DNA from: an uncultured Syntrophomonadaceae bacterium
Lineage (GTDB): Bacteria > Bacillota > Dethiobacteria > DTU022
Assembly (NCBI GenBank): GCA_964464625.1
Contig: CAYXKD010000004.1
Span: 6,966-70,965, forward strand
Reading direction: 5' to 3'
Length of the DNA: 64,000 nucleotides
In this document: piece after piece, positions 1 to 64,000 of the stretch
Layout of the letters: every line of letters starts with the position of its first letter
Numbering within the stretch: position 1 is the stretch's first letter
The notes under the pieces: generated by a model
Database searches by the model: none
The model's input: only the letters and a program-made list of their open reading frames with translations
Told to the model about the DNA's origin: nothing
Translations under genes and position numbers: made by a program

Positions 1-954
1 TCTTAATATTTAAGGGCAGGAGGCAGGATTCGGTATAGTGACGAATGGCTGGAATAAAGCCTAGAGAATCCAGCAGCGTTGGGCGAAGATCGGAGATGAT
101 GCGGTTGACTTCGTTGTTGATCTGAACGGCGGTGGTGTGGACTTTTGACAGCATGGCTAAGAATCTCTGATCCTGCAGCCCCATCATCCTGGCCATTTCG
201 CTCAACGTTTTTAGATTCAGCGTTAAAGCGGCCAGCATCTGGCTCGTTTCATCGTGCAGCTCCTGAGAAATCCTTTTCTTCTCCTTCTCCTGAGCATTGA
301 TCACCTGGCGCGCCACATCGCGGTACCTCTCCCTTTTATCCTGCAGCCTCTCCTGAAGCCGGAAGTGGCCCACAGCAAGACCCAGTTGATCCCCGATGGA
401 GTGCAATATATGCATATCTTTTTCATCAAAATGCTTTACCTGGCAGCTGGCGCAGTTCAACACCCCCAAAACCTCTTCCCGAAAACGTAAGGGAACGCTG
501 ATAAAGGCGCGCAGCCCCTCTGTCTTGATGAGATCCCCATGGAGAGCTTCCCTCTCTTCAGAAATATCGTCCAGCAGGATCGCCTTTCCTGTGGAGGCCA
601 CCTTTCCATTAATCCCTTCGCCGGGCTTGACAGACATTATCCGGGCAAATTCATGGGACAAACCATGATACACATGGTAGGTCAGCTTCTGTCTCCGCTC
701 ATCCAGAAGCATTACACCGCCATAAGTGCCCCCGATAAATTCAAGCGTTTTCTGCACCCCTAGACTCAGGATTGTGTCAAGGTCGCTCAGCCCGCTCACT
801 GTGGAGGTGATCTGGCTCAAGAGCAACAGCGGATCAATAGCCTTTTTCTCGCCGCTATTTTCGTCTAAAGGAGGATCTATCGTGGGAATTCCTGTATGTT
901 CAACATGCCCCGGTGATAAGTTGGCCGGCGATGGATCCATCCCTGCAACCATTT
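1..954 (-). CDS. GAF-domain sensor histidine kinase, NarL-type (HisKA_3 H-box ...ISQELHDETSQML...), N-terminal part; gene runs off the left edge
   Basis: Minus-strand translation from ATG (complement 952-954) with RBS GGAGGTC upstream. GAF-like region, then H-box ELHDE typical of NarL/DegS-family kinases. No stop before the window edge. Confidence 0.8.
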
Positions 955-1243
955 TTTGGACCTCCCTTCGTAATATAGTCTTAGTATATGCCCTCTTTAG
1001 ACAATTGGGAATATTGCCAAACCTGATATCATTATACTTGACGGAGGCTTTGGCTGTCAATATCTCGCAGAATTTATCCTGGAATTTTTAACTTGGGCCA
1101 GTTGACAAAGTAAATGCAACCGGGACTTTAGAGAAGGGTTGCGGTAACTCCGACAAATAGACAGGGCCAGTTGAAAAAGTAGATGCAAGGGGTGCCCGGT
1201 GGGGGTCGGTGCGGTGCGCTGCTATTTGTGTCGTCACCATTTC

Positions 1244-2011
1244 TTAACTTGCAGGAGGCGGCGGCAGCCCCACAAGTCGGTAGAGGCGGCGCACCTCTGC
1301 GCCGCTGAGAGGGCGGTATTTTCCCCTTTCCAGCTTTGAGGCGGTAAGGAAAGCAAATCCTGTCCGGCGCAGCTCCAGGACAGGATGGCCCGCAGCGGCG
1401 CACATCCTTTTAACCTGTCTTTTCCGCCCCTCCATCAGGGTTATCTCCAGCAGAGCGCCGCCGCTGCCGGGAAGGCGGCGGAGCAGCTTCACTTTCGCCG
1501 GGGCGGTGAGCCCCTCTTCAAGAGCCATCCCCCGGGCCATCCGGGACAGAGTGCGGGCTGCGGGAATCCCTTTTACCCGGACGAGGTATCTCTTCTCCAC
1601 GCCGAAGCGCGGGTGAGTGAGGCGATAAGCCAGTTCGCCGTCATTGGTGAGCAGCAGCAGTCCCGTTGTATCGAGATCAAGGCGCCCCGCAGGGTAGAGG
1701 CGGGCGGAAATTTCACCGGGGAGGAGAAGATCCATGACCGTCGGCCGGCCCCGGGGGTCGGTAACAGTGGAGAGGTAGCCGGCGGGTTTGTCCAGGAGCA
1801 GGTACTGTTTCTCTGCGACGGGCTTCACTTTGCGGCCGTCAACGGCGACTTCATCTTCCGGTCCGACGCGGTGCTGCGGAAGGGTGACCCTCTTCCCGTT
1901 CACTTCCACCCTACCTGCAGCAATGATCTGCTCGGCCTTGCGCCGCGAAGCAACGCCGGACAGGGAAAGATACCTGGAGAGCCGCATATTTATAATTTGA
2001 TCCTTTTTCAT
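1244..2011 (-). CDS. rluB: 23S rRNA pseudouridine synthase (RsuA/RluB family) with N-terminal S4 domain
   Basis: ORF track 1244..2017. S4 motif MRLSRYLSLSGVASRRKAEQII and pseudouridine synthase core (PAGRLD). ATG at 2011 is preceded by RBS AAGGG. Confidence 0.85.
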   Translation of the reverse strand: MKKDQIINMRLSRYLSLSGVASRRKAEQIIAAGRVEVNGKRVTLPQHRVGPEDEVAVDGRKVKPVAEKQYLLLDKPAGYLSTVTDPRGRPTVMDLLLPGEISARLYPAGRLDLDTTGLLLLTNDGELAYRLTHPRFGVEKRYLVRVKGIPAARTLSRMARGMALEEGLTAPAKVKLLRRLPGSGGALLEITLMEGRKRQVKRMCAAAGHPVLELRRTGFAFLTASKLERGKYRPLSGAEVRRLYRLVGLPPPPAS

Positions 2012-2427
2012 AGACAATACCCTTACCTTCCATAGCTAAACGGCACTCTGAAGCCCGCCGCCCTGATATTGGATATTTTCTCCGTTACAGTCTCTGGCGC
2101 AGGCAGGCCGCTCTAAGGCGCCATCAGGTTAATCTCAGGCACGCTCGGGTCGAACTCAGACACGCTCAGGCCAATCTCAGAGTCCAGCAAGGTCACTTCA
2201 CTTGATGCGGCGCTGTGTCAGGCTGTGTCAGGCTGTGCCAGGCCGCTTCAGTTGAGGCGGCGCCGCACCAGGCGGCCATACTTCGCATCAGGTCACTTCG
2301 CGCCAGGTTACATCATCTTGATTATTGCAGCTTGATTATGCTTTTGCAAGGGAGGCTGGGCCGGCCGGCAGGAGCGGCCGGGTGTGCCGGTGAAGGGCGC
2401 TCAGAGAAAAAGGAAAGGGGTACCCCG

Positions 2428-3807
2428 CTATTTTGCAGCGAATATCCCCAGGAGGCCGAGCCTGTCAAGGCGCCGTTTTATAGCCGCGGTGTCGGTGCTG
2501 TAGAGGTTTTGCCGCCTGAGGTGCTCCCAGAGCGGGCCTCCGGAGAGGCTGTAGACCACCTCGTATTTTTCGCTGCCCCCCGCAGGCAGATCTGTCAGGG
2601 CGGTCAGCGCAATAAGTTCGCCGCAAACGCAGCCCCGGGGCAGCTGCAGCAGCTCTTCGCCGCGGCTCAGGCGCCAGGCATTGTGACCGGCCAGTGTGCC
2701 GGTAACCATCGCCTCGGTATGGCCCAGGCTCAGGCCGGCCCTCTCGCCGGCCGCAAATAGATTTTTCAGCGGGGGGACAAGCAGCCGCCTGTCACGCTCG
2801 ATGATGCCGCTGAAGCGGATGGAGTTGCCCCGGCCGCCTCCCAGGGGATCGCGGAATACAGCTTCTTCCAAACCGGGCAGGCTGCGCAGGATGGAGAGGG
2901 GCAGGTAGGGCACCATCATCTTGATGGCCCCGGTGTCGAGAAGGATGAGGTTGTGGGCATATGCCTCGGAGCTGTACTGGCGGCAGGCCTTTATCTGTAT
3001 GGAGAGGCTGCTTTGCGGGGTGAGAGCCCGGGCCGGCAGCGGTATGACCACCACCCCTTTTTCCCTTACCTCTTCCCGCAGCCACAGCGCCAGCGACGCC
3101 GGCTCCAGCTCGCAAGAGCCGCTGAAATAGCCGGGGGCACCGCCCCGCCGCAGGATTCTCCTCTCCGCAGCCCCCGCCTTCACAGCTATGCTTACCCTGG
3201 GCCCAAAGGTGGGACAGCGGTAGATGCACATGGCGCAGCCGTTGCCGAAACGGCTGCAGTTGCGCAGCGGGCCGGCGGTGCCGCCGGCATCAATAAACAC
3301 CGCCCCCCGGAGCAGCAATTCCTTCCTGCCCCCTCCATCCCCTCCATTCACCCCATTCACCCCATCCACCCCATCTTTTCCATCTTCCCCATCTTCCCCA
3401 TCCCCCTGCAGCACCCTGACTGCCTCAACGATTCCATCCCTGGTGAGAGCATCAACAGCCCGGCTTTGCCGCAGCAGCCTCACCCCGCTCTCAAGAAGGA
3501 GCCGCTCCACCGGCAGCTCAACCTTCTCCACATCGTAGAGGGAGGCATGGCGGTGCCCGGGAAAATCGATGCCGCTATGGCGGGCGGCGGCATCTGTTAT
3601 GTCGATGAGCTCGCCAGCCCCCATGAGCTTCAGCTCTTCTGCGGCGCTGTAGCGCCCGTTATTACGCATGATTCCCCCGACCAGCCCCGAGGCGAGCAGG
3701 CGATCCGTCCGCTCCACAAGGGTTACCGGCAGGCCCTTCTTCACCGCCGCCAGGGCCGCAGCACAGCCGGCCCAGCCGCCGCCGATTACGACAAGCTGTT
3801 CTCTCAA
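2428..3807 (-). CDS. FAD-dependent oxidoreductase (Rossmann GGGWAGCAAALAA, Cys-rich CxxxxxCxxCxxxC motif) carrying an in-frame (D-G-x)n low-complexity insertion
   Basis: ORF 2428..3918 trimmed to TTG start complement(3805-3807) with RBS AAGGGG, which avoids overlap with spmB. FAD-binding dinucleotide fold at the N-terminus. Lies downstream of spmB and is possibly co-transcribed with it. Confidence 0.6.
   Translation of the reverse strand: MREQLVVIGGGWAGCAAALAAVKKGLPVTLVERTDRLLASGLVGGIMRNNGRYSAAEELKLMGAGELIDITDAAARHSGIDFPGHRHASLYDVEKVELPVERLLLESGVRLLRQSRAVDALTRDGIVEAVRVLQGDGEDGEDGKDGVDGVNGVNGGDGGGRKELLLRGAVFIDAGGTAGPLRNCSRFGNGCAMCIYRCPTFGPRVSIAVKAGAAERRILRRGGAPGYFSGSCELEPASLALWLREEVREKGVVVIPLPARALTPQSSLSIQIKACRQYSSEAYAHNLILLDTGAIKMMVPYLPLSILRSLPGLEEAVFRDPLGGGRGNSIRFSGIIERDRRLLVPPLKNLFAAGERAGLSLGHTEAMVTGTLAGHNAWRLSRGEELLQLPRGCVCGELIALTALTDLPAGGSEKYEVVYSLSGGPLWEHLRRQNLYSTDTAAIKRRLDRLGLLGIFAAK
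3329..3410. repeat. About 8 tandem copies of a 9-bp unit (minus-strand GATGGGGWR) inside the FAD oxidoreductase CDS; encodes GDGEDGEDGKDGVDGVNGVNGGDGG
   Basis: Plus strand reads caccccattcaccccatccaccccatcttttccatcttccccatcttccccatcccc; periodicity 9 nt, in frame. Confidence 0.85.
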
Positions 3808-3838
3808 GTCGATAGCGCCCCTTAGGAACTTGCTTGCT

Positions 3839-4375
3839 TTAGCCGAATACAACCCGGCAGATAGCGATTGCCGCGATAAAACCGCCCAGATCGGCCAGCA
3901 GCCCCGCGGCCGGGGCATGCCGGCTCTTTTTAATTCCTGCGGCCCCGAAATAAACGGTAAGGATATAAAATGTTGTCTCTGTGCTCCCCATCATTGTGGA
4001 GGCGATCCTCCCCATCAGGGTGTCGGCCCCCTGGCGCTCCAGAATATCGGAGAGGATGGCCAGGGAGGCGCTCCCGGAAAGGGGGCGCATCACCGCCAGG
4101 GGCAGCACCTCTGCAGGCACATGGAGCCGCTCAAGCAGCGGCGCCAGGCAGTTTGCCAGAATCTCCATGGCCCCGGAATCCTGAAAAAGGGTGATGGCAA
4201 CAAGCATGGCCACCAGGTAAGGGATGAGGCGGACAGAGATGAGAAAACCCTCTTTGGCCCCCTCGACAAATTTCTCGAAAAGATCAACGCGGCGCCGGAT
4301 TGATCCCAGGATCGCGGCGGCAATGAGAAGAGGGATGAGCCATGCCGCCAGAATGTCTACCGCCCGGGCCGCCAT
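3839..4375 (-). CDS. spmB: Spore maturation protein B
   Basis: Homology to SpmB (MAARAVDILAAWLIPLLIAA...TMMGSTETTFYILTVYFG). ATG at complement(4373-4375) lies 3 nt after the spmA stop. Confidence 0.85.
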   Translation of the reverse strand: MAARAVDILAAWLIPLLIAAAILGSIRRRVDLFEKFVEGAKEGFLISVRLIPYLVAMLVAITLFQDSGAMEILANCLAPLLERLHVPAEVLPLAVMRPLSGSASLAILSDILERQGADTLMGRIASTMMGSTETTFYILTVYFGAAGIKKSRHAPAAGLLADLGGFIAAIAICRVVFG

Positions 4376-4377
4376 AG

Positions 4378-4989
4378 CTATGGTTTGACCCGCTTCCGGA
4401 GGAGTCGATCCGCCAGGAGCGCCACTGCAGTAGAGCAGAGGGTGGCTGCTATGGTGGTGCCCAGGATATCGGCCGGATTTGCCGCTCCCGCCGCCGCCCG
4501 CAGGGCCATCACCGTTGCAGGTATGATGGTGATGCTGGAGGTGTTGACGGCGAGAAAGGTGCACATTTCATCGGAGGCGCTATCGCCGGAAGCGTTGATT
4601 TTCTGCATCTCCTCCATAGCTTTGATTCCGAAAGGTGTGGCTGCATTGCCCAGGCCGAGAACATTGGCGCTCAGATTCATCAGGATGGCGCCCATCGCCG
4701 GATGCCCCGCAGGGAGGCGGGGAAAGAGAAGACGCGCCAGGGGGCGGAGCAACCTGTTGAGCAGATCCATTATTCCCGAGGATTCAATCAATTTCATCAT
4801 GCCCAGCCAGAAGGTCATCGTCCCGATAAGGCCGAAAGCCACCCTGACGCCCCGCTCCGCTGCAGAAAATATTCCCGGCGTTATCACCGCCATTTCACCC
4901 CGCAGGGCGGCAGTTAAAATAGAGATAAGGATAAGGGCCGCCCAAAGATAGCCGATCATCCTCTTACCCACCCGCCCCCCGGAGTGCAA
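4378..4989 (-). CDS. spmA: Spore maturation protein A
   Basis: Nucleoside-transporter-like SpmA family membrane protein. Lies between dacB and spmB as in the B. subtilis dacB-spmA-spmB operon. True start may be the internal Met near 4956. Confidence 0.8.
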   Translation of the reverse strand: MHSGGRVGKRMIGYLWAALILISILTAALRGEMAVITPGIFSAAERGVRVAFGLIGTMTFWLGMMKLIESSGIMDLLNRLLRPLARLLFPRLPAGHPAMGAILMNLSANVLGLGNAATPFGIKAMEEMQKINASGDSASDEMCTFLAVNTSSITIIPATVMALRAAAGAANPADILGTTIAATLCSTAVALLADRLLRKRVKP

Positions 4990-6095
4990 AATAGATCCAA
5001 GATATATCTGTAAAATTTCTTTTTTCCGACAGCATGGCCGGAATGAAGGGGAATGCTTTCGATGGGATCATCCCCCAGCCAGAGCTCCGCCTCTCCCAGG
5101 ACTGTCCCGGCCTCCAGGGGCGCCTTGATCGATTCCTCCAGGGTGATCTTGCAGTGCAGGGCCTTCTCCTCGCCAGGCAGGAGCGGCAGGTAAAGGTCCT
5201 CCTTTACCATTGCCTCCACGCGGCTGCTCCCCTTATATACCGGGGCGGTGCAGAGGACCTGGCCCCGGTGGAATATCCGGCGGTGCCGGTAATGCTCAAA
5301 GCCGTAGTCAAGCAGGGCGGCGGCATCCTCCCACATCTGCGGCGCATTCAGGACGATGCAGATAAGCTGCCAACCCTCCCGGGTGGCAGAGCCGACAAAA
5401 CAGCGCCCCGCCTCCCTGGTCCAGCCGGTTTTGACTCCGTCGCCGCCGGGATAAATCTCCAGCAGGCGGTTCTGGTTGCTCATCGCCCGGTCCCAGGGGT
5501 GGCCGGGCCAGGAGATGGTCCATTCGGGGGTGGCAATGATCTGGCGGAAACGTTCATTGTGTAGCGCCCGGCAGGTGATCAATCCCAGGTCACGGGCGGT
5601 GCTGTAGTGGATTCCACCGGGGAGGCCGTGGGGATTGGAGAATAAGGTATCCTTCGCCCCCAGTGCAGCGGCCTCTTCATTCATCATCAGAACAAAATCT
5701 TTCTCCGTTCCCCCGATATGCTCGGCAATGGCCACGGCGGCATCATTGCCCGAGCGCAACATCAAGCCGTAGAGAAGCTCTCCCAGCGTCTTCTGCTCAC
5801 CCCTCTCCAGCCAGATGGAGGAGCCCTCCGTTTCCGCCGCTTTCCGGCTTACCCTGACAGGGTCCTCCTCACAGCCCCGCTCCAGAGCCAGCAGTGCCGT
5901 CATGATCTTTGTCGTCGAGGCGATGGGCAGGCGGCGGCGGGCCTCTTTCTCCCAGAGAACCCTGCCGCTGTCCCGGTCTATGAGAATTGCCGCCACTGCG
6001 CTGACCTCAGGCTCTTCCGCCGCCAGGACCGGGAGAAAAATGAGAGAGACCACCGTCATGATTGCTATAGAGATCGCCCGCTGTAATAGCCGCAC
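4956..6095 (-). CDS. dacB: D-alanyl-D-alanine carboxypeptidase (peptidase S11, sporulation PBP5*-type)
   Basis: SxxK active-site motif (ASTTKIMTAL), S11 fold and signal peptide. Position upstream of spmAB. Confidence 0.85.
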   Translation of the reverse strand: MRLLQRAISIAIMTVVSLIFLPVLAAEEPEVSAVAAILIDRDSGRVLWEKEARRRLPIASTTKIMTALLALERGCEEDPVRVSRKAAETEGSSIWLERGEQKTLGELLYGLMLRSGNDAAVAIAEHIGGTEKDFVLMMNEEAAALGAKDTLFSNPHGLPGGIHYSTARDLGLITCRALHNERFRQIIATPEWTISWPGHPWDRAMSNQNRLLEIYPGGDGVKTGWTREAGRCFVGSATREGWQLICIVLNAPQMWEDAAALLDYGFEHYRHRRIFHRGQVLCTAPVYKGSSRVEAMVKEDLYLPLLPGEEKALHCKITLEESIKAPLEAGTVLGEAELWLGDDPIESIPLHSGHAVGKKKFYRYILDLFCTPGGGWVRG

Positions 6096-6348
6096 CGCTT
6101 TCGCTCCCGGGAGAAGATAAAGAAACTCTATGGTTCATAAATATTCCCGCGGCATTGATTTTATGTTTTTGGTGGCAGCCTGCAGGCAGACAGCAGACAG
6201 CAGCATGCGACACACAACAGACAGCATGCGGCAGACTGCAGAGGGCAGGCGGCGATGAGCAGCAGGCGGCAAGGAGGATTGCAGAGAGGCCCGTTGCAGG
6301 CGGCAGGGCAGCGCAGCGGCCGGGCGGCTCTCTGTAAAATGACGGGGC

Positions 6349-6807
6349 TTACCTGTAGCGTCCCGAAGTGGTTGTTCCCTCTTCCCGGGTGCTTCGCCCT
6401 TCACCGCGGCGATTGAAGATCTCCTGAAACTGCTCCATTATCTGGGGGGCCATATCGATAAGCCGGTCGAGCATGGCGTGGCGGTCCACAGGCAAAAGCC
6501 GCACCTGCCCCTGACCCGCTATGAGAAAGGCAACAGGCTGCACCGAAACACCGCCGCCGCTGCCTCCGCCAAAGGGTAGTTCATCCTTGTTGTTGCTCTT
6601 GTTTTGGTTGTTGCCGCCGCCATTTTGCGCGAACTCCGTCCCTCCTGCGGCAAAGCCGAAGGAAACCCTGGAGATGGGAATAATTACGCTGCCGTCGGGC
6701 GTCTCCACGGCATCACCGACGATCTTGTTTACATCGACCATCTCTTTTAAATTCTCCATGGCTGTTTTCATGAGTCCCTCAATGGGATGATGTTCCACTA
6801 GCCGCAC
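6349..6807 (-). CDS. ytfJ: Sporulation protein YtfJ (GerW family)
   Basis: About 150 aa, conserved ...PISRVSFGFAAGGTEF... core. Paired with ytfI as in Bacillus. Confidence 0.8.
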   Translation of the reverse strand: MRLVEHHPIEGLMKTAMENLKEMVDVNKIVGDAVETPDGSVIIPISRVSFGFAAGGTEFAQNGGGNNQNKSNNKDELPFGGGSGGGVSVQPVAFLIAGQGQVRLLPVDRHAMLDRLIDMAPQIMEQFQEIFNRRGEGRSTREEGTTTSGRYR

Positions 6808-7411
6808 CTCCTGTTGTTTTTACAATGTGCCAGAGCCATAACCACCGGTAAAGAGCCAGGGCCGCCTCACCCTCCCAGCGCAGCCGGAGCTCCGCCGGCG
6901 CAAAAAGGGGTTTGATCTGCAACCGCGGCCTCGCCGTCATCGAAAAGTATTCCTGAAGCAGGCCGGCAAGAGCGCCTCCAAGGGCCCAGCAACCGCCGGC
7001 GGCCAGGCCTGTCAAGGCGGGATCATCCCAGCCAAAGGATAGCTCCAGGTCAAAATGAGACCAGATGACCTTTTTCAGCAGCGGTCCGGCCTGCCGGCGC
7101 AGCGACAGCAGCCCCTCTATATTTTGGGGATCAAGGAGATCGCTCCGCCACCTCATTGAGCGGGCCATTTTCTGCAAGACCGCTGCCGGCATTCTCATCC
7201 TGCCCAGGACCAGGTTCCAGGCGGGCTCCCCGCTCCTTTCCCAAAGCTCAAGGCGCCCTGTGAGCGGGCCCAGCCCTATGCGCAGGCTGAAATGATCTTT
7301 TCTATTTTCTCTAAGGTAGCGCACAAATATGCGCAGCGGCAGCAGGAGGAGCAATCCCAGCAGCAAAATCAAAACAAACCCAGCAAGGATCAGCCAGCCC
7401 CACCAGGCCAT
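6779..7411 (-). CDS. ytfI: DUF2953 / YtfI-family sporulation membrane protein
   Basis: N-terminal TM helix and YtfI-like architecture. Overlaps the ytfJ start (operon). Confidence 0.65.
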   Translation of the reverse strand: MAWWGWLILAGFVLILLLGLLLLLPLRIFVRYLRENRKDHFSLRIGLGPLTGRLELWERSGEPAWNLVLGRMRMPAAVLQKMARSMRWRSDLLDPQNIEGLLSLRRQAGPLLKKVIWSHFDLELSFGWDDPALTGLAAGGCWALGGALAGLLQEYFSMTARPRLQIKPLFAPAELRLRWEGEAALALYRWLWLWHIVKTTGGAASGTSSH

Positions 7412-7510
7412 AAATGCCCGCCCCCGATCAATTTTCCCTGATAAACAATATTTTGCCCTTTATTGTGAAAAAATAGCGCCGCAGCACCGGAGAGCTCGCC
7501 CCATTCAGTA

Positions 7511-7552
7511 AACTTAGTAAACTTGGTGCCTGGCACCGGTTTACTAACTTAC
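7511..7552. repeat. Palindromic repeat unit (ttagtaaacttggtgcc-t-ggcaccggtttactaa), copy A, just downstream of scpB
   Basis: Near-perfect inverted repeat seen directly in sequence. Member of a family with 7 loci in the window. Confidence 0.9.
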
Positions 7553-7564
7553 TAATTAAGTTGG

Positions 7565-8074
7565 CTAGATGTCGAGGGGTGGGAGTTCTTCCAGGCCTTT
7601 TAGGCCGAAGTACATTAAAAATTCGGGGGTTGTTTTGTAGATGAGGGGGCGGCCGGGCCCTTCTTTGCGGCCGCTGATGCGGATAAGTTTACGTTTTAAA
7701 AGGTTGTCGAGGATATGTTCGCAGCGGACGCCGCGCACCGCTTCGATCTCCATGCGCGTGAGCGGCTGCTTGTAGGCAATGATGGCCAGGGTCTCCAGGG
7801 CAGCCTGCGAAAGGTTCCCCGATTCTCCTTCGCCCAGCGCCTTCTCCAGGTAGGGCGCCAGCTCCGGTGCGGTGCCCATCTGGTAGCCTCCGGCAATGGC
7901 GAAGATGCGCAAGCCGCGCCCCTGTGAAGAGAGCTCCTGCTGCATCTGCTCCAGCAGCGCGCGCACCTCTTCGGTGCTGATTTCCAGGGCGGCAGCCAGC
8001 CTTTCCGCTTTCACCGGCTCTTCCTTCAAAAAAAGGAGCGCTTCAATTACAGCCTTGTACTGCTCATGCTCCAC
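7565..8074 (-). CDS. scpB: Segregation and condensation protein B
   Basis: ScpB winged-helix homology. Overlaps scpA. Confidence 0.9.
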   Translation of the reverse strand: MEHEQYKAVIEALLFLKEEPVKAERLAAALEISTEEVRALLEQMQQELSSQGRGLRIFAIAGGYQMGTAPELAPYLEKALGEGESGNLSQAALETLAIIAYKQPLTRMEIEAVRGVRCEHILDNLLKRKLIRISGRKEGPGRPLIYKTTPEFLMYFGLKGLEELPPLDI

Positions 8075-8873
8075 GGCTCTCCTCCTTTTTCAGCCTCACC
8101 AGAATGGGAGCGAAAGGTTTCTCCTGCAGCAAGACCACTTTGCGGAGCCGGGCCAGCTCCAGCAGGGAGATGAAAGTCACAAGCAGTTCCCAGAGCCCCT
8201 TCTCCCTGAGAAAGGAACGTAAGGGGAGCGTGCGGCCGCTGTGCTCCAGCAGAGCACAGATATAGGCGCTCTGATCGCTCACCGGCAGATCGTCAAGCAA
8301 TTCGATAACCGGCGCGATGGAGCGGGCTGCGGCGGCGGTTTCGAAGCGGTTCATGATTTCGCCCAGCAGATAGGCCCCCTCCCAATAGGTGTAATAGGAC
8401 TGCTGCTGCTCCTGATGATGTTGCTGCTGCTTATCCGAAAATATCAAAACCTTCTCGCCTGCCGTGGAGCGGAGAAATATTTTTTGCTGCTCTTCGGCAA
8501 GCCCGGCGAGGCGGCTGCCCGCCTCCTTAAAGAGGCGGTATTCCTCCAGCCTCAGGAAGAGTTCCTCAGGGCTGTTTATCCGGAAGAGCTCCTCGTCATC
8601 ATCATCCTCCTCTTCCCCGGCGGCCAGGGGCGGCCGGGGCAGGAGCATCTTCGATTTCAACCGCAGCAGCGTCGCCGCCATGACCAGAAATTCGCTGGCA
8701 ATATCGAGATTGAGCTCCCGCATGGAATTCAGGTAAGCGAGATACTGCTCCGTGATGGAGGCTATGGAAACAGACCAGATATCAAGTTCCGCCTTCTTCA
8801 CCAGGTGAAAAAGGAGATCAAAGGGCCCTTCGAAAACGGGCAGTTTGATGGTGTAAGCGTCTTGCTGCGGCAT
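8064..8873 (-). CDS. scpA: Segregation and condensation protein A
   Basis: ScpA homology (FEGPFDLLFHLV...). Confidence 0.9.
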   Translation of the reverse strand: MPQQDAYTIKLPVFEGPFDLLFHLVKKAELDIWSVSIASITEQYLAYLNSMRELNLDIASEFLVMAATLLRLKSKMLLPRPPLAAGEEEDDDDEELFRINSPEELFLRLEEYRLFKEAGSRLAGLAEEQQKIFLRSTAGEKVLIFSDKQQQHHQEQQQSYYTYWEGAYLLGEIMNRFETAAAARSIAPVIELLDDLPVSDQSAYICALLEHSGRTLPLRSFLREKGLWELLVTFISLLELARLRKVVLLQEKPFAPILVRLKKEESRGA

Positions 8874-9874
8874 TATATGCCCATGGCACCGCGGACCGCC
8901 TCAAGGGTGGCGGCGGCGGCTTGCCGCGCTTTTTCTTCGCCGCTGAAAAGGATCTCCTCAAGATAGCGGGGGTTGCCCTCCAGTTCACGGCGTTTTTCAT
9001 GAATGGGACCCATGAATTCGATGAGCCTGCGCGCCAGCAGCTCCTTACACTGAACGCAGCCAATCTCCGCAGTGCGGCAGCCCGATTCGATCTGCGGTAT
9101 TTCCGCCGCATTGAAGATCTGCTGAAAACGGAAAACGGTGCAGACTTCGGGGCGCCCGGGATCGCGCCGCCGTTCCCGCTGCGGATCGGTAATCATGAGA
9201 CTCACTTTTTTCTTGATCACATCGGGGGGATCGGAGAGCGCAATGTAGTTGTCATAGCTTTTGCTCATCTTGCGGCTGTCAGTTCCCGGCAGCAGGGTGT
9301 GCTCCCCCAGCAGCGGCGCCGGCTCGGGGAGGACCTTCCCGTAAAGGTAGTTGAAGCGGCGGGCCACCTCGCGGGTGATCTCCAGATGGGGCAGCTGGTC
9401 CTCGCCAACGGGGACGGCGTCGGCCCGGTAGGCCAGGATATCGGCGGCCTGCAGCAGGGGATAGCCCAGAAAACCGTAGTTGTTAATTTCCTTGCCCTCA
9501 AGCTCGCGGAGCTGTTCTTTGAAGGTGGGGCAGCGCTCCAGCCAGGCAATGGGTGTGATCATGGCCAGCAGCAGAAAGAGCTCGGCATGCTCCTTTATCT
9601 CGGACTGGCGAAACAGAACAGACTTTTCAGGATCAAGGCCCACACTGAGCCAGTCGAGGAGCATTTCGCGGCTGTTCTCTTTTAGATCCTGCGATTCGGC
9701 GTAGCCCGTTGTGAGGGCGTGCCAGTCTGCAATGAAATAGTAGCAGCTATATTCATCCTGCAGCTCTATCCACTTTTTCAGGGCGCCCGTATAGTTGCCC
9801 AGATGAAGCCGGCCGCTGGGCCGCGCTCCGCTGACAATGATTCTTTTTCTTTCTTTTGGATCCGCTTTACTCAT
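8873..9874 (-). CDS. trpS: Tryptophan--tRNA ligase
   Basis: Class I aaRS with HIGH-like (RPSGRLHLGNY) and KMSKS motifs. Confidence 0.95.
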   Translation of the reverse strand: MSKADPKERKRIIVSGARPSGRLHLGNYTGALKKWIELQDEYSCYYFIADWHALTTGYAESQDLKENSREMLLDWLSVGLDPEKSVLFRQSEIKEHAELFLLLAMITPIAWLERCPTFKEQLRELEGKEINNYGFLGYPLLQAADILAYRADAVPVGEDQLPHLEITREVARRFNYLYGKVLPEPAPLLGEHTLLPGTDSRKMSKSYDNYIALSDPPDVIKKKVSLMITDPQRERRRDPGRPEVCTVFRFQQIFNAAEIPQIESGCRTAEIGCVQCKELLARRLIEFMGPIHEKRRELEGNPRYLEEILFSGEEKARQAAAATLEAVRGAMGI

Positions 9875-9885
9875 TTTTTCACTCC

Positions 9886-10503
9886 TTAAGGTAAACCGAG
9901 GACCAGAAGGACAAGTGTTTCCATAGCATTATACATGTATTGAAAAAGAGGCACAATAATCCGCCCTATGGCTCCGCTGAAGATGAGCACCATGAGAATT
10001 ATGGGTGCGTAGGGCTCTATCTGACGGAAAAGGGAGGCGATGTTGTCCGGCGCCAGGGAGGCGAGGATCTTTGAACCGTCCAGCGGGGGTACGGGAATGA
10101 GGTTAAAGACCCCCAGAAGGACATTGAAAACAGCCAGGGTCTCCATGAACTTGATGTAGGGCATCGAGATAAAGCCGGCCTTGACGGGAATATAGAGCAG
10201 GAAAAGTGAGACCAAAGCGAGGATAAAGTTGGCCAGCGGGCCGGCAAAGGAGACCCAGATCATGCCCGAGCGGTAATCGCGAAAATTGTAGGGATTGATG
10301 GGCACCGGCTTTGCCCAGCCGAATCCGAAAAGCAGCAGGGCAATAGTGCCAATGGGGTCAAGGTGGTGAATGGGGTTCAGGCTGAGCCGCCCCATCCGCT
10401 TTGCGGTGGCATCCCCAAAATAGTAGGCCATCCGGCCGTGAGCATATTCATGGATGGTGATGGCCATCAGGAGGGCCGGAATTCTATAGACCAGCTCAAG
10501 CAA
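9886..10503 (-). CDS. Site-2 protease family (peptidase M50) membrane metalloprotease
   Basis: HEYAHG (HExxH) in a TM segment; polytopic membrane protein. Confidence 0.8.
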   Translation of the reverse strand: MLELVYRIPALLMAITIHEYAHGRMAYYFGDATAKRMGRLSLNPIHHLDPIGTIALLLFGFGWAKPVPINPYNFRDYRSGMIWVSFAGPLANFILALVSLFLLYIPVKAGFISMPYIKFMETLAVFNVLLGVFNLIPVPPLDGSKILASLAPDNIASLFRQIEPYAPIILMVLIFSGAIGRIIVPLFQYMYNAMETLVLLVLGLP

Positions 10504-10521
10504 ACTGTTGGGAAAAATGAT

Positions 10522-13203
10522 CTACTCCTCCTTTCTCTGCTGCAGGTAGGAATGCACAAAATCCAGCTCTTCATCATAGCTGCGCAGCTCTCCATCGAGA
10601 ACCGCCCGGCGCAGGGCGCTCAGGATCTCCCCGAAGAGAGGGCCCGGCTGCAGGCCCAGTTCTTTCAGGGCGCCCCCCCTGAGCCGCGGCCGCACATGCT
10701 GCAGGCTTTCAAGGTAAAGCCTGACATTGTCCTGCACCGCCCTGTTTTTCGCCAGGGCATGGAGCAGGAGCAGCGACTCGGGGGCCAGGGGATCAAGCCT
10801 GTTCACCAGGATGCTGGGGCGAAGGCTGGCGCCGCCCGAAGAGGAAAGCTCTTCAAGCAGCAGCGGGACATCGCGGCATCCCTGCAGAACCACTCCGGCA
10901 CGGCGGCGCGACAAGCCCAGCCGCCGCAGGATGGCCTGTTGATCCTGTTTTCTCAGGTCCAGGATCAGGCCGCCCAGGTAGACGAGCTCTTTTTCAGGGG
11001 GGCTGGGCCATTCCCGCATCTCCGCCCAGGCCAGCGTTTCGGCGATGCGGTTAAGGCGCTGCCAGGTTTTGTGATTTGGCGAAAGACGGGGATAGATGAA
11101 TTTCAGAATGTTCAGCTCCTGGAGCCGCATGAGCACTGCCGCCGGATCATGTTCTTCGTAGATAAGGCTTATCTCCTGGGCCAGGCGGCGCCGGCTGATC
11201 CTGTCGAGGACCCTGCTGCGCAATGCCTTCACAATAAGGGCCAGGGTGCCTTCATCAATGCGGAAGCCGAAGCGCTGCTCAAACCTGACGGCGCGGAGCA
11301 CCCGCAGGGGGTCATCGACAAAGCTGAGATTATAGAGGGTCCGGATTACACCGCGGCTCAGGTCCTCGCGCCCGTTGAAAAAATCGTAGAGCTGCCCAAA
11401 GGAACCCGGGAGTATGGAGCAGGCCAGGGTGTTGATGGTAAAATCGCGCCGGTATAGATCGTTTTTCAGGCTTTCCGTTCCCTCCACCTGCGGCAGCGCC
11501 GCCGGGGAGGCGTAAATCTCCTGCCGCGCCGTGGCAAAATCAAGGCGGAGTCCCTCTTCCAAATAAATTGAAGCGGTGCCAAATTGTTCGAAGACCTTGA
11601 GCTTGCCTCCCAAAAATCTGACCATTTCCCCGGCAAAAGAGATGGCATCGGGGATGACTGCAAAATCGAGGTCTTTGGCAAGGGAGGCTCCCAGGAGGAG
11701 GTCGCGTATTGCTCCGCCCACAAGGTAAACCGATGAGCCCGCCAGCGCCGCCCGCTGCCCCATTAAAAGAAGGCGGCTCAGCCAGAGCGATGGGAATCTG
11801 GCCCGGATCAGCGCTTCCACATTATCTAGGGCGGAGGGCTCCGGCCTACTCTCTGTTTTCACAAGGCTGCCCCTGGGAAGAGGGGATTGAGAGCGGCGGT
11901 CGAGCCGGTAAAGATAGCGCAAAATATCGACGGGGGTGACCATGCCCAGGGGTTCTCCCGCATCACCGGTAATGACAATCTGCCTGGTTTTATGCTCCAC
12001 AAAAGCGCGGCGCAGCGCAGTAACAGATTCCCGCGGGCTTGCCGTAACAGGGTGCCGTCTCATAAAATCTTGCACCGGAGCATGGCCAAATTCGCTGCGC
12101 AGAGCTTTCTGCAGATCTCTGCCGCTGATCATGCCGGCGACTTTTCCTTCCTCCACTACAGGAGAGGCATCATATCCCTCAGCCTCCAGATATTCCTGTG
12201 CCCGGGTTACGCTCCAGGCGGCTTCAACGGCTGCAACAGGCGTGGAGGCAATCTCCAGGGCGGAAGCTGGAGGGGGGAGGTATCTTTCAAGCAGATCAAG
12301 GAGCCGCTCCCTGAGAGCGGCAGCTTCTTCTGTTTTAATTTCCGTGGTGACTGCCCGGCGGTGCCCTTTTGCGCCCAGGGGAGCCAGCAGCAGAAGCAGA
12401 TCAAGGTCATCGGCCGTGGACCTTGCATCCAGGTAGACAGCGCCCCGGGGCAGGGTAACAATAGTCAGGGCCAGGTCCACCTCTTCTATCTGTTGGAAGC
12501 GGCGGATGAGCATCCCCATGCCCCCCCTTTGCTCCTCAGCGGGCACTGTGGTCAGCAGGATCCGGCGCTCGCAGAGCTCAAAGAGCTCGCTTGCTTCCAA
12601 AAGTTTCGTAAACAGGCTTTCCCGGTATGCTGCGGGGACTGCATGCATATATTCCTGGAACAGCGCCACGTTGATCCCCTGATCCCACAGATAAGCGGCG
12701 GCGGCGGCATCCCGCGGCGTTGTATTGGCGCCCGTCAGCGAAGCGGTGTCCCGGTAGATCCCCAGCAGCATGAACGTATTCTCCAGTTCGCTCATGAGGA
12801 TCCGGCGCTGGCGGATCTCTTCCAGCAGCAGCGTTGTGACCGCCCCCACAGGCTCCACCCGGATTTCGCTTCCCTCGAGATCATCGGGCGAGGGCGGGTG
12901 ATGATCGTAGATATGCACTTCGCGGGCTCTATTCACAATGGGCTCGAATATGCCCATTCTTTTTCGCTGACGGCAGTCAACAATAACGGCTATCTCCGCG
13001 GGGGGATACTCTTCCCCCCCGGTGAATGTTTTTAGCGGGAGCTGCGCGCCGTGGTTTTCTAAAAAAAGAGCTGCATCGGGCTGGATACCCTGGGGAATCA
13101 GGGCATAACTCCCGGGATATATTTTTGTTGCCGCAACCAGCGCCGCCAGAGCGTCAAAGTCCGCATCATTGTGAGTCAATATGATTGTCAAGCCGCCAAC
13201 CAC
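10522..13203 (-). CDS. Multidomain DHH/DHHA1 phosphoesterase, CBS pair and CCA-adding tRNA nucleotidyltransferase/poly(A) polymerase
   Basis: N-terminal DHH (ILTHNDADFDALAA), central CBS pair, C-terminal PolyA_pol head (GGAIRDLLLGASLAKDLDFAV). GTG start with RBS AGAGGG; the ORF track gives 13209. Confidence 0.85.
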   Translation of the reverse strand: MVGGLTIILTHNDADFDALAALVAATKIYPGSYALIPQGIQPDAALFLENHGAQLPLKTFTGGEEYPPAEIAVIVDCRQRKRMGIFEPIVNRAREVHIYDHHPPSPDDLEGSEIRVEPVGAVTTLLLEEIRQRRILMSELENTFMLLGIYRDTASLTGANTTPRDAAAAAYLWDQGINVALFQEYMHAVPAAYRESLFTKLLEASELFELCERRILLTTVPAEEQRGGMGMLIRRFQQIEEVDLALTIVTLPRGAVYLDARSTADDLDLLLLLAPLGAKGHRRAVTTEIKTEEAAALRERLLDLLERYLPPPASALEIASTPVAAVEAAWSVTRAQEYLEAEGYDASPVVEEGKVAGMISGRDLQKALRSEFGHAPVQDFMRRHPVTASPRESVTALRRAFVEHKTRQIVITGDAGEPLGMVTPVDILRYLYRLDRRSQSPLPRGSLVKTESRPEPSALDNVEALIRARFPSLWLSRLLLMGQRAALAGSSVYLVGGAIRDLLLGASLAKDLDFAVIPDAISFAGEMVRFLGGKLKVFEQFGTASIYLEEGLRLDFATARQEIYASPAALPQVEGTESLKNDLYRRDFTINTLACSILPGSFGQLYDFFNGREDLSRGVIRTLYNLSFVDDPLRVLRAVRFEQRFGFRIDEGTLALIVKALRSRVLDRISRRRLAQEISLIYEEHDPAAVLMRLQELNILKFIYPRLSPNHKTWQRLNRIAETLAWAEMREWPSPPEKELVYLGGLILDLRKQDQQAILRRLGLSRRRAGVVLQGCRDVPLLLEELSSSGGASLRPSILVNRLDPLAPESLLLLHALAKNRAVQDNVRLYLESLQHVRPRLRGGALKELGLQPGPLFGEILSALRRAVLDGELRSYDEELDFVHSYLQQRKEE

Positions 13204-13244
13204 CGTCACCCTCTATTGCCTGAATAGATCCGTACTTTATAGAT

Positions 13245-13254
13245 TATACCATAA
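13245..13254 (-). promoter_or_regulatory. Extended -10 promoter (TGgTATAAT) for the CCA/DHH gene
   Basis: Minus strand reads tggtataatc about 40 nt upstream of the start. No clear -35. Confidence 0.4.
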
Positions 13255-13417
13255 AGCAGGGATGAGAGGTGAGAGCCCGACGACTCGAAGCAATCATCCC
13301 CCGGAGGTGGTCCCCCAGAGGTCCCCCGGAGCCACCCGATCCCACCCGGACTGGCCCCTCCGCCCACCTGGCAACACCCCTTTGCTTCCCATATAGTGTG
13401 CAGCTCGCCGGCTTTCA

Positions 13418-13518
13418 GAAATAAAACCAGCTTTAAAAACTAGCTTTTCAAGACCTGACCCCCTCGTTTGGAATAAAACCAGCTTTAAAAACTAGCTTTT
13501 CAAGACCTGACCCCCTCG
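13418..13518. repeat. Tandem direct repeat, 2 x 48-49 bp (gaaataaaaccagctttaaaaactagcttttcaagacctgaccccctcg), downstream of spoVAF
   Basis: Two identical units 53 bp apart. A 29-bp core recurs in reverse orientation at 56269-56297. Confidence 0.9.
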
Positions 13519-13527
13519 GTTCGTGGT

Positions 13528-14988
13528 TTATTTTTCGGTGCGGTCGCTGTCTTTTGTTTGCAGCCAGCGGGGGCGGTAGAGCTGCATGGGGATGGGGCGC
13601 CGGTAAAATATTAGCAGCAGCGCCTTGAGGTTGAAGGGGATAAGCGGCCAGAGATAGGGGAAGCCGAAGGATTTTGTGGTCAGGAGGCGGATAAATATGA
13701 GGAGAAGTCCCAGGATCAATCCGGGCAGGCTGAAAAGGCCTGTAAGCAGGATCAACATCAGGAGAACGACGCGGTTGGCCAGGCTTAGTTCCCAGCTGGG
13801 CTGGGCAAAGACGCCGAGAGCAACAAGGCCGGTGTAGAGGAGCACCTCCGGTGTGAAGAAACCCACCGAAACGGCAATCTGGCCGATGAGCAGTGCGCCG
13901 ACGAGACCCAGGGCGGTGGCAAAAGGTGATGGGGTGTGAATGCTGGCCAGGCGGACCAGATCCAGCCCAAAATGGGCAAAGATAAATTGCAAATAGATGG
14001 GGATGCTTGCTTTCTCTTTGGGGCCGATAAATTGTAACGATTTGGGCATGAAATCGGGGTGTGTCGCCAGCAGCAGCCACAGGGGAATAAGCAAAATAGA
14101 AAGAAAGGCGCCCAGGAGCCTGACCCAGCGGATGTAGGTGCCGATGACAGGGTTCTGGCGAAATTCCTCTGCATGCTGGAGCAGGTGGAAAAGCGTTACC
14201 GGCACGATCATCACCGATGGCGATGTGTCCACAATGATGATCACATGGCCCTCGATAAGATGATTGGCTGTTACATCGGGCCTTTCCGTATAGCGGATGA
14301 CGGGAAAGGGGTTCCAGAAGGAGCGGGTAATGAATTCTTCCACTGTCTTCTCCGCCATGGGCAGGGCATCTATATCGATCTTTTCAATCCTGGAGCGGAC
14401 ATGCTCCACGATCTGCGCATTGGCAACGTCCTTGATATACATGATGACGATATCGGTAACGGAGCGGCGCCCGGCGCCCATGATCTCGCATCTCAGCTGG
14501 GGATCGCGGATGCGCCGCCGGATGAGAGCCACATTGAAGACGAGCGTCTCCACAAAACCATCCCGTGATCCCCGTGTGATCTTCTCGATATCGGGCTCCT
14601 CGGGGTTGCGGGCGGGATATTCCCTGGTATCGATGAGCAGTCCCTGCCGCTCTCCGTCGATTAAAAGCAGCATGGGGCCGGCGAGAACCTGCCGGATGGC
14701 CTCCTCAAGTTCATCCACCGGGCTGGTCTCTCCAAAAGGTATGATTTCGTTAAGCAGTTTCTCCATGGGGTTGGTGGCAATCTGCTCCCTGGGCACCTGA
14801 AGCAAGGATTTGATAATAAATACTGAGACTTCATTGTTGGTCAGACCGTCAACAGAGAGCAGGAGAGCGTTTTTACCTCCCACCTTGAACTCCTTCAAGA
14901 TGAGGTCGAAGTTTTTATCGCCCAGCTCAAGGCGTTCCTGGAGATAGGCTTTATTCTGTTCCAGTTTCTTAAAGATCGCTGTGGACAT
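13528..14988 (-). CDS. spoVAF: Stage V sporulation protein AF (GerA-family spore germination protein paralogue)
   Basis: GerA-family N-terminal soluble domain and C-terminal multi-TM domain. Last gene of the spoVA operon. Confidence 0.75.
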   Translation of the reverse strand: MSTAIFKKLEQNKAYLQERLELGDKNFDLILKEFKVGGKNALLLSVDGLTNNEVSVFIIKSLLQVPREQIATNPMEKLLNEIIPFGETSPVDELEEAIRQVLAGPMLLLIDGERQGLLIDTREYPARNPEEPDIEKITRGSRDGFVETLVFNVALIRRRIRDPQLRCEIMGAGRRSVTDIVIMYIKDVANAQIVEHVRSRIEKIDIDALPMAEKTVEEFITRSFWNPFPVIRYTERPDVTANHLIEGHVIIIVDTSPSVMIVPVTLFHLLQHAEEFRQNPVIGTYIRWVRLLGAFLSILLIPLWLLLATHPDFMPKSLQFIGPKEKASIPIYLQFIFAHFGLDLVRLASIHTPSPFATALGLVGALLIGQIAVSVGFFTPEVLLYTGLVALGVFAQPSWELSLANRVVLLMLILLTGLFSLPGLILGLLLIFIRLLTTKSFGFPYLWPLIPFNLKALLLIFYRRPIPMQLYRPRWLQTKDSDRTEK

Positions 14989-15028
14989 GATTTTTGTATT
15001 GATCCCTCTCTTCCCCCCGGGGCGACTT

Positions 15029-15382
15029 TTAGCCCCTGGGATTGAAAATCAGCGCCACTAAAAAGGCGAAGACTATCGCCGCGGTGATCCCTGTGCTGGT
15101 GAGTTCAAACATCCCCGTCAGAATACCGATGACACCGCGTTGGGCAGCTTCCGACATGGCCCCCTTGACAAGGGCATTGCCAAAGCTGGATATGGGCAGG
15201 CTGGCCCCTGCTCCGGCAAATTGAATCAGCCTGTCGTAGAGGCCCAGCCCTCCCAGGATGCCGCCTGCAACGACGAAGCCGGAAAGAATATGTCCCGGCG
15301 TAAAGGGGGTCAGGTCAAAAAGAAGCTGGCCCACGAGGCAGAAAAGCCCGCCAATCAGAAAAGCGGTGAGGTAGCTGCCCAT
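15029..15382 (-). CDS. spoVAE: Stage V sporulation protein AE (SpoVAEb)
   Basis: 117-aa membrane protein with SpoVAEb homology. Confidence 0.85.
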   Translation of the reverse strand: MGSYLTAFLIGGLFCLVGQLLFDLTPFTPGHILSGFVVAGGILGGLGLYDRLIQFAGAGASLPISSFGNALVKGAMSEAAQRGVIGILTGMFELTSTGITAAIVFAFLVALIFNPRG

Positions 15383-15389
15383 ATACTGT

Positions 15390-15540
15390 ACTCCTTTCCC
15401 TTATACCCGTTATGCCCGTCGTGTGTCTGTGTATCCATGCGCCCTTGTATCCTTATATCCGTATGCCTCTGTGTCTGTATATCCCTGTATCCCTATACCC
15501 CTGCACCCGCGCGCCCAGCGCAGGCAAACCCGCAACCCCG
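15390..15540. repeat. Pyrimidine-rich low-complexity tract (tgtatcc / tatatcc / ctgtatccc motifs) in the spoVAD-spoVAEb intergenic region
   Basis: Seen directly: ...tgtgtctgtgtatccatgcgcccttgtatccttatatccgtatgcctctgtgtctgtatatccctgtatccctataccc... Confidence 0.8.
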
Positions 15541-15541
15541 C

Positions 15542-16549
15542 TTACATCTCCAGGGCTACAGCATGGGCCACACCGGGGATGGAGTCGCCCTGAGAGAGGG
15601 TGGTGGGACTGTGCAGCGCACCTGTGGAGATGGCGAGGACCCGCTTCAGCTCTCCCGCCCTCATCCGCTTGTAGATGTGGCCCAGAACCACCACCCCCGA
15701 ACAGGCGCAGCCGCTGCCCCCGGCATCCACTTTCTGGACCTCGGGATTGTAGATCATAAGGCCGCAGTCGCTGTAATTCTGCCCGGGGAAATAACCGCTG
15801 CGGGCGAGAAGTTTTTTCAGCAGTTCCGAGCCCACCAGGCCCAGATCGCCGGTGACGATAAGATCATAATAGCCGGGATTGCGCTGCAGCTCCCGGAAAT
15901 GCATGATCATCGTTGAAGCCGCCGCCGGAGCCATGGCGGCACCCAGACTGAAAGCATCTTTTTCGCCCAGATCAACGGCTTTGCCCGTTGTGATCGCGGT
16001 AATGCGCGGCCCCTCCCCCGCTGCACTGATCACTGCCGCAGCGCCCCCGGTCACGGTCCACTGGGCATGGCTGGGGCGCTGAAAGCCGTATTCCGTGGGG
16101 TAGCGGTACTGGCGCTCGGCGCTGGAGTGGTGGCTCGAAGTCGCCGCCAGTACATTGGCGGCAAAGCCGCCCGCCACCAGCAAGGCCCCCAGTGAAAGCG
16201 ACAGGGTAAGAGTTGAGCAGGCACCGTAGAGCCCAAAATAGGGTACGGCCAGCGCGGCGGCGCTGTAGCCTGATACGGTGATCTGGTTCAGAAGATCGCC
16301 GGCCAGAAAATAGTCTATATCGGTGAGCTGGAAATTCCCTTTCTCCAGCGCACGGGAGCAGGCCTCCTGGAGCAATTTCCGCTCGGCAGCCTCGAAACTC
16401 TTCTGGCCGATACGTGCATCCTGGTACACCAGGTCAAAATCATCGCCCAGGGGGCCTTTTCCCTCCATGGGCCCCACCACAGCTGCTGTTGATGTGAGAG
16501 ATGGCGGGGGATTGAGCAGAATACTCTGCCGGCCTATTTTTTGGCTCAT
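15542..16549 (-). CDS. spoVAD: Stage V sporulation protein AD (thiolase-fold)
   Basis: SpoVAD homology across the full length. Confidence 0.9.
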   Translation of the reverse strand: MSQKIGRQSILLNPPPSLTSTAAVVGPMEGKGPLGDDFDLVYQDARIGQKSFEAAERKLLQEACSRALEKGNFQLTDIDYFLAGDLLNQITVSGYSAAALAVPYFGLYGACSTLTLSLSLGALLVAGGFAANVLAATSSHHSSAERQYRYPTEYGFQRPSHAQWTVTGGAAAVISAAGEGPRITAITTGKAVDLGEKDAFSLGAAMAPAAASTMIMHFRELQRNPGYYDLIVTGDLGLVGSELLKKLLARSGYFPGQNYSDCGLMIYNPEVQKVDAGGSGCACSGVVVLGHIYKRMRAGELKRVLAISTGALHSPTTLSQGDSIPGVAHAVALEM

Positions 16550-16582
16550 CTGCTTTCCTCAACTTTTCCGGTTGAACTCAGC

Positions 16583-17038
16583 TCAAAAAAAGGCGGAAAT
16601 CAAGCCTACGATGAAGGCGGTTATCACACCGAAAAGGAGCACCGATCCCGCCAGGGAGAACATGTGGGAGCCGATGCCCCGCACAAGGCCCTCCTTTTTG
16701 AACTCAAGTGCCGCCGAGGTGACGGAATTGGCGAAACCTGTAACCGGGATGGCGGTGCCGGCGCCGGTAATGTGAGCCAGATGATCGAAAACCCCCAGGC
16801 CTGTGAGAAGCGAGGCCAGAAAGATGACCGTGGCTACAGTGGGGTTGGCCGCCTCTTCAGCTTTAAACCCCAGGATAATATAGATGTTTTGAATGGCCTG
16901 CCCCAGGACACAAACAGCCCCGCCGCTGATAAAAGCGGTGACAGTGTTGCGCAGCAGCGGCGGAGCGGTTTTCTCTTTTTTGGCAAGTTCCCGGTATTCT
17001 TCGGCACTGATGTTCAGCTCATCGGGAACAGCAGACAT
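16583..17038 (-). CDS. spoVAC: Stage V sporulation protein AC
   Basis: SpoVAC membrane protein homology. ORF track gives 17077; internal Met start chosen to avoid overlap with the dodecin gene. Confidence 0.85.
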   Translation of the reverse strand: MSAVPDELNISAEEYRELAKKEKTAPPLLRNTVTAFISGGAVCVLGQAIQNIYIILGFKAEEAANPTVATVIFLASLLTGLGVFDHLAHITGAGTAIPVTGFANSVTSAALEFKKEGLVRGIGSHMFSLAGSVLLFGVITAFIVGLISAFF

Positions 17039-17054
17039 GGAATCCCCTCCGCGA

Positions 17055-17276
17055 TTAGCGATCTCCGCGCACGCCAAAAGCGAGTTTCATGTTTACCTTG
17101 TACTCCCTGATCTCCCCGTTATCCAGGCTTGCCGTCCAGTTTACAACCTCCACACCGGTGATCCCGTCAAGTGTTTTCGAGGCCTCCCTGATAGCGCTCT
17201 GCATGGCATCATCCCAGCTGATTCCTGATTCGCCGACAAGCTCAATAACTTTGGCCACTGTAGTCAATGCAGTCAT
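17055..17276 (-). CDS. Dodecin-family flavin-binding protein; first gene of the spoVA-type operon (no spoVAA/AB)
   Basis: 73 aa, VKVIELVGESGISWDDAMQSAIREASKTL...YKV matches the dodecin fold. Confidence 0.7.
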   Translation of the reverse strand: MTALTTVAKVIELVGESGISWDDAMQSAIREASKTLDGITGVEVVNWTASLDNGEIREYKVNMKLAFGVRGDR

Positions 17277-17499
17277 CCCCTTTGTTTATATGAATTATCA
17301 GGCTGCCGGAAGAAGCCGCAGGCTTCGCCATCACAGGATAGGTGCGGCGGGGCTGTTCCGGCGGGGCTGAAAAAAGCAGGTAGAGCACCAGGCCGGAGAA
17401 GATAAAAAAAAGCGCTGCCCAGAGCAGTATAGCGACAAATTTTCTACCTCTCCGCGAAATGGTTTTTCCCTCCAGACAAATCTCTTTTCAGCACGATTT

Positions 17500-17528
17500 T
17501 AGTATGCAGGTAATTGTTTATTTTATTC
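17500..17528 (-). promoter_or_regulatory. Candidate forespore sigma-G/sigma-F promoter (-35 GAATA, 17-nt spacer, -10 CATACTA) for the dodecin-spoVA operon
   Basis: Minus strand reads gtGAATAaaataaacaattacctgCATACTAaaatcg, matching the GHATR-N17-CATXHTA consensus. Confidence 0.45.
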
Positions 17529-17817
17529 ACCCGGGCGGTGGGCGGCGGGACGGGGCGGGGCGGGGCGTTGCGAAGCGGGGCGGGGCTGATGGAGACTGGC
17601 GGGGCTGATATATGCAGGGGGGGCGGAGCGGTGCGGAACGGTGCGGGGCTGATGGAGACTGGCGGGGCAAGCTATGACGCGGCCTGACATATGTGGTTTG
17701 GTAAGCGGGGCGAACTGCGGCGAAGCGGAGCAGGGAGACTCCAGATGAGGTCAGGCGGCGCCGGCCCGGGGCAGGGCAGCCCCGGTGGGGCAGAACAATC
17801 GGGAGCGCCCGGTGACA

Positions 17818-18525
17818 TTACATTCCGCTTTCCATCTGCATATAGGTGCGCAACTGCCGGAGAATTCTCTTTTCAAAGCGTGAAACCTGGCGCTGGGTAA
17901 GGAGAAGGCGCCGGGCGATTTCAGCCTGCGTCAGCTCTTCAAAAAAACGGAGGATAATGAGGCGGCGCTCCAGCGGGGCCAGCTTCATCATCCCATCGGA
18001 GAGGGCCAGGCGTTCCAGCAGGCTCTCCTCTTCGCTAAGCCCTTCTCTTAATGGGGGCGCCTCCTCATCCAGCGAGGCGGGCGGCAGCGAAGACTCCATA
18101 ATGAGGGCGATATCTTCAGGGGCAACCCCCAGGGCGGCGGCAAGTTCGCCCGCGGTGGGCTCGCGCTGCAGGGTTTGCATCAACTGCGCACGGCAGCCCT
18201 CCAGCCGGCGCGATTGCTCCTGCAGGGAACGGCTGATTTTAAGGGGGGAACTGTGAGAGCGGCGGTAGAGGCGCATCTCCCCTTCGATCCAGGAGATGGC
18301 AAAAGTGACAAATTTCACTCCCCTGGCCGGATCAAAGCGCTGCGCCGCCTTGATCATACCGATCATCCCGGCCTGAAAATAATCCTCCAGCTCTGCATCG
18401 CGGCGGGCTATCCGCCGGGCATAGGCCCTGACAAGCGGCTCCAGGTGCAGGAAAAGCAGCTCCCCGGCCTCTTCTTCACCCTCCTGGAAGCGCTGCAGCA
18501 ATTCCTGCAGCTGCTCCTCGGACAT
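17818..18525 (-). CDS. sigF: RNA polymerase sporulation sigma factor sigma-F
   Basis: Sigma-70 regions 2-4; positioned after spoIIAA-spoIIAB. Confidence 0.9.
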   Translation of the reverse strand: MSEEQLQELLQRFQEGEEEAGELLFLHLEPLVRAYARRIARRDAELEDYFQAGMIGMIKAAQRFDPARGVKFVTFAISWIEGEMRLYRRSHSSPLKISRSLQEQSRRLEGCRAQLMQTLQREPTAGELAAALGVAPEDIALIMESSLPPASLDEEAPPLREGLSEEESLLERLALSDGMMKLAPLERRLIILRFFEELTQAEIARRLLLTQRQVSRFEKRILRQLRTYMQMESGM

Positions 18526-18530
18526 GATAT

Positions 18531-18974
18531 TTAACCCTCCCCGCGGCGGGAGCGAATCACCTTGGCCATGATCACCACAGTCCCCTCTCCCGGTGCGGAG
18601 CGAAGGTGGAGCTCGTCCATAAAATTTTCCATGATGGTAAAGCCCATCCCCGAGCGCTCCAGTTCCGGCTTGCTCGTATAGAGCGGCTCGCGGGCTTGCT
18701 CCAGGTCCTCAATACCCACTCCCCTGTCGGCAACCTCCACTGTAAGCCTCTTCCCTTCAATGACGGCGTCGATCGTGACAGGGCCGATCTTATCCTCATA
18801 GGCATGGATGACGGCATTGGTCACCGCCTCGGAAACAGCAGTTTTGATATCGCTGATCTCTTCCAGGGTGGGATCAAGGCGCGCCGCAAAAGCGGCGACA
18901 ACGACGCGGGCAAAAGCCTCATTTTCAGAGCGGCTTTCTATCTCGAGCTTCATGAATGTGCGCTTTGAAACCAT
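18531..18974 (-). CDS. spoIIAB: Anti-sigma F factor (serine kinase)
   Basis: GHKL ATPase motifs and SpoIIAB homology. Confidence 0.9.
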
Positions 18975-18975
18975 G

Positions 18976-19341
18976 TTAAGACCTCCTTGCAGGCGGCGCC
19001 CCCAGGAGCAGGTGCTGCAGGGCTTCCGCTTCGCGCTCGTACAAAGGGATCATCCGGGCCAGGCCCGAGATCTCCGTGATCCTGGAAATGTTGGCAGGGA
19101 CTTCACAGAGGGCCATGCGGCCGCCTTTTGCGGTGATCTTGCGATAGCGCCCCAGCAGGGCCCCCACCCCGGAGCTGTCCATAAAGGTAAGGCCGCCTAA
19201 ATTGAAAAGCAGAGAGCGAACATGATACCGGGCCGCCTCCCCGTCGACCTTCTCCCGCATTATCCCGGCCTGGTGATGGTCCAGCTCCCCTTTCAGGCGG
19301 ATCAGCAAAACTGATTGGCGCAGAACACATTCTACCTCCAT
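18976..19341 (-). CDS. spoIIAA: Anti-sigma F factor antagonist (STAS domain)
   Basis: STAS domain with conserved phosphorylatable Ser in DSSGVG. ATG at complement(19339-19341); ORF track extends to 19395. Confidence 0.85.
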
Positions 19342-19386
19342 AACTATCCCCCAGTACAGAGATGATCTCTTTTCCTTTGGAAATAA

Positions 19387-19414
19387 GTTCTGCACTTCTC
19401 AATTTTTTCCTGCA
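19387..19414 (-). promoter_or_regulatory. Possible sigma-H-type promoter for spoIIAA-AB-sigF (-35 gcAGGAaaa ... -10 gcaGAAc)
   Basis: Weak match to RnAGGAwWW-N11-RnnGAAT. A ttcgaa 0A-box-like element lies near 19488-19494. Confidence 0.25.
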
Positions 19415-19528
19415 AGCTCCTTAAATTTTTTGGCAGAAAAGTCCCCCTGCAATGTCACGGCAGCGGCTTTACCGGAGGCGGGCAGCTATTTTTCGAACTT
19501 CTCTTTCTCTCCTTTTTTTCTTTGCCAT

Positions 19529-19557
19529 CAAAAAAACCGTTCCTTGAAAGGAACGGC
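19529..19557 (-). terminator. Rho-independent terminator downstream of dacF
   Basis: Perfect hairpin ccgttcctt-gaa-aggaacgg followed on the minus strand by a run of seven T. Confidence 0.8.
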
Positions 19558-19703
19558 TCATCTCCGCCCGCCGGTGCCCGGCACATCTCCAGTTTCCTGA
19601 TCCCGGATCCCGGTGACCGGCACCTGCCAGTTTTTAAAGGAAGCGCCGATGAAAGGCAGCCAGGCCAGGCAAAGGGAAGGAGGCGCTGTCTTTTAAAGTA
19701 ACG

Positions 19704-20885
19704 TTAACGTCCAAACCTGACAATACAGTTAAGGAGCCGCATATACAGCATCCCCACAGGAGCCCGGCGAACCTCTTCGCCCGCCACCAGATCCACCACA
19801 CGCTCCTCCTTACCGTCATGATAAAGGAGCACCTCCCCCACCTTCTCCCCCTTCTGCAGGGGAAGTTCCAGCGGTATAAGCTGCACCTCTTTTTCATACT
19901 CTTCTTCGGCACCGACGGGTAAAAGAAGGCTCAGGTTTTCTGCCGCGATCACAGAAACCTCAGATGGGGAGCCCTTTTTGACGGGTAAAACTTTCACCAC
20001 CGACCCTTTTTTAATCACCGGGAGGCACTTGAAATTGCTGAAACCATAATCGAGAAGTATGCGGGCGGCATCATAGCGATCCTTTTCCGTCTCCGATCCC
20101 ATGACCACGGCCAGGAAGCGTGTCTTCCCCCTCTGTGCCGTGGCGGAGATGCTGTTCCCCGCATCGCGGGTAAAGCCGGTTTTAAGGCCGTCGCACCCCG
20201 GATAATCCATAATCATGCGGTTTGTATTGCTGAGAAAGACCTCTCCGGAGCGGATCTCATCTTTAAGAAAATGCTCATCCATCCAGAGGGTGGCCCATTG
20301 ATGTATCCGCGGATATTCCAGCAAAGCCAGGCTCATGAGCATAACATCGCGGGCGCTGCTGTAATGCTCGGGGTCGTGAAGGCCGTGAGGATTACAAAAA
20401 TGGCTCTGCTCCATCCCCAGGCTGCGCGCCTTCTCATTCATCTGCCCGACAAATCCCTCTACAGAGCCGGCCACATGCTCCGCCACAGCTACTGCGGCAT
20501 CATTGGCCGAGCCCACAGCCATTCCAATGAGCAGCTTCTCCAGGGAGACCACATCCCCGGCGCTCAAGAATATCTCAGAGCCTCCCATGGAAGAAGCCCT
20601 TGCACTGACGGTTACGGGGTCGTCAAGGGATACTTTTCCTTCAGCCAGCCGATCCATCACCAGGAGCAGGCTCATGATCTTTGTCAGGCTTGCCGGGTAA
20701 AGCCTCTCGCTGCTCTGCTTTTCCCAGATGATAGTTCCGCTGTTTGTCTCCATAAGCAGGGCGGCCTCGGCCTTGATCTCGGATTCCGGAAGGGCGGGCT
20801 CCACAATTTCAACAGTTTCGGCAAAGGAAAGCGTCGGAACAGCAAAAAAAATAAGCAGCGGGATGATGAGGCGTATCAGTTTCAC
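19704..20885 (-). CDS. dacF: D-alanyl-D-alanine carboxypeptidase DacF-type (peptidase S11), upstream of the spoIIA operon
   Basis: Signal peptide, SxxK motif (ASLTKIMSL), S11 family. Synteny dacF-spoIIAA. Confidence 0.85.
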   Translation of the reverse strand: MKLIRLIIPLLIFFAVPTLSFAETVEIVEPALPESEIKAEAALLMETNSGTIIWEKQSSERLYPASLTKIMSLLLVMDRLAEGKVSLDDPVTVSARASSMGGSEIFLSAGDVVSLEKLLIGMAVGSANDAAVAVAEHVAGSVEGFVGQMNEKARSLGMEQSHFCNPHGLHDPEHYSSARDVMLMSLALLEYPRIHQWATLWMDEHFLKDEIRSGEVFLSNTNRMIMDYPGCDGLKTGFTRDAGNSISATAQRGKTRFLAVVMGSETEKDRYDAARILLDYGFSNFKCLPVIKKGSVVKVLPVKKGSPSEVSVIAAENLSLLLPVGAEEEYEKEVQLIPLELPLQKGEKVGEVLLYHDGKEERVVDLVAGEEVRRAPVGMLYMRLLNCIVRFGR

Positions 20886-20943
20886 CGCTCTTATCCCCTT
20901 TCATTTTTTACTATTTTCCCCAAAGCCTCATCAATAATACCCA

Positions 20944-21021
20944 AACTTAGTAAACCGGTGCCAGGCACCGGTTTACCTATACCAGTTAGTTAGTGAACTT
21001 GGTGCCTGGCACCGGTTTACC
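20944..21021. repeat. Two adjacent palindromic repeat units (copy B1 gtaaaccggtgccaggcaccggtttac; B2 gtgaacttggtgcctggcaccggtttac), between deoB stop and dacF start
   Basis: Seen directly in sequence. Confidence 0.9.
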
Positions 21022-22231
21022 AGAAGGGGGTGCCGTGGTTCAGGGGGGGGAGGTGCAGCCAGGCGGAGGCGGAGGCGCCGAGGTCGGCAAAGGAGGATCG
21101 GGTGCCCAGGTTGCAGCTCTGCTCAAGCGAGGGGCTCCAGGCAATGATGGGTACATGTTCGCGGGTGTGGTCCGTGCCCGGGAAGGTGGGGTCGCAGCCG
21201 TGGTCGGCGCTGATAAAAAGATAGTCCCCGCTGCGGAGCAGGGTGAGAATTTCTCCCAGGTGGGAGTCAAAACGCTCCAGGGAGCGGGCAAAACCGGAGC
21301 TGTCATTGCGGTGGCCGTACAGTGTGTCAAAGTCTCCGAAAGTGGCCCAGATAATGCCGCCGGGGCTCTCCCGGAGCAGCCCCTTCAGCGCGGCGGCGGT
21401 GGCTTCATTGTCTCCGCCGGGCCGGTGCAGGGTAATCCCCCGGTGGTTGAAGACATCGGCTACCTTGCCGATAACCGCCACAGGATAGCCTGCTGCGGCG
21501 GCAAGATCAAGAAGGGTTGTCCCCGGCGGGGAGAGGGAGAAATCTTTTCTCCGGATTGTCCGCTGAAAAGCGCCGGGTTCGCCTGTAAAGGGGCGTGCAA
21601 TAACCCTGCCCACGCCGTGCTCCCCCTGGAGGATGGCGCGCGCTTCGGCGCACCAGCGGTAGAGCTCTTCCGGAGGGATTATCTCTTCATGGGCTGCAAT
21701 CTGGAAGACGCTGTCCGCCGAGGTGTAAACTATGGGGCGGCCCGTCTGCAGGTGGTTCTCTCCCAGTTCCTTGATGATCTCCGTGCCTGAAGCGGGAATA
21801 TTGCCTAGAATAGGACGCCCGATAGCCTTTTCAAAGGCATCGATGACCTCCCGGGGAAAACCGCGCGGATAGAGGGGAAAGGGCTTTTCCAGAACAAGGC
21901 CGGCCAGTTCCCAGTGACCGCTGGTGGTGTCCTTCCCCGCAGCACGGGAGGCCATCCGTCCGTAGTAACCCGCATTAAGCAGCGGCGGGGCCCCCGGGGG
22001 GGCGGCAGTGCCCGCTGAGAGGGAAAGGATTTCCTCCAGGCCCAGGCGCTGCAGGTTGGGCAGCTCCAGGGGGCCTTCCTTGGAAATAACATGGAGCAGG
22101 GTGTTGGCGCCGGCATCCCCGTAAGAGGCGGCATCAGGGAGCTCACCCACGCCGCCGCCGTCGATGATAACAATAACCGCCCGCCGCCCTGTGATGACGG
22201 GGCTATCAGGCTCGCGGGTGTGTTTTGTCAT
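21017..22231 (-). CDS. deoB: Phosphopentomutase
   Basis: Alkaline-phosphatase-superfamily phosphopentomutase motifs (VIVIIDGGGVGELPDA...GDAGANTL). Internal Met start at 22231 with 26-bp overlap of xerD; ORF track extends to 22411. Confidence 0.85.
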   Translation of the reverse strand: MTKHTREPDSPVITGRRAVIVIIDGGGVGELPDAASYGDAGANTLLHVISKEGPLELPNLQRLGLEEILSLSAGTAAPPGAPPLLNAGYYGRMASRAAGKDTTSGHWELAGLVLEKPFPLYPRGFPREVIDAFEKAIGRPILGNIPASGTEIIKELGENHLQTGRPIVYTSADSVFQIAAHEEIIPPEELYRWCAEARAILQGEHGVGRVIARPFTGEPGAFQRTIRRKDFSLSPPGTTLLDLAAAAGYPVAVIGKVADVFNHRGITLHRPGGDNEATAAALKGLLRESPGGIIWATFGDFDTLYGHRNDSSGFARSLERFDSHLGEILTLLRSGDYLFISADHGCDPTFPGTDHTREHVPIIAWSPSLEQSCNLGTRSSFADLGASASAWLHLPPLNHGTPFW

Positions 22232-23093
22232 AGACCTCGCGGATTTTGCGGCGGGTAATCTGAGTATAGATTTGAGTGGTGGAGATATCCGAATGGCCCA
22301 GCAATTCCTGGACTGAAAGGAGATCGGCACCGTTTTCCAGCAGGTGGGTGGCAAAGGAATGGCGGATCGTATGCGGCGTGATATCGCCGCCAATTTTGGA
22401 TTGCCGGGCATATTTCTTCAGGATCTTCCAGAAGCCCTGCCTGGTTAAACGGCGTCCGTGATGGTTCAAAAATAGCGCCTTCTCATCGTTCATCTTAATC
22501 ATTTTCGGGCGGCAGTTGCGCAGGTATTCCCCCACATAATTCACTGCCACAGAGCCGATGGGTACAATCCGCTCTTTCATGGCCTTGCCCCGGCAGCGCA
22601 AATATCCCACCTCGGGACTGAAATCGACAACATTCAGGGAGACAAGCTCTGAAACGCGGATCCCCGAGGCATACAGCAGTTCGAGCATGGCTTTGTCACG
22701 CAAGCCTGCCTGGCTGTCGTCACGGGGCTGCCGCAGCAACCTGTCCACCTCTTTTGTGGTCAGAACACGGGGCAGTTTCTTCTCAATCCGCGGCGCTTTT
22801 ACCAGTTGCGCAGGGTTCTCTTCCATGAGATCTTCATGCACCAGAAAGTTGAAAAATGAACGAATGGAGGCCACATTGCGGGAAATAGTTGAAGGCGCCC
22901 TCCCATCCTCTTTCAGGCGGAGAAGATAGCGGGTGATGAGCGAGCGATCAACTTTTGACGGCGAGGATACCTTCTCTTTCTCCAGGAACTGAATAAATTT
23001 TTTCAAATCCCGCCTGTAAGAGTCGAGAGTATTCCGGGCCAGTCCTTTTTCTACAGAAAGATAATGGGAAAAATGCTCGAGCCACGAATGCAT
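22206..23093 (-). CDS. xerD: Site-specific tyrosine recombinase XerD
   Basis: XerD homology including HxxR...Y C-terminal catalytic motifs (HTIRHSFATHLLENGADL...LGHSDISTTQIYT). Confidence 0.9.
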   Translation of the reverse strand: MHSWLEHFSHYLSVEKGLARNTLDSYRRDLKKFIQFLEKEKVSSPSKVDRSLITRYLLRLKEDGRAPSTISRNVASIRSFFNFLVHEDLMEENPAQLVKAPRIEKKLPRVLTTKEVDRLLRQPRDDSQAGLRDKAMLELLYASGIRVSELVSLNVVDFSPEVGYLRCRGKAMKERIVPIGSVAVNYVGEYLRNCRPKMIKMNDEKALFLNHHGRRLTRQGFWKILKKYARQSKIGGDITPHTIRHSFATHLLENGADLLSVQELLGHSDISTTQIYTQITRRKIREVYDKTHPRA

Positions 23094-23183
23094 TGATGAG
23101 TTGCCCCCAAAAATGAAAATTCTTCAATCTATTCCACAGCCGTGAGAGAAAACCCTTTTTTAAACAAGCGATAAACCGGCATT

Positions 23184-23816
23184 TTAGAGAATTACCGGGA
23201 TCGCCATTTTTAAGAAAACAGGCGATATGAAAGTTTCCACCAGCACAGCTGCCGCCATCAACAGCCCCAACAGGAAAAACATGAATGAATAAGGCCCCAG
23301 GTGTTCAAAGAGGGAGCAGTCTCGTTTCTCCAGGTAGCAGCGCAGGCGGAGCCAGGAAAAAGAAAAAGCTGTAACACCGCAGGCGACGAGCGCCGGAATT
23401 AAGATAAGATTGTGCGGCAGCAGGGAAGCGGCGGCAAAAAGAACACCCCGCAGCGAAGAGCGCTGCACTAAAAAACCGACGGTAAAACCAAGCGAAAAAC
23501 CCCGCAGCCCCACCAGGGCGGCGATAAAAGGAAAGCCACACAAAAATATGCCCAGAAACCAGGTAAGCAGCAGGTAGTAGCAGTTCAGGAGCAGCGCCTG
23601 CCGGAAAAGAGCCCCCTGATCGATGGCCCCGGTGCCCTTTACATGCTCAACAAAGCAACCAAAATAGCGGTTCAGCAGGAGCAGTTTCTCCATCTCCAGC
23701 CCCCGCAGGGCAAAAGCACCGGCCAGCACACCGCCGGTAAAGAGGACGATGATAAGGATATATGTGCCCATGTTTTCCTGCAAATATTCCCTGAGTTGGC
23801 GCCTGATCTCCTCCAA
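23184..23816 (-). CDS. spoIIM: Stage II sporulation protein M
   Basis: SpoIIM family membrane protein (211 aa from TTG complement 23814-23816, RBS GGAGGGGG). ORF track over-extends to 24215 across nudF. Confidence 0.75.
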   Translation of the reverse strand: MEEIRRQLREYLQENMGTYILIIVLFTGGVLAGAFALRGLEMEKLLLLNRYFGCFVEHVKGTGAIDQGALFRQALLLNCYYLLLTWFLGIFLCGFPFIAALVGLRGFSLGFTVGFLVQRSSLRGVLFAAASLLPHNLILIPALVACGVTAFSFSWLRLRCYLEKRDCSLFEHLGPYSFMFFLLGLLMAAAVLVETFISPVFLKMAIPVIL

Positions 23817-23824
23817 GTCTCCCC

Positions 23825-23870
23825 CTCCTGCCAGGAAGAATTCGCTTATCTCTATGCAGCGGAAGGGTTG
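23825..23870 (-). promoter_or_regulatory. Possible sigma-E-type promoter for spoIIM
   Basis: Minus strand reads gcATAAAcaacccttccgctgCATAGAGAt, a weak match to the -35 ATATT / -10 CATACAnT consensus. Confidence 0.25.
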
Positions 23871-23871
23871 T

Positions 23872-24423
23872 TTATGCTGTGAGCAGAGCGGCAAAGTGCA
23901 GGGCGATGATCGTTTTGGCGTCATTGATCTCGCCCCGGATAAGGGCCTGCTGCGCTTCGGCCAGGTCAATCCAAAGATGCTCCAGGGTTTCGTCACCGTC
24001 GGGATCGGGCGTTCCTTCAGTAACTCCTTCAGCAAAAAAGAGATGGATTTTTTCATCGCAAAAGCCCGGTGAGGTGTAAAACCAGGTGAGCTGCCGCCAC
24101 TTTCCACCGCGGCAGCCTGTTTCCTCCGCCAGCTCCCTTTGAGCGCAGGTGAGCGGCTTTTCGCCGGCCTCCAGTTTCCCCGCAGGCACCTCCAGCAGGA
24201 TCCCCGAGGCGGCATGGCGGTACTGCCTTACCAGGAGCAGGCGCTTTTTTTCATCGAGCACCAGGATGGCCACGGCGCCGGGATGTTCCACGATTTCCCG
24301 CAAAGCGGGCTCTTTGCCGCCCGGGTAGAGGATCTGGTCCTGTCGGAGATTTACAATCCTTCCCCGGTAAAGATAGGTTGATGAAAGTGTCTCCTCCCAA
24401 AGCTCTTTTCCCTGCTTCTCCAT
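23872..24423 (-). CDS. nudF: ADP-ribose pyrophosphatase (NUDIX hydrolase)
   Basis: Nudix box GKLEAGEKPLTCAQRELAEETG. ATG at 24423 with RBS GGAGGAAG. Confidence 0.85.
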   Translation of the reverse strand: MEKQGKELWEETLSSTYLYRGRIVNLRQDQILYPGGKEPALREIVEHPGAVAILVLDEKKRLLLVRQYRHAASGILLEVPAGKLEAGEKPLTCAQRELAEETGCRGGKWRQLTWFYTSPGFCDEKIHLFFAEGVTEGTPDPDGDETLEHLWIDLAEAQQALIRGEINDAKTIIALHFAALLTA

Positions 24424-25528
24424 ATTCTTCCTCCCCTTCCTCTTCACTGGCCAGCCCGGCCAGCCGCAGCGCCGCAACGGCGGCAGCGGCGGCGGCATCA
24501 AAAAAATAAGGATCTTCCCGGTAGCTGCGTCCCATACTCTCCGGGGGATCCAGGCCCAACTGCTTCATGATCCTCTCCAGGGGCGGCGGCTGCAGCACCT
24601 GCAGGTTGTGGCGCCCCATCAGACCCCGCCCGGCAAGCTGCCCCAGGCAAAGGCGCAGCTGCGCCGGCGGCATCAGCGGAAGCGCCAGCAGCGCCGGAGT
24701 AAGGGCGGCCAGAGCCAGGGCGGTAAGGCTGTGGTGGCTGATCCCATAATGGCGCCTGCGGCGCTCGGCAAAGGAGATCCGGGGGATAAAAAGCGGAACC
24801 CCGCCCAGGGCATTGACGCGGTTCACATGATCGCCCGTCTCCATTCCGCTAAAGCCCAGGCTGCTCGCAGTGCCGATGCTGCCGGGTCCGGGGCCGAGAA
24901 TGATAAAATCTGCTTCCACCAGTGTGCGGCAGGCGGCCAGTGCGGAGTAGACATTTACCGCCTCCAGCTGGCCGCCAAAAGCATGGCCGCAGGTTACCGT
25001 GCCGCTGAGCAGCCCCCTTTCCTGCAGCCCGGCGATATTCCGGCTGTAGGCAAGGGGCAGTGCAGTCCCATCGGTCATGATGTAGGCAATCCGGCAGGAG
25101 GGCCGATAATATTTCAACACCGCAACGGCAGGGGTGACCATGCTGTGCAGCTCTCCAATGAGCACAGCAGTTTTTTCCAGACTCTTGAAGCGGGCCAGCC
25201 CCGCCCCGAAACCTGCTTCATCCTCTTCGCAGCTGAGCACGCGCATTTGCCAGGGAGTGTAGCAGAGTTTCATAATATGGCCGCTGCCCCCAAAGCGGGG
25301 CGGAGGGCAGCTGTAATTATGCTCCACAAAATGATATCCGCCGCTGCCGAGCGCCAGATGGAGCGCCGTTGTATTCAGCAGAAGCAGATCGCCCCTTTTC
25401 ACCGGGCCGGTAAGAAAATTATAATTCAGCGCTGCGCTCTCTTCACCGTCAACAATCACCTTTAGTTGGCTGACCCCGCCGCGCCTTTCCTTAACGGCGC
25501 CGGCCAGGCCTATGCGGTGGCGGATCAT
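24251..25528 (-). CDS. Conserved hypothetical protein, probably DUF3866 family; C-terminal 60-70 aa are low complexity and overlap nudF by 173 bp
   Basis: N-terminal region (...GDLLLLNTTALHLALGSGGYHFV...) resembles DUF3866 proteins as I recall them. The overlap suggests a frameshift or a late stop. Confidence 0.45.
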   Translation of the reverse strand: MIRHRIGLAGAVKERRGGVSQLKVIVDGEESAALNYNFLTGPVKRGDLLLLNTTALHLALGSGGYHFVEHNYSCPPPRFGGSGHIMKLCYTPWQMRVLSCEEDEAGFGAGLARFKSLEKTAVLIGELHSMVTPAVAVLKYYRPSCRIAYIMTDGTALPLAYSRNIAGLQERGLLSGTVTCGHAFGGQLEAVNVYSALAACRTLVEADFIILGPGPGSIGTASSLGFSGMETGDHVNRVNALGGVPLFIPRISFAERRRRHYGISHHSLTALALAALTPALLALPLMPPAQLRLCLGQLAGRGLMGRHNLQVLQPPPLERIMKQLGLDPPESMGRSYREDPYFFDAAAAAAVAALRLAGLASEEEGEEEYGEAGKRALGGDTFINLSLPGKDCKSPTGPDPLPGRQRARFAGNRGTSRRRGHPGAR

Positions 25529-26519
25529 CTTGTCGGCTCAAACCACCTTTGCTAACATTCTCCACCTCTTCCGGGTTTTCCTCTAAAAAAACCGGCTGCT
25601 CTCCCCCCGTGGGGAGGGGGCCGGTGGGGATGGGGATGCTCCAAAGAGGGGGGCGGAGGGCCTTTCTTGCACGGCGACAGCCCAGGTAATCGAGACGCCG
25701 CAACAGAGTATTGCCCTCTATTACCCTGCTCAGGGAGTAATACTCACAGAACAGATGGAGAGCGGCCCAAAAGAGGAGCAGCGCCCCCTGCGCGGGGAGG
25801 GGCAGGTAAAGCACGGCGCAGGCCCCCAGAGCAGCCCCCAGCAGATTGGCGCCGCAGTCGCCGAGCATGCCCGAGGCCTCCAGGTCCATGGGGGCGAGGG
25901 CCAGGGCCGGCACCACCAGGGGCAGCAGCAGCTCTGCCGCTGCGCCGGCGCACCTTCCCGCCAGGAATATGATGAGCAGGGCGCCGGTGAAGAAGAGCTT
26001 GAGCGCCCGTCCGGGGCGGCGGTCAAAAAGGTTAATCCCATTGGCGCTCAGCAAGATGAGCGGCAGCGCCGCCAGCCTGCGCCAGGGGGTAAAAGGGAGG
26101 GCTCCGGCGAAAAGGAAACTGACCTGCAGCGCCACAACCACCTTTAGCAGTCCGCCGGTGAGCCTCCCCCGCTTTCCGGCCCCGAAATGGCCTTTGAAAC
26201 CGCTCGTTGTATCGTTCATCAGATCATCCCAGAGGCCGAGAAAAGCGAAGCCCGTCAGGAGAAAGGGCAGCGCCGCCGCCGGGGGCGGGCTCCCGCCCCC
26301 CTCTCCCCCTCCTCCCCACCCTCCCCACCAGAGCACGGCGGCGGCTGCGGTGAGGTAGCCCAGGAGCAGGGCCGGCCCCAGGGCCGGGGAGACGGCCTCC
26401 CCGCGGTAGTTAACCTTTACCAGCCTTCTGCGCTCATAGAATTCGATGAGCCGCCGCCCCAGAAAGGCGGTCCAAAGCGGAGCTGCCAGCAGAACAGCCA
26501 TTCCCAAATAGTCCGGCAC
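25491..26519 (-). CDS. Glycosyltransferase family 4 (MraY/WecA-like polyprenyl-phosphate sugar-phosphate transferase)
   Basis: Multi-TM protein with GLWDDL and NGINLFD motifs. Its C-terminal tail overlaps the next ORF by 38 bp. Confidence 0.7.
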   Translation of the reverse strand: MPDYLGMAVLLAAPLWTAFLGRRLIEFYERRRLVKVNYRGEAVSPALGPALLLGYLTAAAAVLWWGGWGGGGEGGGSPPPAAALPFLLTGFAFLGLWDDLMNDTTSGFKGHFGAGKRGRLTGGLLKVVVALQVSFLFAGALPFTPWRRLAALPLILLSANGINLFDRRPGRALKLFFTGALLIIFLAGRCAGAAAELLLPLVVPALALAPMDLEASGMLGDCGANLLGAALGACAVLYLPLPAQGALLLFWAALHLFCEYYSLSRVIEGNTLLRRLDYLGCRRARKALRPPLWSIPIPTGPLPTGGEQPVFLEENPEEVENVSKGGLSRQDDPPPHRPGRRR

Positions 26520-26521
26520 GG

Positions 26522-27208
26522 CTAAGGGGCCGCTCCCCTGAGCAGTCGATCACGGCGCCGCCAGAGTTCGCGCAGAAGGGCAATACACTGGCGGCCCCGG
26601 TGCAGGAAGGCCGATGGCCCCCTTCCCCTTTCGCGGTGTGACATCAGGGTGGGCACCTCCAGAATGCGGCAGCCCTGCTGCAGCAGATCCAGTGTCAGCG
26701 CCACTTCCAGCCCGAAGCCGCGGGGCGGGAACGAGAGCAGCCCCAGCAGCTCGCGCCGGAGAATCCTCTGGCCCGAGAGGGGTTCGCGGGGCAGCCAGCC
26801 GGAAATGCGGTAGATGGACCAGGCAGCCAGTTTTTTTACAAGGCCGAAACCGCCCCGCCGGCGGCGGGGGGGAAAGGCGGCCACCGTCATGGAGGCCCCG
26901 CCGGCGGCAAGGGGGGCCATGAGTTTTTTAAGCTCCACCGCCGATTCGCCCAGATCGGCATCGACAAGGGCGAGGTAGGGCGCCAGGGCAAAGCGGGCGC
27001 CAAAAAGGACCGCCTCTCCCTTGCCGAGATTGCGCGGCAACCGGATAACACGCGCCCCGGCAGCGGTGGCTTCCGCGGCGGTCCCATCGGCAGAGCCGTC
27101 ATCCACCACCAGGATCTCTTTGACCTGGGGCAATTCCAGCAGCGCCGCCACTGTTCCCCCGATATATCCCGCCTCATTGCAGGCGGGTATGAGTACATCC
27201 AGTTCCAT
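26522..27208 (-). CDS. Glycosyltransferase family 2 (dolichyl-phosphate mannose synthase-like)
   Basis: DVLIPACNEAG ... VVDDGSADGT ... DADL motifs. Start at the internal Met. Confidence 0.75.
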   Translation of the reverse strand: MELDVLIPACNEAGYIGGTVAALLELPQVKEILVVDDGSADGTAAEATAAGARVIRLPRNLGKGEAVLFGARFALAPYLALVDADLGESAVELKKLMAPLAAGGASMTVAAFPPRRRRGGFGLVKKLAAWSIYRISGWLPREPLSGQRILRRELLGLLSFPPRGFGLEVALTLDLLQQGCRILEVPTLMSHRERGRGPSAFLHRGRQCIALLRELWRRRDRLLRGAAP

Positions 27209-27221
27209 CTTCCTATCCATA

Positions 27222-27938
27222 TCAGCGGCTCTCCAATGCAGGCGGTAGCAGCCCTCTGGCGGCGCTGTCAAAACCGTAGTGACCGCAGCCATCTTCAGCA
27301 AGCATGAGGAGCAGGGCTATCTCCCCCCAGAATGTATCGATATTGTCCACAAGGCTGGGCTCCCCTTTCATTCCCGGCGGTCCCATCTTCCCCCTGTTTT
27401 CCTGCCAGGGTAAAAGCGCGATCACCCTCATCCCCTTTTCATGCAGCAACCGCCAGAGTTCGTTAAAAAAGCTGCAGGGCTCCCGCCCCTCCCCTGTGAA
27501 AAGAAGGAGGATGCAGCACTCAGGGGGCCCCTGGAGCTCCCACCCCTCCCGCTGCCGCAGCTCCAATCCCAGCGGCTCCAGCTCTGCGGCGCTCATTCCC
27601 CCGGGGAGCGAGAGCAAATGGGAGAGCTCTGCGGCATCGGGCAGGGGACAACGGAGCTCACCGGTCTCCCCGGCCCCCTCTTCACCGGTGGAAGCGAGGA
27701 AAATGTGAGTTACCGCGGCGCCGCTTTCTTCGAGAAGTCCCCTTATCTGCTCCGCCTCTGACTCGCAGCGGCTGAATAGAACGATCCCCTTCCCGGTGAG
27801 CGCCCGGCAAAAGGTGCGTCGCAGCAGCGGCTTCGTCTCATCCCAGCGCTGCAGCTCCTTCTCCTGCCGCCGGCCAAGTTCCCTGAGGCCGCCCAGCTGC
27901 TCCTCCATGAGCTCGATGATGCCGCGCTGATTGGCCAC
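27222..27938 (-). CDS. SteB / MctB-like (copper transporter family) protein, C-terminal body; the N-terminal TM segment lies out of frame at about 27962-28049 (possible frameshift or pseudogene)
   Basis: Sits next to the steA homologue as in Actinobacteria. The main ORF begins at GTG directly after an in-frame TAG. A hydrophobic MctB-like segment EYLVAIGAVFLALALGILIGV is encoded upstream in another frame. Confidence 0.5.
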   Translation of the reverse strand: MANQRGIIELMEEQLGGLRELGRRQEKELQRWDETKPLLRRTFCRALTGKGIVLFSRCESEAEQIRGLLEESGAAVTHIFLASTGEEGAGETGELRCPLPDAAELSHLLSLPGGMSAAELEPLGLELRQREGWELQGPPECCILLLFTGEGREPCSFFNELWRLLHEKGMRVIALLPWQENRGKMGPPGMKGEPSLVDNIDTFWGEIALLLMLAEDGCGHYGFDSAARGLLPPALESR

Positions 27939-28092
27939 AAGGAGGCTGTCGCCAAAAGAGACCCCTATGAGGATCCCCAGGGCCAGGGCGAGAAAAACTG
28001 CGCCTATGGCAACTAAGTATTCCCGGTAGTCAAAGATAAAATCACCGCCTCAAAGCCAGTGCAGCCGGCCGGCGCAGGCGTGCTCTTAGCTG

Positions 28093-29262
28093 CTAAAGAA
28101 ACAATTGCAAACGAAAGATCAAGAGACGGAACAGGTGGCGGACCGGCGGAGAGTAAAAGGCCATCGTCAGCAGGGGACAGAGACCGGCGCAGAGAGCCAG
28201 GGGGAGCAGAAATCCTGCAGCCCGCCGCTGGTAGAGGAGGCTCACACCCTTGGCGTCAACAAGGCTGTGACCCACTTTCAGCCGCACCAGGAATGTGCTG
28301 GCCATCCCCATCCGCCCCTTTTCCAGAAATTCTGTCGCTGAAAAATGAGTCCCCACAGCAACGATCAGCGCCGCCCCCAGCTCGTGAGCCAGCAGCAGGG
28401 CAATATCTTCACTGGTTCCCGGTGCACTGAAAAGATGGTGTTTCAGGCCGAGACGGCCCAGCCTCTCGCGCCCGGGAACACCGCTGCCGTCGGCATAAGC
28501 ATGCACCACCAGCTCGCGGGCCTGCCGCAGCGCCTCATCGCTCACACTGTCCATATCGCCTATGATCAGGTCCGGCCTGAGACCGAATTCCAGTATTGCA
28601 TCTCCGCCTCCATCCACACCGATGAGGAGGGGCTTTTTTTCCCTGAGATAGTATTTCATCGCCCGGAGATCTTCGCGGAAACCCTTTCCCCGGATTACCA
28701 CCACCACATGGCGGTTCTTAAAGTCGCTTTTCAAAGGCGGGGGGTGGATCTTTCCGGTTACAAGAGCACGTTCCCTGTAGGCATAATCCAGGGTGTTTAC
28801 CAGGAAATTTTCAACAACCTCATCCCTCCGCTGCAGCGAATCCCTGTAAAATTCACTGTAAAGGCCTTCAGTCAGCAGGTTGCCGCGCCCTATTTCCATT
28901 CCCCGGCAATAGACCGCTGCCCCCACAACCCGGACCATCTCCCCCTGGCGCACCGCTTCAAAAAATTCTTCACCCAGATTTTCCACAAGGTGCACCTTCC
29001 GGCGGAGCAGTTGCTGCAGCGCCGCAGGCGGAAAAAGATCGCTGCAGAAGGGCTCTGTATTTAAAACTGTCCTGACACCGCAGCGCAGCAACCCCTCTGC
29101 TGCAGTCCAGTCCAGGCCGCAGTGGGAAATGAGGGCAATCTCTTTGGAGCGGAGCCGCTGGACAAGCTTTTTCGTAGAGCGATCTTTGCGGATCCGTCCC
29201 GCCCGGGAAAGAGCCTCTTTTCCTTTTCCTTTTCCTTTTCCTTTGTAGATGGAAGGAAACAT
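28093..29262 (-). CDS. steA: SteA-family putative cytokinetic-ring protein (thiamin pyrophosphokinase catalytic-domain-like) with C-terminal TM helices and an N-terminal (GK)n repeat
   Basis: SteA-like N-terminus (LVQRLRSKEIALISH...) and TPK-like core. The KGKGKGKGK repeat comes from tccttttccttttcc. Confidence 0.6.
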   Translation of the reverse strand: MFPSIYKGKGKGKGKEALSRAGRIRKDRSTKKLVQRLRSKEIALISHCGLDWTAAEGLLRCGVRTVLNTEPFCSDLFPPAALQQLLRRKVHLVENLGEEFFEAVRQGEMVRVVGAAVYCRGMEIGRGNLLTEGLYSEFYRDSLQRRDEVVENFLVNTLDYAYRERALVTGKIHPPPLKSDFKNRHVVVVIRGKGFREDLRAMKYYLREKKPLLIGVDGGGDAILEFGLRPDLIIGDMDSVSDEALRQARELVVHAYADGSGVPGRERLGRLGLKHHLFSAPGTSEDIALLLAHELGAALIVAVGTHFSATEFLEKGRMGMASTFLVRLKVGHSLVDAKGVSLLYQRRAAGFLLPLALCAGLCPLLTMAFYSPPVRHLFRLLIFRLQLFL

Positions 29263-29474
29263 TTTTACTCACACCCTTATTTAGCTTTCCCCCATCTCCC
29301 TTTCACATATTAAACAAATCAAGCCAATCCTTCCGTAAAGGTGCTGAGCTGTCAAATATAAGATTGCATGTTATGTCAACAAGGGGGGATAAATTGATCT
29401 CCTTGCGGACAATTTAAAAAAGCCTTACCAGCAACGCAAATACCATAATCAAACCGGAAGGAACGGCAAAGTTC

Positions 29475-30761
29475 ATGAAACCATTAAGGCTTAAATACCT
29501 TTTCATCCTTTTTCTCCTTGCCGCTCTCCTCTGGATGGCGCTGACCACGTTGCAGCTGCAGGCAAACACCTTTGATAATATCAGGATTTATCAGGGTGGG
29601 TCGTATTATGTTAACTTGCGGCTTCCCTTTCTCTATGTGCGCGGCGATCGCGATGATGTTGTCCTCTTCAATGGCAGTCCTCTGTTAAAAGATCTGAGCA
29701 GGGTAAATGCCCCTATCAGTCTTGAGGGAAACAACCTGGGAGAGGTGAAACTGGAATTCTCACTTTTCGGCTGGATCCCGCTGCGCCGGGTCACGGTAAA
29801 TGTGCTGCCCGAGGTAAAACTGATCCCCGGCGGACACTCCATCGGGATCAAGCTGCGATCGCAGGGGGTCAATGTGGTAGGTTTTTACTATTTTACCGTC
29901 TCCGGGAAGAGCCTCTCGCCGGCCCGGGAGGCGGGGGTTAAAATTGGCGATATCATATTGAAGATCAATGGGAAAAGTGTGGAGGATGCTCCCGGAGCGG
30001 CCCGCCTGCTGGCGGAAAATGAGGGCAGGCGGCTCCGCCTATCCATCCGCCGCGGCGAAGAGTTGTTCAACCTGTCGCTGGTCCCCCGTTTTTCACCTTC
30101 CGACGGCCTCTACCGGATCGGCCTCTACCTTCGCGATTCCGCCGCCGGCGTGGGCACGCTCACCTTTTACGATCCTGTGTCAAAGCGGTACGGCGCCCTG
30201 GGCCATGTTATTCTCGATTCCGATACCAATCAGCCTATAAACTTAAGCGAGGGCTCCATTGTCAAAGCAAAAATTATCAACATTAAAGCGGCCCAGAGAG
30301 GCCGCCCCGGGGAAAAAACAGGGATTTTCATCGATAACAGCCTGGGCAATATCACGAAAAACAGCCCTTTTGGTATTTTCGGGGGGATTACAAATTTTCA
30401 GGAAACCCCCTCTCCCTACAGCGAGCCGCTGCCCATGGCCCTTGCCACGGAGGTGGAGACAGGGCCTGCAGAGATCCTCACGGTGATTGAAGATGAGACC
30501 ATCGGCTGCTTTGATGTGGAAATAGAGAAGATTACCTGCCAGTCCGGTCCTTCAGATAAGGGAATGATCCTGCGTGTCGTTGACGGGGAGCTGCTGAGTA
30601 AAACCGGAGGTATTGTCCAGGGGATGAGCGGCAGCCCCATCATTCAGAATGGGAAAATTGTCGGCGCGGTGACGCATGTTTTTATAAATGATCCCGAGCG
30701 GGGTTATGCCATCTTCGCGGAGTGGATGTACCAGGAGGCTGAAATATTTACCATTAATTAA
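29475..30761 (+). CDS. spoIVB: SpoIVB peptidase (S55) with PDZ domain
   Basis: PDZ domain plus S55 catalytic domain (GTLTFYDPVSKRYGALGH...). RBS GGAAGGAA. Confidence 0.9.
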   Translation: MKPLRLKYLFILFLLAALLWMALTTLQLQANTFDNIRIYQGGSYYVNLRLPFLYVRGDRDDVVLFNGSPLLKDLSRVNAPISLEGNNLGEVKLEFSLFGWIPLRRVTVNVLPEVKLIPGGHSIGIKLRSQGVNVVGFYYFTVSGKSLSPAREAGVKIGDIILKINGKSVEDAPGAARLLAENEGRRLRLSIRRGEELFNLSLVPRFSPSDGLYRIGLYLRDSAAGVGTLTFYDPVSKRYGALGHVILDSDTNQPINLSEGSIVKAKIINIKAAQRGRPGEKTGIFIDNSLGNITKNSPFGIFGGITNFQETPSPYSEPLPMALATEVETGPAEILTVIEDETIGCFDVEIEKITCQSGPSDKGMILRVVDGELLSKTGGIVQGMSGSPIIQNGKIVGAVTHVFINDPERGYAIFAEWMYQEAEIFTIN

Positions 30762-30779
30762 TATTATTTATAATTGAAA

Positions 30780-30806
30780 GAAGGATTTTACAAGTGAATG
30801 TCGAAT
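30780..30806 (+). promoter_or_regulatory. Sigma-H-type promoter (-35 gaAGGAttt, 11-nt spacer, -10 gtcGAAT) overlapping a perfect Spo0A box TGTCGAA (30799-30805) upstream of spo0A
   Basis: Direct match to the sigma-H and 0A-box consensus sequences. Confidence 0.5.
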
Positions 30807-30849
30807 TTTTTATAGCAGATTCACTAAAATAAAGCAAGGGGGCTAAAAA

Positions 30850-31641
30850 GTGTTAAAAATAGTAGTGGCGGATGACAATCGTGATTTCAACGCCTTACTA
30901 ACTTCATACCTTTCTATGCAGCCCGATTTCGAAATTGTCGCCAGCGTATTTAACGGAAAGGAAGTCCTGGATGTTTTCGAGGATAACCAGATCGATGTAC
31001 TCATTCTAGATATTATCATGCCGCATCTTGACGGTATCGGAGTAATGGAGGCAATCGCAGAGATGGAGCTGGATCGCCGGCCCAGTGTGATCATGCTAAC
31101 AGCCTTTGGACATGAAAACATCACCAGGAGGGCAGTGGAACTGGGGGCTTCCTACTATATTTTAAAGCCCTTTGACATGGAGATGCTTCCTGAAAGAATC
31201 CGCCAGCTGGGCGGCGGCGATCTGGTCCGCGAAACCGGCCTTGCCGCTGTTGCAGCGAAGAAAATGGTTTCGAGGATTCCGCTGGAGGAGGAGGTTACCG
31301 AGATTATGCACCAGATCGGTATCCCCGCCCATATCAAGGGCTATCTGTACCTGCGCGACGCCATTATCATGGTTATTGAAGATATCGACCTCTTGGGCTC
31401 CATTACCAAGGTCTTGTATCCTGAAATTGCCGAGCGTTTCGACACCACACCCAGCCGGGTGGAGAGGGCAATCCGCCATGCTATTGAAGTTGCCTGGGCG
31501 CGCAACAGCATCGATGTGATCAAGAAATTTTTCGGCTACACCATCAAGACGGAGAAGGGCAAGCCCACCAATTCCGAATTTATCGCCATGGTGGCCGACC
31601 GCCTGCGCCTGCGCAATAAAAGCTTCACCGCCTATAACTAA
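30850..31641 (+). CDS. spo0A: Sporulation master response regulator Spo0A
   Basis: Receiver domain (VVADDNRDF...[10 protein letters not shown]) and Spo0A-specific C-terminal DNA-binding domain. GTG start with RBS AAGGGGG. Confidence 0.95.
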
Positions 31642-31709
31642 AGCTGCCGGCCATTGAAGAGGCGGCGGAGACAATAGCTTAAAAAGGTCCTTAAAAAATC
31701 ATAAAGTTA

Positions 31710-31738
31710 CCTGCGCCGGTGCCAGGCACCGGCGCAGG
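31710..31738. repeat. Palindromic repeat variant (cctgcgccggtgccaggcaccggcgcagg), copy C, between the convergent spo0A and sigma-54 activator genes
   Basis: 29-bp perfect palindrome sharing the ccggtgccaggcaccgg core with the other copies. Confidence 0.85.
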
Positions 31739-31748
31739 CAACTCGGGG

Positions 31749-31789
31749 AAACTCCGGGAAATTTCATTATAACCGGAGTTTTGCTTTTT
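31749..31789 (+). terminator. Rho-independent terminator of spo0A
   Basis: Hairpin aaactccgg...ccggagttt followed by ttgcttttt. Confidence 0.7.
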
Positions 31790-31839
31790 ACCGGGTCAAA
31801 GGGCAACAGGAAATGAGCAGGGGAAATCAAATAACCTGT

Positions 31840-33975
31840 TCAGTTGATGTTGTGGCGGCTGAGTTTCTCGTAGAACCAGGAGCGGCTCATGCCCAGAATG
31901 CGTGCGGCTTTGCTTCTGTTGCCACCGGCTTTTCGCAGGGCCCGGAGGATAGTCTCTTTTTCCAGCGCCTCCTGTTGCGACCGATACTCTGCCAGGGCTT
32001 CTTCTGGCCCCTCCGCAGCACCGGCGGCAGCGCTCTCCCCGCTTAGGGCAGCAGAGCCCTCGCCCCTTCTCCGCCGCAGGTGGTGCGGCAAATCCTCAGC
32101 CTCGATCACCCTGGCGCCTGTAAAATTCATCGCTCTCTCCACGGCATTCTCCAGCTCGCGCACATTTCCCGGCCAGCTGTAATCCTGCAGGGTCATCAGC
32201 GCCTCTTCCGAGATATCCTGCACCTCCAGGCTGAAAAGGCTGTTGTATTTCCTTAAAAAAGCATGGACCAGGGGCAGTATATCTTCAGGGCGCTCCCGCA
32301 GCGGCGGCACCGGCAGGGAGATGACATTGAGGCGGAAATATAGGTCTTTGCGGAAGCCCCCTTCGGAGACTTTCTGCTCCAGGTCCTGGTTCGTCGCCGC
32401 GATGACGCGGAGGTCTACGCGCCTTGTCTCTGTGGAGCCCACGCGGTCAAAGGTGCGATCCTGCAAAAAGCGGAGCAGCTTTGCCTGCAGCGGCAGGGGC
32501 AGATCGCCAATCTCGTCGAGAAAAAGGGTCCCCCCATCGGCCAGCTCGATGCGGCCGGGCTTGCCCGACTTCTGCGCCCCTGTAAAGGCGCCGGGAGCAT
32601 AGCCAAAAAGCTCCGATTCAATCAGGTTCTCCGGAATGGCGGCGCAGTTTATCTTTACAAAGGGCCCGTCGCGGCGCGGCCCGTCATAATGGATGGACTG
32701 GGCAAAGAGCTCCTTGCCCACGCCGCTCTCCCCATGTACCAGAACTGTGGAGAGGCCCTGTGCTGCCAGGCGGGCCTCGCGCTTCAGCCGCTCCATGGCC
32801 GGATTAAGGGTGATGATATCGTCAAAACGGTAGGGCCGTTCCCTGTAGCGCTCCTTTTTCAGCTCGGCCTGGAAGTGGGCCAGCCGGTGATCCATCGCCT
32901 CCAGGCGGCGGGCCAGGTCGCGCAGCTCGTCAACGCGGCGAAAACTGATTTTCCCCACCGCCCCGATGATCTGCCCGTCACGGACAATGGGGAGCCTGGA
33001 GACAACATAAGGTTTGCCTTCAACAAACTGAATGTCATTCAGCTCGGGAATTCCCGTCTTTACAATCACAGGAAGCCTGCTGTTTTCAAGAATTTCATCC
33101 ACCGGGCGGTGCAGCACCTCTCTCTCTTCCAGGCGCACAAAATCGAGAAAAGAGCGGTTCGTCAGTATGACCGCCCCATGTTCATCCACAACCACAATGG
33201 CGTCGTATCCAATGTCAAGGACTGTCTGGAGCGTGCGGTTAAGGCTTTTAACACTGCCCAGTTCCTCGGCAACCTGCTCCAGCTCGGTGATATCCTGGAA
33301 GATGGCGATGCCCCCGGCTACGCGGCCGCCGTCAAGAAGGGGGGTTTTGTTGACTACGGTGGCGGCGCCGCCGTAGGAGTATTTCGCCCCGATCTCCACT
33401 GTCCCCTCCTGCAGCAGCGGGGCCATGTTCAGGCCGGGCAGCAGCTCATCCAGGCTGCGGCCGGCGGCGCTCTCCCCGTCAAGCCCGAAAAGCTGGGCGG
33501 CGGCGCGGTTGATAAGGTTAATGCGGCAGGATTGATCCACCGAGATAAGACCGTTGTGCATCGCCTGGTAGACCGCTCTCAGGCGGGCGTTGAGCATGCG
33601 CTCCTCCTTGAAGAGGGAGGTGATAAGCTCCACCTTGGTGAAAAGCCCGGCTACAGAGCCGTCTTTCCCCACGACCACGCCTGTGCCTACGGGAATGCGG
33701 TGCACTGAGTCGATGACCTCGCTGTAGGTGAGGTCCACGGGGATCTTCACCACATTGCGGTTGTAAAACCTGTACACAGGTTCATCCAGGGTGCTCTCTT
33801 TCAGGAGAGCGTCGTAGAGATTTGTCTTCGTAAATATTCCGGCCAGGGTGCCGTCGTCATTCAATACAGGCAGTCCGTCACGCTGGCTGCTGCGCAGCAT
33901 CCGCACCGCCTTCTTCAGGGTGTCGCCGGGATGCAAGGTGGCATAATCCCGGGTCATCATATCAACAAGGTGCAT
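31840..33975 (-). CDS. Sigma-54-dependent transcriptional activator (CBS pair, PAS, AAA+ sigma-54 interaction domain, Fis-type HTH)
   Basis: GESGVGKELFAQSIH Walker A, GAFTGA motif, C-terminal HTH. Confidence 0.85.
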   Translation of the reverse strand: MHLVDMMTRDYATLHPGDTLKKAVRMLRSSQRDGLPVLNDDGTLAGIFTKTNLYDALLKESTLDEPVYRFYNRNVVKIPVDLTYSEVIDSVHRIPVGTGVVVGKDGSVAGLFTKVELITSLFKEERMLNARLRAVYQAMHNGLISVDQSCRINLINRAAAQLFGLDGESAAGRSLDELLPGLNMAPLLQEGTVEIGAKYSYGGAATVVNKTPLLDGGRVAGGIAIFQDITELEQVAEELGSVKSLNRTLQTVLDIGYDAIVVVDEHGAVILTNRSFLDFVRLEEREVLHRPVDEILENSRLPVIVKTGIPELNDIQFVEGKPYVVSRLPIVRDGQIIGAVGKISFRRVDELRDLARRLEAMDHRLAHFQAELKKERYRERPYRFDDIITLNPAMERLKREARLAAQGLSTVLVHGESGVGKELFAQSIHYDGPRRDGPFVKINCAAIPENLIESELFGYAPGAFTGAQKSGKPGRIELADGGTLFLDEIGDLPLPLQAKLLRFLQDRTFDRVGSTETRRVDLRVIAATNQDLEQKVSEGGFRKDLYFRLNVISLPVPPLRERPEDILPLVHAFLRKYNSLFSLEVQDISEEALMTLQDYSWPGNVRELENAVERAMNFTGARVIEAEDLPHHLRRRRGEGSAALSGESAAAGAAEGPEEALAEYRSQQEALEKETILRALRKAGGNRSKAARILGMSRSWFYEKLSRHNIN

Positions 33976-33977
33976 AT

Positions 33978-35714
33978 CTATTTCCCCCCGGGGCTGGATC
34001 GTGCTTCTTTTTTGAACCTATCCGCCCGCTCCAGCAGGCTGTCCACATGCTCCAGGCCGGCCTGGTCGATGGCTGCTCCGTCAAGCATGCGGGCGATCTC
34101 CCTGCGCCTCTCTTCGGGATTAAGCTGCGCCGCCCTGGTCAGGGTGCGCTCTCCGGCGTGCTCCTTGTAGAGGCGCATATGGCTTCCGGCCATGGCGGCT
34201 ATCTGGGGGCTGTGGGTGACGCAGATGATCTGGTGATGAGCCGCCAGCAGGGCCAGCTTCTCGGCCACAGACTGGATCGCTGCGCCGCCGATGCCGGCGT
34301 CAACCTCGTCAAAGATGATCGTGGGGATGCGCTCCTCTCCGGCAAAGATGGTCTTTATGGCAAGCATCACCCGCGACATCTCTCCGCCTGAAATGATCCT
34401 GGACAGCGGTTTGAGCTCTTCACCGGGGTTTGCCGAGAAAAGGAACTCCACCCGGTCCATCCCCTGGGGCGTAAAGCTCTCGAGGGGGGCCAGCGCAACG
34501 CTAAAGCGCGCTTTGGGCATGGCCAGCTCCTGAAGGAGGCTGCCCAGGAGCGGCTCCAGCTGCTCCGCCGCATCGCGGCGCAGCCCGGTGAGCCGGCGGG
34601 AGGCGCCGGCAAGCTTCTCTGCCGCGGCCTCAATCTCCCCCTCCAGTTGGCGGGCCAGCGACTCGCTGTTCTGCAGCCTGGAGAGCTCCTCCTTTGCCCG
34701 CCCTGCAAACTCAATTACCCCGGCGAGTGTGCCCCCATACTTTCTTTTCAAAACCTGCAGCTGCTCCAGACGCCGCTGTACCGCTGCCAGCTCAGCGGGA
34801 TTGTATTCAAAAGCGGCCTGGTAATCGCGCAGCTCAAAGGAGACCTCCTCCATCTGCGCAGCGGCGCTTTCAAGCAGCACCACAAGGGGAGCCAGTTTTT
34901 CATCGATCTGCGCCGCCTCCTGCAGCTGATTCCTGGAGAGAGCAAGGAGATCAACCATGGGGGGGATTCCGCTGCGCTCATCGCCGCTGTAAATCCCGGC
35001 GTGGGCGGAGGCGATGAGCCCGCCCAGCTTCTCCGCATGGGCCAGGATCTTCTCTTCCCTGAGCAGCCTCTCCTCTTCATCGGGTTGGAGCTTCGCCTCT
35101 TCGATCTCCTTTGTCTGAAAAGAGAGAATATCCATGCGCCGCTCCCGCTCAGCGCTGTCATGCCCCAGGGAGGCAAGCTGCTCCAGGAGCCCCTGGCGCA
35201 GCCGGTAAAGCCCCTGCACCTCGCTGCGGGCCCGGGCACACCTTTCACCGCCAAAGGAGTCGAGGAGATCGCGGTGGTAATTAAGCCGTAAAAGCGACTG
35301 GTGCTGGTGCTGCCCGTGCAGATCGACAAGGAGCTGTCCCAGCTCCTTCAGGAAAGAGATGGGCACCGCCCTTCCGTTTACCCGCCCGATGCTGCGGCCG
35401 CTGTGCGAAATTTCCCGGGCAACAATGAGGGCATCACCATCACCGGCTTCAATGCCCGCCTCTTCCAGAAGGGCTTTCATCTCCGCCTCCGGGGAGGCGG
35501 CAGGGTAATGAAAGATCCCCTCAACAAAGGCGCTCTTTTCGCCCTGGCGGATCTGCTCCGTAGAGGCGCGCTCACCCAGAAGCAGATTGATCGCCCCGAT
35601 GACAATCGACTTTCCCGCCCCTGTCTCACCGCTGAGCACATTCAGCCCCTCTCCGAAATTCAGGGTGAGATCTTCAATAAGGGCTAACTGCGAAACCCGG
35701 ATCTCAGTGAGCAT
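33978..35714 (-). CDS. recN: DNA repair protein RecN
   Basis: SMC-like ATPase with N-terminal Walker A GETGAGKS and C-terminal signature. Confidence 0.95.
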   Translation of the reverse strand: MLTEIRVSQLALIEDLTLNFGEGLNVLSGETGAGKSIVIGAINLLLGERASTEQIRQGEKSAFVEGIFHYPAASPEAEMKALLEEAGIEAGDGDALIVAREISHSGRSIGRVNGRAVPISFLKELGQLLVDLHGQHQHQSLLRLNYHRDLLDSFGGERCARARSEVQGLYRLRQGLLEQLASLGHDSAERERRMDILSFQTKEIEEAKLQPDEEERLLREEKILAHAEKLGGLIASAHAGIYSGDERSGIPPMVDLLALSRNQLQEAAQIDEKLAPLVVLLESAAAQMEEVSFELRDYQAAFEYNPAELAAVQRRLEQLQVLKRKYGGTLAGVIEFAGRAKEELSRLQNSESLARQLEGEIEAAAEKLAGASRRLTGLRRDAAEQLEPLLGSLLQELAMPKARFSVALAPLESFTPQGMDRVEFLFSANPGEELKPLSRIISGGEMSRVMLAIKTIFAGEERIPTIIFDEVDAGIGGAAIQSVAEKLALLAAHHQIICVTHSPQIAAMAGSHMRLYKEHAGERTLTRAAQLNPEERRREIARMLDGAAIDQAGLEHVDSLLERADRFKKEARSSPGGK

Positions 35715-35802
35715 CTGGAGCCTCCCCCTCCTTATTTGGCTTACTCTTTCGTCTCTTCTTTTGTTTTTTCCCTACCTGATCCTTATTTTCTCCCCGCCGC
35801 CC

Positions 35803-36654
35803 CTACCCTTTTAATTTCTGATGGAGCAGCCGGTAAAAAGAGTTGTCCCTAAAATGAATGAGCTTCACTTTCTGCGCCGCCTTCCTGACAAGGACCTCAT
35901 CTTTCTCCTGCAGGTCAAAGCCCACCTGCCCGTCTGCAGTGAGCACTATCTCTGCCTGCCGCGATTCAATGCGCATCAGGATCTGCTCCTCTGCGGTAAC
36001 GATAACGGAACGGTTATTCAGGCTGTGCGGGCAGATGGGGGTAATCACGATGAGCTCCAGGGAAGGGTTCACAATGGGCCCGCCGGCGGATAGGGAATAG
36101 CCGGTGGAGCCTGTGGGCGAGGCCACGATAACCCCGTCGCCTGAATAGCTCTCCAGAAAATCATCATTGATAAAGGTGTTCAGCCTGAGGATCCTGGAAA
36201 AGGGGCCCCGCGAAACAACGATATCATTGAGGGCGATAAACTGCTCCAGCACCTGCCCCTGCCGCTGCACCCTGGCTTCGAGCATCATCCGCTCCAGGTA
36301 ATGGTACTGTCCTGCGATGACATATTGCAGGTAGCGGTCGATCTGCTCCACCTCGATCTCCGCCAGAAAGCCTTTGTGCCCCATGTTGATCCCCAGTATG
36401 GGAACATCCCAGTGCACCAGATCGCGGGCCGCCCTGAGAATGGTCCCATCGCCCCCCACAACAATGAGTATATCCACCTGGCCGCGCCAGCTTTCCAGGT
36501 TCTTCGCCAGGGCGCCGGGGTCCTGGCAATCAGCCTCATCTGAACCTGCCGTAAGCAGCAGGACCCGGCGCTGTTCAAAAAAATCGCATACCTTTTCCAC
36601 AACAAGTGCTGTATTCTCTTTTTGCCAATTTGGGATTAATCCAATGCCGCGCAT
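35803..36654 (-). CDS. nadK: NAD kinase
   Basis: GGDGT motif and NAD kinase fold. Confidence 0.9.
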   Translation of the reverse strand: MRGIGLIPNWQKENTALVVEKVCDFFEQRRVLLLTAGSDEADCQDPGALAKNLESWRGQVDILIVVGGDGTILRAARDLVHWDVPILGINMGHKGFLAEIEVEQIDRYLQYVIAGQYHYLERMMLEARVQRQGQVLEQFIALNDIVVSRGPFSRILRLNTFINDDFLESYSGDGVIVASPTGSTGYSLSAGGPIVNPSLELIVITPICPHSLNNRSVIVTAEEQILMRIESRQAEIVLTADGQVGFDLQEKDEVLVRKAAQKVKLIHFRDNSFYRLLHQKLKG

Positions 36655-36663
36655 GGCCCCTCC

Positions 36664-37212
36664 TTAATAAATGGAACCCCTCATAAGGTGCCCCAGAAAT
36701 ACAATCCCCATGATAATGAGCAGGATGAGCGCCCCTTTCCAGAGCAGCCCTTTTCCGCCCCTCTCTGCGCTCCCGTAAGCGAAACGAACCTCTTCAAGCT
36801 TCCCTTTCTCCTCATGGTAGAAGAAGATGCCGCTCGTCTGAAAGAAGAGGGAGTCCAGAAGCAGTTCCCGCCGCAGCTGTGACCGGACCGGAGCGCTGTC
36901 GCCTTTAATCACCTTCACCAGGAAGCTCTCGCCGCCCCTGGAGACGATGAAATCGCCTTCATAATTGAAGCTGTTCTCTTTTCCGCCTACAATCATGGTC
37001 ACCGGCACCGATGGATGGATCTCCTCCAGCCGGTAGCCGCCTTCCTGCAGCAGATGCCAGGCCTTCTGCTCCCGGCGGGTTAGCGGCCTTACAGCCCGCC
37101 GCACCGTATTAGAGCGGCGCCGGCCCTTCCGGTTGGCAATATAGAGGGCGAGAAATGCACCGGAGAGGAGGAGCAGCCAGATATAATCCTGCCATCGCAA
37201 AGGGATCACCAC
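36664..37212 (-). CDS. Hypothetical membrane protein with a possible PD-(D/E)xK / NERD-like nuclease fold, occupying the position usually held by argR
   Basis: N- and C-terminal TM helices. Central motif GDFIVSRGGESFLVKVIKGD. No confident family assignment. Confidence 0.35.
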   Translation of the reverse strand: MVIPLRWQDYIWLLLLSGAFLALYIANRKGRRRSNTVRRAVRPLTRREQKAWHLLQEGGYRLEEIHPSVPVTMIVGGKENSFNYEGDFIVSRGGESFLVKVIKGDSAPVRSQLRRELLLDSLFFQTSGIFFYHEEKGKLEEVRFAYGSAERGGKGLLWKGALILLIIMGIVFLGHLMRGSIY

Positions 37213-37273
37213 CAGGCGTACAACTATACTCTATTATTCGCCGGGCTACTTTCAATTCCTTTTTGATCTAGGA

Positions 37274-38070
37274 TTATTTTACCAGTTCGCTGTGGGCCCT
37301 CTTCACTGCTGCAGAGATCTTTTCTTCGAGATCGGCGGGGCAGGAGCAGGCGCCGCCGCTCAACTTCAGGTGGATGAAAAATTCCAGATTGCCCCTGGGC
37401 CCGGGAAGGTGCGAGAATGTAATAGCGGCGGTGCAGTAACCTGTGCTGCAGGCGAAAGCGGTAAGGTCGTGCAGCACCGCCTTGTGCAGCCGGGGATCGC
37501 GGATTACACCCTTTCCCCTGCCGGCATCGCGGCGCCCCACCTCAAACTGGGGCTTCACCAGGGCGAGCAGCCCGGGAATGGAGCTCTCCTTCAAAACGGG
37601 CAGGACCAGCCGCAGCGAGATAAAGGAGAGGTCGATAACCGCCAGACTGGGGATTGTGGGAAGATCCTGCGGCTTTAAGTGTCGGATGTTAAAGCGCTCC
37701 ATCACCGTCACCTGCGGGTGGCGCCGCAGCGCCCAGTCAAGCTGGCCGTAACCCACGTCCAGGGCGATAATCCGGTCGGCACCGCGCTGCAGCAGGCAGT
37801 CTGTGAAGCCTCCCGTGGAGGCTCCCACATCGAGGATGGTGAGCCCCTCCACATTTATCTCCAGGTCGTCGAGCGCCCCGGCCAGTTTTATCCCGCCCCT
37901 GCTGACATAGCGCCGCTGCGGTTCCAGAAGCGTAATCCGGGCGTCGCGGGGATAGAGCATGCCCGGCTTGGAGCAAGGCCGCCCCTCAACGTGCACGCGG
38001 CCTGACATGATTTCACTGCGGGCGCGGTTGCGGCTGATCCCGGGATAGCGCTCTGTAAGCAAAATGTCGA
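37274..38070 (-). CDS. tlyA: TlyA-family rRNA 2'-O-methyltransferase (S4 domain plus FtsJ-like MTase); start uncertain
   Basis: RLDILLTERYPGISRNRARSEIMSGRVHV (S4) and LDVGASTGGFTDCLLQRGA (SAM). ORF track extends to 38437 through low-complexity sequence and into dxs, which is implausible. Confidence 0.75.
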
Positions 38071-38079
38071 GGCGCCGGC

Positions 38080-38175
38080 GGCCCCCCTCCCGCCGTTTTC
38101 CCTCCCGCTCCCGCTCACCTTCACGCTCTTGTTCCAGCTCCTGCTCCCTCTCTTCCCGCCCCCGCCCCTGCTCCC
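38080..38175. repeat. CT-rich low-complexity tract (ctcccgctcccgctcacc ... ctcctgctccctctcttcccgcccccgcccctgctccctc) between dxs and tlyA
   Basis: Seen directly in sequence. Confidence 0.8.
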
Positions 38176-38178
38176 TCT

Positions 38179-40077
38179 TCAACGCGCTCTTTCCCGCGCT
38201 CTGGCTCCGGCGCCGGTAAAAGATAGGGCCTTTCGGAAGATCCCACCGGCATCGAGACCGTAAAGTTTGAGGATAAAATCGCGCGGCCCCTGTTCGACAA
38301 AGCAGTCGTCTATGCCCAGGCGGCACACAGGCAGGGTAAGCCCATGGCGGGAAAGGAGTTCCAGCACTGCGCTCCCAAAACCGCCGGCAAGGGTATTCTC
38401 CTCCACGGTGAGCAGGCAGCCGCAGCGCTTCCCCCATTCCAGAAAAAGCTCATCGTCAAGGGGTTTGATAAAGCGGGCATTGATCACCGCAGCCTCAACC
38501 CCCTCGAGGGAAAGCCTCTCAGCAGCCTCAAGGGCTGCGCCGGCCATGGTGCCGGCGGCGGCTATGAGGATATCTTCACCCTCCCGCAGCAGTTCGCCCC
38601 TGCCCCAGGGCAGCGGCCGCGGCTCCTCAAGCACCACCCCTTCGCCTTTGCCCCGCGGGTAGCGCAGCGCCGCCGGGCCCGGGGCGCTGTAGAGCGCGGT
38701 GTAAAGCATATGCTGCAGTTCATTTTCATCGCGGGGGGCCATGACCGCCATCTTTGGAATGGTGCGCAGGTAAGAGAGGTCAAAGGTCCCCTGGTGCGTT
38801 TCACCATCCTCGCCCACAATGCCGGCGCGGTCCACGGCAAAGACAACAGGCAGATCCTGCAGGCAGACATCGTGTATGAGCTGGTCATAGGCCCGCTGGA
38901 GAAAGGTGGAGTAAATGGCAACAACGGGCTTCAATCCGCCGGCAGCCATGGCGGCGGCCAAACCGGCGGCATGCTGCTCGGCAATACCGACGTCGTAAAA
39001 GCGGCGGGGGTACTTTTCTGCAAAGCTGCTCAGCCCGGTGCCGCCCGCCATCGCCGCCGTCAGCGCCACGATCTTTGAATCCCCTGCAGCCAGTTTTAAC
39101 AGTGTCTTGCCGAAAACCTCGGTATAGGTGGGGCTTGACTTTTTACCGTGGGGTAAACCGTTCTCCCTGTCAAAGGGGCCGATGCCGTGAAAACGCTCCG
39201 GCGCCGCCTCGGCGTAGCGGTAGCCCTTTCCTTTCTCGGTGAGAACATGCACCAGCACCGGGCCTTTCATCCGCGATGCCTGCAATAGGGTGTTTTTCAG
39301 AACGGCGATATTGTGGCCGTCAACGGGTCCAAAATATGTAAGCCCCAGCTCTTCGAAGATCATCCCCGGAGCGATGATATATTTAACTCCCCCCCGGAGC
39401 CTCTCGGCAGAATGGACCATCCTTTTGCCGATAACAGGAAGCCACCCCACCACCTGTTCAAATTCAGCTTTCAGGCGGGAGTATTTCGGGTCGGAGCGGA
39501 TTTTTCCCAGATATGCCGACATGGCCCCCACATTGGAGCTGATGGACATCTTATTGTCATTCAGGACAACGATAAGATCGGTCTTCACATGGCCGGCATG
39601 GTCCAGGGCTTCATAAGCCATGCCCCCGGTAAAAGCACCGTCTCCGATGACGGCGATGACCTTATTTTTAGCGCCGAAGAAATCGCGGGCCAGGGCCAGG
39701 CCCAGGGCGGCGGAGATGGAGGTGGAGCTGTGTCCTGTTCCATAGGGATCGTGCTCGCTCTCCGAGGGCTTGGGAAAACCGCTGAGCCCCTGGTAGCGGC
39801 GCAAAGTGGGGAAGCGATCCCAGCGCCCGGTAAGAAGTTTATGCGGGTAGCTCTGGTGCCCCACATCCCAGATGATCTGGTCGCCCGGGCTCTGGAAAGT
39901 GCTGTGCAGAGCCAGGGCAAGCTCCACCACACCCAGGCTTGGAGCAAGGTGCCCTCCATTGTCAGAGACAATCCGGATCATATAGTTTCTTATTTCCGAG
40001 GCCAGCTCTTTCAGCTCAGCATTCCCCAGTTTTTTTAGATCTTCGGGAAGCTTGAACCTGCCGGACCATTCTTTCAT
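38179..40077 (-). CDS. dxs: 1-deoxy-D-xylulose-5-phosphate synthase
   Basis: Full-length DXS homology with TPP-binding motifs. Confidence 0.95.
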   Translation of the reverse strand: MKEWSGRFKLPEDLKKLGNAELKELASEIRNYMIRIVSDNGGHLAPSLGVVELALALHSTFQSPGDQIIWDVGHQSYPHKLLTGRWDRFPTLRRYQGLSGFPKPSESEHDPYGTGHSSTSISAALGLALARDFFGAKNKVIAVIGDGAFTGGMAYEALDHAGHVKTDLIVVLNDNKMSISSNVGAMSAYLGKIRSDPKYSRLKAEFEQVVGWLPVIGKRMVHSAERLRGGVKYIIAPGMIFEELGLTYFGPVDGHNIAVLKNTLLQASRMKGPVLVHVLTEKGKGYRYAEAAPERFHGIGPFDRENGLPHGKKSSPTYTEVFGKTLLKLAAGDSKIVALTAAMAGGTGLSSFAEKYPRRFYDVGIAEQHAAGLAAAMAAGGLKPVVAIYSTFLQRAYDQLIHDVCLQDLPVVFAVDRAGIVGEDGETHQGTFDLSYLRTIPKMAVMAPRDENELQHMLYTALYSAPGPAALRYPRGKGEGVVLEEPRPLPWGRGELLREGEDILIAAAGTMAGAALEAAERLSLEGVEAAVINARFIKPLDDELFLEWGKRCGCLLTVEENTLAGGFGSAVLELLSRHGLTLPVCRLGIDDCFVEQGPRDFILKLYGLDAGGIFRKALSFTGAGARARERAR

Positions 40078-40088
40078 CCACTGTCACC

Positions 40089-40685
40089 TCATCTGGTTTT
40101 TCGTAAAAGGAGCCTGTCCCGCATGCTTTCCAGCCTCGTTAAGGTTTCCCCGACAAAAGTAATAATTTCGGTTGAGCGGTTGATAGCCACATTCTTGCCC
40201 CAGGCTTTCCCCCCCACAGTCAGCGCCGCCACCAGCGCAGTCAATAATATCCCGCCGTAGATCTCCGCCGGTTCATAAAGATCCGTAATGGTTAGCTGCG
40301 AGATAATCACCGCCGCCAGCGTTCCGCTGACAATACCGCTGATATCACCGATAACATCATTGCAGAAACTGGCCACCTGATCAGCATGCTGGACCAGCTC
40401 CACGGCCCGCCGGGCGCCGTATACCTTACGGGAGGCCCTGGCATTGAAATGAGCCTGGTCCGCGGCGGCGGCGGCAGTGCCGATTATGTCAAAGACTACC
40501 CCGAGGGCAATAACGGCACAGAGCACCAGAAAAGAAAGTATCAGCGAATAGACTGCATCAAGCAGCAACCGCGTTACGATACCGATAAGCACCGCCAGGA
40601 TAAAAGACCAGATGGTGATTCCTGCTATCCAGCGCCCGGAGGGGCTGCTGCGTTTGCCTTTAGCCAACTCATCACCAGTTCGCAC
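40089..40685 (-). CDS. oapA: OapA-like OLE-associated integral membrane protein (4 TM)
   Basis: About 200-aa polytopic membrane protein immediately downstream of the OLE-like RNA locus and upstream of dxs, the canonical OLE/oapA arrangement. Confidence 0.55.
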   Translation of the reverse strand: MRTGDELAKGKRSSPSGRWIAGITIWSFILAVLIGIVTRLLLDAVYSLILSFLVLCAVIALGVVFDIIGTAAAAADQAHFNARASRKVYGARRAVELVQHADQVASFCNDVIGDISGIVSGTLAAVIISQLTITDLYEPAEIYGGILLTALVAALTVGGKAWGKNVAINRSTEIITFVGETLTRLESMRDRLLLRKTR

Positions 40686-40776
40686 CGGCTCTGCCGTGAG
40701 CCCGCTGCGTTATTTCAGGTTAATCATCTTGCCGCCCGGATATACTCCGGCTGCCGGGCGCTCCCCGGATAAACTG

Positions 40777-41349
40777 TAAAAAAAACATAAGTGGTAGCAG
40801 GCCAGATAAACGTTGCGGCTTAGGTCCAGCAGGTTTTCCCGAACAATCGCCCTCCGTCACCGGCAAGGCAGTTCCCTTTTCAGATTATTCCCGCCATGTC
40901 ACCAATGGCAGAGCTGGATTGCCACTTAGCTCACACTGTAATCCCTGACTTGCCTCTCTTGCGAGAACAGTCTAGAAGATTTCCTCCCTGGCTCCTGACC
41001 TCTCCTAGCCTCTTTTGCAGTGTGGGTTTCAGGAAATTTCTCCTCCCCCCGCCCACACCACTCAAGGCAGGCTACACTGCACCCAGCTTTCACCGCATGC
41101 AGGTTCATTCCCAAGCAGTAACCGTAGCCGTCAGGCATCCGGCCACCATCATTGGGTCTCCGCGAAGGCAGGGTCAACGCCTACATGCCTTTGTAGATCG
41201 CCCCGTCCTTCTTAACTCCCAGCACCGACCCCCAACTGGGCGTCGGCAGCCGGCACCAGGAACTTCATCGATGTGCCCTCAACGGATTTTTAGGCCCGTT
41301 TTCGAAGAGGGGGAGCCAACTAGAATACTGCACCACTTATGCCTCTTGT
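40777..41349 (-). ncRNA. ole: Candidate OLE (ornate large extremophilic) RNA, about 575 nt
   Basis: About 760-bp region with no credible ORF. Strong promoter TTGAGA-17-TGcTATAAT (complement 41356-41384). The 5' end (gcataagtggtg) pairs with the 3' end (ctaccacttatg), which is followed by a run of eight U. Sits between ispA/folD and oapA-dxs. Confidence 0.6.
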
Positions 41350-41355
41350 TGAAAA

Positions 41356-41384
41356 ATTATAGCACAACCCTTTTCCTTTCTCAA
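41356..41384 (-). promoter_or_regulatory. Sigma-A-type promoter (TTGAGA, 17-nt spacer, extended -10 TGCTATAAT) driving the OLE-like RNA
   Basis: Minus strand reads cTTGAGAaaggaaaagggttgTGCTATAATt. Confidence 0.65.
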
Positions 41385-41444
41385 GACGGCTGGAGCACCG
41401 CTGTACTCCCTGTTCCCATCCTGAAAGCCCTGGAAGCGGAGAAA

Positions 41445-42821
41445 TTAAATCACCAGGCCCTCATTGAGATGATTGCAGTTTGTAGCTATGGCATTCATGG
41501 CCGCCGCATTTATGGGATAGGCGATGGGCGACGGCGAGACCAGGGGATGCGTTGCCGTCTGGAATGTATTGAGCTCCGTTGCGGTGATATCTTTTAGTAT
41601 GGCCAGGCTTAAAATGTTGATGATCTCGGCAACGGTATTCCCGCCGGAAATCTGCGCGCCCAGGATGATCCCGGAGCATCTTGAAAAGATCATCTTGATC
41701 TTGACTTCCTGGGCATCGGGCAGGGAGCCGGGGTGGCGGTCCATGGTCTTGAACTCGCCGACCATAAGGCAGTACCCCTCCTGCTTCGCCCTGGCCTCCG
41801 TCAGGCCGGCCGCCGCAAAGGTTTTACCGAATATCTTCGTGGAAAAGGTGCTGATGGTACCTTTGTTGGCGCGGATTAGCCTTAGCTGGAAGGCATTGCT
41901 GCCCGCTATCTTCGCCTCCATCGCCGCCGTTGAAGCCAGGAGCAGCGGCACATCTTTCCCTGTAAAGAAACATTTCTTCTCGGCGCAGTCGCCCACGGCG
42001 AATATATCGGGATCGCTTGTTCTCATATACTGATCAACCACGATGGCGCCCTTGGCATTCATCTCCAGGCCGCAATCCCTCCCCAGCGCTCCATGGGGCT
42101 TCATGCCCAACCCCAGGATGACCATGTCGGCGGGAATGATCCGGCCGTCCTCCAGTTCGAGGGCCTCTACAGATTTTTCGCCCACTATTCTTTTGACCTT
42201 TGTTTTTGTCATCACCTCAATGCCGCGCCCGCTCATCTGCGCCTCAATGTCATCGGTGAAACTCTTGTCAAAAGCCTGCCATAGAAGGGAGTCCGCCATT
42301 TCGACCAGCATAACATTCTTCTCCAGCAACCTGATCTGCTCTGCAAATTCAACGCCGATAAAGCCGCCCCCGATAACGGCAACATTCCGGGCAGATTCCA
42401 GATTATCGAAAATCTTCTGCAGGTAAACTTCATCTTTCGTTATGGGATAGACATTCTCCAGATCGTAACCGGGAATAAATGTGGGGATAATGGGCAGAGA
42501 ACCGGTAGCCAGAACCAGCTTTTTATAGCTAAAAACTCCATTGTCCCTGGTGGTTACGGTCTTCTGCTCCCTCTCTATTTCAAGTGCGCTGTCGATAACA
42601 ATATTCACATCGGCATTGGTGAGCATGGCATCGGGAATAACATTTTTCTTCAGATCGCGCAGTGTCCCGAAGATATAGGGTATTCCACAGGGCACCATTA
42701 CTGTTTCGGTTTCACGGATCAGGGTGATATCGATGAGATCACCGTACGCCTTCCGCGCCATCGTAGCGGTCAGGATCCCGCCCGCGCTTCCTCCAATCAC
42801 CAGCAGATCTGTTTTTTTCAT
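41445..42821 (-). CDS. FAD-dependent pyridine nucleotide-disulfide oxidoreductase (NADH oxidase / CoA-disulfide reductase family)
   Basis: GGSAGG FAD site, redox Cys in VPCGIPY, second Rossmann VIGGGFIG. Start MKKTDLLVIGG with RBS AGGAGGAGG. Noticeably lower GC than the flanks. Confidence 0.8.
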   Translation of the reverse strand: MKKTDLLVIGGSAGGILTATMARKAYGDLIDITLIRETETVMVPCGIPYIFGTLRDLKKNVIPDAMLTNADVNIVIDSALEIEREQKTVTTRDNGVFSYKKLVLATGSLPIIPTFIPGYDLENVYPITKDEVYLQKIFDNLESARNVAVIGGGFIGVEFAEQIRLLEKNVMLVEMADSLLWQAFDKSFTDDIEAQMSGRGIEVMTKTKVKRIVGEKSVEALELEDGRIIPADMVILGLGMKPHGALGRDCGLEMNAKGAIVVDQYMRTSDPDIFAVGDCAEKKCFFTGKDVPLLLASTAAMEAKIAGSNAFQLRLIRANKGTISTFSTKIFGKTFAAAGLTEARAKQEGYCLMVGEFKTMDRHPGSLPDAQEVKIKMIFSRCSGIILGAQISGGNTVAEIINILSLAILKDITATELNTFQTATHPLVSPSPIAYPINAAAMNAIATNCNHLNEGLVI

Positions 42822-42863
42822 TTTCCTCCTCCTTGGATAATGTTCCAGGTTGAATATACTCAA

Positions 42864-42990
42864 TTATACTTCAACACCTTTAACCGGGCAACCGCCACCA
42901 AACTTGGTAAACCGGTGCCAGGCACCGGTTTACTAAAATAGCTAAGTGAACTGGTGCCTGGCACCGGTTCACCTGGGCTCAGGCTCAAGA
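42864..42990. repeat. Left copy of an approximately 130-bp direct repeat (ttatacttcaacacYtttaacMgggcaaccgcc plus two palindromic units plus ggctcaag) flanking the AT-rich exporter gene
   Basis: Aligns with 44136-44275. Contains palindrome units D1 (42907-42933) and D2 (42946-42972). Confidence 0.85.
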
Positions 42991-44034
42991 AGCCAGATCA
43001 AATTCAATGATTAGCTGTTCCAGTTTCTCATTTATGCGTAGCGCTTCAGAATATACATTGTAGAATTCAAAAATACATTCACGATTATCTGCCTTGATGA
43101 GTTCCATGATCTTTTCTCGCATCTTTTCTCTATCGATACATCCCTTAACTTTTTGATACTCCTCGTTTAGAGCGATGTTGTTGTAGATATGCTTATGTAC
43201 AGTTAACAGGTATCTTAGATATCCATGTAAATCCTGACGTATCTCATGATATTGGGGACCTTCAGGCATAAAAATGATACTTCTGTGTAAAGCTGTCAGC
43301 CGTTCAAGGTTTGATTGAATGGCATTAATGGAGCGCCGGTATTTTTTTAAAAACAGCTTCTTTTTGGACCGGTTGTCCCTGGTCAGGAAGACATCGTCCA
43401 TCAAAAGGGAAAATATATCTCGGACATCATCCAATTCATCCCTGATCATTTGTCTTTTGTTTTTAATGATATCTTTTTCTACGTTTTTATCCCTCAAAAT
43501 ATCACTGATCACGCTGCTGTACAGGCACTCAAACTTTATGCGCAGTTCATTGATTTTGCTCTTCAGGTCTTCTGTATAATCAGGGGGCAAAAATACAATA
43601 TTTAGACCCGTGGAAACAGTCAGACCGATTAAAATTCCTGAAACGCGATAAACGATCTGCATAACATCAAAACTGCTAATGGTTCCAAGGGCTACCAGGG
43701 TTACCAGGGCAAACCTGATGCTCTCATTCAATTTTAGTTGTAAGCATATCAGGATAATGGCTATACTGCCCAGCCCAAGATAAAAAGCATTCAGTCCCAG
43801 AGTCAAGGCCAGTACAAATGCTATGATAGCGCCAATAAAGGTGGCGATTATTCTATTTCTGAAAGTCTGCAGGCTTCCCTTAATGGAGGGTTGCATCGAT
43901 ATTATCGCTGTTATAGCCGCTATCCCGGCAATATTGTAGCTTTCCGCACCAATCTTCGCTTCCAAAAGATTAACCAATAAAACTGTTAAAGTAACCACCA
44001 AACCTGTTTTAACTGTCCGGGCTCCAATTTTCAT
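42985..44034 (-). CDS. Aromatic acid exporter (ArAE/FUSC, YgaE/YqjA-like) family membrane protein, AT-rich, probably horizontally acquired
   Basis: MKIGARTVKTGLVV... N-terminus typical of Bacillus YgaE-like proteins. GC about 38-40% against about 63% surroundings. Confidence 0.75.
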   Translation of the reverse strand: MKIGARTVKTGLVVTLTVLLVNLLEAKIGAESYNIAGIAAITAIISMQPSIKGSLQTFRNRIIATFIGAIIAFVLALTLGLNAFYLGLGSIAIILICLQLKLNESIRFALVTLVALGTISSFDVMQIVYRVSGILIGLTVSTGLNIVFLPPDYTEDLKSKINELRIKFECLYSSVISDILRDKNVEKDIIKNKRQMIRDELDDVRDIFSLLMDDVFLTRDNRSKKKLFLKKYRRSINAIQSNLERLTALHRSIIFMPEGPQYHEIRQDLHGYLRYLLTVHKHIYNNIALNEEYQKVKGCIDREKMREKIMELIKADNRECIFEFYNVYSEALRINEKLEQLIIEFDLAS

Positions 44035-44135
44035 TAAAGATCAATCACCGTTCCTTCTTATATTTACGTCAAGCTATTTTTACATATTATCATACATGCC
44101 ACGATCATGACATTAGCTTACGCGGCCATTCTCCC

Positions 44136-44275
44136 TTATACTTCAACACTTTTAACAGGGCAACCGCCGTAAAACTTAGTAAACTGGTGCCTGGCACCGG
44201 TTTACTAAAACAGCTACGCCCCCCGGCTCAAGTTAAACTTAGTGAACTGGTGCCTGGCACCGAGTTCACTAAGTT
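44136..44275. repeat. Right copy of the approximately 130-bp direct repeat, containing palindromic units E1 (44178-44204) and E2 (44243-44269)
   Basis: Seen directly in sequence. Confidence 0.85.
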
Positions 44276-44302
44276 CAGTAATAGCTGCAGGGGGGTGACG
44301 TA

Positions 44303-44340
44303 AATAAAAAGCACAGCGCCCGGTATCAATCGCCGGGCGC
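44303..44340 (-). terminator. Rho-independent terminator downstream of folD
   Basis: Minus strand reads gcgcccggc-gattgata-ccgggcgc followed by tgtgctttttattta. Confidence 0.7.
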
Positions 44341-44348
44341 CCGTAAAA

Positions 44349-44392
44349 ATTAGTAAACTTGGTGCCTGGCACCGAGTTTACCGGGTTTACTA
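44349..44392. repeat. Palindromic repeat copy F (agtaaacttggtgcctggcaccgagtttac plus an extra gtttac), overlapping the folD stop codon
   Basis: Seen directly in sequence. Confidence 0.85.
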
Positions 44393-45247
44393 ATTTTGTT
44401 GCATTTCGCAGGCCATGACGGTGTGCTTGCAGAGTACGATGGTGGTAACGGAGCCCACTCCGCCGGGAACGGGGGTGATTTTTTCGACCAGCGGCTCCAC
44501 CGCGGCAAAGTCCACATCGCCGCAGTATTTGCCGGGATTGTCGGGATCGGCGTTGATGCCCACATCAACGACGATCTGCCCCGCTTTGACGTAGCTGCTG
44601 CCGATCATCTTGGCCCGCCCGATGGCGGCTACAAGGATATCGGCCTCGGCGCAGACCTTGTCCAGGTTCTCAGTGCGCGAATGGCAGATGGTGATGGTGG
44701 CATGCTCACGCATGAGCAGCATGGCCACAGGTTTGCCCACAACAAGGGAGCGGCCCACCACGGTGACCTTTTTCCCCTTCAGCGGGATATCGTAGAATTT
44801 CAGCATCTCCATGCAGGCGGTGGGGGTGCAGGGGGGGAAGCCTGTCACATCATCGGCAAAAACCTTCCCCGCGCTGCCCAGGGTCATGCAGTCCACATCC
44901 TTCTCCACAGGAATGAGCTGGCGGATCTTCTTCTCGTCCAGATGCTTCGGCAGCGGGGCAAACATGAGGATGCCGTGGATGGAGCTGTCGGCGCCCACAT
45001 CAGTAACCGCTTTTTCCAGCTGCTCCTGGCCAATATCCTCGGGGTGCTCAAAGATCTCAAAAGCAAGCCCGACCCCTTCACTGGTCTTCTTGATGCCGCC
45101 CTCGTAGAAAAGATCATCGGGGTTGGCACCCACACGGATAATCCCGATCTTGGGAGTAACCCCTTTTGCTTTCAGGGCCTCCACCCTTTTTACAAGATCT
45201 TCCTTCATGGCATCGACTACCGGTTTTCCTCTCAATCTTTCAGCCAT
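44390..45247 (-). CDS. folD: Bifunctional methylenetetrahydrofolate dehydrogenase/cyclohydrolase
   Basis: Full-length FolD homology. Confidence 0.95.
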
Positions 45248-45274
45248 TATCCCAACCTCCCATTTGTATAATAT

Positions 45275-45940
45275 TTATTTTTTGATCTTGCCGACAACGA
45301 GTTCCATTGTTTTATCGGCAACTTTGCTTCCGTCATTGAGCAGGTGATCCATCTCCTTGTTTACCCCGTCCACGAATTCCACATCCTTGATTGCGCCCAG
45401 GTTGATGATCACATTAAGGTAGGCGCTCTGCAGGGCCGCCTTCAGAAAGACCACACCGCAGCCCACATCGGAGATGGCCAGCATGGAGCCGATCTCGCCC
45501 ATGCGCTCATGGATTTTGATTCCCCGGTAAGCCTGGCGCATAATCTCCAGCGGGACTGCCAGGGCCACCTTGGAGCATTCCTCCAGGGTCTTTTCTTTGT
45601 GGGCCGCCTCTTCAGGGGTATTCTTCGGCAATCCATAGGCCGCGGCCAGCGGCTTGAAACCTTCGGCATCCTCATCCACCAGCGCCTTCAGGCGGTCGAT
45701 GATCCCGTAGCCCTCCTCGAGAAGAGCCTTAACTTCATCCTCCACGTCGGCATATCTTTTCTTGCCCACCGTGAGGTTGGCCACCATGTTGGAGAGAGCC
45801 ATCCCGATGGCTCCGCCCATGGCGGCCGCTCCCCCCCCTCCCGGAGTGGGAGCCTTTGATGCAAGCACATCCAAAAAATGATCGCAGCTGTTTGATGACA
45901 TGGCCATAACTAACATCCTCCTTAATTTTTTATTTTCCAT
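45275..45940 (-). CDS. fchA: Formiminotetrahydrofolate cyclodeaminase / methenyl-THF cyclohydrolase (FtcD C-terminal domain family)
   Basis: Cyclodeaminase-family all-helical domain (...PTPGGGGAAAMGGAIGMALSNMV...). Confidence 0.75.
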   Translation of the reverse strand: MENKKLRRMLVMAMSSNSCDHFLDVLASKAPTPGGGGAAAMGGAIGMALSNMVANLTVGKKRYADVEDEVKALLEEGYGIIDRLKALVDEDAEGFKPLAAAYGLPKNTPEEAAHKEKTLEECSKVALAVPLEIMRQAYRGIKIHERMGEIGSMLAISDVGCGVVFLKAALQSAYLNVIINLGAIKDVEFVDGVNKEMDHLLNDGSKVADKTMELVVGKIKK

Positions 45941-46027
45941 ACTTCGCGCTGTAAATTATATCCTGGTGTAAACTTTATTTTACCTTACCCCGCACAGTGT
46001 GAATAAGTGTGCTCCTTTTTGCCGGCG

Positions 46028-46951
46028 CTATTTGTATCTAAAGACGAGGCGGTGGGCCAGTTCACGCAGCAGATCCGCCCGCTGCTCCAGGGCATCCAGA
46101 GAGGCCAGCGCTTCGCGGTAAAGCTCTTCAGCACGCCGCCGCGCCGCTTCAGCGCCCAGCAGAGCCGGAAAGGTGGCCTTTTCACGGGCCCGGTCCGCAC
46201 CTGTCTCCTTGCCCATGAGGGCGGCGTCACCTTCCATATCGAGCAGGTCATCGGTGATCTGGAAAGCCCGCCCCAGGCAGGAGCTGTAACGGCCAAGAGC
46301 CTTCATCTGCACAGGCGAGGCTCCCGCAGCGATGGCACCGCAGCGCACCGCCGCCTGCAGCAGGGCGCCTGTCTTCAGGCTGTCTATCCGTTCAAGCTCT
46401 GCCGGCTCCATCTTTTTCCCCTCAGACTCAAGATCCAAAACCTGTCCCGCAACCATCCCCTCCGCCCCGGCGGCCCCGGCCAGCTCCAGCCCGATCTTCA
46501 GTGCAGGCTCAGAGCGGCCCTTCTCCAGACCGTACGAGGCAATAAGTTCAAAAGCAAGGGTCAACAGCGCATCTCCGGCCAAAATGGCCATAGCTTCACC
46601 GAAAACCCGGTGGCAGGTGGGCCTGCCTCTGCGCAGATCGCTGTCATCCATGGCCGGAAGGTCGTCATGGATGAGTGAATAAGTATGAATGAGTTCCAGG
46701 GCCAAAGCCACGGGCAGCACCTTCTCACCGGGAAAGCCCAGCGTCTCCGCTGCAGCCATGGCCAGCAGCGGGCGCAGCCTCTTGCCTCCTGCGGTGACGC
46801 TGTGAAACATTGCCTCCCGCAGGCGGGCAGGCTTTCCCGGCTGCTCTAAAAGTTCGACCAGGGCTTTCTCCACCGCTTTGCGCTGCCGCTCCAGGTAAGA
46901 CCCCGGATCAGAAATCTCCACCGGCACCGCCAGCGGTTTCGCCGGGTTCAC
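46028..46951 (-). CDS. ispA: Farnesyl diphosphate synthase (polyprenyl synthetase)
   Basis: FARM (LIHDDLPAMDDSDLRRG) and SARM (FQITDDLLD) motifs. GTG start overlapping the xseB end; ORF track over-extends to 47107. Confidence 0.85.
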   Translation of the reverse strand: MNPAKPLAVPVEISDPGSYLERQRKAVEKALVELLEQPGKPARLREAMFHSVTAGGKRLRPLLAMAAAETLGFPGEKVLPVALALELIHTYSLIHDDLPAMDDSDLRRGRPTCHRVFGEAMAILAGDALLTLAFELIASYGLEKGRSEPALKIGLELAGAAGAEGMVAGQVLDLESEGKKMEPAELERIDSLKTGALLQAAVRCGAIAAGASPVQMKALGRYSSCLGRAFQITDDLLDMEGDAALMGKETGADRAREKATFPALLGAEAARRRAEELYREALASLDALEQRADLLRELAHRLVFRYK

Positions 46952-47189
46952 CGGGCTCTCCGCCGCCCTCCCCCTCCGCCTCCTGCTCCTCCTTGAGAAG
47001 GTATTCCACCTGAAATTCGATTTCAGCCAGTTTTTCACGACAGTAGCGGGAAAGGCGCACTCCCTCCTTGAAACCTGCCAGCGCCTCCTCCAGGGGTATA
47101 TCCTCATTTTCCAGACGCGCCACGATCTCCTCGAGGCGCTTCATGGCCTCTTCATAAGAGAGATTTTCTTCTTTTTCTTCAGGGGACAA
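46908..47189 (-). CDS. xseB: Exodeoxyribonuclease VII small subunit
   Basis: XseB coiled-coil homology (LSYEEAMKRLEEIVARLE). Confidence 0.9.
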   Translation of the reverse strand: MSPEEKEENLSYEEAMKRLEEIVARLENEDIPLEEALAGFKEGVRLSRYCREKLAEIEFQVEYLLKEEQEAEGEGGGEPGEPGETAGGAGGDF

Positions 47190-48411
47190 GTTCAGGACCC
47201 TCCTCCAACTCTTCAGTGCGGCAGCGGGCGCTGCCGTTGCGGAAACGCAGCTGCAGGCGCTGTCCCACCTGCAACTCTTTTATGGATCGAATTACATTGC
47301 CCTTATCATCCTGGCAGTAGCTGTAGCCCCGGGCCATCAATTTCAAGGGACTGGACCCTTCAAGCTTATCCCCCAGCACCGCCAGTTGCAACCCTTTCAA
47401 CTCCAGGTAGCGCAGTATGGAGCGGCGCATCCTTTCATCAAGGGAGGCGCGGCGCTCCCCCGCTCTTTGCACCCTTTCCAGGGGGCGGCGGTAAAAACGG
47501 GCCGTCATCGTATAATCGAGCAGCTGCTTTTCCTGCAGCAGCCGCTGCTGCAGCGCCAGCGCACTTCTCTCCTCCAACCCCCTGATCTGCCTGAGCAGCT
47601 CATCGTAACGCGGCAGCGCAGCCGCCGCAGCGGCTGTAGGGGTGGCAGCCCGCAAATCGGAGACAAAGTCGGCAATGGTAAAGTCAGTTTCATGGCCCAC
47701 GGCGGAGATAACGGGCAGGCGGGAGCTGAAAATCGCCCGGGCCACCTTCTCGGTATTGAAAGGAAGCAGATCCTCCAGGGAACCGCCGCCGCGGGCGATA
47801 ATGATGAGCTCCACGCCCGCCATGCTGTTCAGCCGCTCAATGGCGCGGGCAATATCATCGGGGGCGCCGCTACCCTGCATCAGGCTTTCCGCAACGATGA
47901 TCCGGACATAGGGAAAACGCTGCCTCACCGTTGTGAGGATATCCTGCAGCGCCGCCCCGGTGGGCGAGGTGATGAGTGCAATACAGCGCGGCAGTTTGGG
48001 CAGCGGCTGCTTGTGCCCGTCGCGAAAAAGCCCTTCCTCTTCAAGTTTCTTCTTAAGCTGTTCAAAAGCCAGGTAGAGTGAGCCCATTCCCGCCGGCTCC
48101 ATCTCTGTCACATATAACTGGTAGGCGCCGCCGGGCTCGTACACGGAGACGCTGCCGGATATGAGAAGTTCCATCCCATCAGCAGGCTGAAAGAGGCAGC
48201 GCTGATTTTCACGTCGGAAAAAGACGCAGCGCAGCGAGGCGGAGCTGTCCTTGACGGTAAAGTACATGTGCCCTGAGCGATGGTGAGTGAAATTGGAAAG
48301 CTCCCCCGCCACCCAGATGTCGCGGAGGCGGGGGTCGCCCTGGATCAGCCCTTTGATGATCCGGTTAATTTCCGATACCGTATATACGGGAGTGCCATTC
48401 TGCATTTTCAA
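47179..48411 (-). CDS. xseA: Exodeoxyribonuclease VII large subunit
   Basis: OB-fold N-terminus and catalytic domain homology. Confidence 0.9.
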   Translation of the reverse strand: MKMQNGTPVYTVSEINRIIKGLIQGDPRLRDIWVAGELSNFTHHRSGHMYFTVKDSSASLRCVFFRRENQRCLFQPADGMELLISGSVSVYEPGGAYQLYVTEMEPAGMGSLYLAFEQLKKKLEEEGLFRDGHKQPLPKLPRCIALITSPTGAALQDILTTVRQRFPYVRIIVAESLMQGSGAPDDIARAIERLNSMAGVELIIIARGGGSLEDLLPFNTEKVARAIFSSRLPVISAVGHETDFTIADFVSDLRAATPTAAAAAALPRYDELLRQIRGLEERSALALQQRLLQEKQLLDYTMTARFYRRPLERVQRAGERRASLDERMRRSILRYLELKGLQLAVLGDKLEGSSPLKLMARGYSYCQDDKGNVIRSIKELQVGQRLQLRFRNGSARCRTEELEEGPELVP

Positions 48412-48453
48412 AGATAGCCCCCCCGGCCCGAAGCCAGGACAGCGCTCACTTTC

Positions 48454-50466
48454 TCACCGCCCCTCTGTCAGCCGGAGGATCTCCTCCTGAAGATCCTGAA
48501 AGGTTTTATGCTCTACCGAACCGCCCATGACCCCGGAGAGGGCGGCGATAACGTGCCAATCGGGCCAGATATCGCCTGCGGCGCCCGGTGCGGCGAGATT
48601 CTGCCGCAGCTCTCCGGCGCTGTTTGTAAAAGATCCCTCTTTCAGGTGGAGCGGTGTTGCCGGGAAGACCACGTTCGCCTCCGGCGGGACAGCATCCTTT
48701 GAATTGCAGAGCACCACCAGAAATTCCAGGCCCGGGGGCGGCGGCGCGGCCATTCCATCCAGCACCGCTAAAAGAGCTCTGATCTCACCCTTTTCCACCG
48801 CGGCCACAATCTGCTCCTTATTGAATCCCGCCTTGCCGTTCAAAGGTAGGGATCCGGGCAACAGGTCCGGCGCTCCCCCGGCTTCGAGGATGCCGCGGGC
48901 ATTGCCCTCTTCAGCGAGGAAGAGGATGCCGCTCCGTCCCCGTTCAAGCTGCCCGGCAGCCTGTGCCGCCTCCAAAAACGGATTGATCCAGATGCTGCCT
49001 GCCATCTTGAAAAAGGAGGGGCAGACAATAATAACATTATGACCACGCCCCAGGAGCTGTGCGGCTTTAAGCAGGTCCTCCTCCCTGAGGCCTGTCAATC
49101 TGATAAGATCTGCTGCCTTTTCACCCTGCGTCAGGGCGGTCAGAGCCCGGAAAAGGTCCCCTTCCGTCCCCTCCCGGGGCTGCAGCACCAGCCTGTCCCA
49201 TGCATCCAGCTCTCTCCCCGCCGGGTTCACCTGTATCAGCACAGTGCCGCCCAGGCGGCAGGCCTGCTCCACAGCCATCGCTGCAACAGGGTTGGTGGCG
49301 GCAAGATCTTTGCCCAGGACAAGGATGGCGCCGGCCTTTTTCAGATCCTCAAAGGAAGGGCCGGAAATACCCGGGCCGGTAATGTCCCGGAGAGCGCAGA
49401 GCGCCTCAGCCAGATGGGGATCCACTCCCAGGTCCACATGAGCCGTTTCCATGCTCTCGCGAGCCAGTTTCTGCAGAAGATAGCTCTCTTCATTGCTGCA
49501 GCGCCCGCCGGCGATGACCGCCAGGGCGTCGGGGTTTCTTCTCTTCTTTATATCCAGAAAGGTCTGGCCCGCCACCTGCAAAGCCTCTTCGTAACGGGCT
49601 TCCCTTAATCCGCCTTCATCGCGGATCAGCGGCGTCATGAGGCGCTCATTATCCGCACCGGCGGCCTTGTTGAATTTCCCTTTCTGGCAGAGCCAGCCGC
49701 TCTCCTCCGTTCCCGTCACCCGGGCCAGTTTTTCTCCGGCAAAGTGGCGGTTAACAGGACAGCCCAGCGAGCATTCAAGGCAGACCCCGCTAAAAGGATG
49801 AAGCTCCCACTCCCGTCCGGCGGCGGTGCGATCCCTTTCCGTAAGGGCGCCCACGGGGCAGACATCAACACACTGCCCGCAGAATATGCAGCCCGCCTCC
49901 TCGAGAGTGACAGCTTCACCCGCGCTATAGGGGGTGATCCGGCTCTCAATACCGCCGCTGAGCAGCCCGAAGACATTGCGGCCGGCATAGTCACGGCAGA
50001 CCCTGAGGCAGCGCCCGCAGAGGATGCATTTGGACTCGTCACGAACAATATAAGGATTATCGTCACTGGTCACAGGGAGCGCCCGGAGCAGCTCCGGCAG
50101 CTCCACCTGCCAGTTATAGGTTCTCTCCTGCAGGTCGCAGGCTCCGCTCTTTTCGCAGGTGAGGCAATCAACATAGGGATGGTCTGAAAGCATGAGGGAG
50201 ATGATCTCTTTGCGCATCTCCTCAAGCCTGGGAGTGCTCGTCGTTACAACCATGCCCTCCTGGACCTCATTGTCGCAGGAGGTCACCGGCGCCGCCACAC
50301 CCTCCACATCCACGATACAGAGCCGGCAGTGGCCCAGCGGCCTTAACCGGGGGTGGTAGCAGAGCGCAGGTATTTCAATGCCACTTTTGCGGGCCGCCTC
50401 CAGTATGGTTGTCCCGGCGGCGGCATGAATGCGCTTACCATCAATGGTTAATGAAACAACTTTCAT
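48454..50466 (-). CDS. SfrA/NuoG-like Fe-S subunit: 2Fe-2S ferredoxin, 4Fe-4S clusters and molybdopterin-oxidoreductase-like domain lacking an obvious Mo-ligand Cys
   Basis: N-terminal CxxC...C 2Fe-2S, two ferredoxin CxxCxxCxxxCP motifs, then an Fdh-alpha-like domain. Confidence 0.65.
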   Translation of the reverse strand: MKVVSLTIDGKRIHAAAGTTILEAARKSGIEIPALCYHPRLRPLGHCRLCIVDVEGVAAPVTSCDNEVQEGMVVTTSTPRLEEMRKEIISLMLSDHPYVDCLTCEKSGACDLQERTYNWQVELPELLRALPVTSDDNPYIVRDESKCILCGRCLRVCRDYAGRNVFGLLSGGIESRITPYSAGEAVTLEEAGCIFCGQCVDVCPVGALTERDRTAAGREWELHPFSGVCLECSLGCPVNRHFAGEKLARVTGTEESGWLCQKGKFNKAAGADNERLMTPLIRDEGGLREARYEEALQVAGQTFLDIKKRRNPDALAVIAGGRCSNEESYLLQKLARESMETAHVDLGVDPHLAEALCALRDITGPGISGPSFEDLKKAGAILVLGKDLAATNPVAAMAVEQACRLGGTVLIQVNPAGRELDAWDRLVLQPREGTEGDLFRALTALTQGEKAADLIRLTGLREEDLLKAAQLLGRGHNVIIVCPSFFKMAGSIWINPFLEAAQAAGQLERGRSGILFLAEEGNARGILEAGGAPDLLPGSLPLNGKAGFNKEQIVAAVEKGEIRALLAVLDGMAAPPPPGLEFLVVLCNSKDAVPPEANVVFPATPLHLKEGSFTNSAGELRQNLAAPGAAGDIWPDWHVIAALSGVMGGSVEHKTFQDLQEEILRLTEGR

Positions 50467-50486
50467 TTCTTATCCCCTCCTCCCGG

Positions 50487-52448
50487 TTATATTACAGCCA
50501 GACCCAGGCGCAGGCAGCTGGCGCAGCGCCCCGCTTCACGCAGCGCTACAGGCGGCCCGTCAAAACCCAGTTCCGCTTCGGAAAATCCTTTTATTCTTTC
50601 AGCAACAGGTGCGCAGGCTTCATGCTCCCGAGGCAGGTTGCCGATAAGCGGCGGCTTCTCGGCAGGATTGTACACACCTGTCTTTTCCACAAAATTCTCC
50701 ATGGCCAGCTGCTGCGAGACAGCCACTTCCCCTCTGCTCAGGTAGCTGTCAAGGGCCTCCACAGCCTTGTTGGCCGAGGCTATGGCCTCGATAACGGTGC
50801 GGGCGCCGAGCACTGTGTCGCCTGCGGCAAAGACGCCGGGCGCCGTTGTGGCCATGGTCAGCGGATCGGCGGCGATAACGCCGCGCTCCGTAAGCTCCAC
50901 GCCGCTGTCAGCGGTCAGGAAACTGAGGTCGGCCACCTGGCCGATGGCCGGCACGATCATATCCACATCGAGAATGAATTCCGATCCTTTCACCGGCACG
51001 GGACGGCGCCGGCCGCTGCTGTCCGGTTCGCCCAGCTCCATGCGGATGCATTCCATGCCCACAACGCGGCCCTCTTCGGCGAGAATCCGCGTGGGGTTGG
51101 CCAGCAGGTGAAATCTCACTCCCTCTTCCTCGGCGGCGACGATCTCCGCCACATTGGCGGGCATCTCGGCGCGGGAGCGGCGGTAGACCAGGTAGACCTC
51201 TTCAATGCCCAGGCGCAGCGAGGAGCGGGCGCAGTCCATGGCCACGTTGCCCCCGCCGATGACGGCGACGCGCCTCCCCAGCTCCATCTCCTGGTGCAAG
51301 TTCACGCGGCGCAAATATTCAACCCCCGGGAAGAAGCCCCTGTACCCGGCATCTTCGCCTTCCACCCGCATGGAGGAGCTCTCGTGCAGACCTGTGGCAA
51401 TAAGTACGGCCGCATATCCGTCGCGGCGCAGCTCCTCAAAAGTGATATCCTGACCGATCCGCGTGTTCAGCCTGATCTCCACGCCCAGGGATTTGACCAG
51501 GTCGATTTCACCGTTCAGGATGTCCCGCGGCAGCCGGTAACTGGGAATGCCCACCGCCAGCATCCCGCCGGCCACGGGCAGGGCCTCAAAAATCGTGACG
51601 CGGTAACCCTTGCGGGCCAGCTGGTAAGCGGCGTTCAGTCCCGCCGGGCCCGCTCCGATCACGGCCACTTTTTTGGCGTCAGGAGCGACTATTACCGCCG
51701 GATCAAGGGGGATACCGCTATTTTTCACCTCAAAATCGGCCACAAATCTTTTCAATACCCGGATGGATACAGCATCGTCAAGAGGCCGGCGGCGGCAGTT
51801 GTCCTCGCAGGGATGCACGCAGACCCTGCCCAGCACCCCCACCAGGGGTGTTTTTTCGCGAATAACAGCGAGAGATTCTTCGTAAAACCCGCCGCTGATC
51901 ATCCCCACGTACAGGGGAATATCCACATGAGCAGGACAGCCGTTCCGGCAGGGGGCCGTTAAGAGGGAGCGGTAGATAAGACCATTGTCTGCCGCCCTTT
52001 CCGGTGAGCCCAGGAGGGCTTCAAAGTCGCTGCGAAAATGTTCAAGAGCATGGAGCAGGGGTACCGGTGCAGACTGGCCCAGTTCGCAAAGCGAGCTCTC
52101 CTTGACCATCCGCCCCAGGCGCTCCAGCACAATGAGATCAACCTCAGTCCCCTTCCCCCCGGCCAGTTTCTCCAGATGATTGTAGATCACGCGTGTGCCG
52201 ACCCGGCAAGGTACGCAGCGGCCGCATGATTCCTGCTGCACCACTTTGAAATACTGCCGCAAGGCCTCCACAATATTAACCTGCGGATCAATGAGCACCA
52301 GTCCCGCCCAACCCAGAAAGGCTTTCAGCGGCGCACCCTCCAATTCCGCAGGCAGTTTCAGTTCAGCCAGATCCAGCCGCTCAGCGGGATCTTTTTCTCG
52401 TTCGTCAATTATCTCATTTTTCCAGCTGCTGAATAAAATTTTAGCCAT
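50487..52448 (-). CDS. SfrB/GltD-like NAD(P)H-binding subunit (NuoF-like 4Fe-4S N-terminus fused to a glutamate-synthase-small-subunit-like FAD/NAD(P) oxidoreductase)
   Basis: CGRCVPCRVG NuoF-type motif, two ferredoxin Cys clusters, two Rossmann GxGxxG motifs. Confidence 0.65.
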   Translation of the reverse strand: MAKILFSSWKNEIIDEREKDPAERLDLAELKLPAELEGAPLKAFLGWAGLVLIDPQVNIVEALRQYFKVVQQESCGRCVPCRVGTRVIYNHLEKLAGGKGTEVDLIVLERLGRMVKESSLCELGQSAPVPLLHALEHFRSDFEALLGSPERAADNGLIYRSLLTAPCRNGCPAHVDIPLYVGMISGGFYEESLAVIREKTPLVGVLGRVCVHPCEDNCRRRPLDDAVSIRVLKRFVADFEVKNSGIPLDPAVIVAPDAKKVAVIGAGPAGLNAAYQLARKGYRVTIFEALPVAGGMLAVGIPSYRLPRDILNGEIDLVKSLGVEIRLNTRIGQDITFEELRRDGYAAVLIATGLHESSSMRVEGEDAGYRGFFPGVEYLRRVNLHQEMELGRRVAVIGGGNVAMDCARSSLRLGIEEVYLVYRRSRAEMPANVAEIVAAEEEGVRFHLLANPTRILAEEGRVVGMECIRMELGEPDSSGRRRPVPVKGSEFILDVDMIVPAIGQVADLSFLTADSGVELTERGVIAADPLTMATTAPGVFAAGDTVLGARTVIEAIASANKAVEALDSYLSRGEVAVSQQLAMENFVEKTGVYNPAEKPPLIGNLPREHEACAPVAERIKGFSEAELGFDGPPVALREAGRCASCLRLGLAVI

Positions 52449-52679
52449 ATTCCCCTCACTCCCTCAGGAAATAGCGGAGAGAAAGCTCTCCTCTTCCTTT
52501 TTTATATAAAACCGGCCAACCTCCTTTGCTCACATTCCCACTTTTTTGCAGCCCGGCGCCTCGCTGATATATGTTCCAGCACCAGACATCAGAGCAGATA
52601 ATATGATAATGGCTCCGGCACATACCTTAATTATGATTCGCCACATTTTGATTATTTTCCTCTTCACTGATGGATATTT

Positions 52680-53648
52680 CTATATTTTAATTACACCGGC
52701 CGCCCCGCAGCGCCGCGCCGCTATTACCGCCAGGCCGGCTCCATTATCCCCGGCGAATTCCGGCGAGGCAAAGTGAAATGGCGCGGCAGGCCCTTTTTCC
52801 ATGAGCCGTTGGCGGATAAAGGCATTTGCCGCCACACCGCCCACAACTAAAACAGCTTCGTATGTGTCATGATGGTATGATGCCTGAAGCGCCGCCGCCA
52901 GGGAATCGGCGATGCAGATCTCCACGGCGCGGGCCAGATCAGGGCCATGGCAGCCCTGCTGCAGCAACCTCCCGGCATGGCTGGCCGGTCCGGAGAAGCT
53001 CATCTCCGTTCCCTTTACGGCCAGGGGAAGGAGGATCGCCCCTGTTGTGCCCTGGCGGGCACACTTTTCCAGGGCGGGGCCTGCAGGAAAGGGAAATCCC
53101 AGGGAGAGGCCGATGCGATCGACAAACTGCCCTGCATTGAGATCTGTTGTGCCGCCCACAGGGGTGATCTCCAGGGCGCCCCCCTGCAGCTCGCTGACAG
53201 AGAGCAGCTCGGTAGTGCCGCCGGAAAGATGGATGGCCAGATAGCGCGCCGGGGGGAGGCCCGCCGACCAGAGGCCGGCGGCCAGATGGCCCTCCTGGTG
53301 GGAAAGGGCATAGAAGGGGATCCCCAGCGAAGAGGCGATGAGCGCGCCGGCAGTCTCGCTCACTTTGAATACCGGCATGTATGAGCCCGCCACAGGGCGC
53401 GGCCGGACCGCCGCGGCGGCCGCAGCCAGCGGTGTTTTCTTCAGGCAGGCGGCGCCCTCTTCCCAGAGCAGGGGCAGGTTCCTTACATGGGCAAACACCG
53501 CCTCAGACTGGCGCAGACCCAGCCCGCCCCGGTGCACCGGCAGCTGCCTGCGCCCATCCCAGATGAGCTTCTCCTCCCCATCGATAAGGGCCAGCGAGGT
53601 GGTGTAGGCCGAGCAGTCCACCCCTAAAAAAAGACCTTTATTTTTCAT
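52680..53648 (-). CDS. Kae1/TsaD-family (ASKHA) protein, divergent
   Basis: GVDCSAYTTSLALI N-terminus, HxxxH (SHQEGH), GGVAANAFIRQRL. Internal Met start at 53648 overlaps the nusB stop; ORF track over-extends to 53909. Confidence 0.6.
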   Translation of the reverse strand: MKNKGLFLGVDCSAYTTSLALIDGEEKLIWDGRRQLPVHRGGLGLRQSEAVFAHVRNLPLLWEEGAACLKKTPLAAAAAAVRPRPVAGSYMPVFKVSETAGALIASSLGIPFYALSHQEGHLAAGLWSAGLPPARYLAIHLSGGTTELLSVSELQGGALEITPVGGTTDLNAGQFVDRIGLSLGFPFPAGPALEKCARQGTTGAILLPLAVKGTEMSFSGPASHAGRLLQQGCHGPDLARAVEICIADSLAAALQASYHHDTYEAVLVVGGVAANAFIRQRLMEKGPAAPFHFASPEFAGDNGAGLAVIAARRCGAAGVIKI

Positions 53649-54054
53649 GGTCTGTACATTCAGCGGCAGCCCGATCAAGAACACCGTTGATGAAAGCAAC
53701 AGCTTCTTCACTGCTGCCGTATTTCTTCGCCAACTCCAGCGATTCGTTAATCGCCACCGCATTGGGAATATCGGGGCGGTGTAGAATCTCGAAAAGAGCG
53801 AGGCGCATGAGATTGCGGTCAACTGCGCAGAGGCGCTGCAGCTCCCAGTGGATGAGGTATTTCTGAATAAGGCGATCCACCTCGAGACGGTGAAAAACAG
53901 TCCCCTCAACCATTTCCCGGGAAAACTGCATCTCGCTCTCGCTCAGGCTTAACCCTTTCAGACTGTAGCGCAGGGCATGTTCAGTGGTGCATTTACCGAG
54001 GTCAATTTGAAAAAGAGCCTTGAAGGCCGCTTCACGGGCCAGGCGACGAGACAA
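53638..54054 (-). CDS. nusB: Transcription antitermination factor NusB
   Basis: NusB homology, 139 aa from TTG with RBS AGGAGG. ORF track gives 175 aa from an upstream ATG. Confidence 0.85.
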   Translation of the reverse strand: MSRRLAREAAFKALFQIDLGKCTTEHALRYSLKGLSLSESEMQFSREMVEGTVFHRLEVDRLIQKYLIHWELQRLCAVDRNLMRLALFEILHRPDIPNAVAINESLELAKKYGSSEEAVAFINGVLDRAAAECTDHEK

Positions 54055-54100
54055 TATGTTAGCCTCCTGAGTGGTGCATGTTCGGTATGTTCGTGTTCGG

Positions 54101-54298
54101 TCAAAAATCGCCCCGGGATGAAAAGAGACGTTCAAAAAACTTGCGAATGCTTTCATCGAATTCAAGCCGCCAACCGATGAAAACCCCCAGCGCGATAAAA
54201 GCGAAAATCAGCAGGGTTCCCCATCCATAGCTCAGCACCAGCAGGGCTGTAATAAGGCCTAAAATACCGCCTGTTATTTTTCCCCAGTGTTTCCCCAA
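54101..54298 (-). CDS. DUF2273 small membrane protein (alkaline-shock operon member)
   Basis: 65 aa with two TM helices; conserved partner of Asp23/AmaP. Confidence 0.7.
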   Translation of the reverse strand: MGKHWGKITGGILGLITALLVLSYGWGTLLIFAFIALGVFIGWRLEFDESIRKFFERLFSSRGDF

Positions 54299-54349
54299 GA
54301 AAACCCAGAAGTTAATTTTCGCTCCCCCCCATTCAACTTATTTGACCTT

Positions 54350-54886
54350 TTATTTGACCTTGACGGGAACCTGATCCAGGATAATATTCTCAACTTTAAC
54401 TTTCACTTCGCTGACAATGATGCCCGTGATCTCTTCGAGGTATTCTTTAACCTGCCGCTGCAGCTCACCGGCCAGTTCGGGCAAATTCTGATCAGGCAAA
54501 ACTCTCACTACCAGGTAGACAACCAGGCCCTGGGGAGTTCGGGCCACGCTCCGGCTGCTGTCCCGGATCCCCCTTACCTGCTGCAATACCCTTAATACCA
54601 TATTTTCCAGAGCGCTCAGTGTAATGCTCACTTCACCGAATTCCCCCACATGCAAAAGCGTATCCGGCTTTGGCCGGGGGGGTGAGCTAAATCCTATTAA
54701 AATGGGAATCAGGCCGGCCACGGTCAATGCACCGCCGGCATAAAGAAGGGCATTCCGCCCGTAAAGGCCGAGCAGGCCCGATCCATAGCCGCCAAGGGGC
54801 ATGTATATGGCCCCCAGCAGAAATATGCCTGTCCCCAACACCAACAAGCCAAGAAGAACGAGAAGAACCCGCCTGATTGCTTCCAT
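54350..54886 (-). CDS. amaP: Alkaline shock response membrane anchor protein AmaP
   Basis: N-terminal TM helices plus Asp23-binding C-terminal domain. Confidence 0.75.
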   Translation of the reverse strand: MEAIRRVLLVLLGLLVLGTGIFLLGAIYMPLGGYGSGLLGLYGRNALLYAGGALTVAGLIPILIGFSSPPRPKPDTLLHVGEFGEVSITLSALENMVLRVLQQVRGIRDSSRSVARTPQGLVVYLVVRVLPDQNLPELAGELQRQVKEYLEEITGIIVSEVKVKVENIILDQVPVKVK

Positions 54887-55071
54887 CGCTTTATATCAAC
54901 CCCTTGAGGTTTTTATTTAACAAGCGGGCCGGATCCCTGCTGTGCCGCGGCAGGAGCCCTCCATCAGGGCCGGGGAAGGAAGCCCCTTGCCCGGCGGCCC
55001 CACCGTGCCATGCCGTGCCCGGGCCGGCGGGCCCGGGGCAGGTGCGGCAACAGGGATCGGCCGGCCCCACC

Positions 55072-55476
55072 CTACTTCAGGTTCGATTCGTCTCCTTCGC
55101 CGCCCTTCTCCTTTGTGGGGAAACTCACGCCCTGAACATGCACATTTACCTGTAAAACCCTCAGTCCCGTCATCTCTTCTATCGCCTTTTTAACATTTTC
55201 CTGGATTCCCCAGGCAACATCGGGAATGCGCACGCCATAGGTAACGACGATATGCAGATCCACCTTCGCCTCTTCTGTGCCCACTTCCACCTTGACACCC
55301 TTGGAAAGGCTGCGGCGGCCCAGGACCTCGGCAATGCCGCCGGCAAAACCGCCGCTCATGGCCGAAACGCCCTCCACTTCCGTCGCCGCCAGCCCGGCAA
55401 TCACAGCTACAACATCATCGGCTATCCGAATCGTCCCGATATCGGTGCCTGCCGCCCCTTGTTCTTCCGTTGTCAT
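55072..55476 (-). CDS. Asp23/Gls24 family envelope stress protein
   Basis: Asp23 domain (IRIADDVVAVIAGLAATEVEGV...). Confidence 0.85.
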   Translation of the reverse strand: MTTEEQGAAGTDIGTIRIADDVVAVIAGLAATEVEGVSAMSGGFAGGIAEVLGRRSLSKGVKVEVGTEEAKVDLHIVVTYGVRIPDVAWGIQENVKKAIEEMTGLRVLQVNVHVQGVSFPTKEKGGEGDESNLK

Positions 55477-55587
55477 GCAATTTCCTCCTCCAGATAGAGA
55501 TTAAAAACACAGGAACTGCAATCATATTTCCGTCTAAAGGCAGCCCCCGCCGGCGGCGGCTGAAGGGTCCCTGCTTGCCGCCGGTTT

Positions 55588-55624
55588 TCAGCCCTATTAT
55601 ACCAAACAGTGGCAACCAGTTCAA
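55588..55624 (-). promoter_or_regulatory. Strong sigma-A-type promoter (TTGAAC, 17-nt spacer, TGgTATAAT) for the Asp23-amaP-DUF2273-nusB operon
   Basis: Minus strand reads aaaTTGAACtggttgccactgttTGGTATAATagg. A GC hairpin follows in the leader. Confidence 0.65.
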
Positions 55625-55695
55625 TTTTCGCGAAGGGATTTTCCAGGCCCGGCCGCTCCCCCGGCCGGTTCTCAAGCCGGTTTTCAGGGCTGTTC

Positions 55696-56229
55696 TCAGG
55701 GCCGGGCCATTACCTGTACATCTTCGCGATCAACACCTGCTGCAGCAGCCACCGCTTCGGCGATCTGAATGAAGCTATTTTCATCAAGGCCCTCATGCCT
55801 CACCATCACCGTAGCCAGCTGATCCTGGTAGAAAAAAACGGCGTCATCATAGCCCTGGGCCTTGACCATGTTTTCAACGATGAGCTCCTGCTCGCGTATC
55901 CGGACGATTTCCAGGAGCATCCCCTCCGCTTCATCCTTGGCGGACTCTCCGGCATTGGGATTGTCCAGGAGAGCCTGGAGCATTTCGATGGAGCGGTCCC
56001 TGGTCCTTTCGCGCTGCAGGCGGTAATTAACGAAGAAAGCGCTCCCCTCGCCCTCGACTTCATCAAGCGATGAAAAGAGGGCAGGCTCCAGCAGAGCGTC
56101 ATCTGTGAGCACATCCACGCTCGCGAGCCTGCTTTCCAGCCCCTGAATAACCCACAGCGTTGCACCTGCGAGCAGGGCCAGGCAGCAGAGCCAGATAAGC
56201 AGCCTGCGGTTTCTCTTCAGAAAACCCAT
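55696..56229 (-). CDS. spoIIIAH: Stage III sporulation protein AH
   Basis: TM anchor plus YscJ/FliF-like domain. Last gene of the spoIIIA operon. Confidence 0.8.
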   Translation of the reverse strand: MGFLKRNRRLLIWLCCLALLAGATLWVIQGLESRLASVDVLTDDALLEPALFSSLDEVEGEGSAFFVNYRLQRERTRDRSIEMLQALLDNPNAGESAKDEAEGMLLEIVRIREQELIVENMVKAQGYDDAVFFYQDQLATVMVRHEGLDENSFIQIAEAVAAAAGVDREDVQVMARP

Positions 56230-56268
56230 TCACTTTCACCTCCAAAATCCAAAATGGGGTCACCCAAA

Positions 56269-56297
56269 AGGGGGTCAGGTCTTGAAAAGCTAGTTTT
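56269..56297. repeat. Third copy (reverse orientation) of the 29-bp core aaaactagcttttcaagacctgaccccct, in the spoIIIAG-spoIIIAH intergenic spacer
   Basis: Exact reverse complement of the core of the 13418-13518 tandem repeat. Confidence 0.9.
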
Positions 56298-56327
56298 TTA
56301 GCAACAGCCCGCGGACAGCCCGCCCCC

Positions 56328-56912
56328 TCAGCGGGGCAGGACCGTAATCCTGTGCGCCGGCAGCCCCAGCAAAACCTGCAGGGCTTCAATCACCCGGGCC
56401 TTAACAGCCGGATCATCCACCCCGGCGGCCACAACAAGGACCCCGCGGTAGCGGGGCTTCCCCTCTTCGATGACCAGGGGGATCTCATTGCCCTGCTGAT
56501 CCCTCAGAATGACATATGTGGTCCGCAGCGTCTCCTCAACGACCTCCCTGTTTCCTCCTCCGCTGTCGCCCTCATCTGTCCGGCGCTGCGTCTGCTCCCT
56601 GTCGGCAACAAGCTCCAGTTTCCCCGATGTTTCCGGGGTCAGAAAAAGCTCCACCTCTCCCACTCCCCTGATCTGCGACAGTATTTCAGAAAGGCGGCAG
56701 ATAAACTGCTCTTCCGACCAGGTCGAGCCGGCTTCAGGCAGGCTCGCCGCCGCCGGCGGCTCTTTCTTTTTACCGTAACTAAAAAAGGAGTTAAAGAGCA
56801 GCAATCCTATCCCCAGCACGAGCAGCAGAAGAAGCAGCGGTCCGCTTTTCCGGCGCGCACCATCTTTTTCGGCGGGGCTAAAAATCTGGCTCCACCGCTC
56901 CCAAAATCCCAA
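56328..56912 (-). CDS. spoIIIAG: Stage III sporulation protein AG
   Basis: SpoIIIAG homology (N-terminal TM plus ring-building motif). Confidence 0.85.
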   Translation of the reverse strand: MGFWERWSQIFSPAEKDGARRKSGPLLLLLLVLGIGLLLFNSFFSYGKKKEPPAAASLPEAGSTWSEEQFICRLSEILSQIRGVGEVELFLTPETSGKLELVADREQTQRRTDEGDSGGGNREVVEETLRTTYVILRDQQGNEIPLVIEEGKPRYRGVLVVAAGVDDPAVKARVIEALQVLLGLPAHRITVLPR

Positions 56913-57077
56913 TCGCCTCTGCCTCCTTCTCCCTCTGTTGTCATCCCGGCGGCTCCCCTCCGCCCCGGCAGGAACCGGGTTTCAGGCGCATCTCCCCTGC
57001 AATCCCCCCCGCAAAGGCTGTACGCCTCTTGCAGGAGCGGGGCGGGCTGCGGTCCCCCGGGGTCCCGGGGTGGCTCC

Positions 57078-57761
57078 TCATTCGCAGAGGGTCACCCTGA
57101 CCTGCTCCGGAGGAAGCCTTAGCAGTTCCGCCAGAGAGCGCTCCAGCCCCGGCAGGGTGGAGGCGGGGCCCTCCCCCTCGCCCTCGACTTCACCCCGGCC
57201 TTCAGCCTGGCCTTCACCCTCGCCCCGGCCCTCCCCCTCGCCCCGGCCTTCGCCGGCTTCACCCCTGTTCGCTCCCACAATTACAGGCTCTATGCTCACC
57301 GGAGCAATCATCCCCTCTTCGCCGGCTGCAGCTTTGACCTGCAGATGGACCTTCAAAGGAGCACCAAAAGAGCTGCTCTCCTCATCCTCATCCAGAACCA
57401 GCCGGGCTTCTTCAAGCTGCCATTTGCCTGAAGCGGCGACCTCTTCGCGGAGCGCAGCAACAAGGGCTCTGCGGCACTGATCCAGAACCTGCCGGCTGTA
57501 AGCCCTGCCGATGCCCTCCTTCTCCCTCTCCGCAAAGGCGGTGCTATCCGCCGCCGGCTCTGCGGCAAAGATTGGATCAATGGCGGGAAGCCTGCCGATG
57601 AGGGCAGCAATGGCGCCCACAACCATCAGGATAACGATGAGCCCTGTGACCAGACGGATGTAGCGGTGAAATTCCCCCCGGGGCAGCAGCATCTCCAGCA
57701 GGACATTGAGAAATATAATCACAATAAGGTTGCGCACAAGGTCGCCCATTACCGGTATCAT
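57078..57761 (-). CDS. spoIIIAF: Stage III sporulation protein AF (with a G/E-rich low-complexity insertion)
   Basis: SpoIIIAF N-terminal TM region. Contains GEAGEGRGEGEGRGEGEGQAEGRGEVEGEGEG. Confidence 0.8.
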   Translation of the reverse strand: MIPVMGDLVRNLIVIIFLNVLLEMLLPRGEFHRYIRLVTGLIVILMVVGAIAALIGRLPAIDPIFAAEPAADSTAFAEREKEGIGRAYSRQVLDQCRRALVAALREEVAASGKWQLEEARLVLDEDEESSSFGAPLKVHLQVKAAAGEEGMIAPVSIEPVIVGANRGEAGEGRGEGEGRGEGEGQAEGRGEVEGEGEGPASTLPGLERSLAELLRLPPEQVRVTLCE

Positions 57762-57771
57762 CGGCTCACCC

Positions 57772-58956
57772 CTAACGAAACATGATCGCCGTATTGCCGG
57801 CGCCCACTATTGAGGTAACGGCAAAGAAAAACAGCAGGGCTGTGCAGGCCAGCGCCGCCAGGAGAAGGACCAGGGAATTGCCCATCACATTGATGCAGCT
57901 GCCCAGCTCCGATTCCCCGATTGGTTCCACCAGGGCTGCGCTGAGCTTGTAGATAAGGGTCACTGCCGTCAGCTTTAACAGCGGAAAGAGCGTCAGCAGA
58001 AACAGCAGCACCACCCCGGTGAGGTAGATGCTGTTTTTCAGAACGATGGATGCGCCGGCCACCGTTTCCACTGCATCGGAGAGGATCTTCCCCACAACAG
58101 GGACAAAGGCCCCGGTCATATACTTTGCTGTTCTCAGGCTAACAGCATCGGCCACGGTCCCGGCAGCCCCCTGCACCGCCAGGATGCCTGTAAATATTGT
58201 CATGCAGATCCCCATTCCCCACATGCTCAGCTCCTTGAAGAGATCGGAAAGTTTTTTCACCTTGAAATGAGGTGAAAAATGATGGACCAGGCCCAGCAAA
58301 GCACTGAAGTAGATCAGGGGAAAGATGACGTTCCGGATAAGGCTGCCGAAGAAATTGATTCCAAAGATAACCAGGGGGTGGAGGACTGTTGAAGAGACAA
58401 CATTCCCCTGCGCCGCCAGAAGAGCCAGCAGGGCCGGCAGGGAGGCCAGGGAAAAATCAACCATGTCATCTACAGTCCTTCCGGCCATGGCCAGGTTGGC
58501 GGAAAAACTGTAGAGGCAGACACCTGCCAGGACGATAAAGACGATGCTGCGGGTCAGCGCAGCCACCTGCTGCCGCTCAAAGGCGCTCTCCAGATTTTTT
58601 AGAAAGGCCGCCGCCACGGCGAGCAGTAAAAGCTGCCCCAGCAGCTTGAGGTTAAGAAGCACCTCGCCGAAGAAAAAGCGTCCCAGGCCGCCCAAAAGGG
58701 CGCCGGGCTCAATGATCTTTTCCCCGGCCTGGAGCCGCTCCATCAGAGTCTTCCAACTCAGATCGGGAAGGTATTCACCGGCCTCCCTCTCCAGCTCGCT
58801 CCAGAAGTGCTCAAAGAACGCCAGATCCAGTTCGCTTTGCAACTCCTTGACCAGCGGATCCGCCGCCGCCGCTGCGGCGGGAGAGGCGGCGGGAAGAAAA
58901 AGCATCAAAAGAGCAGCAGCTAACAGCGCAACCGGGGCGTACTGATGCTTTTTCAT
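57772..58956 (-). CDS. spoIIIAE: Stage III sporulation protein AE
   Basis: Polytopic SpoIIIAE homology. Confidence 0.9.
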   Translation of the reverse strand: MKKHQYAPVALLAAALLMLFLPAASPAAAAAADPLVKELQSELDLAFFEHFWSELEREAGEYLPDLSWKTLMERLQAGEKIIEPGALLGGLGRFFFGEVLLNLKLLGQLLLLAVAAAFLKNLESAFERQQVAALTRSIVFIVLAGVCLYSFSANLAMAGRTVDDMVDFSLASLPALLALLAAQGNVVSSTVLHPLVIFGINFFGSLIRNVIFPLIYFSALLGLVHHFSPHFKVKKLSDLFKELSMWGMGICMTIFTGILAVQGAAGTVADAVSLRTAKYMTGAFVPVVGKILSDAVETVAGASIVLKNSIYLTGVVLLFLLTLFPLLKLTAVTLIYKLSAALVEPIGESELGSCINVMGNSLVLLLAALACTALLFFFAVTSIVGAGNTAIMFR

Positions 58957-59342
58957 CGGGGGATCATCCTGAGAACAGATTCCATAATTTCCACAATTAC
59001 AGGCACCGCCATTACGAGAATAATTACCTTTGCCGCCAGCTCAACCCGTGAGGCGATGCTCCCCTCCCCGGCGTCACGGCAAACCTGCGCACCGAATTCA
59101 GCAAGGTAGGCGATGCCGATGACGCGCAGCAGTGTTTGCAGGTAAACAAGATTTATCCCCGCCGCCACCGCTGTTTCGGTAATCGCATTGACTGCTCCGA
59201 CAATGCGATTTATCACCAGGAGCATGATCAGGATCCCCGTCACAAGTGAAACCTGCATCGCCATTTCGGGGCGGTATTCCTTCAGAATAATTACGAGCAG
59301 GGTGGCAATGAGCGCCAGCCCCACTACCTGCACGATCTCCAT
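58953..59342 (-). CDS. spoIIIAD: Stage III sporulation protein AD
   Basis: SpoIIIAD homology. Confidence 0.9.
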   Translation of the reverse strand: MEIVQVVGLALIATLLVIILKEYRPEMAMQVSLVTGILIMLLVINRIVGAVNAITETAVAAGINLVYLQTLLRVIGIAYLAEFGAQVCRDAGEGSIASRVELAAKVIILVMAVPVIVEIMESVLRMIPR

Positions 59343-59445
59343 GACAGAAACACTCCGTCTCTCTCACCAGGCCCGGGATCCCCCCATCAGGTTAAGCCTG
59401 CCGCCCCGCCGCTGCATGCGGGAGGCCCCGGAAGCAGTTCGGCTG

Positions 59446-59652
59446 TTAAAAAAGATTGAATATGGTCTTGATGCTTGAAAAAAGTTCGCTAATGAGCTGC
59501 AGGACCATCAACAGGACGATGACGACGCCGACGAGGGTCAACATCTGCGCCTGCTCTTCCTTCTCCGCCTGTTTCAGGACAATGTTGAGCACGGAGATGA
59601 AGATGCCGATGCCGGCTATCTTGAAAAGAAGATCGATATTGACAGCGTTCAA
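59446..59652 (-). CDS. spoIIIAC: Stage III sporulation protein AC
   Basis: 68-aa two-TM SpoIIIAC. Confidence 0.9.
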   Translation of the reverse strand: MNAVNIDLLFKIAGIGIFISVLNIVLKQAEKEEQAQMLTLVGVVIVLLMVLQLISELFSSIKTIFNLF

Positions 59653-59667
59653 TGCTCTCCCTCCGTT

Positions 59668-60204
59668 TTAAAGCAGCAGGATGACCAGGGCAGCGCCTCC
59701 GGCTAAGCTCAAGTATCGCCACATCTTCTTGTTGCGCCGCCGCTGTTCCCGCGCCGCTTCCAGGGCGATTTCGAGGTGCTGCAGCGTTAATCCGATCTGC
59801 TTCAGCTGCCCCTCCTGTTCGCTCACCCCCAGGGAAACAGAGAGGCTTGAGAGGATCTCCCTGTCTGCAGGGGTGAAAGCGCTCCGGGGAAATATATGGG
59901 CCACGGCGCTTTCCCAAATTTCCCCGGCGCTGCGCTCATCCCCGGCAAGGAGGGCGGCGGCGGCATGGCGGTACAGCTCCCCCAGGGGCGGCTCAGCCTC
60001 CACCTGAAGGGCAATGGCCTGAAAGGCATAGGGCAGCAGCGCACGGCTGAAGGTTATCTCGGCGCTCAGCAGTTTAAGGCTGCGCTGAAATTGCTGCAGC
60101 TGCCTTACCCTGAGCTCAAGGGAGAGGGCTTTTGATTCGCCAAAAGCCCCGGCGGCAGCCAGCACGCAGAGGGAGCCGGCCACCTTGCAGATCAGTCCAA
60201 CCAT
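59668..60204 (-). CDS. spoIIIAB: Stage III sporulation protein AB
   Basis: SpoIIIAB (GspF-like) homology. Confidence 0.85.
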   Translation of the reverse strand: MVGLICKVAGSLCVLAAAGAFGESKALSLELRVRQLQQFQRSLKLLSAEITFSRALLPYAFQAIALQVEAEPPLGELYRHAAAALLAGDERSAGEIWESAVAHIFPRSAFTPADREILSSLSVSLGVSEQEGQLKQIGLTLQHLEIALEAAREQRRRNKKMWRYLSLAGGAALVILLL

Positions 60205-60234
60205 TTTATTTTCCGGCCCCCTTCCCTGAATATG

Positions 60235-61203
60235 TTAAGCCCGGCGGGCCAGTTTATCTTTGCGCAGGTCGCAGAGCTGCTCCACTGTGCCCGGCCCCCT
60301 GCTGCAGCCCAAAAGCAGCGCTTTTTCAAAAACAGCTTCATCGAGCAGCCGGCGCAGAGCGGGCCTGGCCCGCAGTTCCTCCAGGCTGCTCCCGTGAGCT
60401 GTGGCCACCACCGAAACGCCGGCATGGATCACCTCTTCAATGGCGGCGGCATCCTCGGGACGGCCGATTTCATCGGTAACGATAATTTCGGGCCCCATGG
60501 AGCGCAGCAGCAGCATCATCCCCTCCGCCTTGGGACAGGCGTCAAGCACATCGGTGCGCTCGCCCACATCGAGCTGGGGCATCCCCTGGAATGAGCCGGC
60601 TATTTCGGAGCGCTCGTCAACAACAGCCACATTGAAACCGGCAAGGCCGCTCTCCCTGGCCCCGCTGCTGAGACAGCGGGCCAGATCGCGCAGGAAGGTG
60701 GTCTTGCCACCGCGGGGCGGGGCCACCAGGAGACTGTGGCAGACGCGGCGACGGCGCTCATCAAGGAAAAAGCGGATGTAGGGCCGGGCCACCCCCCGGA
60801 TCTGGCGGGCCACCCTGTAGTTCAACCCGGTAATGTGTTTCAGCCGCACCACCCGGCCCCCCTCCACAACGGCCTGCCCGCAGAGCCCCACACGGTGCCC
60901 CCCGGGAATGGTGATGTAGCCGCTGCGCAGCTCTTCGGCAAATGCATAGAGGGAGGAGCTGCTAATCAGCTGCAGCGCCCTCTCCAGATCGCTGCGCTGA
61001 GGACGGTAAGCCTCCGCCGCAGAGGCGGCCTCTCCCGATTCGCCCAGGAAGCAATCGCCCCTCCGCCCCCGCAAGGCCAGCGGGCGGCCCAGGCGCAGCC
61101 GGATCTCCTCGAGATCGCTCCAGAGGGGCATGGCGGAGCGCTCCAGGATCGTGCGAATCCTCTGCGGCAAAAAAGAGCCCACCTCTTCGCTAAGCTCATT
61201 CAA
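60235..61203 (-). CDS. spoIIIAA: Stage III sporulation protein AA (secretion-type ATPase)
   Basis: Walker A GPPRGGKTT and AAA+ homology to SpoIIIAA. Confidence 0.9.
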   Translation of the reverse strand: MNELSEEVGSFLPQRIRTILERSAMPLWSDLEEIRLRLGRPLALRGRRGDCFLGESGEAASAAEAYRPQRSDLERALQLISSSSLYAFAEELRSGYITIPGGHRVGLCGQAVVEGGRVVRLKHITGLNYRVARQIRGVARPYIRFFLDERRRRVCHSLLVAPPRGGKTTFLRDLARCLSSGARESGLAGFNVAVVDERSEIAGSFQGMPQLDVGERTDVLDACPKAEGMMLLLRSMGPEIIVTDEIGRPEDAAAIEEVIHAGVSVVATAHGSSLEELRARPALRRLLDEAVFEKALLLGCSRGPGTVEQLCDLRKDKLARRA

Positions 61204-61339
61204 TTGCCGGGCCCCCCCTTTTTTGTAAAAATCACCGGGCTTGACCGTCCTCCCGGCCAGTAATTATGTATATGATGGAGCTGCCGCGAACTTGCTCATT
61301 TTATCCGCCCCGGCAGAGCCCCCCGGAGGTGCAGCACCG

Positions 61340-61415
61340 TTTCCCTCCCCCATTTCCGCTCCCCCATCCCCGCTCCCCACTCACCACCGCTCACACCCGC
61401 TCACCGCCCCCCCCG
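61340..61415. repeat. C-rich low-complexity tract with a 15-bp tandem (ctcccccatYYccg x2) and cgctcac x3, between the efp-operon terminator and spoIIIAA
   Basis: Seen directly in sequence; G-rich on the minus strand. Confidence 0.8.
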
Positions 61416-61418
61416 CAG

Positions 61419-61450
61419 CAAAATGAAAAGGCCGCCTTTGAAAGGCGGCC
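61419..61450 (-). terminator. Rho-independent terminator after the efp / CD1247-like gene pair, upstream of spoIIIAA
   Basis: Hairpin ggccgccttt-gaa-aggcggcc followed on the minus strand by ttttcatttt. Confidence 0.75.
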
Positions 61451-61579
61451 CGGATATAGCCATAAATTAATCACACCATATGGGATAAAAGCGCTGCCCG
61501 GGGATTTTCACAACAGGGGCGACAGTGCCGTAGATTCAGTTACAGCGGCGCCCCGGCGCCGGTGCAGCTTGCGATAATG

Positions 61580-62035
61580 CTACTCCTTCTCTTCCTCCTT
61601 CTCGTCGCTCAGCAGTTCATCAAAATCCTCATCTTCCCACTCTTCGTCGTCGATGAGCACAACCTCGTTGCACACAGGGCAGGTCACCTTGACGGGAATG
61701 TCGGTATGCAGCAGGTCTTCGCTGATCTCGACCATCTCCCCGCAGTTGGGGCATTCCACAGTAAAACATTCGTACTCGCCATAATCGTCGTCATCGTCTT
61801 CGACATCATCTTCGTAGAAATCGTCTTCCAGCTCGGCCAGATCTTCATCAAGGGCCTCGCTGTACTCAAAAAGCTCTTCATAGTCGGTTTGCAACTGAAC
61901 GACCGCCCCGGCCATCTCATCAAGGAGATCAACAATTCGCAACAAAAGCTTACCTTCCTTGCTCTCCTCATCCAGCGACAGCCCTTCAGCCAGCCCTTTC
62001 AAATAAGATACCCGCGCTATCAGATCTTCTGTCAT
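61580..62035 (-). CDS. CD1247 N-terminal domain-containing protein (acidic zinc-ribbon protein between efp and spoIIIAA)
   Basis: Two CxxC pairs (CPNCGEMV ... CPVCNEVV) and a highly acidic C-terminus. ATG at 62035 with RBS AGGAGG; ORF track extends to 62059. Confidence 0.65.
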   Translation of the reverse strand: MTEDLIARVSYLKGLAEGLSLDEESKEGKLLLRIVDLLDEMAGAVVQLQTDYEELFEYSEALDEDLAELEDDFYEDDVEDDDDDYGEYECFTVECPNCGEMVEISEDLLHTDIPVKVTCPVCNEVVLIDDEEWEDEDFDELLSDEKEEEKE

Positions 62036-62071
62036 GCTCGCGCCTCCTTTTGCTGACAACCTTATATTTTT

Positions 62072-62629
62072 CTAGACACGCTCAATATATGCACCGCTGC
62101 GGGTGTCAATCCGTAAAACATCACCAATGCCGACAAAAAGCGGCACCTGAACGGTAAGCCCCGTCTCCAGTGTGGCCGGTTTGCTCCCCCCGGCGGCGGT
62201 GTCACCCTTGATCCCCGGTTCAGTTTGAGTTACCTCAAGCTCCACAGTAAAGGGCAGTTCCACGCCAATTATCTTCTCACCGTGCACCACTAAAGTCAAG
62301 CTGTCGTTTTCTTTCAGGTATTTCACCGCCTCCTTCATCTGTGCTGCTGAAAGGGCAAGCTGCTCGTAGCTGGCCAGATCCATAAGATAGAATTCTTCAC
62401 CGCTCCGGTAAAGATAGGACATCTCTTTTCGCTCCAGATGAGCGCGCTTGACCTTTTCACCGGCTCTGAAGGTCTTCTCTGTTACAGCGCTGCTGCGCAG
62501 ATTTTTGATCTTTGACCGGACAAAAGCAGCCCCCTTGCCCGGCTTGACATGTTGGAATTCAACCACCTCATAGATGTCGCCTTCCATTTCAAAGGTCAGG
62601 CCGGTATGAAAATCATTTGTTGAAATCAT
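62072..62629 (-). CDS. efp: Elongation factor P
   Basis: Full-length EF-P homology including the conserved KPGKG loop. Confidence 0.95.
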
Positions 62630-62654
62630 CTTGTATCATTACCTCCATCAGTGC

Positions 62655-63722
62655 TTAGATTACAATAAGCTCCCGCGGGCATTGCGTCAGCGTCTCAGAG
62701 CCGCCGGGTGTGATGAGAACCATATCTTCTATGCGGACACCGCCCCAGCCGGGTATGTAGATTCCCGGTTCAATGGTCACCACCATACCGGGCTGCAGAG
62801 TGCCTTCGCCCCGGGGCGACAAACGCGGCTGTTCATGGACCTCCAGCCCCAGTCCATGGCCCAGCCCGTGCCCGAAGTAGCTGTCAAAGCCCGCCTCCCT
62901 GATGGGGTCGCGGGCCAGAGCGTCGGCCTCCACGGAGGTCATCCCGGGCCTGATCTTTTCCCGGGCGAGCTGCTGGGCCAGGCGCACCGTCTCGTAGATT
63001 TCACGCGCCCGGAAGCCGGGCTCACCCAGGGCAATGGTCCTGGTCATATCTGTGGCATAGCTGTCAAATGTGCCGGTAAAATCGACGGTGATAAGTTCAC
63101 CCGGCTCGATAATCTTATCCGAGGCGACGCCGTGCGGCAGAGAACCCCGTACGCCCGAAGCGACAATATAGCGAAAAAGGGTTTCTGTGGAGCCCAGGCG
63201 GCGCAGGAAAAACTCAAGTTCCAGGGCCACCTCCTGCTCCGTTATGCCCGGTTTGACCAGATGGAGCAGAAAATCAAAGGCCTGGTCCATTATTGCGGCG
63301 CCGCGACGCAGCTTCTCCACCTCTGATTCGCTTTTTACAGCGCGCAGCTCCTCTACAATCCCCTTTGTGGGAAGAAGATGCAGCGGCAGCCCCTCCTGGA
63401 GCTCCCTGTAAAGGGAACAGGTTACCTGCTCCTCTTCAAAGGCAAGTTCACTCCAGCCCCCCTCTTTAATATGGGGGGCCAGGGCCTCACTGAGCCTTGC
63501 GTTCCAGGGGCAGATCCTAAAAAGGGGCGCCTCTTTTTCCGCCTGCTCAGAGTAGCGGAAATCGGTAAAGAGAAGCGCCTCCTCCGGACTGATGAGAAGG
63601 ACGCCCTGTGATCCGCTAAAACCGCTCAGGTAGAAGCGGTTGGCCTGTTGGGTAATCAGGAGGGCCTCCAGCGACCGTATGTTCAACTGTTCCTGCAAGC
63701 GCTGCAACCGCAATTGCATCAT
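62655..63722 (-). CDS. pepP: Xaa-Pro aminopeptidase (peptidase M24B)
   Basis: M24 creatinase/prolidase N-terminal plus catalytic domains with His/Asp/Glu metal ligands. Internal Met start with RBS AGGAGGAACA; ORF track extends to 63770. Confidence 0.85.
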   Translation of the reverse strand: MMQLRLQRLQEQLNIRSLEALLITQQANRFYLSGFSGSQGVLLISPEEALLFTDFRYSEQAEKEAPLFRICPWNARLSEALAPHIKEGGWSELAFEEEQVTCSLYRELQEGLPLHLLPTKGIVEELRAVKSESEVEKLRRGAAIMDQAFDFLLHLVKPGITEQEVALELEFFLRRLGSTETLFRYIVASGVRGSLPHGVASDKIIEPGELITVDFTGTFDSYATDMTRTIALGEPGFRAREIYETVRLAQQLAREKIRPGMTSVEADALARDPIREAGFDSYFGHGLGHGLGLEVHEQPRLSPRGEGTLQPGMVVTIEPGIYIPGWGGVRIEDMVLITPGGSETLTQCPRELIVI

Positions 63723-63922
63723 TGTTCCTCCTGTTCTTCGTGCATCCATTATCACCGGGTATATGCCCATCTCCGCCGGCCGCCCGCTCCGTCATATTTA
63801 CATTGATGCCGCGCCCGCTCCCTATCCCTGTCATCTTATCTACTTTTACCATTCCCTACTTTGGTTAATATTCCTTCCCTTCAAAGCAAAAAAAGCGCAA
63901 GACCACACCTTCCCGTCCCACT

Positions 63923-63957
63923 TTAGTAAACTTGGTGCCAGGCACCAAGTTTACTAA
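63923..63957. repeat. Palindromic repeat copy G (ttagtaaacttggtgccaggcaccaagtttactaa), perfect 35-bp palindrome with a compensatory cttgg/ccaag arm variant
   Basis: Seen directly in sequence. Confidence 0.9.
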
Positions 63958-64000
63958 CTTAGCCTCTTGAAATGGGACAAAATAGGACAATGGGAAGTAA

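Follow-up and report, generated by a model that had tools for sequence, protein, structure and literature searches.

A palindromic REP-type hairpin repeat family and its probable RAYT/TIRYT-type transposase partner in an uncultured Bacillota anaerobe

The palindromes dispersed through the 64-kb stretch of DNA analysed here (the window) are the bacterium's own family of REP-type hairpin repeats. We consider it probable (roughly 0.8) that they are a genome-wide, non-autonomous family with a cognate RAYT/TIRYT-type HUH/Y1 transposase, the single-copy gene for which lies outside the window, flanked by purM and purN. A preliminary description had proposed a REP/BIME-like family and a possible RAYT target, and both proposals gained support from further copies of the repeat and from a RAYT-like gene flanked by them.

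All units share an invariant 13-mer core, GGTGCCWGGCACC, with ten exact copies and no mismatches in the window, starting at 7525, 20957, 21001, 31718, 42914, 42953, 44186, 44249, 44361, and 63934. The chance expectation was 0.10 and ten copies were never attained in dinucleotide shuffles, while the longer core CCGGTGCCWGGCACCGG gave 8 matches at ≤2 mismatches against 0.01 expected. Coordinates and sequences at all seven intergenic loci agreed with the ten units first described. Their characterization as perfect palindromes of 27-35 bp held for palindromy but not for universal perfection or size range, the full palindrome reaching about 41-49 bp. The units, none assigned to a strand, are as follows.

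7508..7552, REP unit 1, core 7525-7537, T-centred on the plus strand
20947..20976, REP unit 2, core 20957-20969, A-centred, distal half of an inverted doublet
20990..21020, REP unit 3, core 21001-21013, T-centred
31705..31743, REP unit 4, core 31718-31730, A-centred, in the gap where spo0A and the sigma-54 activator gene converge
42904..42936, REP unit 5, core 42914-42926, A-centred, near-perfect palindrome, distal half of an inverted doublet
42943..42972, REP unit 6, core 42953-42965, T-centred, GTGAAC/GTTCAC arm variant
44176..44208, REP unit 7, core 44186-44198, T-centred, -12.9 kcal/mol
44236..44275, REP unit 8, core 44249-44261, T-centred, GTGAAC/GTTCAC arm variant, -17.1 kcal/mol
44347..44396, REP unit 9, core 44361-44373, T-centred
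63923..63957, REP unit 10, core 63934-63946, A-centred, -15.9 kcal/mol
63995..64000, unit 11, start of the left arm only (AAGTAA...), cut by the window end

The eleventh unit, truncated within its left arm, is whole in L169, a near-identical contig, with an A-centred core at 2621. The family consensus is AAAGTTAGTAAACTT-GGTGCCWGGCACC-AAGTTTACTAACTTT, extendable as (cc)AAAGTTAGTAAACTT-core-AAGTTTACTAACTTT(gg). Palindromy across the whole arms was confined to units 20957 and 63934 (perfect) and 42914 (perfect to near-perfect); unit 31718 aside, the six remaining units showed, between arm and core, either a length difference of one base or a G.T position. Unit 2 is a perfect 27-bp palindrome (GTAAACCGGTGCCAGGCACCGGTTTAC; -13.7 kcal/mol) and unit 10 a perfect 35-bp palindrome of the family's majority type, with a TT/AA linker. 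The left arm of unit 1 is duplicated (GTAAACTTAGTAAACTT; hairpin -11.2 kcal/mol, z -5.1), and the right arm of unit 9 is broken by a 9-nt duplication (GTTTACCGGGTTTAC). Unit 4, with 19-nt arms that are 95% complementary and a hairpin of -21.5 kcal/mol, has GC-rich, divergent inner arms (CCTGCGCC/GGCGCAGG; cctgcgcc/ggcgcagg) and family-like outer arms (AGTTA..CAACT); no second occurrence of its arms was found among the loci fetched.

Predicted single-stranded DNA hairpins were strong in nine of the ten units (-11 to -21.5 kcal/mol, z -5 to -9). Unit 3 forms a weak single hairpin (-5.6 kcal/mol); units 2 and 3 together (doublet 20940-21026) form one long, REPIN-like hairpin of -28 kcal/mol (z -8.6), as do units 5 and 6 (doublet 42898-42978; -29.8 kcal/mol, z -8.2). 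Units 7 and 8 lie in direct orientation, 63 nt apart. Three of the nine adjacent pairs seen were inverted, and singlets were the commonest arrangement. The compensatory variation of the arms noted earlier was borne out statistically by linker and arm-position tests on units of the family. Of 58 units, 33 had complementary linkers (1 or 2 nt long), where 15.4 would be expected (p<5e-5); for minority linker types the count was 13 against an expected 3.3 (p<5e-5), and the GTAAAC/GTGAAC arm position covaried with its pairing partner (Fisher p=5e-4).

The window is ~87% coding and all ten cores fall in the non-coding gaps (~13%). As first described, the units all follow the 3' end of a minus-strand gene or sit at the spo0A/sigma-54 activator convergence; for these neighbours, Pfam agreed on ScpB, a phosphopentomutase-like enzyme, Spo0A, the sigma-54 activator, an ArAE exporter, and FolD. 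Units 1 and 6 are each 13 nt 3' of a stop codon (scpB, 7565-7567, and the ArAE exporter, 42985, respectively), and the stop codons of the deoB-like gene (21017-21019, unit 3 right arm) and folD (44390-44392, unit 9) lie inside REP arms. About half of the units adjoin or provide a stop codon, the arm sequence TTAGTAA bringing its own, and a reading frame of ≥100 aa ended ≤25 nt from the core in 33 of 57 units. Orientation to the upstream gene was variable (A 24, T 14).

A metagenome scan recovered at least 58 distinct units of the family on other contigs, nearly all from assembly MTBK01, which holds the source strain and also contains a 98.7% identical copy of window positions 34355-47970. Arms varied between related genomes and the core was constant. 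No insertion/absence polymorphism was found among three ~99% identical strains, which carried units at the same sites with arm substitutions only; the sole copy-number difference seen was one versus two units at the same spacer in a 76% identical relative. No transposase gene was found within the 64-kb window, and the possibility that the units are ends of a larger insertion sequence thus found no support there.

A RAYT-like gene, of the kind that the preliminary description suggested looking for, was located in L161, where an ORF for a 296-aa HUH/Y1 transposase lies between purM and purN with two units on each side in inverted polarity (1019 and 1078, A-centred; 2022 and 2068, T-centred). The ORF matched Pfam Y1_Tnp (E=6.9e-14), and its best NCBIfam match was REP_Tyr_transpos at 53.8 bits, below the curated cutoff of 80. 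An AlphaFold model (pLDDT 88) had as its best PDB match the E. coli RAYT-REP complex 4ER8 (target-normalised TM 0.72, E 1e-6), followed by the ISDra2 and IS608 TnpA proteins. In the family profile, the N-terminal part matched 4ER8 (1.3e-5) and the C-terminal part DnaA domain IV (2Z4R; 2.5e-6), indicating a DnaA-domain-IV-like HTH. The HuH motif (NHxH) and the class-2 signature Y---NP (RYIHLNP), the latter as defined in PMC6006769, are conserved. The 90% cluster of the protein includes NLA26183.1, while the ScpB and FolD of the window correspond to NLA26284.1 and NLA26350.1; since these accessions fall within one MAG series, the L161-type protein and the window's FolD and ScpB belong to the same MAG. 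The transposase thus appears to be encoded in the same genome as the window, judging from a binned MAG, consecutive accessions, and shared repeats rather than a closed genome.

The pur neighbourhood recurs for orthologues with 74% and 50% identity, beside purN in L022 and between purN and purM in L239, and the units that flank them have the same core and different arms. By this synteny, the transposase gene is apparently inherited vertically at the purM/purN locus. At eight of eight loci, spanning three phyla (L161, L022, L239, L004, L055, L056, L248, and L249), the core was A-centred upstream and T-centred downstream in the sense of the gene, L004 being an Actinobacteria MAG. The central A/T, earlier read as a flip marking unit orientation, is a true orientation mark. 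The core was present at 7/7 loci of the two core-bearing transposase lineages and was not found at 6/6 distinct loci of GGGGTCAG-type relatives. Among 119 random core-containing 8-kb genome loci, four had a Y1 gene within ~150 bp of the core, and the Y1/HUH enzyme was the sole recurrent neighbour gene at the loci examined.

These data suggest that the L161-type tyrosine transposase probably spreads the units. Where DNA becomes single-stranded, for example at a replication fork, each unit would fold into a hairpin with the invariant core at its tip (a 5-bp GGTGC/GCACC stem and a C-W-G loop). The sole asymmetry built into a unit is its central A or T, which would tell the enzyme strand and orientation, and we infer that this loop base is what the enzyme reads. 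The putative transposase would bind through its Y1 domain, cut at or near the hairpin foot, and rejoin the DNA, with extra DNA binding supplied by the C-terminal HTH, thereby mobilising the units. Over time, single units, direct pairs, and inverted REPIN-like pairs would be seeded into tolerated sites, overwhelmingly the first few bases past, or overlapping, a gene's stop codon.

That placement, together with very stable hairpins, is also what would be expected if the palindromes were primarily RNA elements, terminators or 3'-protecting hairpins under transcript selection that came to resemble one another by duplication or convergence rather than through a transposase, and E. coli REPs are established to stabilise upstream mRNA (reviewed in PMC3733652). 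We regard this as unlikely. No T-tract follows the hairpins and none was called terminator-like, whereas a separate canonical terminator-like hairpin follows unit 44361 on the transcribed strand (44340..44301, minus strand). Neither strand prefers G.U among arm mismatches (C.A 8 vs T.G 7), which, with the preceding points, speaks against mRNA-level selection as the source of pairing. Unlike terminators, a near-identical sequence recurs at more than 58 unrelated loci, its orientation to the upstream gene is unfixed, and four units stand on the two sides of a transposase gene in fixed polarity. The units may have a secondary RNA role, and any effect on transcripts would be secondary to the DNA-level one.

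Less probable still is that the palindromes are sites for a host dimeric DNA-binding protein, whether a global regulator, a nucleoid or segregation protein, or sigma-54 acting through the core TGGCAC. In favour of this, dimer operators typically have a perfect dyad with an unvarying centre, here of 13 bp; the T-centred strand CTGGCACCAAGTTTACT fits 12 of 14 specified positions of the textbook sigma-54 consensus YTGGCACGrNNNTTGCW, and a sigma-54 activator gene adjoins unit 31718. However, AC replaces the -12 GC dinucleotide, spacing shifts with the 1- or 2-nt linker, the sites follow genes rather than precede them, and arms differ between related genomes with the core unchanged; this reading also leaves unexplained both the doublets, tandem and inverted, and the units that flank the transposase gene. 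The same core also accompanies Y1 genes in the Actinobacteria MAG, and Actinobacteria generally lack sigma-54. Least probable, if only slightly less so, is derivation of the units as MITEs or solo ends of a conventional (DDE) insertion sequence with similar inverted repeats. The units are indeed short, dispersed, palindromic, and intergenic, and at Acidobacteriota-type loci the core forms the outer part of long terminal inverted repeats. Yet the MITE-like alternative first raised found no support, as neither target-site duplications nor sequence between the arms was seen in an informal reading of the aligned units, the conserved motif is central rather than at the outer ends, and at the loci examined no unit adjoined a DDE transposase, the recurrent neighbour being a Y1/HUH enzyme.

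The REP-transposase reading is in line with the E. coli REP/BIME and RAYT system (TnpA_REP, PDB 4ER8; Nunvar 2010, PMC2817692). Both comprise short, multi-copy extragenic palindromes, single, direct, or inverted, sited mostly past gene ends and in gaps between co-directional or convergent genes, together with a HUH/Y1 gene that is present once and bordered by units in inverted orientation. The E. coli elements were reportedly also treated by Ton-Hoang and Messing in 2012. Unlike E. coli REPs, the units here lack a GTAG (or CGTC) tag beside the hairpin and are near-perfect palindromes up to 41-49 bp whose conserved part is the hairpin tip; the enzyme is ~296 aa with the DnaA-domain-IV-like HTH (the 4ER8 chain is 165 aa) and falls below the NCBIfam RAYT cutoff, and the host is an uncultured, Syntrophomonadaceae-like Bacillota anaerobe rather than a proteobacterium. 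As in the REPIN-RAYT systems of Pseudomonas fluorescens (Bertels & Rainey 2011, PMC3116915; Bertels 2017, PMC5581495), inverted pairs can form one long hairpin, the enzyme gene keeps a fixed locus, and repeat arms are lineage-specific. In contrast to REPINs, inverted pairs are a minority, singlets dominate, and each unit is a full palindrome alone, while the enzyme groups with Group 1/subclass 2.1 relatives and not with Groups 2 and 3, reported to be REPIN-rich.

Its nearest relatives are TIRYT-type enzymes of TIRtrons (Di Nocera 2013, PMC3733652), equivalent to TnpA_Y1 subclass 2.1 (Quentin 2018, PMC6006769) and RAYT Group 1 (Bertels 2017), which likewise are long Y1 proteins ending in an HTH related to Bac_DnaA_C. 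Beyond the clade, the closest homologues (36-48% identity) have as flanks not REPs but GGGGTCAGGCTTG... terminal inverted repeats fitting the published GGGGWSAS motif. The core half GGTGCCAGGC matches GGGGTCAGGC at 8 of 10 positions with the same polarity to the gene, and some TIR families are self-complementary, moderately abundant, and in dimers (PMC3733652). Unlike TIRtrons, the flanks here are complete palindromes rather than one-sided TIRs, the units fail GGGGWSAS (6/8 positions), and they are dense and dispersed (11 in 64 kb) with no transposase nearby. The HUH/Y1 fold is shared with IS200/IS605 elements (IS608, ISDra2), in which DNA hairpins are recognition elements on single-stranded DNA. 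Those elements are multi-copy, and the two subterminal hairpins that bracket their transposase differ from each other and are recognised on the same strand, whereas here the enzyme gene is single and syntenic, one palindrome in inverted copies forms both its flanks, and the dispersed units are gene-free. Intrinsic (Rho-independent) terminators share a G+C-containing hairpin right after the stop codon; the units differ in lacking a T-tract and in repeating one sequence at dozens of genes in both orientations, with a true terminator-like hairpin separate and downstream at folD.

REP-like sequences were not found beside subclass 2.1 genes in the published survey (Quentin 2018, PMC6006769), which makes the pairing of REPs with an enzyme of this type unusual. 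With REP-type repeats and a probable transposase partner in the same genome, the palindromes represent a known kind of element, REP/RAYT, in a poorly described version hosted by an uncultured Gram-positive anaerobe.

The invariant 13-mer GGTGCCWGGCACC (the core) occurred ten times in the 64-kb window without a mismatch, against 0.10 occurrences expected from shuffled sequence, in which ten was never reached. The longer core proposed in the preliminary description gave eight matches in the window at ≤2 mismatches, against 0.01 expected. Each core and its arms form one hairpin, here termed a unit and named by its core start, and units are called A- or T-centred after the central base of the core.

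Core starts of the ten units: 7525, 20957, 21001, 31718, 42914, 42953, 44186, 44249, 44361 and 63934

An eleventh unit, with its left arm cut by the window end, was seen whole in the near-identical contig L169, bringing the density to ten units and one cut unit per 64 kb. All ten cores were non-coding, although the coding share of the window is ~87%, and each unit lay 3' of a minus-strand gene or within the convergence of spo0A and the sigma-54 activator gene. The intergenic, 3'-end placement originally described was thus borne out, and Pfam agreed with the names given to the neighboring genes, which are as follows.

7565-8074, minus strand, ScpB, neighbor of a unit
21017-22411, minus strand, phosphopentomutase-like enzyme, neighbor of units
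30850-31641, plus strand, Spo0A, neighbor of a unit
31840-33975, minus strand, sigma-54 activator, neighbor of a unit
42985-44034, minus strand, ArAE exporter, neighbor of units
44390-45247, minus strand, FolD, neighbor of units

Reading of the seven loci returned the same coordinates, tandem pairs and A/T centers as the preliminary description, and the units are indeed palindromes. Its "27-35 bp perfect palindromes" needed amendment in two respects: only three units were perfect over the whole arm, and the family palindrome extends further out, as (cc)AAAGTTAGTAAACTT-core-AAGTTTACTAACTTT(gg). When folded as single-stranded DNA, nine of the ten units reached -11 to -21.5 kcal/mol (z from -5 to -9), and the inverted doublets at 20940-21026 and 42898-42978 each folded as a single, REPIN-like hairpin (-28 and -29.8 kcal/mol, respectively). 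The stop codons at 21017-21019 and 44390-44392 were located within the arms. Just past the window end, the minus-strand gene upstream of units 10 and 11 (L169 2704-3055) encoded a sorting-signal-like tail consisting of LPATPG, a hydrophobic stretch and RRKRHR, and a hairpin (TTATAGGCTGG..CCGGCCTATAA) lay between its stop codon and the units.

The FolD of the window was encoded identically on MTBK01164014, from a metagenome assembly, and on a contig of the metagenome-assembled genome (MAG) GCA_012510425.1, both of which were ~99% identical to the window at the DNA level and carried units at the same places. Differences inside the aligned element regions of these strains were confined to unit arms and adjacent spacer, and no presence/absence polymorphism of units was seen among them. 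A metagenome scan for the core plus arm returned 116 stretches, with units bearing both arms on ~45 MTBK01 contigs; removal of duplicates left at least 58 distinct units on contigs of the same or a related metagenome. Covariation was assessed in these 58 units by anchored counts and permutation tests, a MAFFT alignment having gapped the left linker only. The linker, 1 to 2 nt between GTRAAC and the core, was complementary on both sides in 33 units compared with 15.4 expected (p<5e-5), in seven different Watson-Crick combinations, and the minority types alone gave 13 complementary linkers compared with 3.3 expected (p<5e-5). The A/G position of the hexamer also covaried with its partner position (Fisher p=5e-4). 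The compensatory arm variation proposed from the window therefore has statistical support. Arm mismatches comprised eight C.A and seven T.G, without strand bias; pairing is therefore kept in the DNA, or in both strands, rather than for the sake of a single transcript. The apparent strand signal of the window, where T-centred units were imperfect with G.T on the plus strand, was gone in this larger set.

In the larger set, a frame of ≥100 aa ended ≤25 nt from the core in 33 of 57 units, and the TAG within TTAGTAAAC served as the stop codon in 15. The heuristic gene caller mislabeled some contexts (e.g., an antisense ORF over folD), and only this stop-distance statistic and the Pfam-checked window genes were used. 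Orientation relative to the gene was variable (24 A vs. 14 T), and nine adjacent pairs comprised three inverted A-T and six direct arrangements. Upstream genes get stop codons (TAG/TAA in TTAGTAA) from the arms, and an open frame through a unit encoded LVNLVPGTKFT, the same peptide being present at many spurious ORF ends. Units account for recurrent TAG/TAA stops and short "LVNLVPGTKFT" ORF tails in the annotation of these MAGs, and they are likely breakpoints of metagenome assemblies. On contig L224, three units (999, 4029 and 7083) had the same unusual arms (GTGAAC/GTAAAC with CC, AT and GG linkers), and two of them followed tandem paralogous genes (~930 aa) spaced by ~3 kb; a gene duplication may have taken the unit with it.

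A search for a RAYT/TnpA gene, as the preliminary description had advised, identified a candidate partner. On contig L161 (MTBK01082652), an ORF of 296 to 301 aa was encoded on the minus strand between purM and purN, flanked by the A-centred units 1019 and 1078 on one side and the T-centred units 2022 and 2068 on the other. Its end, LVNLVPGTGFT, was encoded by the palindrome itself (L161 1045-1100). The protein matched Pfam Y1_Tnp (E=6.9e-14), and its top NCBIfam match was REP_Tyr_transpos (NF047646) with 53.8 bits, under the curated cutoff of 80. The HuH motif (NHxH) and RYIHLNP, corresponding to the class-2 signature Y---NP (PMC6006769), were conserved in homologue alignments. The N-terminal part of the family profile matched Escherichia coli TnpA_REP (4ER8, E=1.3e-5), and positions 203-283 matched DnaA domain IV (2Z4R, E=2.5e-6). 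PF08299 was precomputed on many homologues; for the L161 protein alone, Pfam called no C-terminal HTH domain and phmmer found no match in the PDB. An AlphaFold model of the transposase (pLDDT 88) had a helical C-terminal domain, and its closest fold was 4ER8, followed by the ISDra2 and IS608 transposases. No Y1 gene was present within the 64-kb window. The 90% cluster of the L161 protein included NLA26183.1, and the window's ScpB and FolD correspond to NLA26284.1 and NLA26350.1; judging by this accession series of a binned MAG, the transposase gene, outside the window, and the window probably belong to one MAG.

Three genomes, at 100, 74 and 50% identity, retained synteny of the transposase gene with purM/purN. 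The 74% orthologue (L022) adjoined purN, and the 50% orthologue (L239) lay between purN and purM. Palindromes built on the same core flanked both genes, in inverted arrangement for L239 and on one side for L022. L239 had other arms (AGTTCAT..ATGAACT) and six to seven cores in 17.7 kb. L095, a relative 76% identical to the window, had a single unit in the dacA/deoB spacer, with yet other arms; the window has two units there.

The next homologues (36 to 48% identity, six distinct places) had no core within 10 kb, and at all six places the gene lay between GGG(G)TCAG(G/A)CTT... terminal inverted repeats (TIRs). Sister enzymes on L240-L247 were bounded by this repeat and by ...AAG(C/T)CTGACCC(C). 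In L241, the downstream repeat occurred as a tandem duplicate, and the gene was followed by a second Y1-like fragment (10951-11292). The TIRs of these homologues fit the GGGGWSAS motif of published TIRYT enzymes (PMC3733652). The half-site GGTGCCAGGC appears to correspond to GGGGTCAGGC of the sister TIRs: 8 of 10 positions agree and the polarity is shared. In a neighbor-joining tree restricted to the homologues collected here, the REP-associated clade was monophyletic (100/100) and nested among GGGGTCAG-type (TIR) enzymes.

A loose genome scan with GGTGCCWGGCACCRRNTT returned at least 119 core-containing loci from many phyla, the source genome not being among the matches listed. Many were multi-copy, AT-armed palindromes, e.g., gaaattGGTGCCWGGCACCaatttc. 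A Y1 gene lay within ~150 bp of the core in four of the 119 listed loci, namely the orthologue L022, L004 from Actinobacteria, and L055 and L056 from Acidobacteriota. The L056-type family comprised 2275 proteins at E<1e-10, typically ~323 aa, and two further members fetched blind (L248 and L249) both had exact cores at their boundaries, as the outer portion of long terminal inverted repeats. Read in the sense of the transposase gene, the upstream core was A-centred and the downstream core T-centred in eight of eight loci; the central base thus truly marks polarity, in agreement with the earlier suggestion that it denotes orientation.

Multi-copy core palindromes were also recorded in MAGs of Allosphingosinicella (L003, L010, L024, L038, L041, L061, L073, L080 and L083) and Gammaproteobacteria (L006, L054, L070 and L109), in Bryobacterales (L001, L007 and L078) and Atribacteria (L015 and L075), and, with other AT-rich arms, in Actinomycetes MAGs. 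Arms were genome-specific and AT-rich (e.g., gaaatt..aatttc, ttaaatt..aatttaa and ataactt), and no Y1 gene was found on the 8-kb loci from Allosphingosinicella, Bryobacterales, Gammaproteobacteria or Atribacteria. The occurrence of such palindromes in distant phyla suggests independent expansions. In soil and other metagenomes (L139, L162, L168, L193, L202 and L221), two cores of opposite polarity were spaced 2 nt apart (GGTGCCTGGCACCnnGGTGCCAGGCACC), often preceded by GTAAACC or GTGAACN. Pseudomonas matches (L005, L030, L058, L069, L072, L079 and others) were rejected as family members, consisting of a single core inside a conserved coding gene (..GAACTCGGTGCCWGGCACCAGGTTGTTCAGG..), i.e., chance matches; a bare core match is therefore not diagnostic.

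Three other readings of the units were weighed. Hairpins 3' of genes could be intrinsic terminators, as the preliminary description had entertained, and a canonical terminator-like hairpin does occur nearby on the folD transcript, between unit 44361 and units 44249 and 44186 (44340..44301, minus strand; GCGCCCGG-9-CCGGGCGC followed by the T-run TGTGCTTTTTATTT), missed by a simple scanner because the T-run starts 5 nt past the stem. The units themselves were never called terminator-like; no T-tract follows them, their tails reading CTAACTT, and this, together with mismatches lacking strand bias, led us to reject termination as the primary explanation. TGGCAC within the units recalls a sigma-54 promoter, a reading contradicted by the missing -12 GC (the element is TTAC), a spacing that varies with the linker, the location of sites 3' of genes and the occurrence of the core in Actinobacteria. 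The MITE-like alternative, in which the units derive from a DDE insertion sequence, likewise fell away: target-site duplications were not seen at unit borders on reading of the units, and no DDE gene recurred beside them, the Y1 gene being the only recurrent neighbor.

No Rfam family matched at the units at gathering score. The sole Rfam match in the window was a full-length ornate large extremophilic (OLE) RNA (RF01071, 40775-41352, minus strand; 470 bits, model positions 1-616), located between the DXP-synthase region and a pyridine-nucleotide-disulphide oxidoreductase gene. A 33-nt direct repeat, GGCGGTTGCCCnGTTAAAnGTGTTGAAGTATAA, was present at 42863-42896 and 44136-44168; in minus-strand sense it directly follows a unit and precedes the oxidoreductase gene and the adjacent ArAE exporter gene. 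It contained a promoter-like TTGCCC-17-TATAAT and had no further copy in any of the loci fetched. The two genes may thus have a promoter or operator in common, or the repeat may be a local duplication that travelled with a unit.

With a probability that we place at about 0.8, the window palindromes are a REP family with a cognate RAYT-like Y1 transposase of the TIRYT/subclass 2.1 type, in keeping with the REP/RAYT possibility raised from the window and with the at least 58 distinct units and the unit-flanked Y1 gene. As in known REP/RAYT systems, whose repeats measure about 20 to 40 bp, the palindromes are short, extragenic and present in many copies, the Y1/HUH gene is flanked in inverted orientation, and the enzyme shares the HuH motif, the Y---NP tyrosine signature and a RAYT-like fold (4ER8 closest). 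Unlike them, the enzyme scored under the NF047646 cutoff (53.8 vs. 80 bits), and the AAAGTTAGTAAACTT-core-AAGTTTACTAACTTT consensus lacks GTAG or CGTC in the tag position, a tetranucleotide found at one end of REP palindromes according to Di Nocera 2013 (PMC3733652) and Nunvar 2010 (PMC2817692). The two window doublets resemble REPINs, in which two inverted REPs with a short spacer form one long hairpin; however, only three of the nine adjacent pairs here were inverted. With TIRYT enzymes, equated by Quentin et al. with TnpA_Y1 subclass 2.1 and Bertels' RAYT Group 1 (PMC6006769), the L161 protein shares a length of ~300 aa, the Y1 domain and a C-terminal HTH, which in those enzymes is of the Bac_DnaA_C, HTH_23 or HTH_28 kind and here resembles DnaA domain IV. 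In contrast to theirs, the flanks here are whole palindromes with GGTGCCAG, fitting GGGGWSAS at only 6 of 8 positions. Subclass 2.1 is the largest RAYT-like class and was reported without REP partners (PMC6006769). In the literature, the core string turned up only in unrelated mammalian papers; the text and supplements of Di Nocera 2013, figures aside, do not contain it.

The enzyme would bind, cleave and mobilize the units on single-stranded DNA and would read the loop base, any transcript effect of the units presumably being secondary. More tentatively, at somewhat short of even odds, GGTGCCWGGCACC could be a pan-phylum recognition module of long, HTH-bearing Y1 transposases (TIRYT/subclass 2.1-like), and the clade described here a natural TIR-to-REP intermediate. 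In loci of the Acidobacteriota and Actinobacteria type, long terminal inverted repeats have the core as their outer part; in the Syntrophomonadaceae-like Bacillota clade, the core would have become the tip of a free-standing palindrome and spread as a true REP/REPIN family, with the loop base, A or T, acting as strand selector. The intermediate status is proposed because GGTGCCAGGC resembles, in the same polarity, the GGGGTCAGGC of sister TIRYTs, pointing to an origin of REPs from transposon ends. The principle is already known, since Di Nocera et al. (PMC3733652) described self-complementarity, moderate abundance and a dimeric arrangement for some TIR families. Three features are less expected: in a Gram-positive anaerobe, a subclass-2.1-like enzyme is paired with a true and dense REP family; several phyla have the 13-bp core in common; and a single base marks orientation. 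To our knowledge, work on REP-RAYT systems has been confined almost entirely to Proteobacteria, and we know of no subclass 2.1 enzyme that has ever been tested. Sister lineages still carrying one-sided terminal repeats are available for comparison, and two questions, the origin of REPs from transposon ends and what a RAYT-type enzyme reads in the hairpin, are testable with oligonucleotides and one 296-aa protein.

Follow-up and report, generated by a model that had tools for sequence, protein, structure and literature searches.

SteA and SteB (Rv1697/Rv1698) have been described in Corynebacterium glutamicum and Mycobacterium tuberculosis (Lim et al. 2019, PMC6705760; Carloni et al. 2026, PMC12977500), and their complex was shown in Corynebacterium and M. 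tuberculosis to position and activate a septal peptidoglycan hydrolase. Both UDP and GDP have a stabilizing effect on CgSteA, and carbohydrate is a predicted ligand of its pocket (PMC12977500). The location of SteAB beside spo0A in Clostridia is already known (Carloni et al., mBio 2026, PMC12977500), as is the essentiality of the five-gene cluster cdr20291_1053-1057 of C. difficile, the knock-down of which causes chaining and short, swollen cells (J Bacteriol 2025, PMC12548448). These genes, annotated as 'pyrophosphokinase', 'exported protein', GT2, 'glycosyl transferase family protein' and DUF3866 (PMC12548448), directly follow spo0A (CDR20291_1052; PMC5311115). The authors listed the function of the cluster as unknown and made no connection to SteAB; since CRISPRi is polar in C. 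difficile, the phenotypes are not assignable to individual genes (PMC12548448).

Survey of steA loci

We analyzed a window of 64,000 nucleotides from an uncultured Syntrophomonadaceae bacterium, in which genes were called by Pfam and NCBIfam scans of translated ORFs. The best tblastn matches to the window SteA in GTDB genomes gave 80 steA loci, a sample that is neither random nor phylogenetically balanced; phylum labels were taken from the record titles, and three were overridden. Neighboring genes were counted within 10 kb of steA, a distance at which a single-copy gene in a genome of a few Mb is estimated to occur by chance in <1% of cases.

Organization of the locus

All of the genes named in the initial annotation were recovered by the scans at about the positions it had assigned; they lie on the minus strand unless noted. 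The ispA-OLE-oapA-dxs-tlyA context of OLE RNA is conserved in Bacillota. In the window, an oapA-like gene and OLE RNA (470 bits) are directly upstream of dxs-tlyA-nadK-recN; this context involves the upstream half only and does not bear on steAB. The upstream end of the backbone is dxs (1-deoxy-D-xylulose-5-phosphate synthase; 38179-40077; PF13292, 393 bits), followed by tlyA (rRNA 2'-O-methyltransferase with FtsJ and S4 domains; 37274 to about 38062; TIGR00478, 222 bits), the start of which is uncertain, as the mechanical ORF extends to 38437 and overlaps dxs. Between tlyA and nadK (NAD kinase; 35803-36654; PF20143 and PF01513), a 182-aa ORF (36664-37212) had no Pfam or NCBIfam match; it was detected by tblastn at the same position in four loci (L086, L120, L137 and L140) and is specific to the lineage of the window. 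The recN gene (33978-35714; 578 aa; PF02463 SMC_N) is abutted by the gene for a CBS-PAS sigma-54-dependent activator (31840-33975; PF00158, 230 bits; CBS, PAS and HTH_8 domains), which the related loci L083 and L086 lack at the equivalent site and which is a lineage-specific insertion. A strong hairpin terminator (31704-31744), an inverted repeat whose 19-bp stem precedes a T tract, separates the activator gene from the converging spo0A (30850-31641, plus strand; PF08769, 154 bits). The adjacent spoIVB (S55 peptidase; 29475-30761, plus strand; PF05580, 277 bits) is divergent from steA, and the common 212-nt intergenic region contains two candidate 0A-box-like heptamers.

The steA gene (28093-29262; NF040608, 411 bits, cutoff 150) encodes a membrane-anchored cytoplasmic protein with a thiamine-pyrophosphokinase-like domain and the C-terminal domain PF12555; the protein matched the PDB entries 9hmy (E=3e-50) and 9hmz (E=2e-33). 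The window SteB, a member of the MctB family, is short and divergent, its last 38 residues alone scoring against PF11382 (26.8 bits); all 37 scanned members of the SteB blastp cluster, which comprises 62 loci, matched this family. The canonical GTG start of steB (27222-27938) is at 27938, but the open frame continues upstream and encodes a transmembrane helix there; translation possibly begins at an ATC at 28037, which is not a canonical start codon. Next are genes for a soluble GT2-family glycosyltransferase (26522 to about 27220; about 230 aa; PF00535, 85 bits) with weak similarity to GpgS, AglJ and PpgS, a membrane protein of an unnamed family of the MraY/WecA superfamily (PNPT-like; 25491-26519), and a 425-aa DUF3866 protein (24251-25528; PF12982, 363 bits). 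The start of the GT2 gene overlaps the steB stop, the gap to the MraY-like gene is 2 nt, and the MraY-like and DUF3866 genes overlap, as do DUF3866 and nudix; steA-steB-GT2-MraY-like-DUF3866 thus behaves as one tightly packed, operon-like unit. The Nudix hydrolase gene (ADP-sugar pyrophosphatase-like, NudE/YffH-like; 23872 to about 24423; PF00293, 81 bits; GGAGG before the ATG at 24423) is separated from xerD (22206-23093; TIGR02225, 380 bits, cutoff 330) by spoIIM (23184 to about 23816; TIGR02831, 150 bits; ribosome-binding site before the TTG at 23816). A deoB-like phosphopentomutase gene (21017-22231; PF01676) continues the Bacillota backbone xerD-deoB-pdp-dacF-spoIIA.

Conservation of the gene order

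The mycobacterial order tlyA-ppnK-recN-steA-mctB-pyrG-nudix-xerD given in the initial annotation proved correct. A contig (L081) encoding a protein with 100% identity to the solved part of MtSteA carries, consecutively on a single strand, genes for FtsJ/S4, NAD kinase, SMC_N (recN), SteA, MctB, CTP synthase, NUDIX and tyrosine recombinase proteins; in M. tuberculosis the last two, nudix and xerD, overlap. Upstream of steA, tlyA and nadK were each present in 22/22 actinobacterial loci and recN, as the adjacent gene, in 22/23; downstream, the MraY-like gene was found in 20/24 and DUF3866 in 12/22. In Bacillota, recN was within 10 kb upstream of steA in 30 of 41 loci, usually with spoIVB-spo0A in between, and the neighbors included GT2 (44/44), the MraY-like gene (41/41), DUF3866 (29/36), nudix (23/36), xerD (21/36) and spo0A (40/45). 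Linkage of recN in both phyla, set against the <1% chance estimate, shows that the correspondence is far beyond chance. Upstream of tlyA, dxs was located in 26/37 Bacillota and 14/22 actinobacterial loci, preceded in both phyla by ispA; scpA follows xerD in one locus (L075). The order nadK-recN-steA-steB also occurs in an Armatimonadota locus (L048). The deep conservation proposed for tlyA-nadK-recN, steA-steB and nudix-xerD in Bacillota and Actinomycetota was therefore borne out, and extends to at least some Armatimonadota. In a neighbor-joining tree of SteA, midpoint-rooted and without support values, the actinobacterial sequences grouped in a single clade that fell outside the Bacillota groups and had Armatimonadota as its sister, which fits ancient rather than recent sharing.

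The gap between recN and steA was at most 302 nt in 23 of 26 actinobacterial loci but 2.3-3.8 kb in most Bacillota loci, where it holds spoIVB-spo0A; spo0A was found in none of the 26 actinobacterial and Armatimonadota loci. In the non-sporulating Peptostreptococcus canis (L011), recN is directly followed by steA within the same gene order, and spoIVB and spo0A were not found between them. The spoIVB-spo0A pair is inverted in the window relative to nearly all other Bacillota loci.

Genes following steAB

The window MraY-like protein by itself matched PF00953 below the Pfam threshold (E=0.026); however, 24 of 35 family members matched it, and the family profile retrieved MraY structures (E=9e-10). 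No NCBIfam model matched this family. The initial label 'GT4' was rejected in the sense of CAZy family GT4, the protein corresponding to Pfam Glycos_transf_4 of the MraY/WecA phosphosugar-transferase superfamily. An AlphaFold2 model of the DUF3866 protein reached a pLDDT of 91, and no structural relative that convinced was found.

The suggestion that a GT2-GT4-DUF3866 trio had replaced pyrG did not hold. Solirubrobacterales and Thermoleophilia have the order steA-steB-MraY-like-pyrG-M20-DUF3866-nudix-xerD, and Coriobacteriia-type loci contain GT2, the MraY-like gene, pyrG and DUF3866. Since MraY-like, DUF3866 and sometimes GT2 genes follow steAB alongside pyrG in these deep-branching Actinobacteria, the trio belongs to the shared ancestral block, and mycobacteria have lost it. 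The MraY-like gene of Actinomycetes precedes genes for a MurJ-family flippase and a GT4/GT1 glycosyltransferase, giving the composition of a lipid-linked glycan pathway. In the reverse test, steA was upstream of DUF3866 in 35 of 41 DUF3866-centered metagenome loci with enough flank. The link is not obligate: 7/36 Bacillota loci had no DUF3866 gene within 10 kb of steA, and 6/41 DUF3866 loci had no steA nearby.

Origin and role of the locus

Our data make it quite likely that the locus is a housekeeping backbone inherited vertically, into which sporulation genes were inserted in Bacillota, and that it contains an envelope/cell-separation module, steA-steB-GT2-MraY-like-DUF3866. The backbone, (efp)-ispA-dxs-tlyA-nadK-recN-steA-steB-(GT2)-MraY-like-(pyrG, M20)-DUF3866-nudix-xerD with scpA/scpB further on, would be old and mostly vertically inherited in Bacillota, Actinomycetota and at least some Armatimonadota. 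In the stem of the Bacillota, sporulation genes probably entered the backbone at three junctions: recN/steA (spoIVB-spo0A), nudix/xerD (spoIIM) and the site following xerD/deoB (dacF-spoIIA-spoVA). The inversion of spoIVB-spo0A and the addition of the sigma-54 activator after recN would be later events in the lineage of the window. The linkage of steAB to recN and xerD most likely reflects historical inertia rather than shared function.

By homology, cytoplasmic, nucleotide-binding, membrane-anchored SteA and extracytoplasmic SteB would form a transmembrane complex acting on a septal peptidoglycan hydrolase here as well. We know of no partner hydrolase for SteAB in Clostridia, of the RipA/RipC type or otherwise. 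The MraY-like phosphosugar transferase, GT2 and DUF3866 most probably act in the synthesis or processing of a sugar linked to polyprenyl phosphate or to a nucleotide. The SteA pocket may sense either the flux of this sugar or its by-product (UDP or GDP), which would couple envelope glycan synthesis to cell separation.

A different history, in which the steA-to-DUF3866 module crossed phyla and landed beside recN in both, so that the order is not ancestral, would accommodate the patchiness of SteAB in Bacillota, where reports of it are limited to a subset, chiefly Clostridia (PMC12977500), and the identity of the window SteA to actinobacterial SteA (44-48%), compared with 41-49% to most other Bacillota SteA. 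However, ispA, dxs, tlyA, nadK and recN on one side and nudix and xerD on the other keep the same order in both phyla, making independent insertion at one junction unlikely; this, the single actinobacterial SteA clade and the Armatimonadota locus render transfer improbable. We also consider it quite unlikely that clostridial SteAB and the downstream genes serve sporulation (asymmetric septation, engulfment or cortex), which would explain their site between spo0A/spoIVB and spoIIM. Such a role was proposed as possible from the spo0A adjacency (Carloni et al., PMC12977500); steA comes immediately after spo0A in 40/45 Bacillota loci, and the candidate 0A-box-like heptamers would suit it, but vegetative growth of C. 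difficile requires the cluster after spo0A, which has a vegetative division and shape phenotype (PMC12548448; PMC5311115), and the same order exists in Actinobacteria and Armatimonadota, which lack spo0A at the locus, and in P. canis. The earlier idea that sporulation genes colonized the module stands as history, the junctions being tight in the other two phyla, whereas any SteAB-sporulation link it implied is unsupported.

It is somewhat unlikely, in our view, that the whole arrangement is a frozen order without functional coupling and that the glycan genes serve an unrelated pathway. The functionally mixed dxs, tlyA, nadK, recN, pyrG, nudix and xerD are conserved nonetheless, so conserved order alone is no proof of shared function, and Corynebacteriales retain a working SteAB without MraY-like, GT2 and DUF3866, which are therefore not generally required for SteAB function. 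Against this, GT2 and MraY-like genes follow steB in every Bacillota locus scored, with overlapping or abutting reading frames, and the MraY-like gene remains beside steB in Actinomycetes although other genes have changed. Moreover, every C. difficile cluster gene that was targeted gave the same phenotype, albeit by polar CRISPRi (PMC12548448), and the UDP and GDP bound by SteA are leaving groups of such transferases (PMC12977500).

Comparison with known systems

The window steA is a clear orthologue of the Corynebacterium and M. tuberculosis gene, sharing the TPK-like domain, the C-terminal membrane anchor, an adjacent MctB-family steB, tlyA-nadK-recN upstream and nudix-xerD downstream. The window SteB is shorter and very divergent, and, unlike Mycobacteriales, the window has GT2, MraY-like and DUF3866 genes after steAB and no pyrG at the locus. 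The MraY-like family conserves the DD pair, the NxxNxxD motif and the GD motif of MraY/WecA (PNPT, PF00953) but is smaller (about 277 versus about 360 aa), reads NLxDLRPGR in place of NxxNxxDGxDGL, and aligns to a region outside which lies the C-terminal part of MraY with its HHH motif. Uncharacterized sugar-transfer genes accompany steA/steB in both phyla, and in C. difficile they are essential. The window differs from the C. difficile cluster in the inverted spoIVB-spo0A and in the C-terminal extensions of the MraY-like and DUF3866 proteins, the latter lineage-specific; however, cdr20291_1053-1057 matches the window in the types and order of all five genes, and its proteins (373/291/230/274/355 aa) have the sizes found in the Peptostreptococcaceae loci L003, L010 and L014. 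Annotation, protein sizes and position after spo0A suggest that cdr20291_1053-1057 are orthologues of the window genes.

Gene content and organization of the steAB region

The window belongs to a metagenome-assembled genome (MAG) of an uncultured member of the Bacillota. Scans against Pfam and NCBIfam found in it every gene named in the initial annotation. The minus strand carries dxs (38179-40077), tlyA (37274 to about 38062), a 182-aa ORF (36664-37212), nadK (35803-36654), recN (33978-35714), and a gene for a CBS-PAS-AAA+-HTH sigma-54 activator (31840-33975); spo0A (30850-31641) and spoIVB (29475-30761) lie on the plus strand. The minus strand then continues with steA (28093-29262; NF040608 and PDB matches), steB (27222-27938, or to 28037; PF11382), a GT2 glycosyltransferase gene (26522 to about 27220), a gene for a MraY/WecA-like membrane protein (25491-26519; assigned by a family profile against MraY structures and called MraY-like below), the DUF3866 gene (24251-25528; PF12982), a Nudix hydrolase gene (23872 to about 24423), spoIIM (23184 to about 23816), and xerD (22206-23093). 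The upstream part of the window includes xseA and ispA, and the downstream part scpA/scpB.

The reading frames from steA to xerD overlap or abut, except that spoIIM and xerD are each preceded by a gap of at most about 90 nt. The sole strong terminator is a 19-bp hairpin (31704-31744) between the sigma-54 activator gene and spo0A, and 212 nt of intergenic DNA separate the divergent genes steA and spoIVB. Two candidate Spo0A-box-like heptamers, TGTCAAA (29350-29356) and TGTCAAC (29374-29380), are located in this region; the reference for the resemblance is the Spo0A box TGTCGAA. The 182-aa ORF had no family match in the Pfam and NCBIfam scans, and it is kept between tlyA and nadK in four related metagenome contigs (L086, L120, L137, and L140; L-numbers denote loci or contigs compared with the window). 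The sigma-54 activator gene begins 2 nt past the recN stop and is not at the corresponding position in L083 and L086, relatives that share the spoIVB-spo0A inversion described below; in L063 and in two Halanaerobiales loci, L020 and L057, genes for similar activators lie downstream of the MraY-like gene.

Farther upstream, a full-length OLE (ornate large extremophilic) RNA (470 bits; 40775-41352, minus strand) directly precedes a gene for a DUF21/CNNM-like membrane protein that looks like oapA (40089-40685, minus strand), followed by dxs. A mechanically called ORF on the plus strand (40896-41597) overlaps the RNA and is probably spurious. Genes for a flavoprotein oxidoreductase, an ArAE-family exporter, and an FTCD_C protein separate ispA (46028-47107) from OLE, an arrangement that departs from the ispA-OLE adjacency known from the OLE literature.

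Identification of SteA and SteB

On sequence, the identity of steA is unambiguous. Its product matched NF040608 (putative cytokinetic ring protein) at 410.8 bits over residues 22-388 (cutoff, 150), and its cytoplasmic core (residues 22-345) matched the crystal structures 9hmy (E=3e-50) and 9hmz (E=2e-33), the solved MtSteA and CgSteA (M. tuberculosis and Corynebacterium SteA). The TPK-like nucleotide-binding domain (PF04263, 32.5 bits; cutoff, 30.7) includes a GVDGGxD ... GDxDS stretch common to the window protein and MtSteA, the M. tuberculosis SteA, and the C-terminal transmembrane helix and SteA-like_C segment were also detected (PF12555, 29.4 bits; cutoff, 26.4; residues 338-389).

The steB gene is located directly downstream of steA. 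Its product matched PF11382 (MctB family) only through its last 38 residues (26.8 bits; cutoff, 25.6); its blastp cluster covers 62 loci, and PF11382 matched each of the 37 members scanned (best E=4.5e-83). The first canonical start of steB, GTG at 27938, lies downstream of the in-frame sequence for the N-terminal transmembrane helix (YLVAIGAVFLALALGILIGV). In the window this sequence is preceded by no in-frame ATG, GTG, or TTG, and the only candidate start is an ATC at 28037, 10 nt after a GAGG; either the start codon is non-canonical or the assembly contains an error.

Conservation of gene order in Bacillota and Actinomycetota

With a SteA alignment as query, a search through GTDB genomes, one per species, yielded 80 loci, each taken with flanks of up to 10 kb on both sides (about 50 from Clostridia-type Bacillota, 28 from Actinomycetota, and 2 from Armatimonadota), a set skewed toward SteA proteins resembling that of the window. 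Naive ORF calls were unsuited to many of the high-GC actinobacterial loci, giving spurious antisense ORFs; the window proteins and, later, cluster representatives were placed on the 80 loci by tblastn, from which the counts were taken. Each denominator is the number of loci with flank long enough to show the gene.

The deep conservation proposed in the initial annotation was borne out in the survey loci of both phyla, in which tlyA-nadK-recN lies upstream and nudix-xerD downstream of steAB on the same strand. Upstream of steA, tlyA, nadK, and recN were detected in 22/22, 22/22, and 22/23 actinobacterial loci and in 28/38, 18/39, and 30/41 Bacillota loci, respectively. Downstream, nudix and xerD were each detected in 9 of the 22 actinobacterial loci, and in 23 and 21 of the 36 Bacillota loci, respectively. 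The Armatimonadota locus L048 has the order nadK-recN-steA-steB, and ispA precedes dxs in both phyla. In locus L075, scpA lies 2.6 kb after xerD; scpA/scpB are presumably also found a few genes past xerD in M. tuberculosis.

The M. tuberculosis order given in the initial annotation proved to be right. The MtSteA query was rebuilt from the PDB alignment, and the search returned 100%-identical proteins; L081 is a contig encoding one of them. It carries eight consecutive genes on one strand for FtsJ/S4 (tlyA), NAD kinase, SMC_N (recN), SteA, MctB, CTP synthase, NUDIX, and tyrosine recombinase proteins. A full-text literature search returned no paper listing Rv1694-Rv1701 together; an lprJ-recN operon with tlyA, ppnK, and recN has been described (PMC3072309).

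Three loci (L002, L021, and L065) are probably mis-binned or mislabelled. Two are MAG contigs titled Desulfovibrio/Desulfovibrionaceae with spo0A/spoIVB or the Bacillota order xerD-deoB-dacB, and one, titled Eubacteriales, is arranged like the Coriobacteriia-type loci and clusters in the SteA tree with the Actinobacteria. Taken alone, the synteny is a solid but ordinary case of long-range gene-order conservation.

Descent of the block and probable insertion of sporulation genes

In a neighbour-joining tree of 73 SteA sequences, calculated without support values, all Actinobacteria fell into a single clade that lies outside the Bacillota groups and has the two Armatimonadota as its sister. Taken together with the housekeeping genes on both sides, which keep the same order in the two phyla, the tree speaks for an ancient common origin of the module and against its transfer.

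In Bacillota, sporulation genes sit at junctions where the genes are closely packed in Actinobacteria and Armatimonadota: spoIVB-spo0A between recN and steA, and spoIIM between nudix and xerD. The recN-steA gap is at most 302 nt in 23 of 26 actinobacterial loci and 2.3-3.8 kb in most Bacillota loci, with spoIVB-spo0A inside; spo0A is immediately upstream of steA in 40 of 45 Bacillota and 0 of 26 actinobacterial loci. Past xerD/deoB, the window continues with a dacF-like gene, spoIIAA, spoIIAB, sigF, spoVAD, and gerA before scpAB. The simplest reading is that sporulation genes were inserted into an older backbone. The suggestion that they had "colonised" the module thus holds as history, given their position at otherwise tight junctions, but not as a statement about function. 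The minus strand at 7565-20885 also encodes a CBS-DHH poly(A)-polymerase/CCA-adding-type protein, an M50 peptidase, and trpS.

In Peptostreptococcus canis (L011) and two metagenome loci (L143 and L149), recN is followed by steA without spoIVB or spo0A; from our reading of its taxonomy, we take the P. canis case to be a secondary loss. The spoIVB-spo0A segment of the window (29475-31641) is inverted as a unit relative to the other Bacillota loci examined, except for its closest relatives (L002, L082, L083, and L086), which share the inversion. A search for inverted repeats flanking the segment found none beyond the terminator hairpin.

The genes between steB and nudix

Downstream of steA, GT2 on the same strand was detected in 44/44 Bacillota and 5/26 actinobacterial loci, the MraY-like gene in 41/41 and 20/24, and DUF3866 in 29/36 and 12/22, respectively. 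The initial annotation had this trio replacing pyrG, a claim that fails since the MraY-like gene, DUF3866, and, more loosely, GT2 coexist with pyrG in Actinobacteria. Solirubrobacterales and Thermoleophilia have efp-ispA-dxs ... tlyA-nadK-recN-steA-steB-MraY-like-pyrG-M20-DUF3866-nudix-xerD. In Coriobacteriia-type loci, steA-steB is followed by GT2 and a MurJ-like gene on the opposite strand, a gene for a 759-aa membrane protein, and MraY-like-pyrG-(M20)-DUF3866. Actinomycetes (Actinomadura, Cryptosporangium, Jiangellales, and Varibaculum) have steA-steB-MraY-like-MurJ family-GT4/GT1 transferase-pyrG-nudix-xerD, and M. tuberculosis has steA-steB-pyrG-nudix-xerD. Because these orders hold MraY-like or DUF3866 genes alongside pyrG, both genes and, more loosely, GT2 are part of the block common to the two phyla and were lost in Mycobacteriales. 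An M20 peptidase gene also lies between the MraY-like gene and DUF3866 in Syntrophomonadaceae.

A reverse survey centred on DUF3866 in 80 metagenome loci supported its association with steA (upstream in 35/41 loci with enough flank) and GT2 (42/49); the link is strong but not obligate. Two metagenome contigs, L114 and L134, have steA-steB-GT2-pyrG-M20-DUF3866-nudix-xerD-deoB and no sporulation genes, and carry both the pyrG/M20 insert of Actinobacteria and the deoB continuation of Bacillota; their source may be a deep-branching lineage helpful for reconstructing the ancestral order.

PF00953 matched the window MraY-like protein below threshold (15 bits; cutoff, 27; E=0.026), and 24 of the 35 family members matched it at E<0.01 (best, 1.1e-12). 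Searched against MraY structures, the profile of all 35 sequences reached 9e-10, and the alignment covered the catalytic motifs DD, NxxNxxD, and GD: the invariant residues D98, D99, N160, N163, D166, G220, and D221 line up with the MraY DD, NAVNLTD, and MGDVG segments. The family differs from MraY in being about 85 residues shorter; the canonical DGxDGL continuation is absent, with DLRPGR in 35/35 sequences, and the alignment stops before the C-terminal HHH region of MraY. The label "GT4" in the initial annotation does not denote CAZy GT4, as Pfam Glycos_transf_4 is the MraY/WecA superfamily.

The DUF3866 protein matched PF12982 at 363 bits over profile positions 2-318 of 318. Its AlphaFold2 model, a confident one (pLDDT 91, pTM 0.90), combines an OB-like barrel at the N terminus with a Rossmann/SIMIBI-like domain, and comparison with the PDB gave no convincing relative. 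A set of invariant His, Arg, and Glu residues suggests that the protein is an enzyme or binds phosphate; the conserved positions include H84, K87, Y90, Q94, E101/E102, H128, R250, R257, R259, H260, S264-H265-H266, and R334. In this lineage, low-complexity C-terminal extensions overlap the next gene in both DUF3866 (24251-24434, minus strand; 425 versus about 365 aa, and 416-489 aa in close relatives) and the MraY-like protein (25491-25665, minus strand; 342 versus about 277 aa).

A possible glycan pathway linked to SteAB

At the septum, SteA and SteB make up a transmembrane complex promoting cell separation that depends on RipC/RipA, hydrolases of the coiled-coil NlpC/P60 type (PMC6705760, PMC12977500). 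The conserved pocket of SteA looks like a phosphonucleotide site, carbohydrate binding is predicted for it, and the Corynebacterium protein CgSteA is stabilised by UDP and GDP (PMC12977500). We infer that the genes staying with steAB across phyla encode nucleotide-sugar enzymes, namely the MraY-like protein and GT2 and, in Actinomycetes, also GT4/GT1; a MurJ-family flippase also stays with steAB in Actinomycetes. Together, the partner genes look like a lipid-linked glycan pathway, and SteA may respond to the product of this pathway or to its nucleotide by-product.

In C. difficile, a CRISPRi and Tn-seq study places cdr20291_1053-1057 among the essential genes without a known function, which by its account "warrant further investigation" (PMC12548448). 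Their products are annotated, in order, as a "pyrophosphokinase" (373 aa), a "putative exported protein" (291 aa), a family 2 glycosyl transferase (230 aa), a "glycosyl transferase family protein" (274 aa), and a DUF3866 protein (355 aa), and knock-down caused chaining and short, swollen, phase-bright cells (PMC12548448). Because CDR20291_1052 is spo0A (PMC5311115) and the protein sizes agree with those of Peptostreptococcaceae loci, this cluster is almost certainly the same five-gene unit, an orthology drawn from annotation, position, and size; it appears to comprise a SteAB system plus the three co-conserved sugar-handling genes.

We tentatively propose, as a possibility with the odds against it, that SteAB is not a stand-alone hydrolase regulator and would instead be the sensing and output arm of a five-gene unit ancestral to Terrabacteria (the grouping including Bacillota, Actinomycetota, and Armatimonadota). 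The MraY-like phosphosugar transferase, GT2, and DUF3866 would make a lipid-linked or nucleotide-linked sugar, and this sugar, or its by-product UDP/GDP, would be the ligand of the SteA pocket. In this way, the synthesis of envelope glycan would license the cleavage of septal peptidoglycan. Mycobacteriales and Corynebacteriales would have retained only the SteAB arm, and the entire unit would be essential in Clostridia.

The initial annotation, which was unaware of two recent papers, was upheld on deep conservation and sporulation-gene insertion but not on pyrG. Carloni et al. (mBio 2026, PMC12977500) reported that some Bacillota, mostly Clostridia, carry steA and steB together directly downstream of spo0A, and suggested a possible sporulation role; they mention neither the downstream transferase genes nor pyrG or recN. 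The linkage analysis of Lim et al. (2019, PMC6705760) was confined to steA-steB, and the authors of the C. difficile study did not make the SteAB connection (PMC12548448). Our analysis connects SteAB with the essential cluster of C. difficile and with a MraY-like family, so far unnamed, that is kept with SteAB across phyla. Two open questions of mycobacterial cell division are which ligand SteA binds and what triggers SteAB-dependent separation (PMC12977500); the occurrence of the same partners with SteAB in deep-branching Actinobacteria provides concrete candidates for the pathway that SteA reads, with C. difficile as a tractable model.

Follow-up and report, generated by a model that had tools for sequence, protein, structure and literature searches.

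The window, a 64-kb stretch of DNA, contains an interval of 759 bp (40686..41444) that is flanked by two genes on the minus strand, an open reading frame (ORF) of 198 aa at 40089..40685 and one of 472 aa at 41445..42863. Our analysis identifies the interval as the gene of an OLE (ornate, large, extremophilic) RNA and the next gene as that of OapA, the membrane partner of this RNA; we regard this assignment as virtually certain. The main features of the locus are listed below, each with the evidence on which it is based.

41356..41384, minus strand: ole promoter of the SigA/sigma-70 type (sequence and promoter scan)
40775..41352, minus strand: OLE RNA gene (RF01071), of the full-length type with a short P9 arm (cmscan)
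40089..40685, minus strand: oapA, encoding a 198-aa OLE-associated membrane protein (Pfam, homologues, hydropathy, position)
38179..40077, minus strand: dxs, encoding 1-deoxy-D-xylulose-5-phosphate synthase (Pfam DXP_synthase_N, E = 1e-117)

Gene neighbourhood and host

Read along the minus strand, the upstream part of the locus comprises efp, spoIIIAA-AH, Asp23-family genes and two large oxidoreductases. These are followed by xseA (48411..47179), xseB (47189..46908) and ispA (about 46900..46028, also delimited as 46028..47107), and then by a gene for an FTCD_C cyclodeaminase, folD (45247..44390) and a gene for an ArAE-family exporter, all on the same strand. The gene immediately upstream of OLE (42863..41445) encodes a CoA-disulfide-reductase/NADH-oxidase-like flavoprotein, that is, a pyridine-nucleotide-disulfide oxidoreductase. 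Further downstream on the minus strand come OLE, oapA, dxs (the usual gene after oapA), tlyA, a gene for a 182-aa unknown protein, NAD kinase, recN and a sigma-54 activator, and next to them spo0A and spoIVB on the plus strand.

Isoprenoid, folate, DNA-repair and sporulation genes make up the usual neighbourhood of ole (PMC12265935). The window has this neighbourhood, including xseA, xseB, ispA, folD, dxs, tlyA, recN, spo0A and spoIVB, except that ispA is not adjacent: about 4.7 kb with four genes, one of them of low G+C content, lie between ispA and OLE. An earlier reading of the window, made from the letters alone (hereafter the sequence-only reading), had placed the RNA between ispA/folD and oapA-dxs, with ispA upstream. 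At a distance of 4.7 kb, ispA is upstream only in a loose sense; the stated downstream order, a membrane protein and then dxs, is what we find, both genes being on the minus strand. OLE hosts are characteristically anaerobic or extremophilic Bacillota; judged from the sporulation genes of the window, the present host is probably a spore-forming member of this phylum.

The interval matches the OLE model from end to end

We scanned Rfam 15 against the whole 64-kb window. The OLE model (RF01071, gathering score 50 bits) matched the minus strand at 41352..40775 with a score of 470.2 bits (cmscan, E = 7.3e-135), and the 578 matched nucleotides span model positions 1-616 of 616. A large set of near-invariant nucleotides, at about 25% of positions, characterises OLE RNAs; at the highly conserved (upper-case) positions of the consensus, 222 of 245 nucleotides (90.6%) are identical here. 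The RNA folds with a minimum free energy (MFE) of -252.8 kcal/mol, corresponding to z = -6.66 relative to dinucleotide shuffles, and the MFE structure contains a closing helix between the 5' and 3' ends. OLE was the sole match in the window, as neither a permissive Rfam scan (E <= 0.05) nor a tRNA scan of the 64 kb revealed further RNA families. The sequence-only reading had proposed an OLE-like RNA at this place and had named the RF01071 covariance model as the means of checking it; the minus-strand match over the full length of the model bears the proposal out.

A protein-coding interval would have to rely on one of two ORFs that are present mechanically, the first of 233 aa on the plus strand (40896..41597) and the second of 83 aa on the minus strand (40926..41177). 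A Pfam search assigned neither of them to a family. The 233-aa ORF runs antisense to the OLE RNA, a structured-RNA match of 470 bits, and extends into the 3' end of the 472-aa oxidoreductase gene. Moreover, conservation across species tracks RNA pairing rather than codons. An identical OapA sequence is found on the public metagenome contig MTBK01164014.1, where gene callers placed no gene in the OLE gap. In light of these observations, we assign a negligible probability to the coding alternative and concur with the previous judgement that the interval holds no credible ORF; the public contig likewise agrees with the expectation that default pipelines would leave the RNA unannotated. For the annotation of this locus, the seemingly "empty" 759-bp interval becomes an RNA gene and the 198-aa "hypothetical protein" becomes OapA, and the 233-aa plus-strand ORF should not be called.

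OLE had rightly been introduced as an already described class, and Rfam's own model recovers the present copy. Since the family has thousands of catalogued members, with 2,822 OLE representatives in GTDB R214 (PMC11332333) and 8,585 non-redundant OLE sequences in GenBank (PMC12286853), and since its Rfam model finds this copy, we rate the copy as already known. The short P9 arm and the arrangement of P1 and U8, both described below, are minor departures from the established pattern, of note for structural work on OLE. Each correctly annotated copy of this large bacterial RNA is of some value.

A proximal promoter shared across the family

The -35 element TTGAGA (41384..41379, minus strand) is followed by a spacer of 17 nt and by TATAAT (41361..41356), and the latter belongs to an extended -10 element, TGCTATAAT (TGnTATAAT), at 41364..41356. 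In the promoter scan, this site agreed with 11 of the 12 consensus positions and had the TG extension. The region 40000..41700 contained four promoter-like sites, compared with 1.1 expected, and the ole promoter was the only strong one. The near-consensus minus-strand promoter that had been suggested at complement 41356-41384 was thus recovered both by reading the sequence and by the scan. The promoter is located about 5 nt upstream of the OLE match, and transcription is predicted to start at about 41351..41347.

In 18 of 21 OLE loci, a TGnTAnnnT extended -10 element was likewise present, at 25-45 nt upstream of the invariant GCAGUAU. An own promoter is therefore a trait of the family, which the window follows. 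In B. halodurans, the proximal promoter of OLE was demonstrated experimentally and lifts expression more than 100-fold, and the mapped 5' ends fall at the start of P1 (PMC3413148).

Conserved hairpins and predicted partner sites

The elements of the RNA are listed below in the order in which they would be transcribed.

41331..41347, minus strand: 5' strand of P1, with the core CATAAGTGGT at 41341..41332 (sequence, alignment count, fold)
41281..41300, minus strand: P4 hairpin with the A-rich loop CUAAAAAU, identical to the consensus (cmscan alignment)
41216..41262, minus strand: P5/P5.1 hairpin with the loop GCCCA (cmscan alignment)
41164..41211, minus strand: P6/P6.1 hairpin with the loop CAAAGGCAUG, the GGC of which is complementary to the GCC of L5.1 (cmscan alignment)
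41110..41156, minus strand: P7 stem-loop of normal length (length survey, fold)
41077..41102, minus strand: P8 hairpin of normal length (length survey)
41008..41072, minus strand: P9 arm, truncated, with its base, internal loops and 10-bp P9.1 kept (cmscan local end, P9 survey)
40891..40911, minus strand: P13 hairpin capped by a GUGA tetraloop (40902..40899), with one bulged A (40906) (cmscan alignment)
40786..40797, minus strand: 3' strand of P1, with ACCACTTATG at 40795..40786 (covariation count, 21 sequences)
40778..40785, minus strand: U8 run abutting the 3' strand of P1, the probable 3' end (sequence; function inferred)

In the cmscan alignment, the predicted dimer contacts of the RNA, namely L4 (CUAAAAAU), L5.1 (GCCCA) and L6.1 (AAAGGCAUG), are as in the consensus. 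In cryo-EM structures, dimer bridge B1 is an A-A contact made by L4 (PMC12286853, PMC12265935), and L5.1-L6.1 is an intermolecular kissing interaction (PMC12265935). The P7 region measures 51 nt here, most measured loci falling within 19-53 nt and a single outlier reaching 283 nt; similarly, the P8 region measures 28 nt, compared with 28-40 nt in the other loci.

The binding determinant of OapB is the GNRA loop of P13 together with a 1-nt bulge (PMC7936274), and the GUGA loop and bulged A of the window's P13 are, by their sequence, the predicted OapB site. The junctions GGGCACAUCGAUGAAG and UUAAG match the consensus and are predicted to form the OapC kink-turn. Searches against Pfam and NCBIfam revealed no OapB- or OapC-like domain in about 50 ORFs of the 64-kb window, a scan that covered few of the ORFs below approximately 130 aa. 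This is as anticipated, since oapB and oapC are usually found elsewhere in the genome.

A shortened P9 arm

The distal ~40 nt of P9, together with the palindromic GGCC loop L9.3, are replaced in the window by a hairpin of 4-6 bp at about 41046..41031, and the cmscan alignment has a local end in P9, with 4 nt in place of 41 model positions. In the cryo-EM dimer, this GGCC palindrome is the L9.3 kissing loop and makes up bridge B3 (PMC12286853). To compare P9 among loci, we used regex anchors, which placed the arm in 41 of 82 loci, making this a partial survey. The window has 42 nt between the P9 anchors, compared with 75-95 nt in the 30 loci with a long P9, of which 29 carry an apical palindrome of the GGCC type. 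A short P9 (39-47 nt, with no conserved palindrome) was found in 11 of the 41 loci, one of them the window's own sequence, and these 11 are all nearest relatives of the window.

The loss of 41 model positions of P9 and of the GGCC loop of dimer bridge B3 could be read as erosion, in which case the locus would be a decaying or non-functional remnant of an OLE gene. [quoted passage not shown] The short P9 itself is common to at least 10 related loci, and it folds, with compensatory changes within the clade in both P9.1 and the terminal hairpin. This argues that the short arm is a maintained trait of the clade and not a sign of decay. Natural OLE variants with shorter P9 arms are, moreover, on record (PMC11332333), so a short P9 does not disqualify the RNA from membership in the class. 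On this evidence, we consider a remnant very unlikely and treat the RNA as an intact OLE with a short P9.

In the dimer of this Dethiobacteria-like clade, the short P9 would leave bridge B3 missing. A self-complementary GAAAUUUC at the tip of the window's P9 was evaluated as a substitute kissing loop. It is not conserved, the tip loops of relatives being GACAAAA, AGCAUAG, GUAAAA and UCCG, and we treat it as a chance occurrence.

The adjacent gene encodes OapA

The ~200-aa protein with four transmembrane (TM) segments encoded downstream of the RNA had been suggested to be OapA, and our results support this identification. The Pfam CNNM domain (PF01595/DUF21) matched the 198-aa protein with 19.5 bits (E = 8e-4), which is under the gathering score of 28.4, and several of its homologues have a precomputed PF01595 match. 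NCBIfam provided no model for the protein, and a PDB sequence search yielded nothing at E <= 1. Hydropathy predicts four hydrophobic segments, located at residues 16-76 (a double-length stretch counted as two helices), 110-131 and 139-160, and residues 77-109 form a basic loop (R82, R85, K86, R91, R92). Both features, the four segments and the basic loop, agree with the published description of OapA (PMC12265935). In an alignment of 22 homologues, FCNDVIGD is invariant; it holds D110 and D114 (D110-V-I-G-D114), the two aspartates of a DxxxD motif that is encoded at 40358..40344. This motif separates OapA from CNNM domains (PMC11332333).

A large protein collection contained 2861 homologues of the 198-aa protein, and the closest named ones come from Dethiobacteria or Bacillota MAGs. 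A comparison with the protein encoded next to ole in Halalkalibacter lacteus gave 43% identity (E = 4e-44). We took 80 homologue-encoding loci from contigs of one genome per species and scanned 20 diverse ones with Rfam. A full-length OLE (419-558 bits) was found directly upstream of the homologue and on the same strand in all 20 loci, some of them from cultured Bacillaceae (for example, Aeribacillus pallidus, Lentibacillus halodurans and Halalkalibacter lacteus). The distance from the end of OLE to the start of the protein ranged from 7 to 300 nt, and for 17 loci it fell within 15-160 nt. The position of all 20 homologues after OLE, the identity to the H. lacteus protein and the DxxxD motif together identify the 198-aa protein as OapA.

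The corresponding gap in the window is 89 nt long (40774..40686), with OLE and oapA on the same strand. We also considered a conserved structure within this spacer and rejected it: the consensus fold of four relatives reached no more than -2.2 kcal/mol and lacked real covariation. The conserved ATGGTGAT that emerged in the spacer analysis is coding sequence (R-Y-G-D).

The closing helix and the 3' end of the RNA

The core of the 5' strand, CATAAGTGGT (41341..41332), is exactly complementary to ACCACTTATG (40795..40786), and a run of eight T (40785..40778) follows directly. We cut out and aligned the 5' and 3' ends of 21 OLE sequences and counted 13 pairs. Overall, 82% of the cells were paired, and 11 of the 13 pairs showed changes on both sides. 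None of 500 shuffles was as good, and sliding the partner strand by 1-3 columns yielded 30-58% pairing. The helix corresponds to stem P1 in the published OLE model. A 3' stem complementary to the 5' end of the transcript, forming a closing helix, had been noted from the letters, and the helix indeed proves exact and covarying; its coordinates had been given correctly to within a base, with a shift of about 1 nt.

The 3' stem had also been taken for an intrinsic terminator, a claim that stands in part. The complementarity of P1 and the U8 run are both there, but a terminator scan of 40000..41700 found no classic local hairpin terminator, so the proposed terminator comprises nothing but the long-range P1 helix and U8. 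No promoter-like site was detected between OLE and oapA in the scan of the same region, which implies that oapA-dxs must be transcribed by read-through. From the sequence, we infer that P1 and U8 would constitute a leaky, folding-dependent, long-range intrinsic terminator. U8 after P1 would end most transcripts, read-through would supply the oapA-dxs mRNA, and the combination of termination and read-through would leave RNA in excess of protein. A "loop" of ~540 nt is unusual for an intrinsic terminator.

A different account holds that U8 terminates nothing and only extends P1 by A-U and G-U pairs with the leader, the mature RNA being cut by RNase from a longer transcript of ole-oapA-dxs or of the upstream operon. 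The purine-rich leader AAGAGG is able to pair with the 3' U-run and is so paired in the MFE fold, and in the Rfam consensus, too, GUGGUG is preceded by a run of A and CACCAC is followed by a run of U. The lack of a hairpin terminator in the scan points in the same direction, as does the substantial read-through required by an oapA gene that has no promoter of its own. In H. halodurans, OLE is in part co-transcribed with its neighbours, and RNase processing from a longer transcript has been proposed for part of the OLE pool (PMC3413148, PMC9723947). However, a G+C-rich helix of 10 bp with eight U directly after it has the typical make-up of an intrinsic terminator, and the U-rich tail is specific to the clade. 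It directly follows P1 in the six closest relatives (loci L001, L002, L003, L008, L012 and L014), and no U-run directly follows P1 in the Bacillaceae compared; in some other species (e.g., loci L019, L027 and L041), an ordinary hairpin terminator lies a few dozen bases downstream of OLE. This pattern suggests that the same job is done in different ways. We view the extension of P1 with RNase processing as a realistic possibility whose likelihood stays below an even chance, and we keep P1 with U8 as the candidate terminator.

Comparison with known OLE RNAs

The window RNA shares with the full-length OLE RNAs of H. halodurans, C. acetobutylicum and C. botulinum the fit to the model from end to end, P1, L4 and L5.1/L6.1, P7 and P8 of normal length, the GUGA loop and bulge of P13 and a proximal promoter of its own, as well as oapA and then dxs downstream and a probable spore-forming Bacillota host. 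Unlike them, it is without the distal ~40 nt of P9 and the palindromic L9.3 (bridge B3), it has U8 right after P1 instead of a separate terminator, and four genes separate ispA and ole.

Fernando and Breaker (2024) described OLE variants 1 and 2, which correspond to the TANB77 and RF39 clades (PMC11332333). Variant 1 has shortened P9, P7 and P8, and its OapB site is often missing; in variant 2, P7 and P8 are wholly absent (PMC11332333). The window shares only the shortened P9 with variant 1, whereas its P7, its P8 and the OapB site in P13 are intact. With a short P9 and all three of these elements intact, it falls between "full-length" and "variant 1".

The Dethiobacteria-like clade may represent a distinct and maintained OLE subtype, with full P7, P8 and OapB site and with neither the P9 arch nor L9.3, in which P1 would double as a terminator stem and long-range folding would set the read-through into oapA-dxs. 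We offer this proposal tentatively and consider it, in its entirety, rather unlikely. If it is true, either bridges B1 and B2 alone would hold the dimer together, or the function of the arch would be dispensable. The short P9 is a natural deletion of one bridge of the cryo-EM dimer and could guide the design of constructs; it leaves existing knowledge of the OLE class unchanged.

A proposed role at the cell membrane

The OLE RNA of H. halodurans is stable and is associated with ethanol and cold phenotypes (PMC3413148), and cryo-EM of Clostridium OLE has provided a dimer, its bridges and a membrane model (PMC12265935, PMC12286853). By analogy with H. halodurans and with the Clostridium structures, the window RNA would be an abundant and stable transcript of ~600 nt that dimerises through L4 and L5.1/L6.1. 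OapA, a CNNM-like protein of four helices, would bind it cooperatively and, as a dimer, keep it at the cell membrane, and OLE would form, together with OapA, OapB and OapC, a ribonucleoprotein that may aid tolerance of alcohol, cold, excess Mg2+ and poor carbon sources.

According to a published hypothesis, the RNA would serve a CNNM-type ion-handling membrane protein as its module for regulation or sensing, and this RNA module would stand in for the CBS and CorC domains of MpfA. We favour this reading, with modest confidence; the relation of OapA to MpfA and CNNM proteins is described in PMC11332333.

The protein of the window resembles the OapA family of H. halodurans (BH2780 / WP_010898928.1) in its length of ~200 aa, its four hydrophobic helices, basic loop and DxxxD motif, its weak CNNM/DUF21 similarity and its place right after ole, although it is only ~43% identical to a Bacillaceae representative of the family (Halalkalibacter lacteus). 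To the CNNM-domain Mg2+ transporters MpfA and CorB, it is distantly related (PF01595, 19.5 bits, sub-threshold). It differs from these transporters in carrying neither CBS nor CorC domains, in having the DxxxD motif, which is found in no CNNM domain (PMC11332333), and in having four TM helices, compared with three in CNNM (PMC11332333).

Genes and spacer flanking the OLE RNA gene

The interval between folD and the OLE RNA gene (ole) and the spacer between ole and oapA, which encodes the OLE-associated membrane protein, contain the following features:

42985..44034, minus strand, ArAE/FUSC-family exporter gene, located between folD and ole
41445..42863, minus strand, pyridine-nucleotide-disulfide oxidoreductase gene, directly upstream of the ole promoter
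40686..40774, minus strand, OLE-oapA spacer of 89 nt

The G+C content of the exporter gene is 36-42%, compared with 57.6% for the whole window. The gene looks like a horizontally acquired insertion, and this insertion appears to have contributed to the distance of ispA and folD from ole. The adjacent oxidoreductase gene does not belong to the usual ole neighbourhood. The same arrangement was found on the public metagenome contig MTBK01164014.1, which carries the same OapA sequence. The top NCBIfam models for its product were CoA-disulfide reductase and NADH oxidase, all scoring far under their cutoffs.

The OLE-oapA spacer holds a pair of short hairpins rich in G+C, with the sequences CCGGG-GAGCG-CCCGG and CCGGA-GTATA-TCCGG, and a similar CCGGG..CCCGG element is present in L002, another locus encoding an OapA relative. 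A consensus fold of four spacer sequences revealed no conserved structure.

Overlapping reading frames and start sites

Two pairs of reading frames overlap, dxs with a TlyA-like ORF and xseB with ispA:

37274..38437, minus strand, TlyA-like ORF with S4 and FtsJ domains, overlapping dxs (38179..40077)
46908..47189, minus strand, xseB, 93 aa, TTG start
46028..47107, minus strand, longest mechanical ispA ORF, its first ~70 codons overlapped by xseB

The TlyA-like ORF overlaps the 3' end of dxs for 259 nt. Its S4 and FtsJ domains begin at residue 121. Within the ~120 residues ahead of them lies a low-complexity stretch rich in Glu and Arg, REEREQELEQEREGEREREGKRREGGRRR, which is either non-coding repeat DNA or an N-terminal tail of an unusual kind. 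The tlyA-like gene annotated on the identical public contig has a length of 306 aa. The actual tlyA start probably lies near the dxs stop. The FPP-synthase match in the longest ispA ORF begins only at residue 73, so the real ispA start lies downstream of xseB.

Additional genes in the cluster

Two further stretches of the cluster hold the following genes:

36664..37212, minus strand, 182-aa ORF flanked by tlyA and the NAD kinase gene
48454..52448, minus strand, genes for two large redox proteins, inserted between Asp23/TsaD-like genes and xseA

The 182-aa ORF, whose product is hydrophobic at both its N- and C-termini, had no match in Pfam or NCBIfam. It lies roughly at the position of argR in Bacillus clusters. 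No argR was seen in the dxs-recN stretch of the window. The two redox proteins, one NuoG/[FeFe]-hydrogenase/formate-dehydrogenase-like (670 aa) and the other a GltD-like NAD(P)H oxidoreductase that also has a NuoF-like segment (653 aa), may together make up a module that is electron-bifurcating or linked to formate/H2.

OLE-oapA loci labelled outside Bacillota

Two of the OLE-oapA loci carry titles from outside Bacillota, “uncultured Desulfovibrionaceae” (L012) and “Pseudomonas sp. ISL-84” (L029). Both records are probably mislabelled or contaminated, in agreement with the published remark that non-Bacillota OLE matches resemble assembly or transfer artefacts (PMC11332333).
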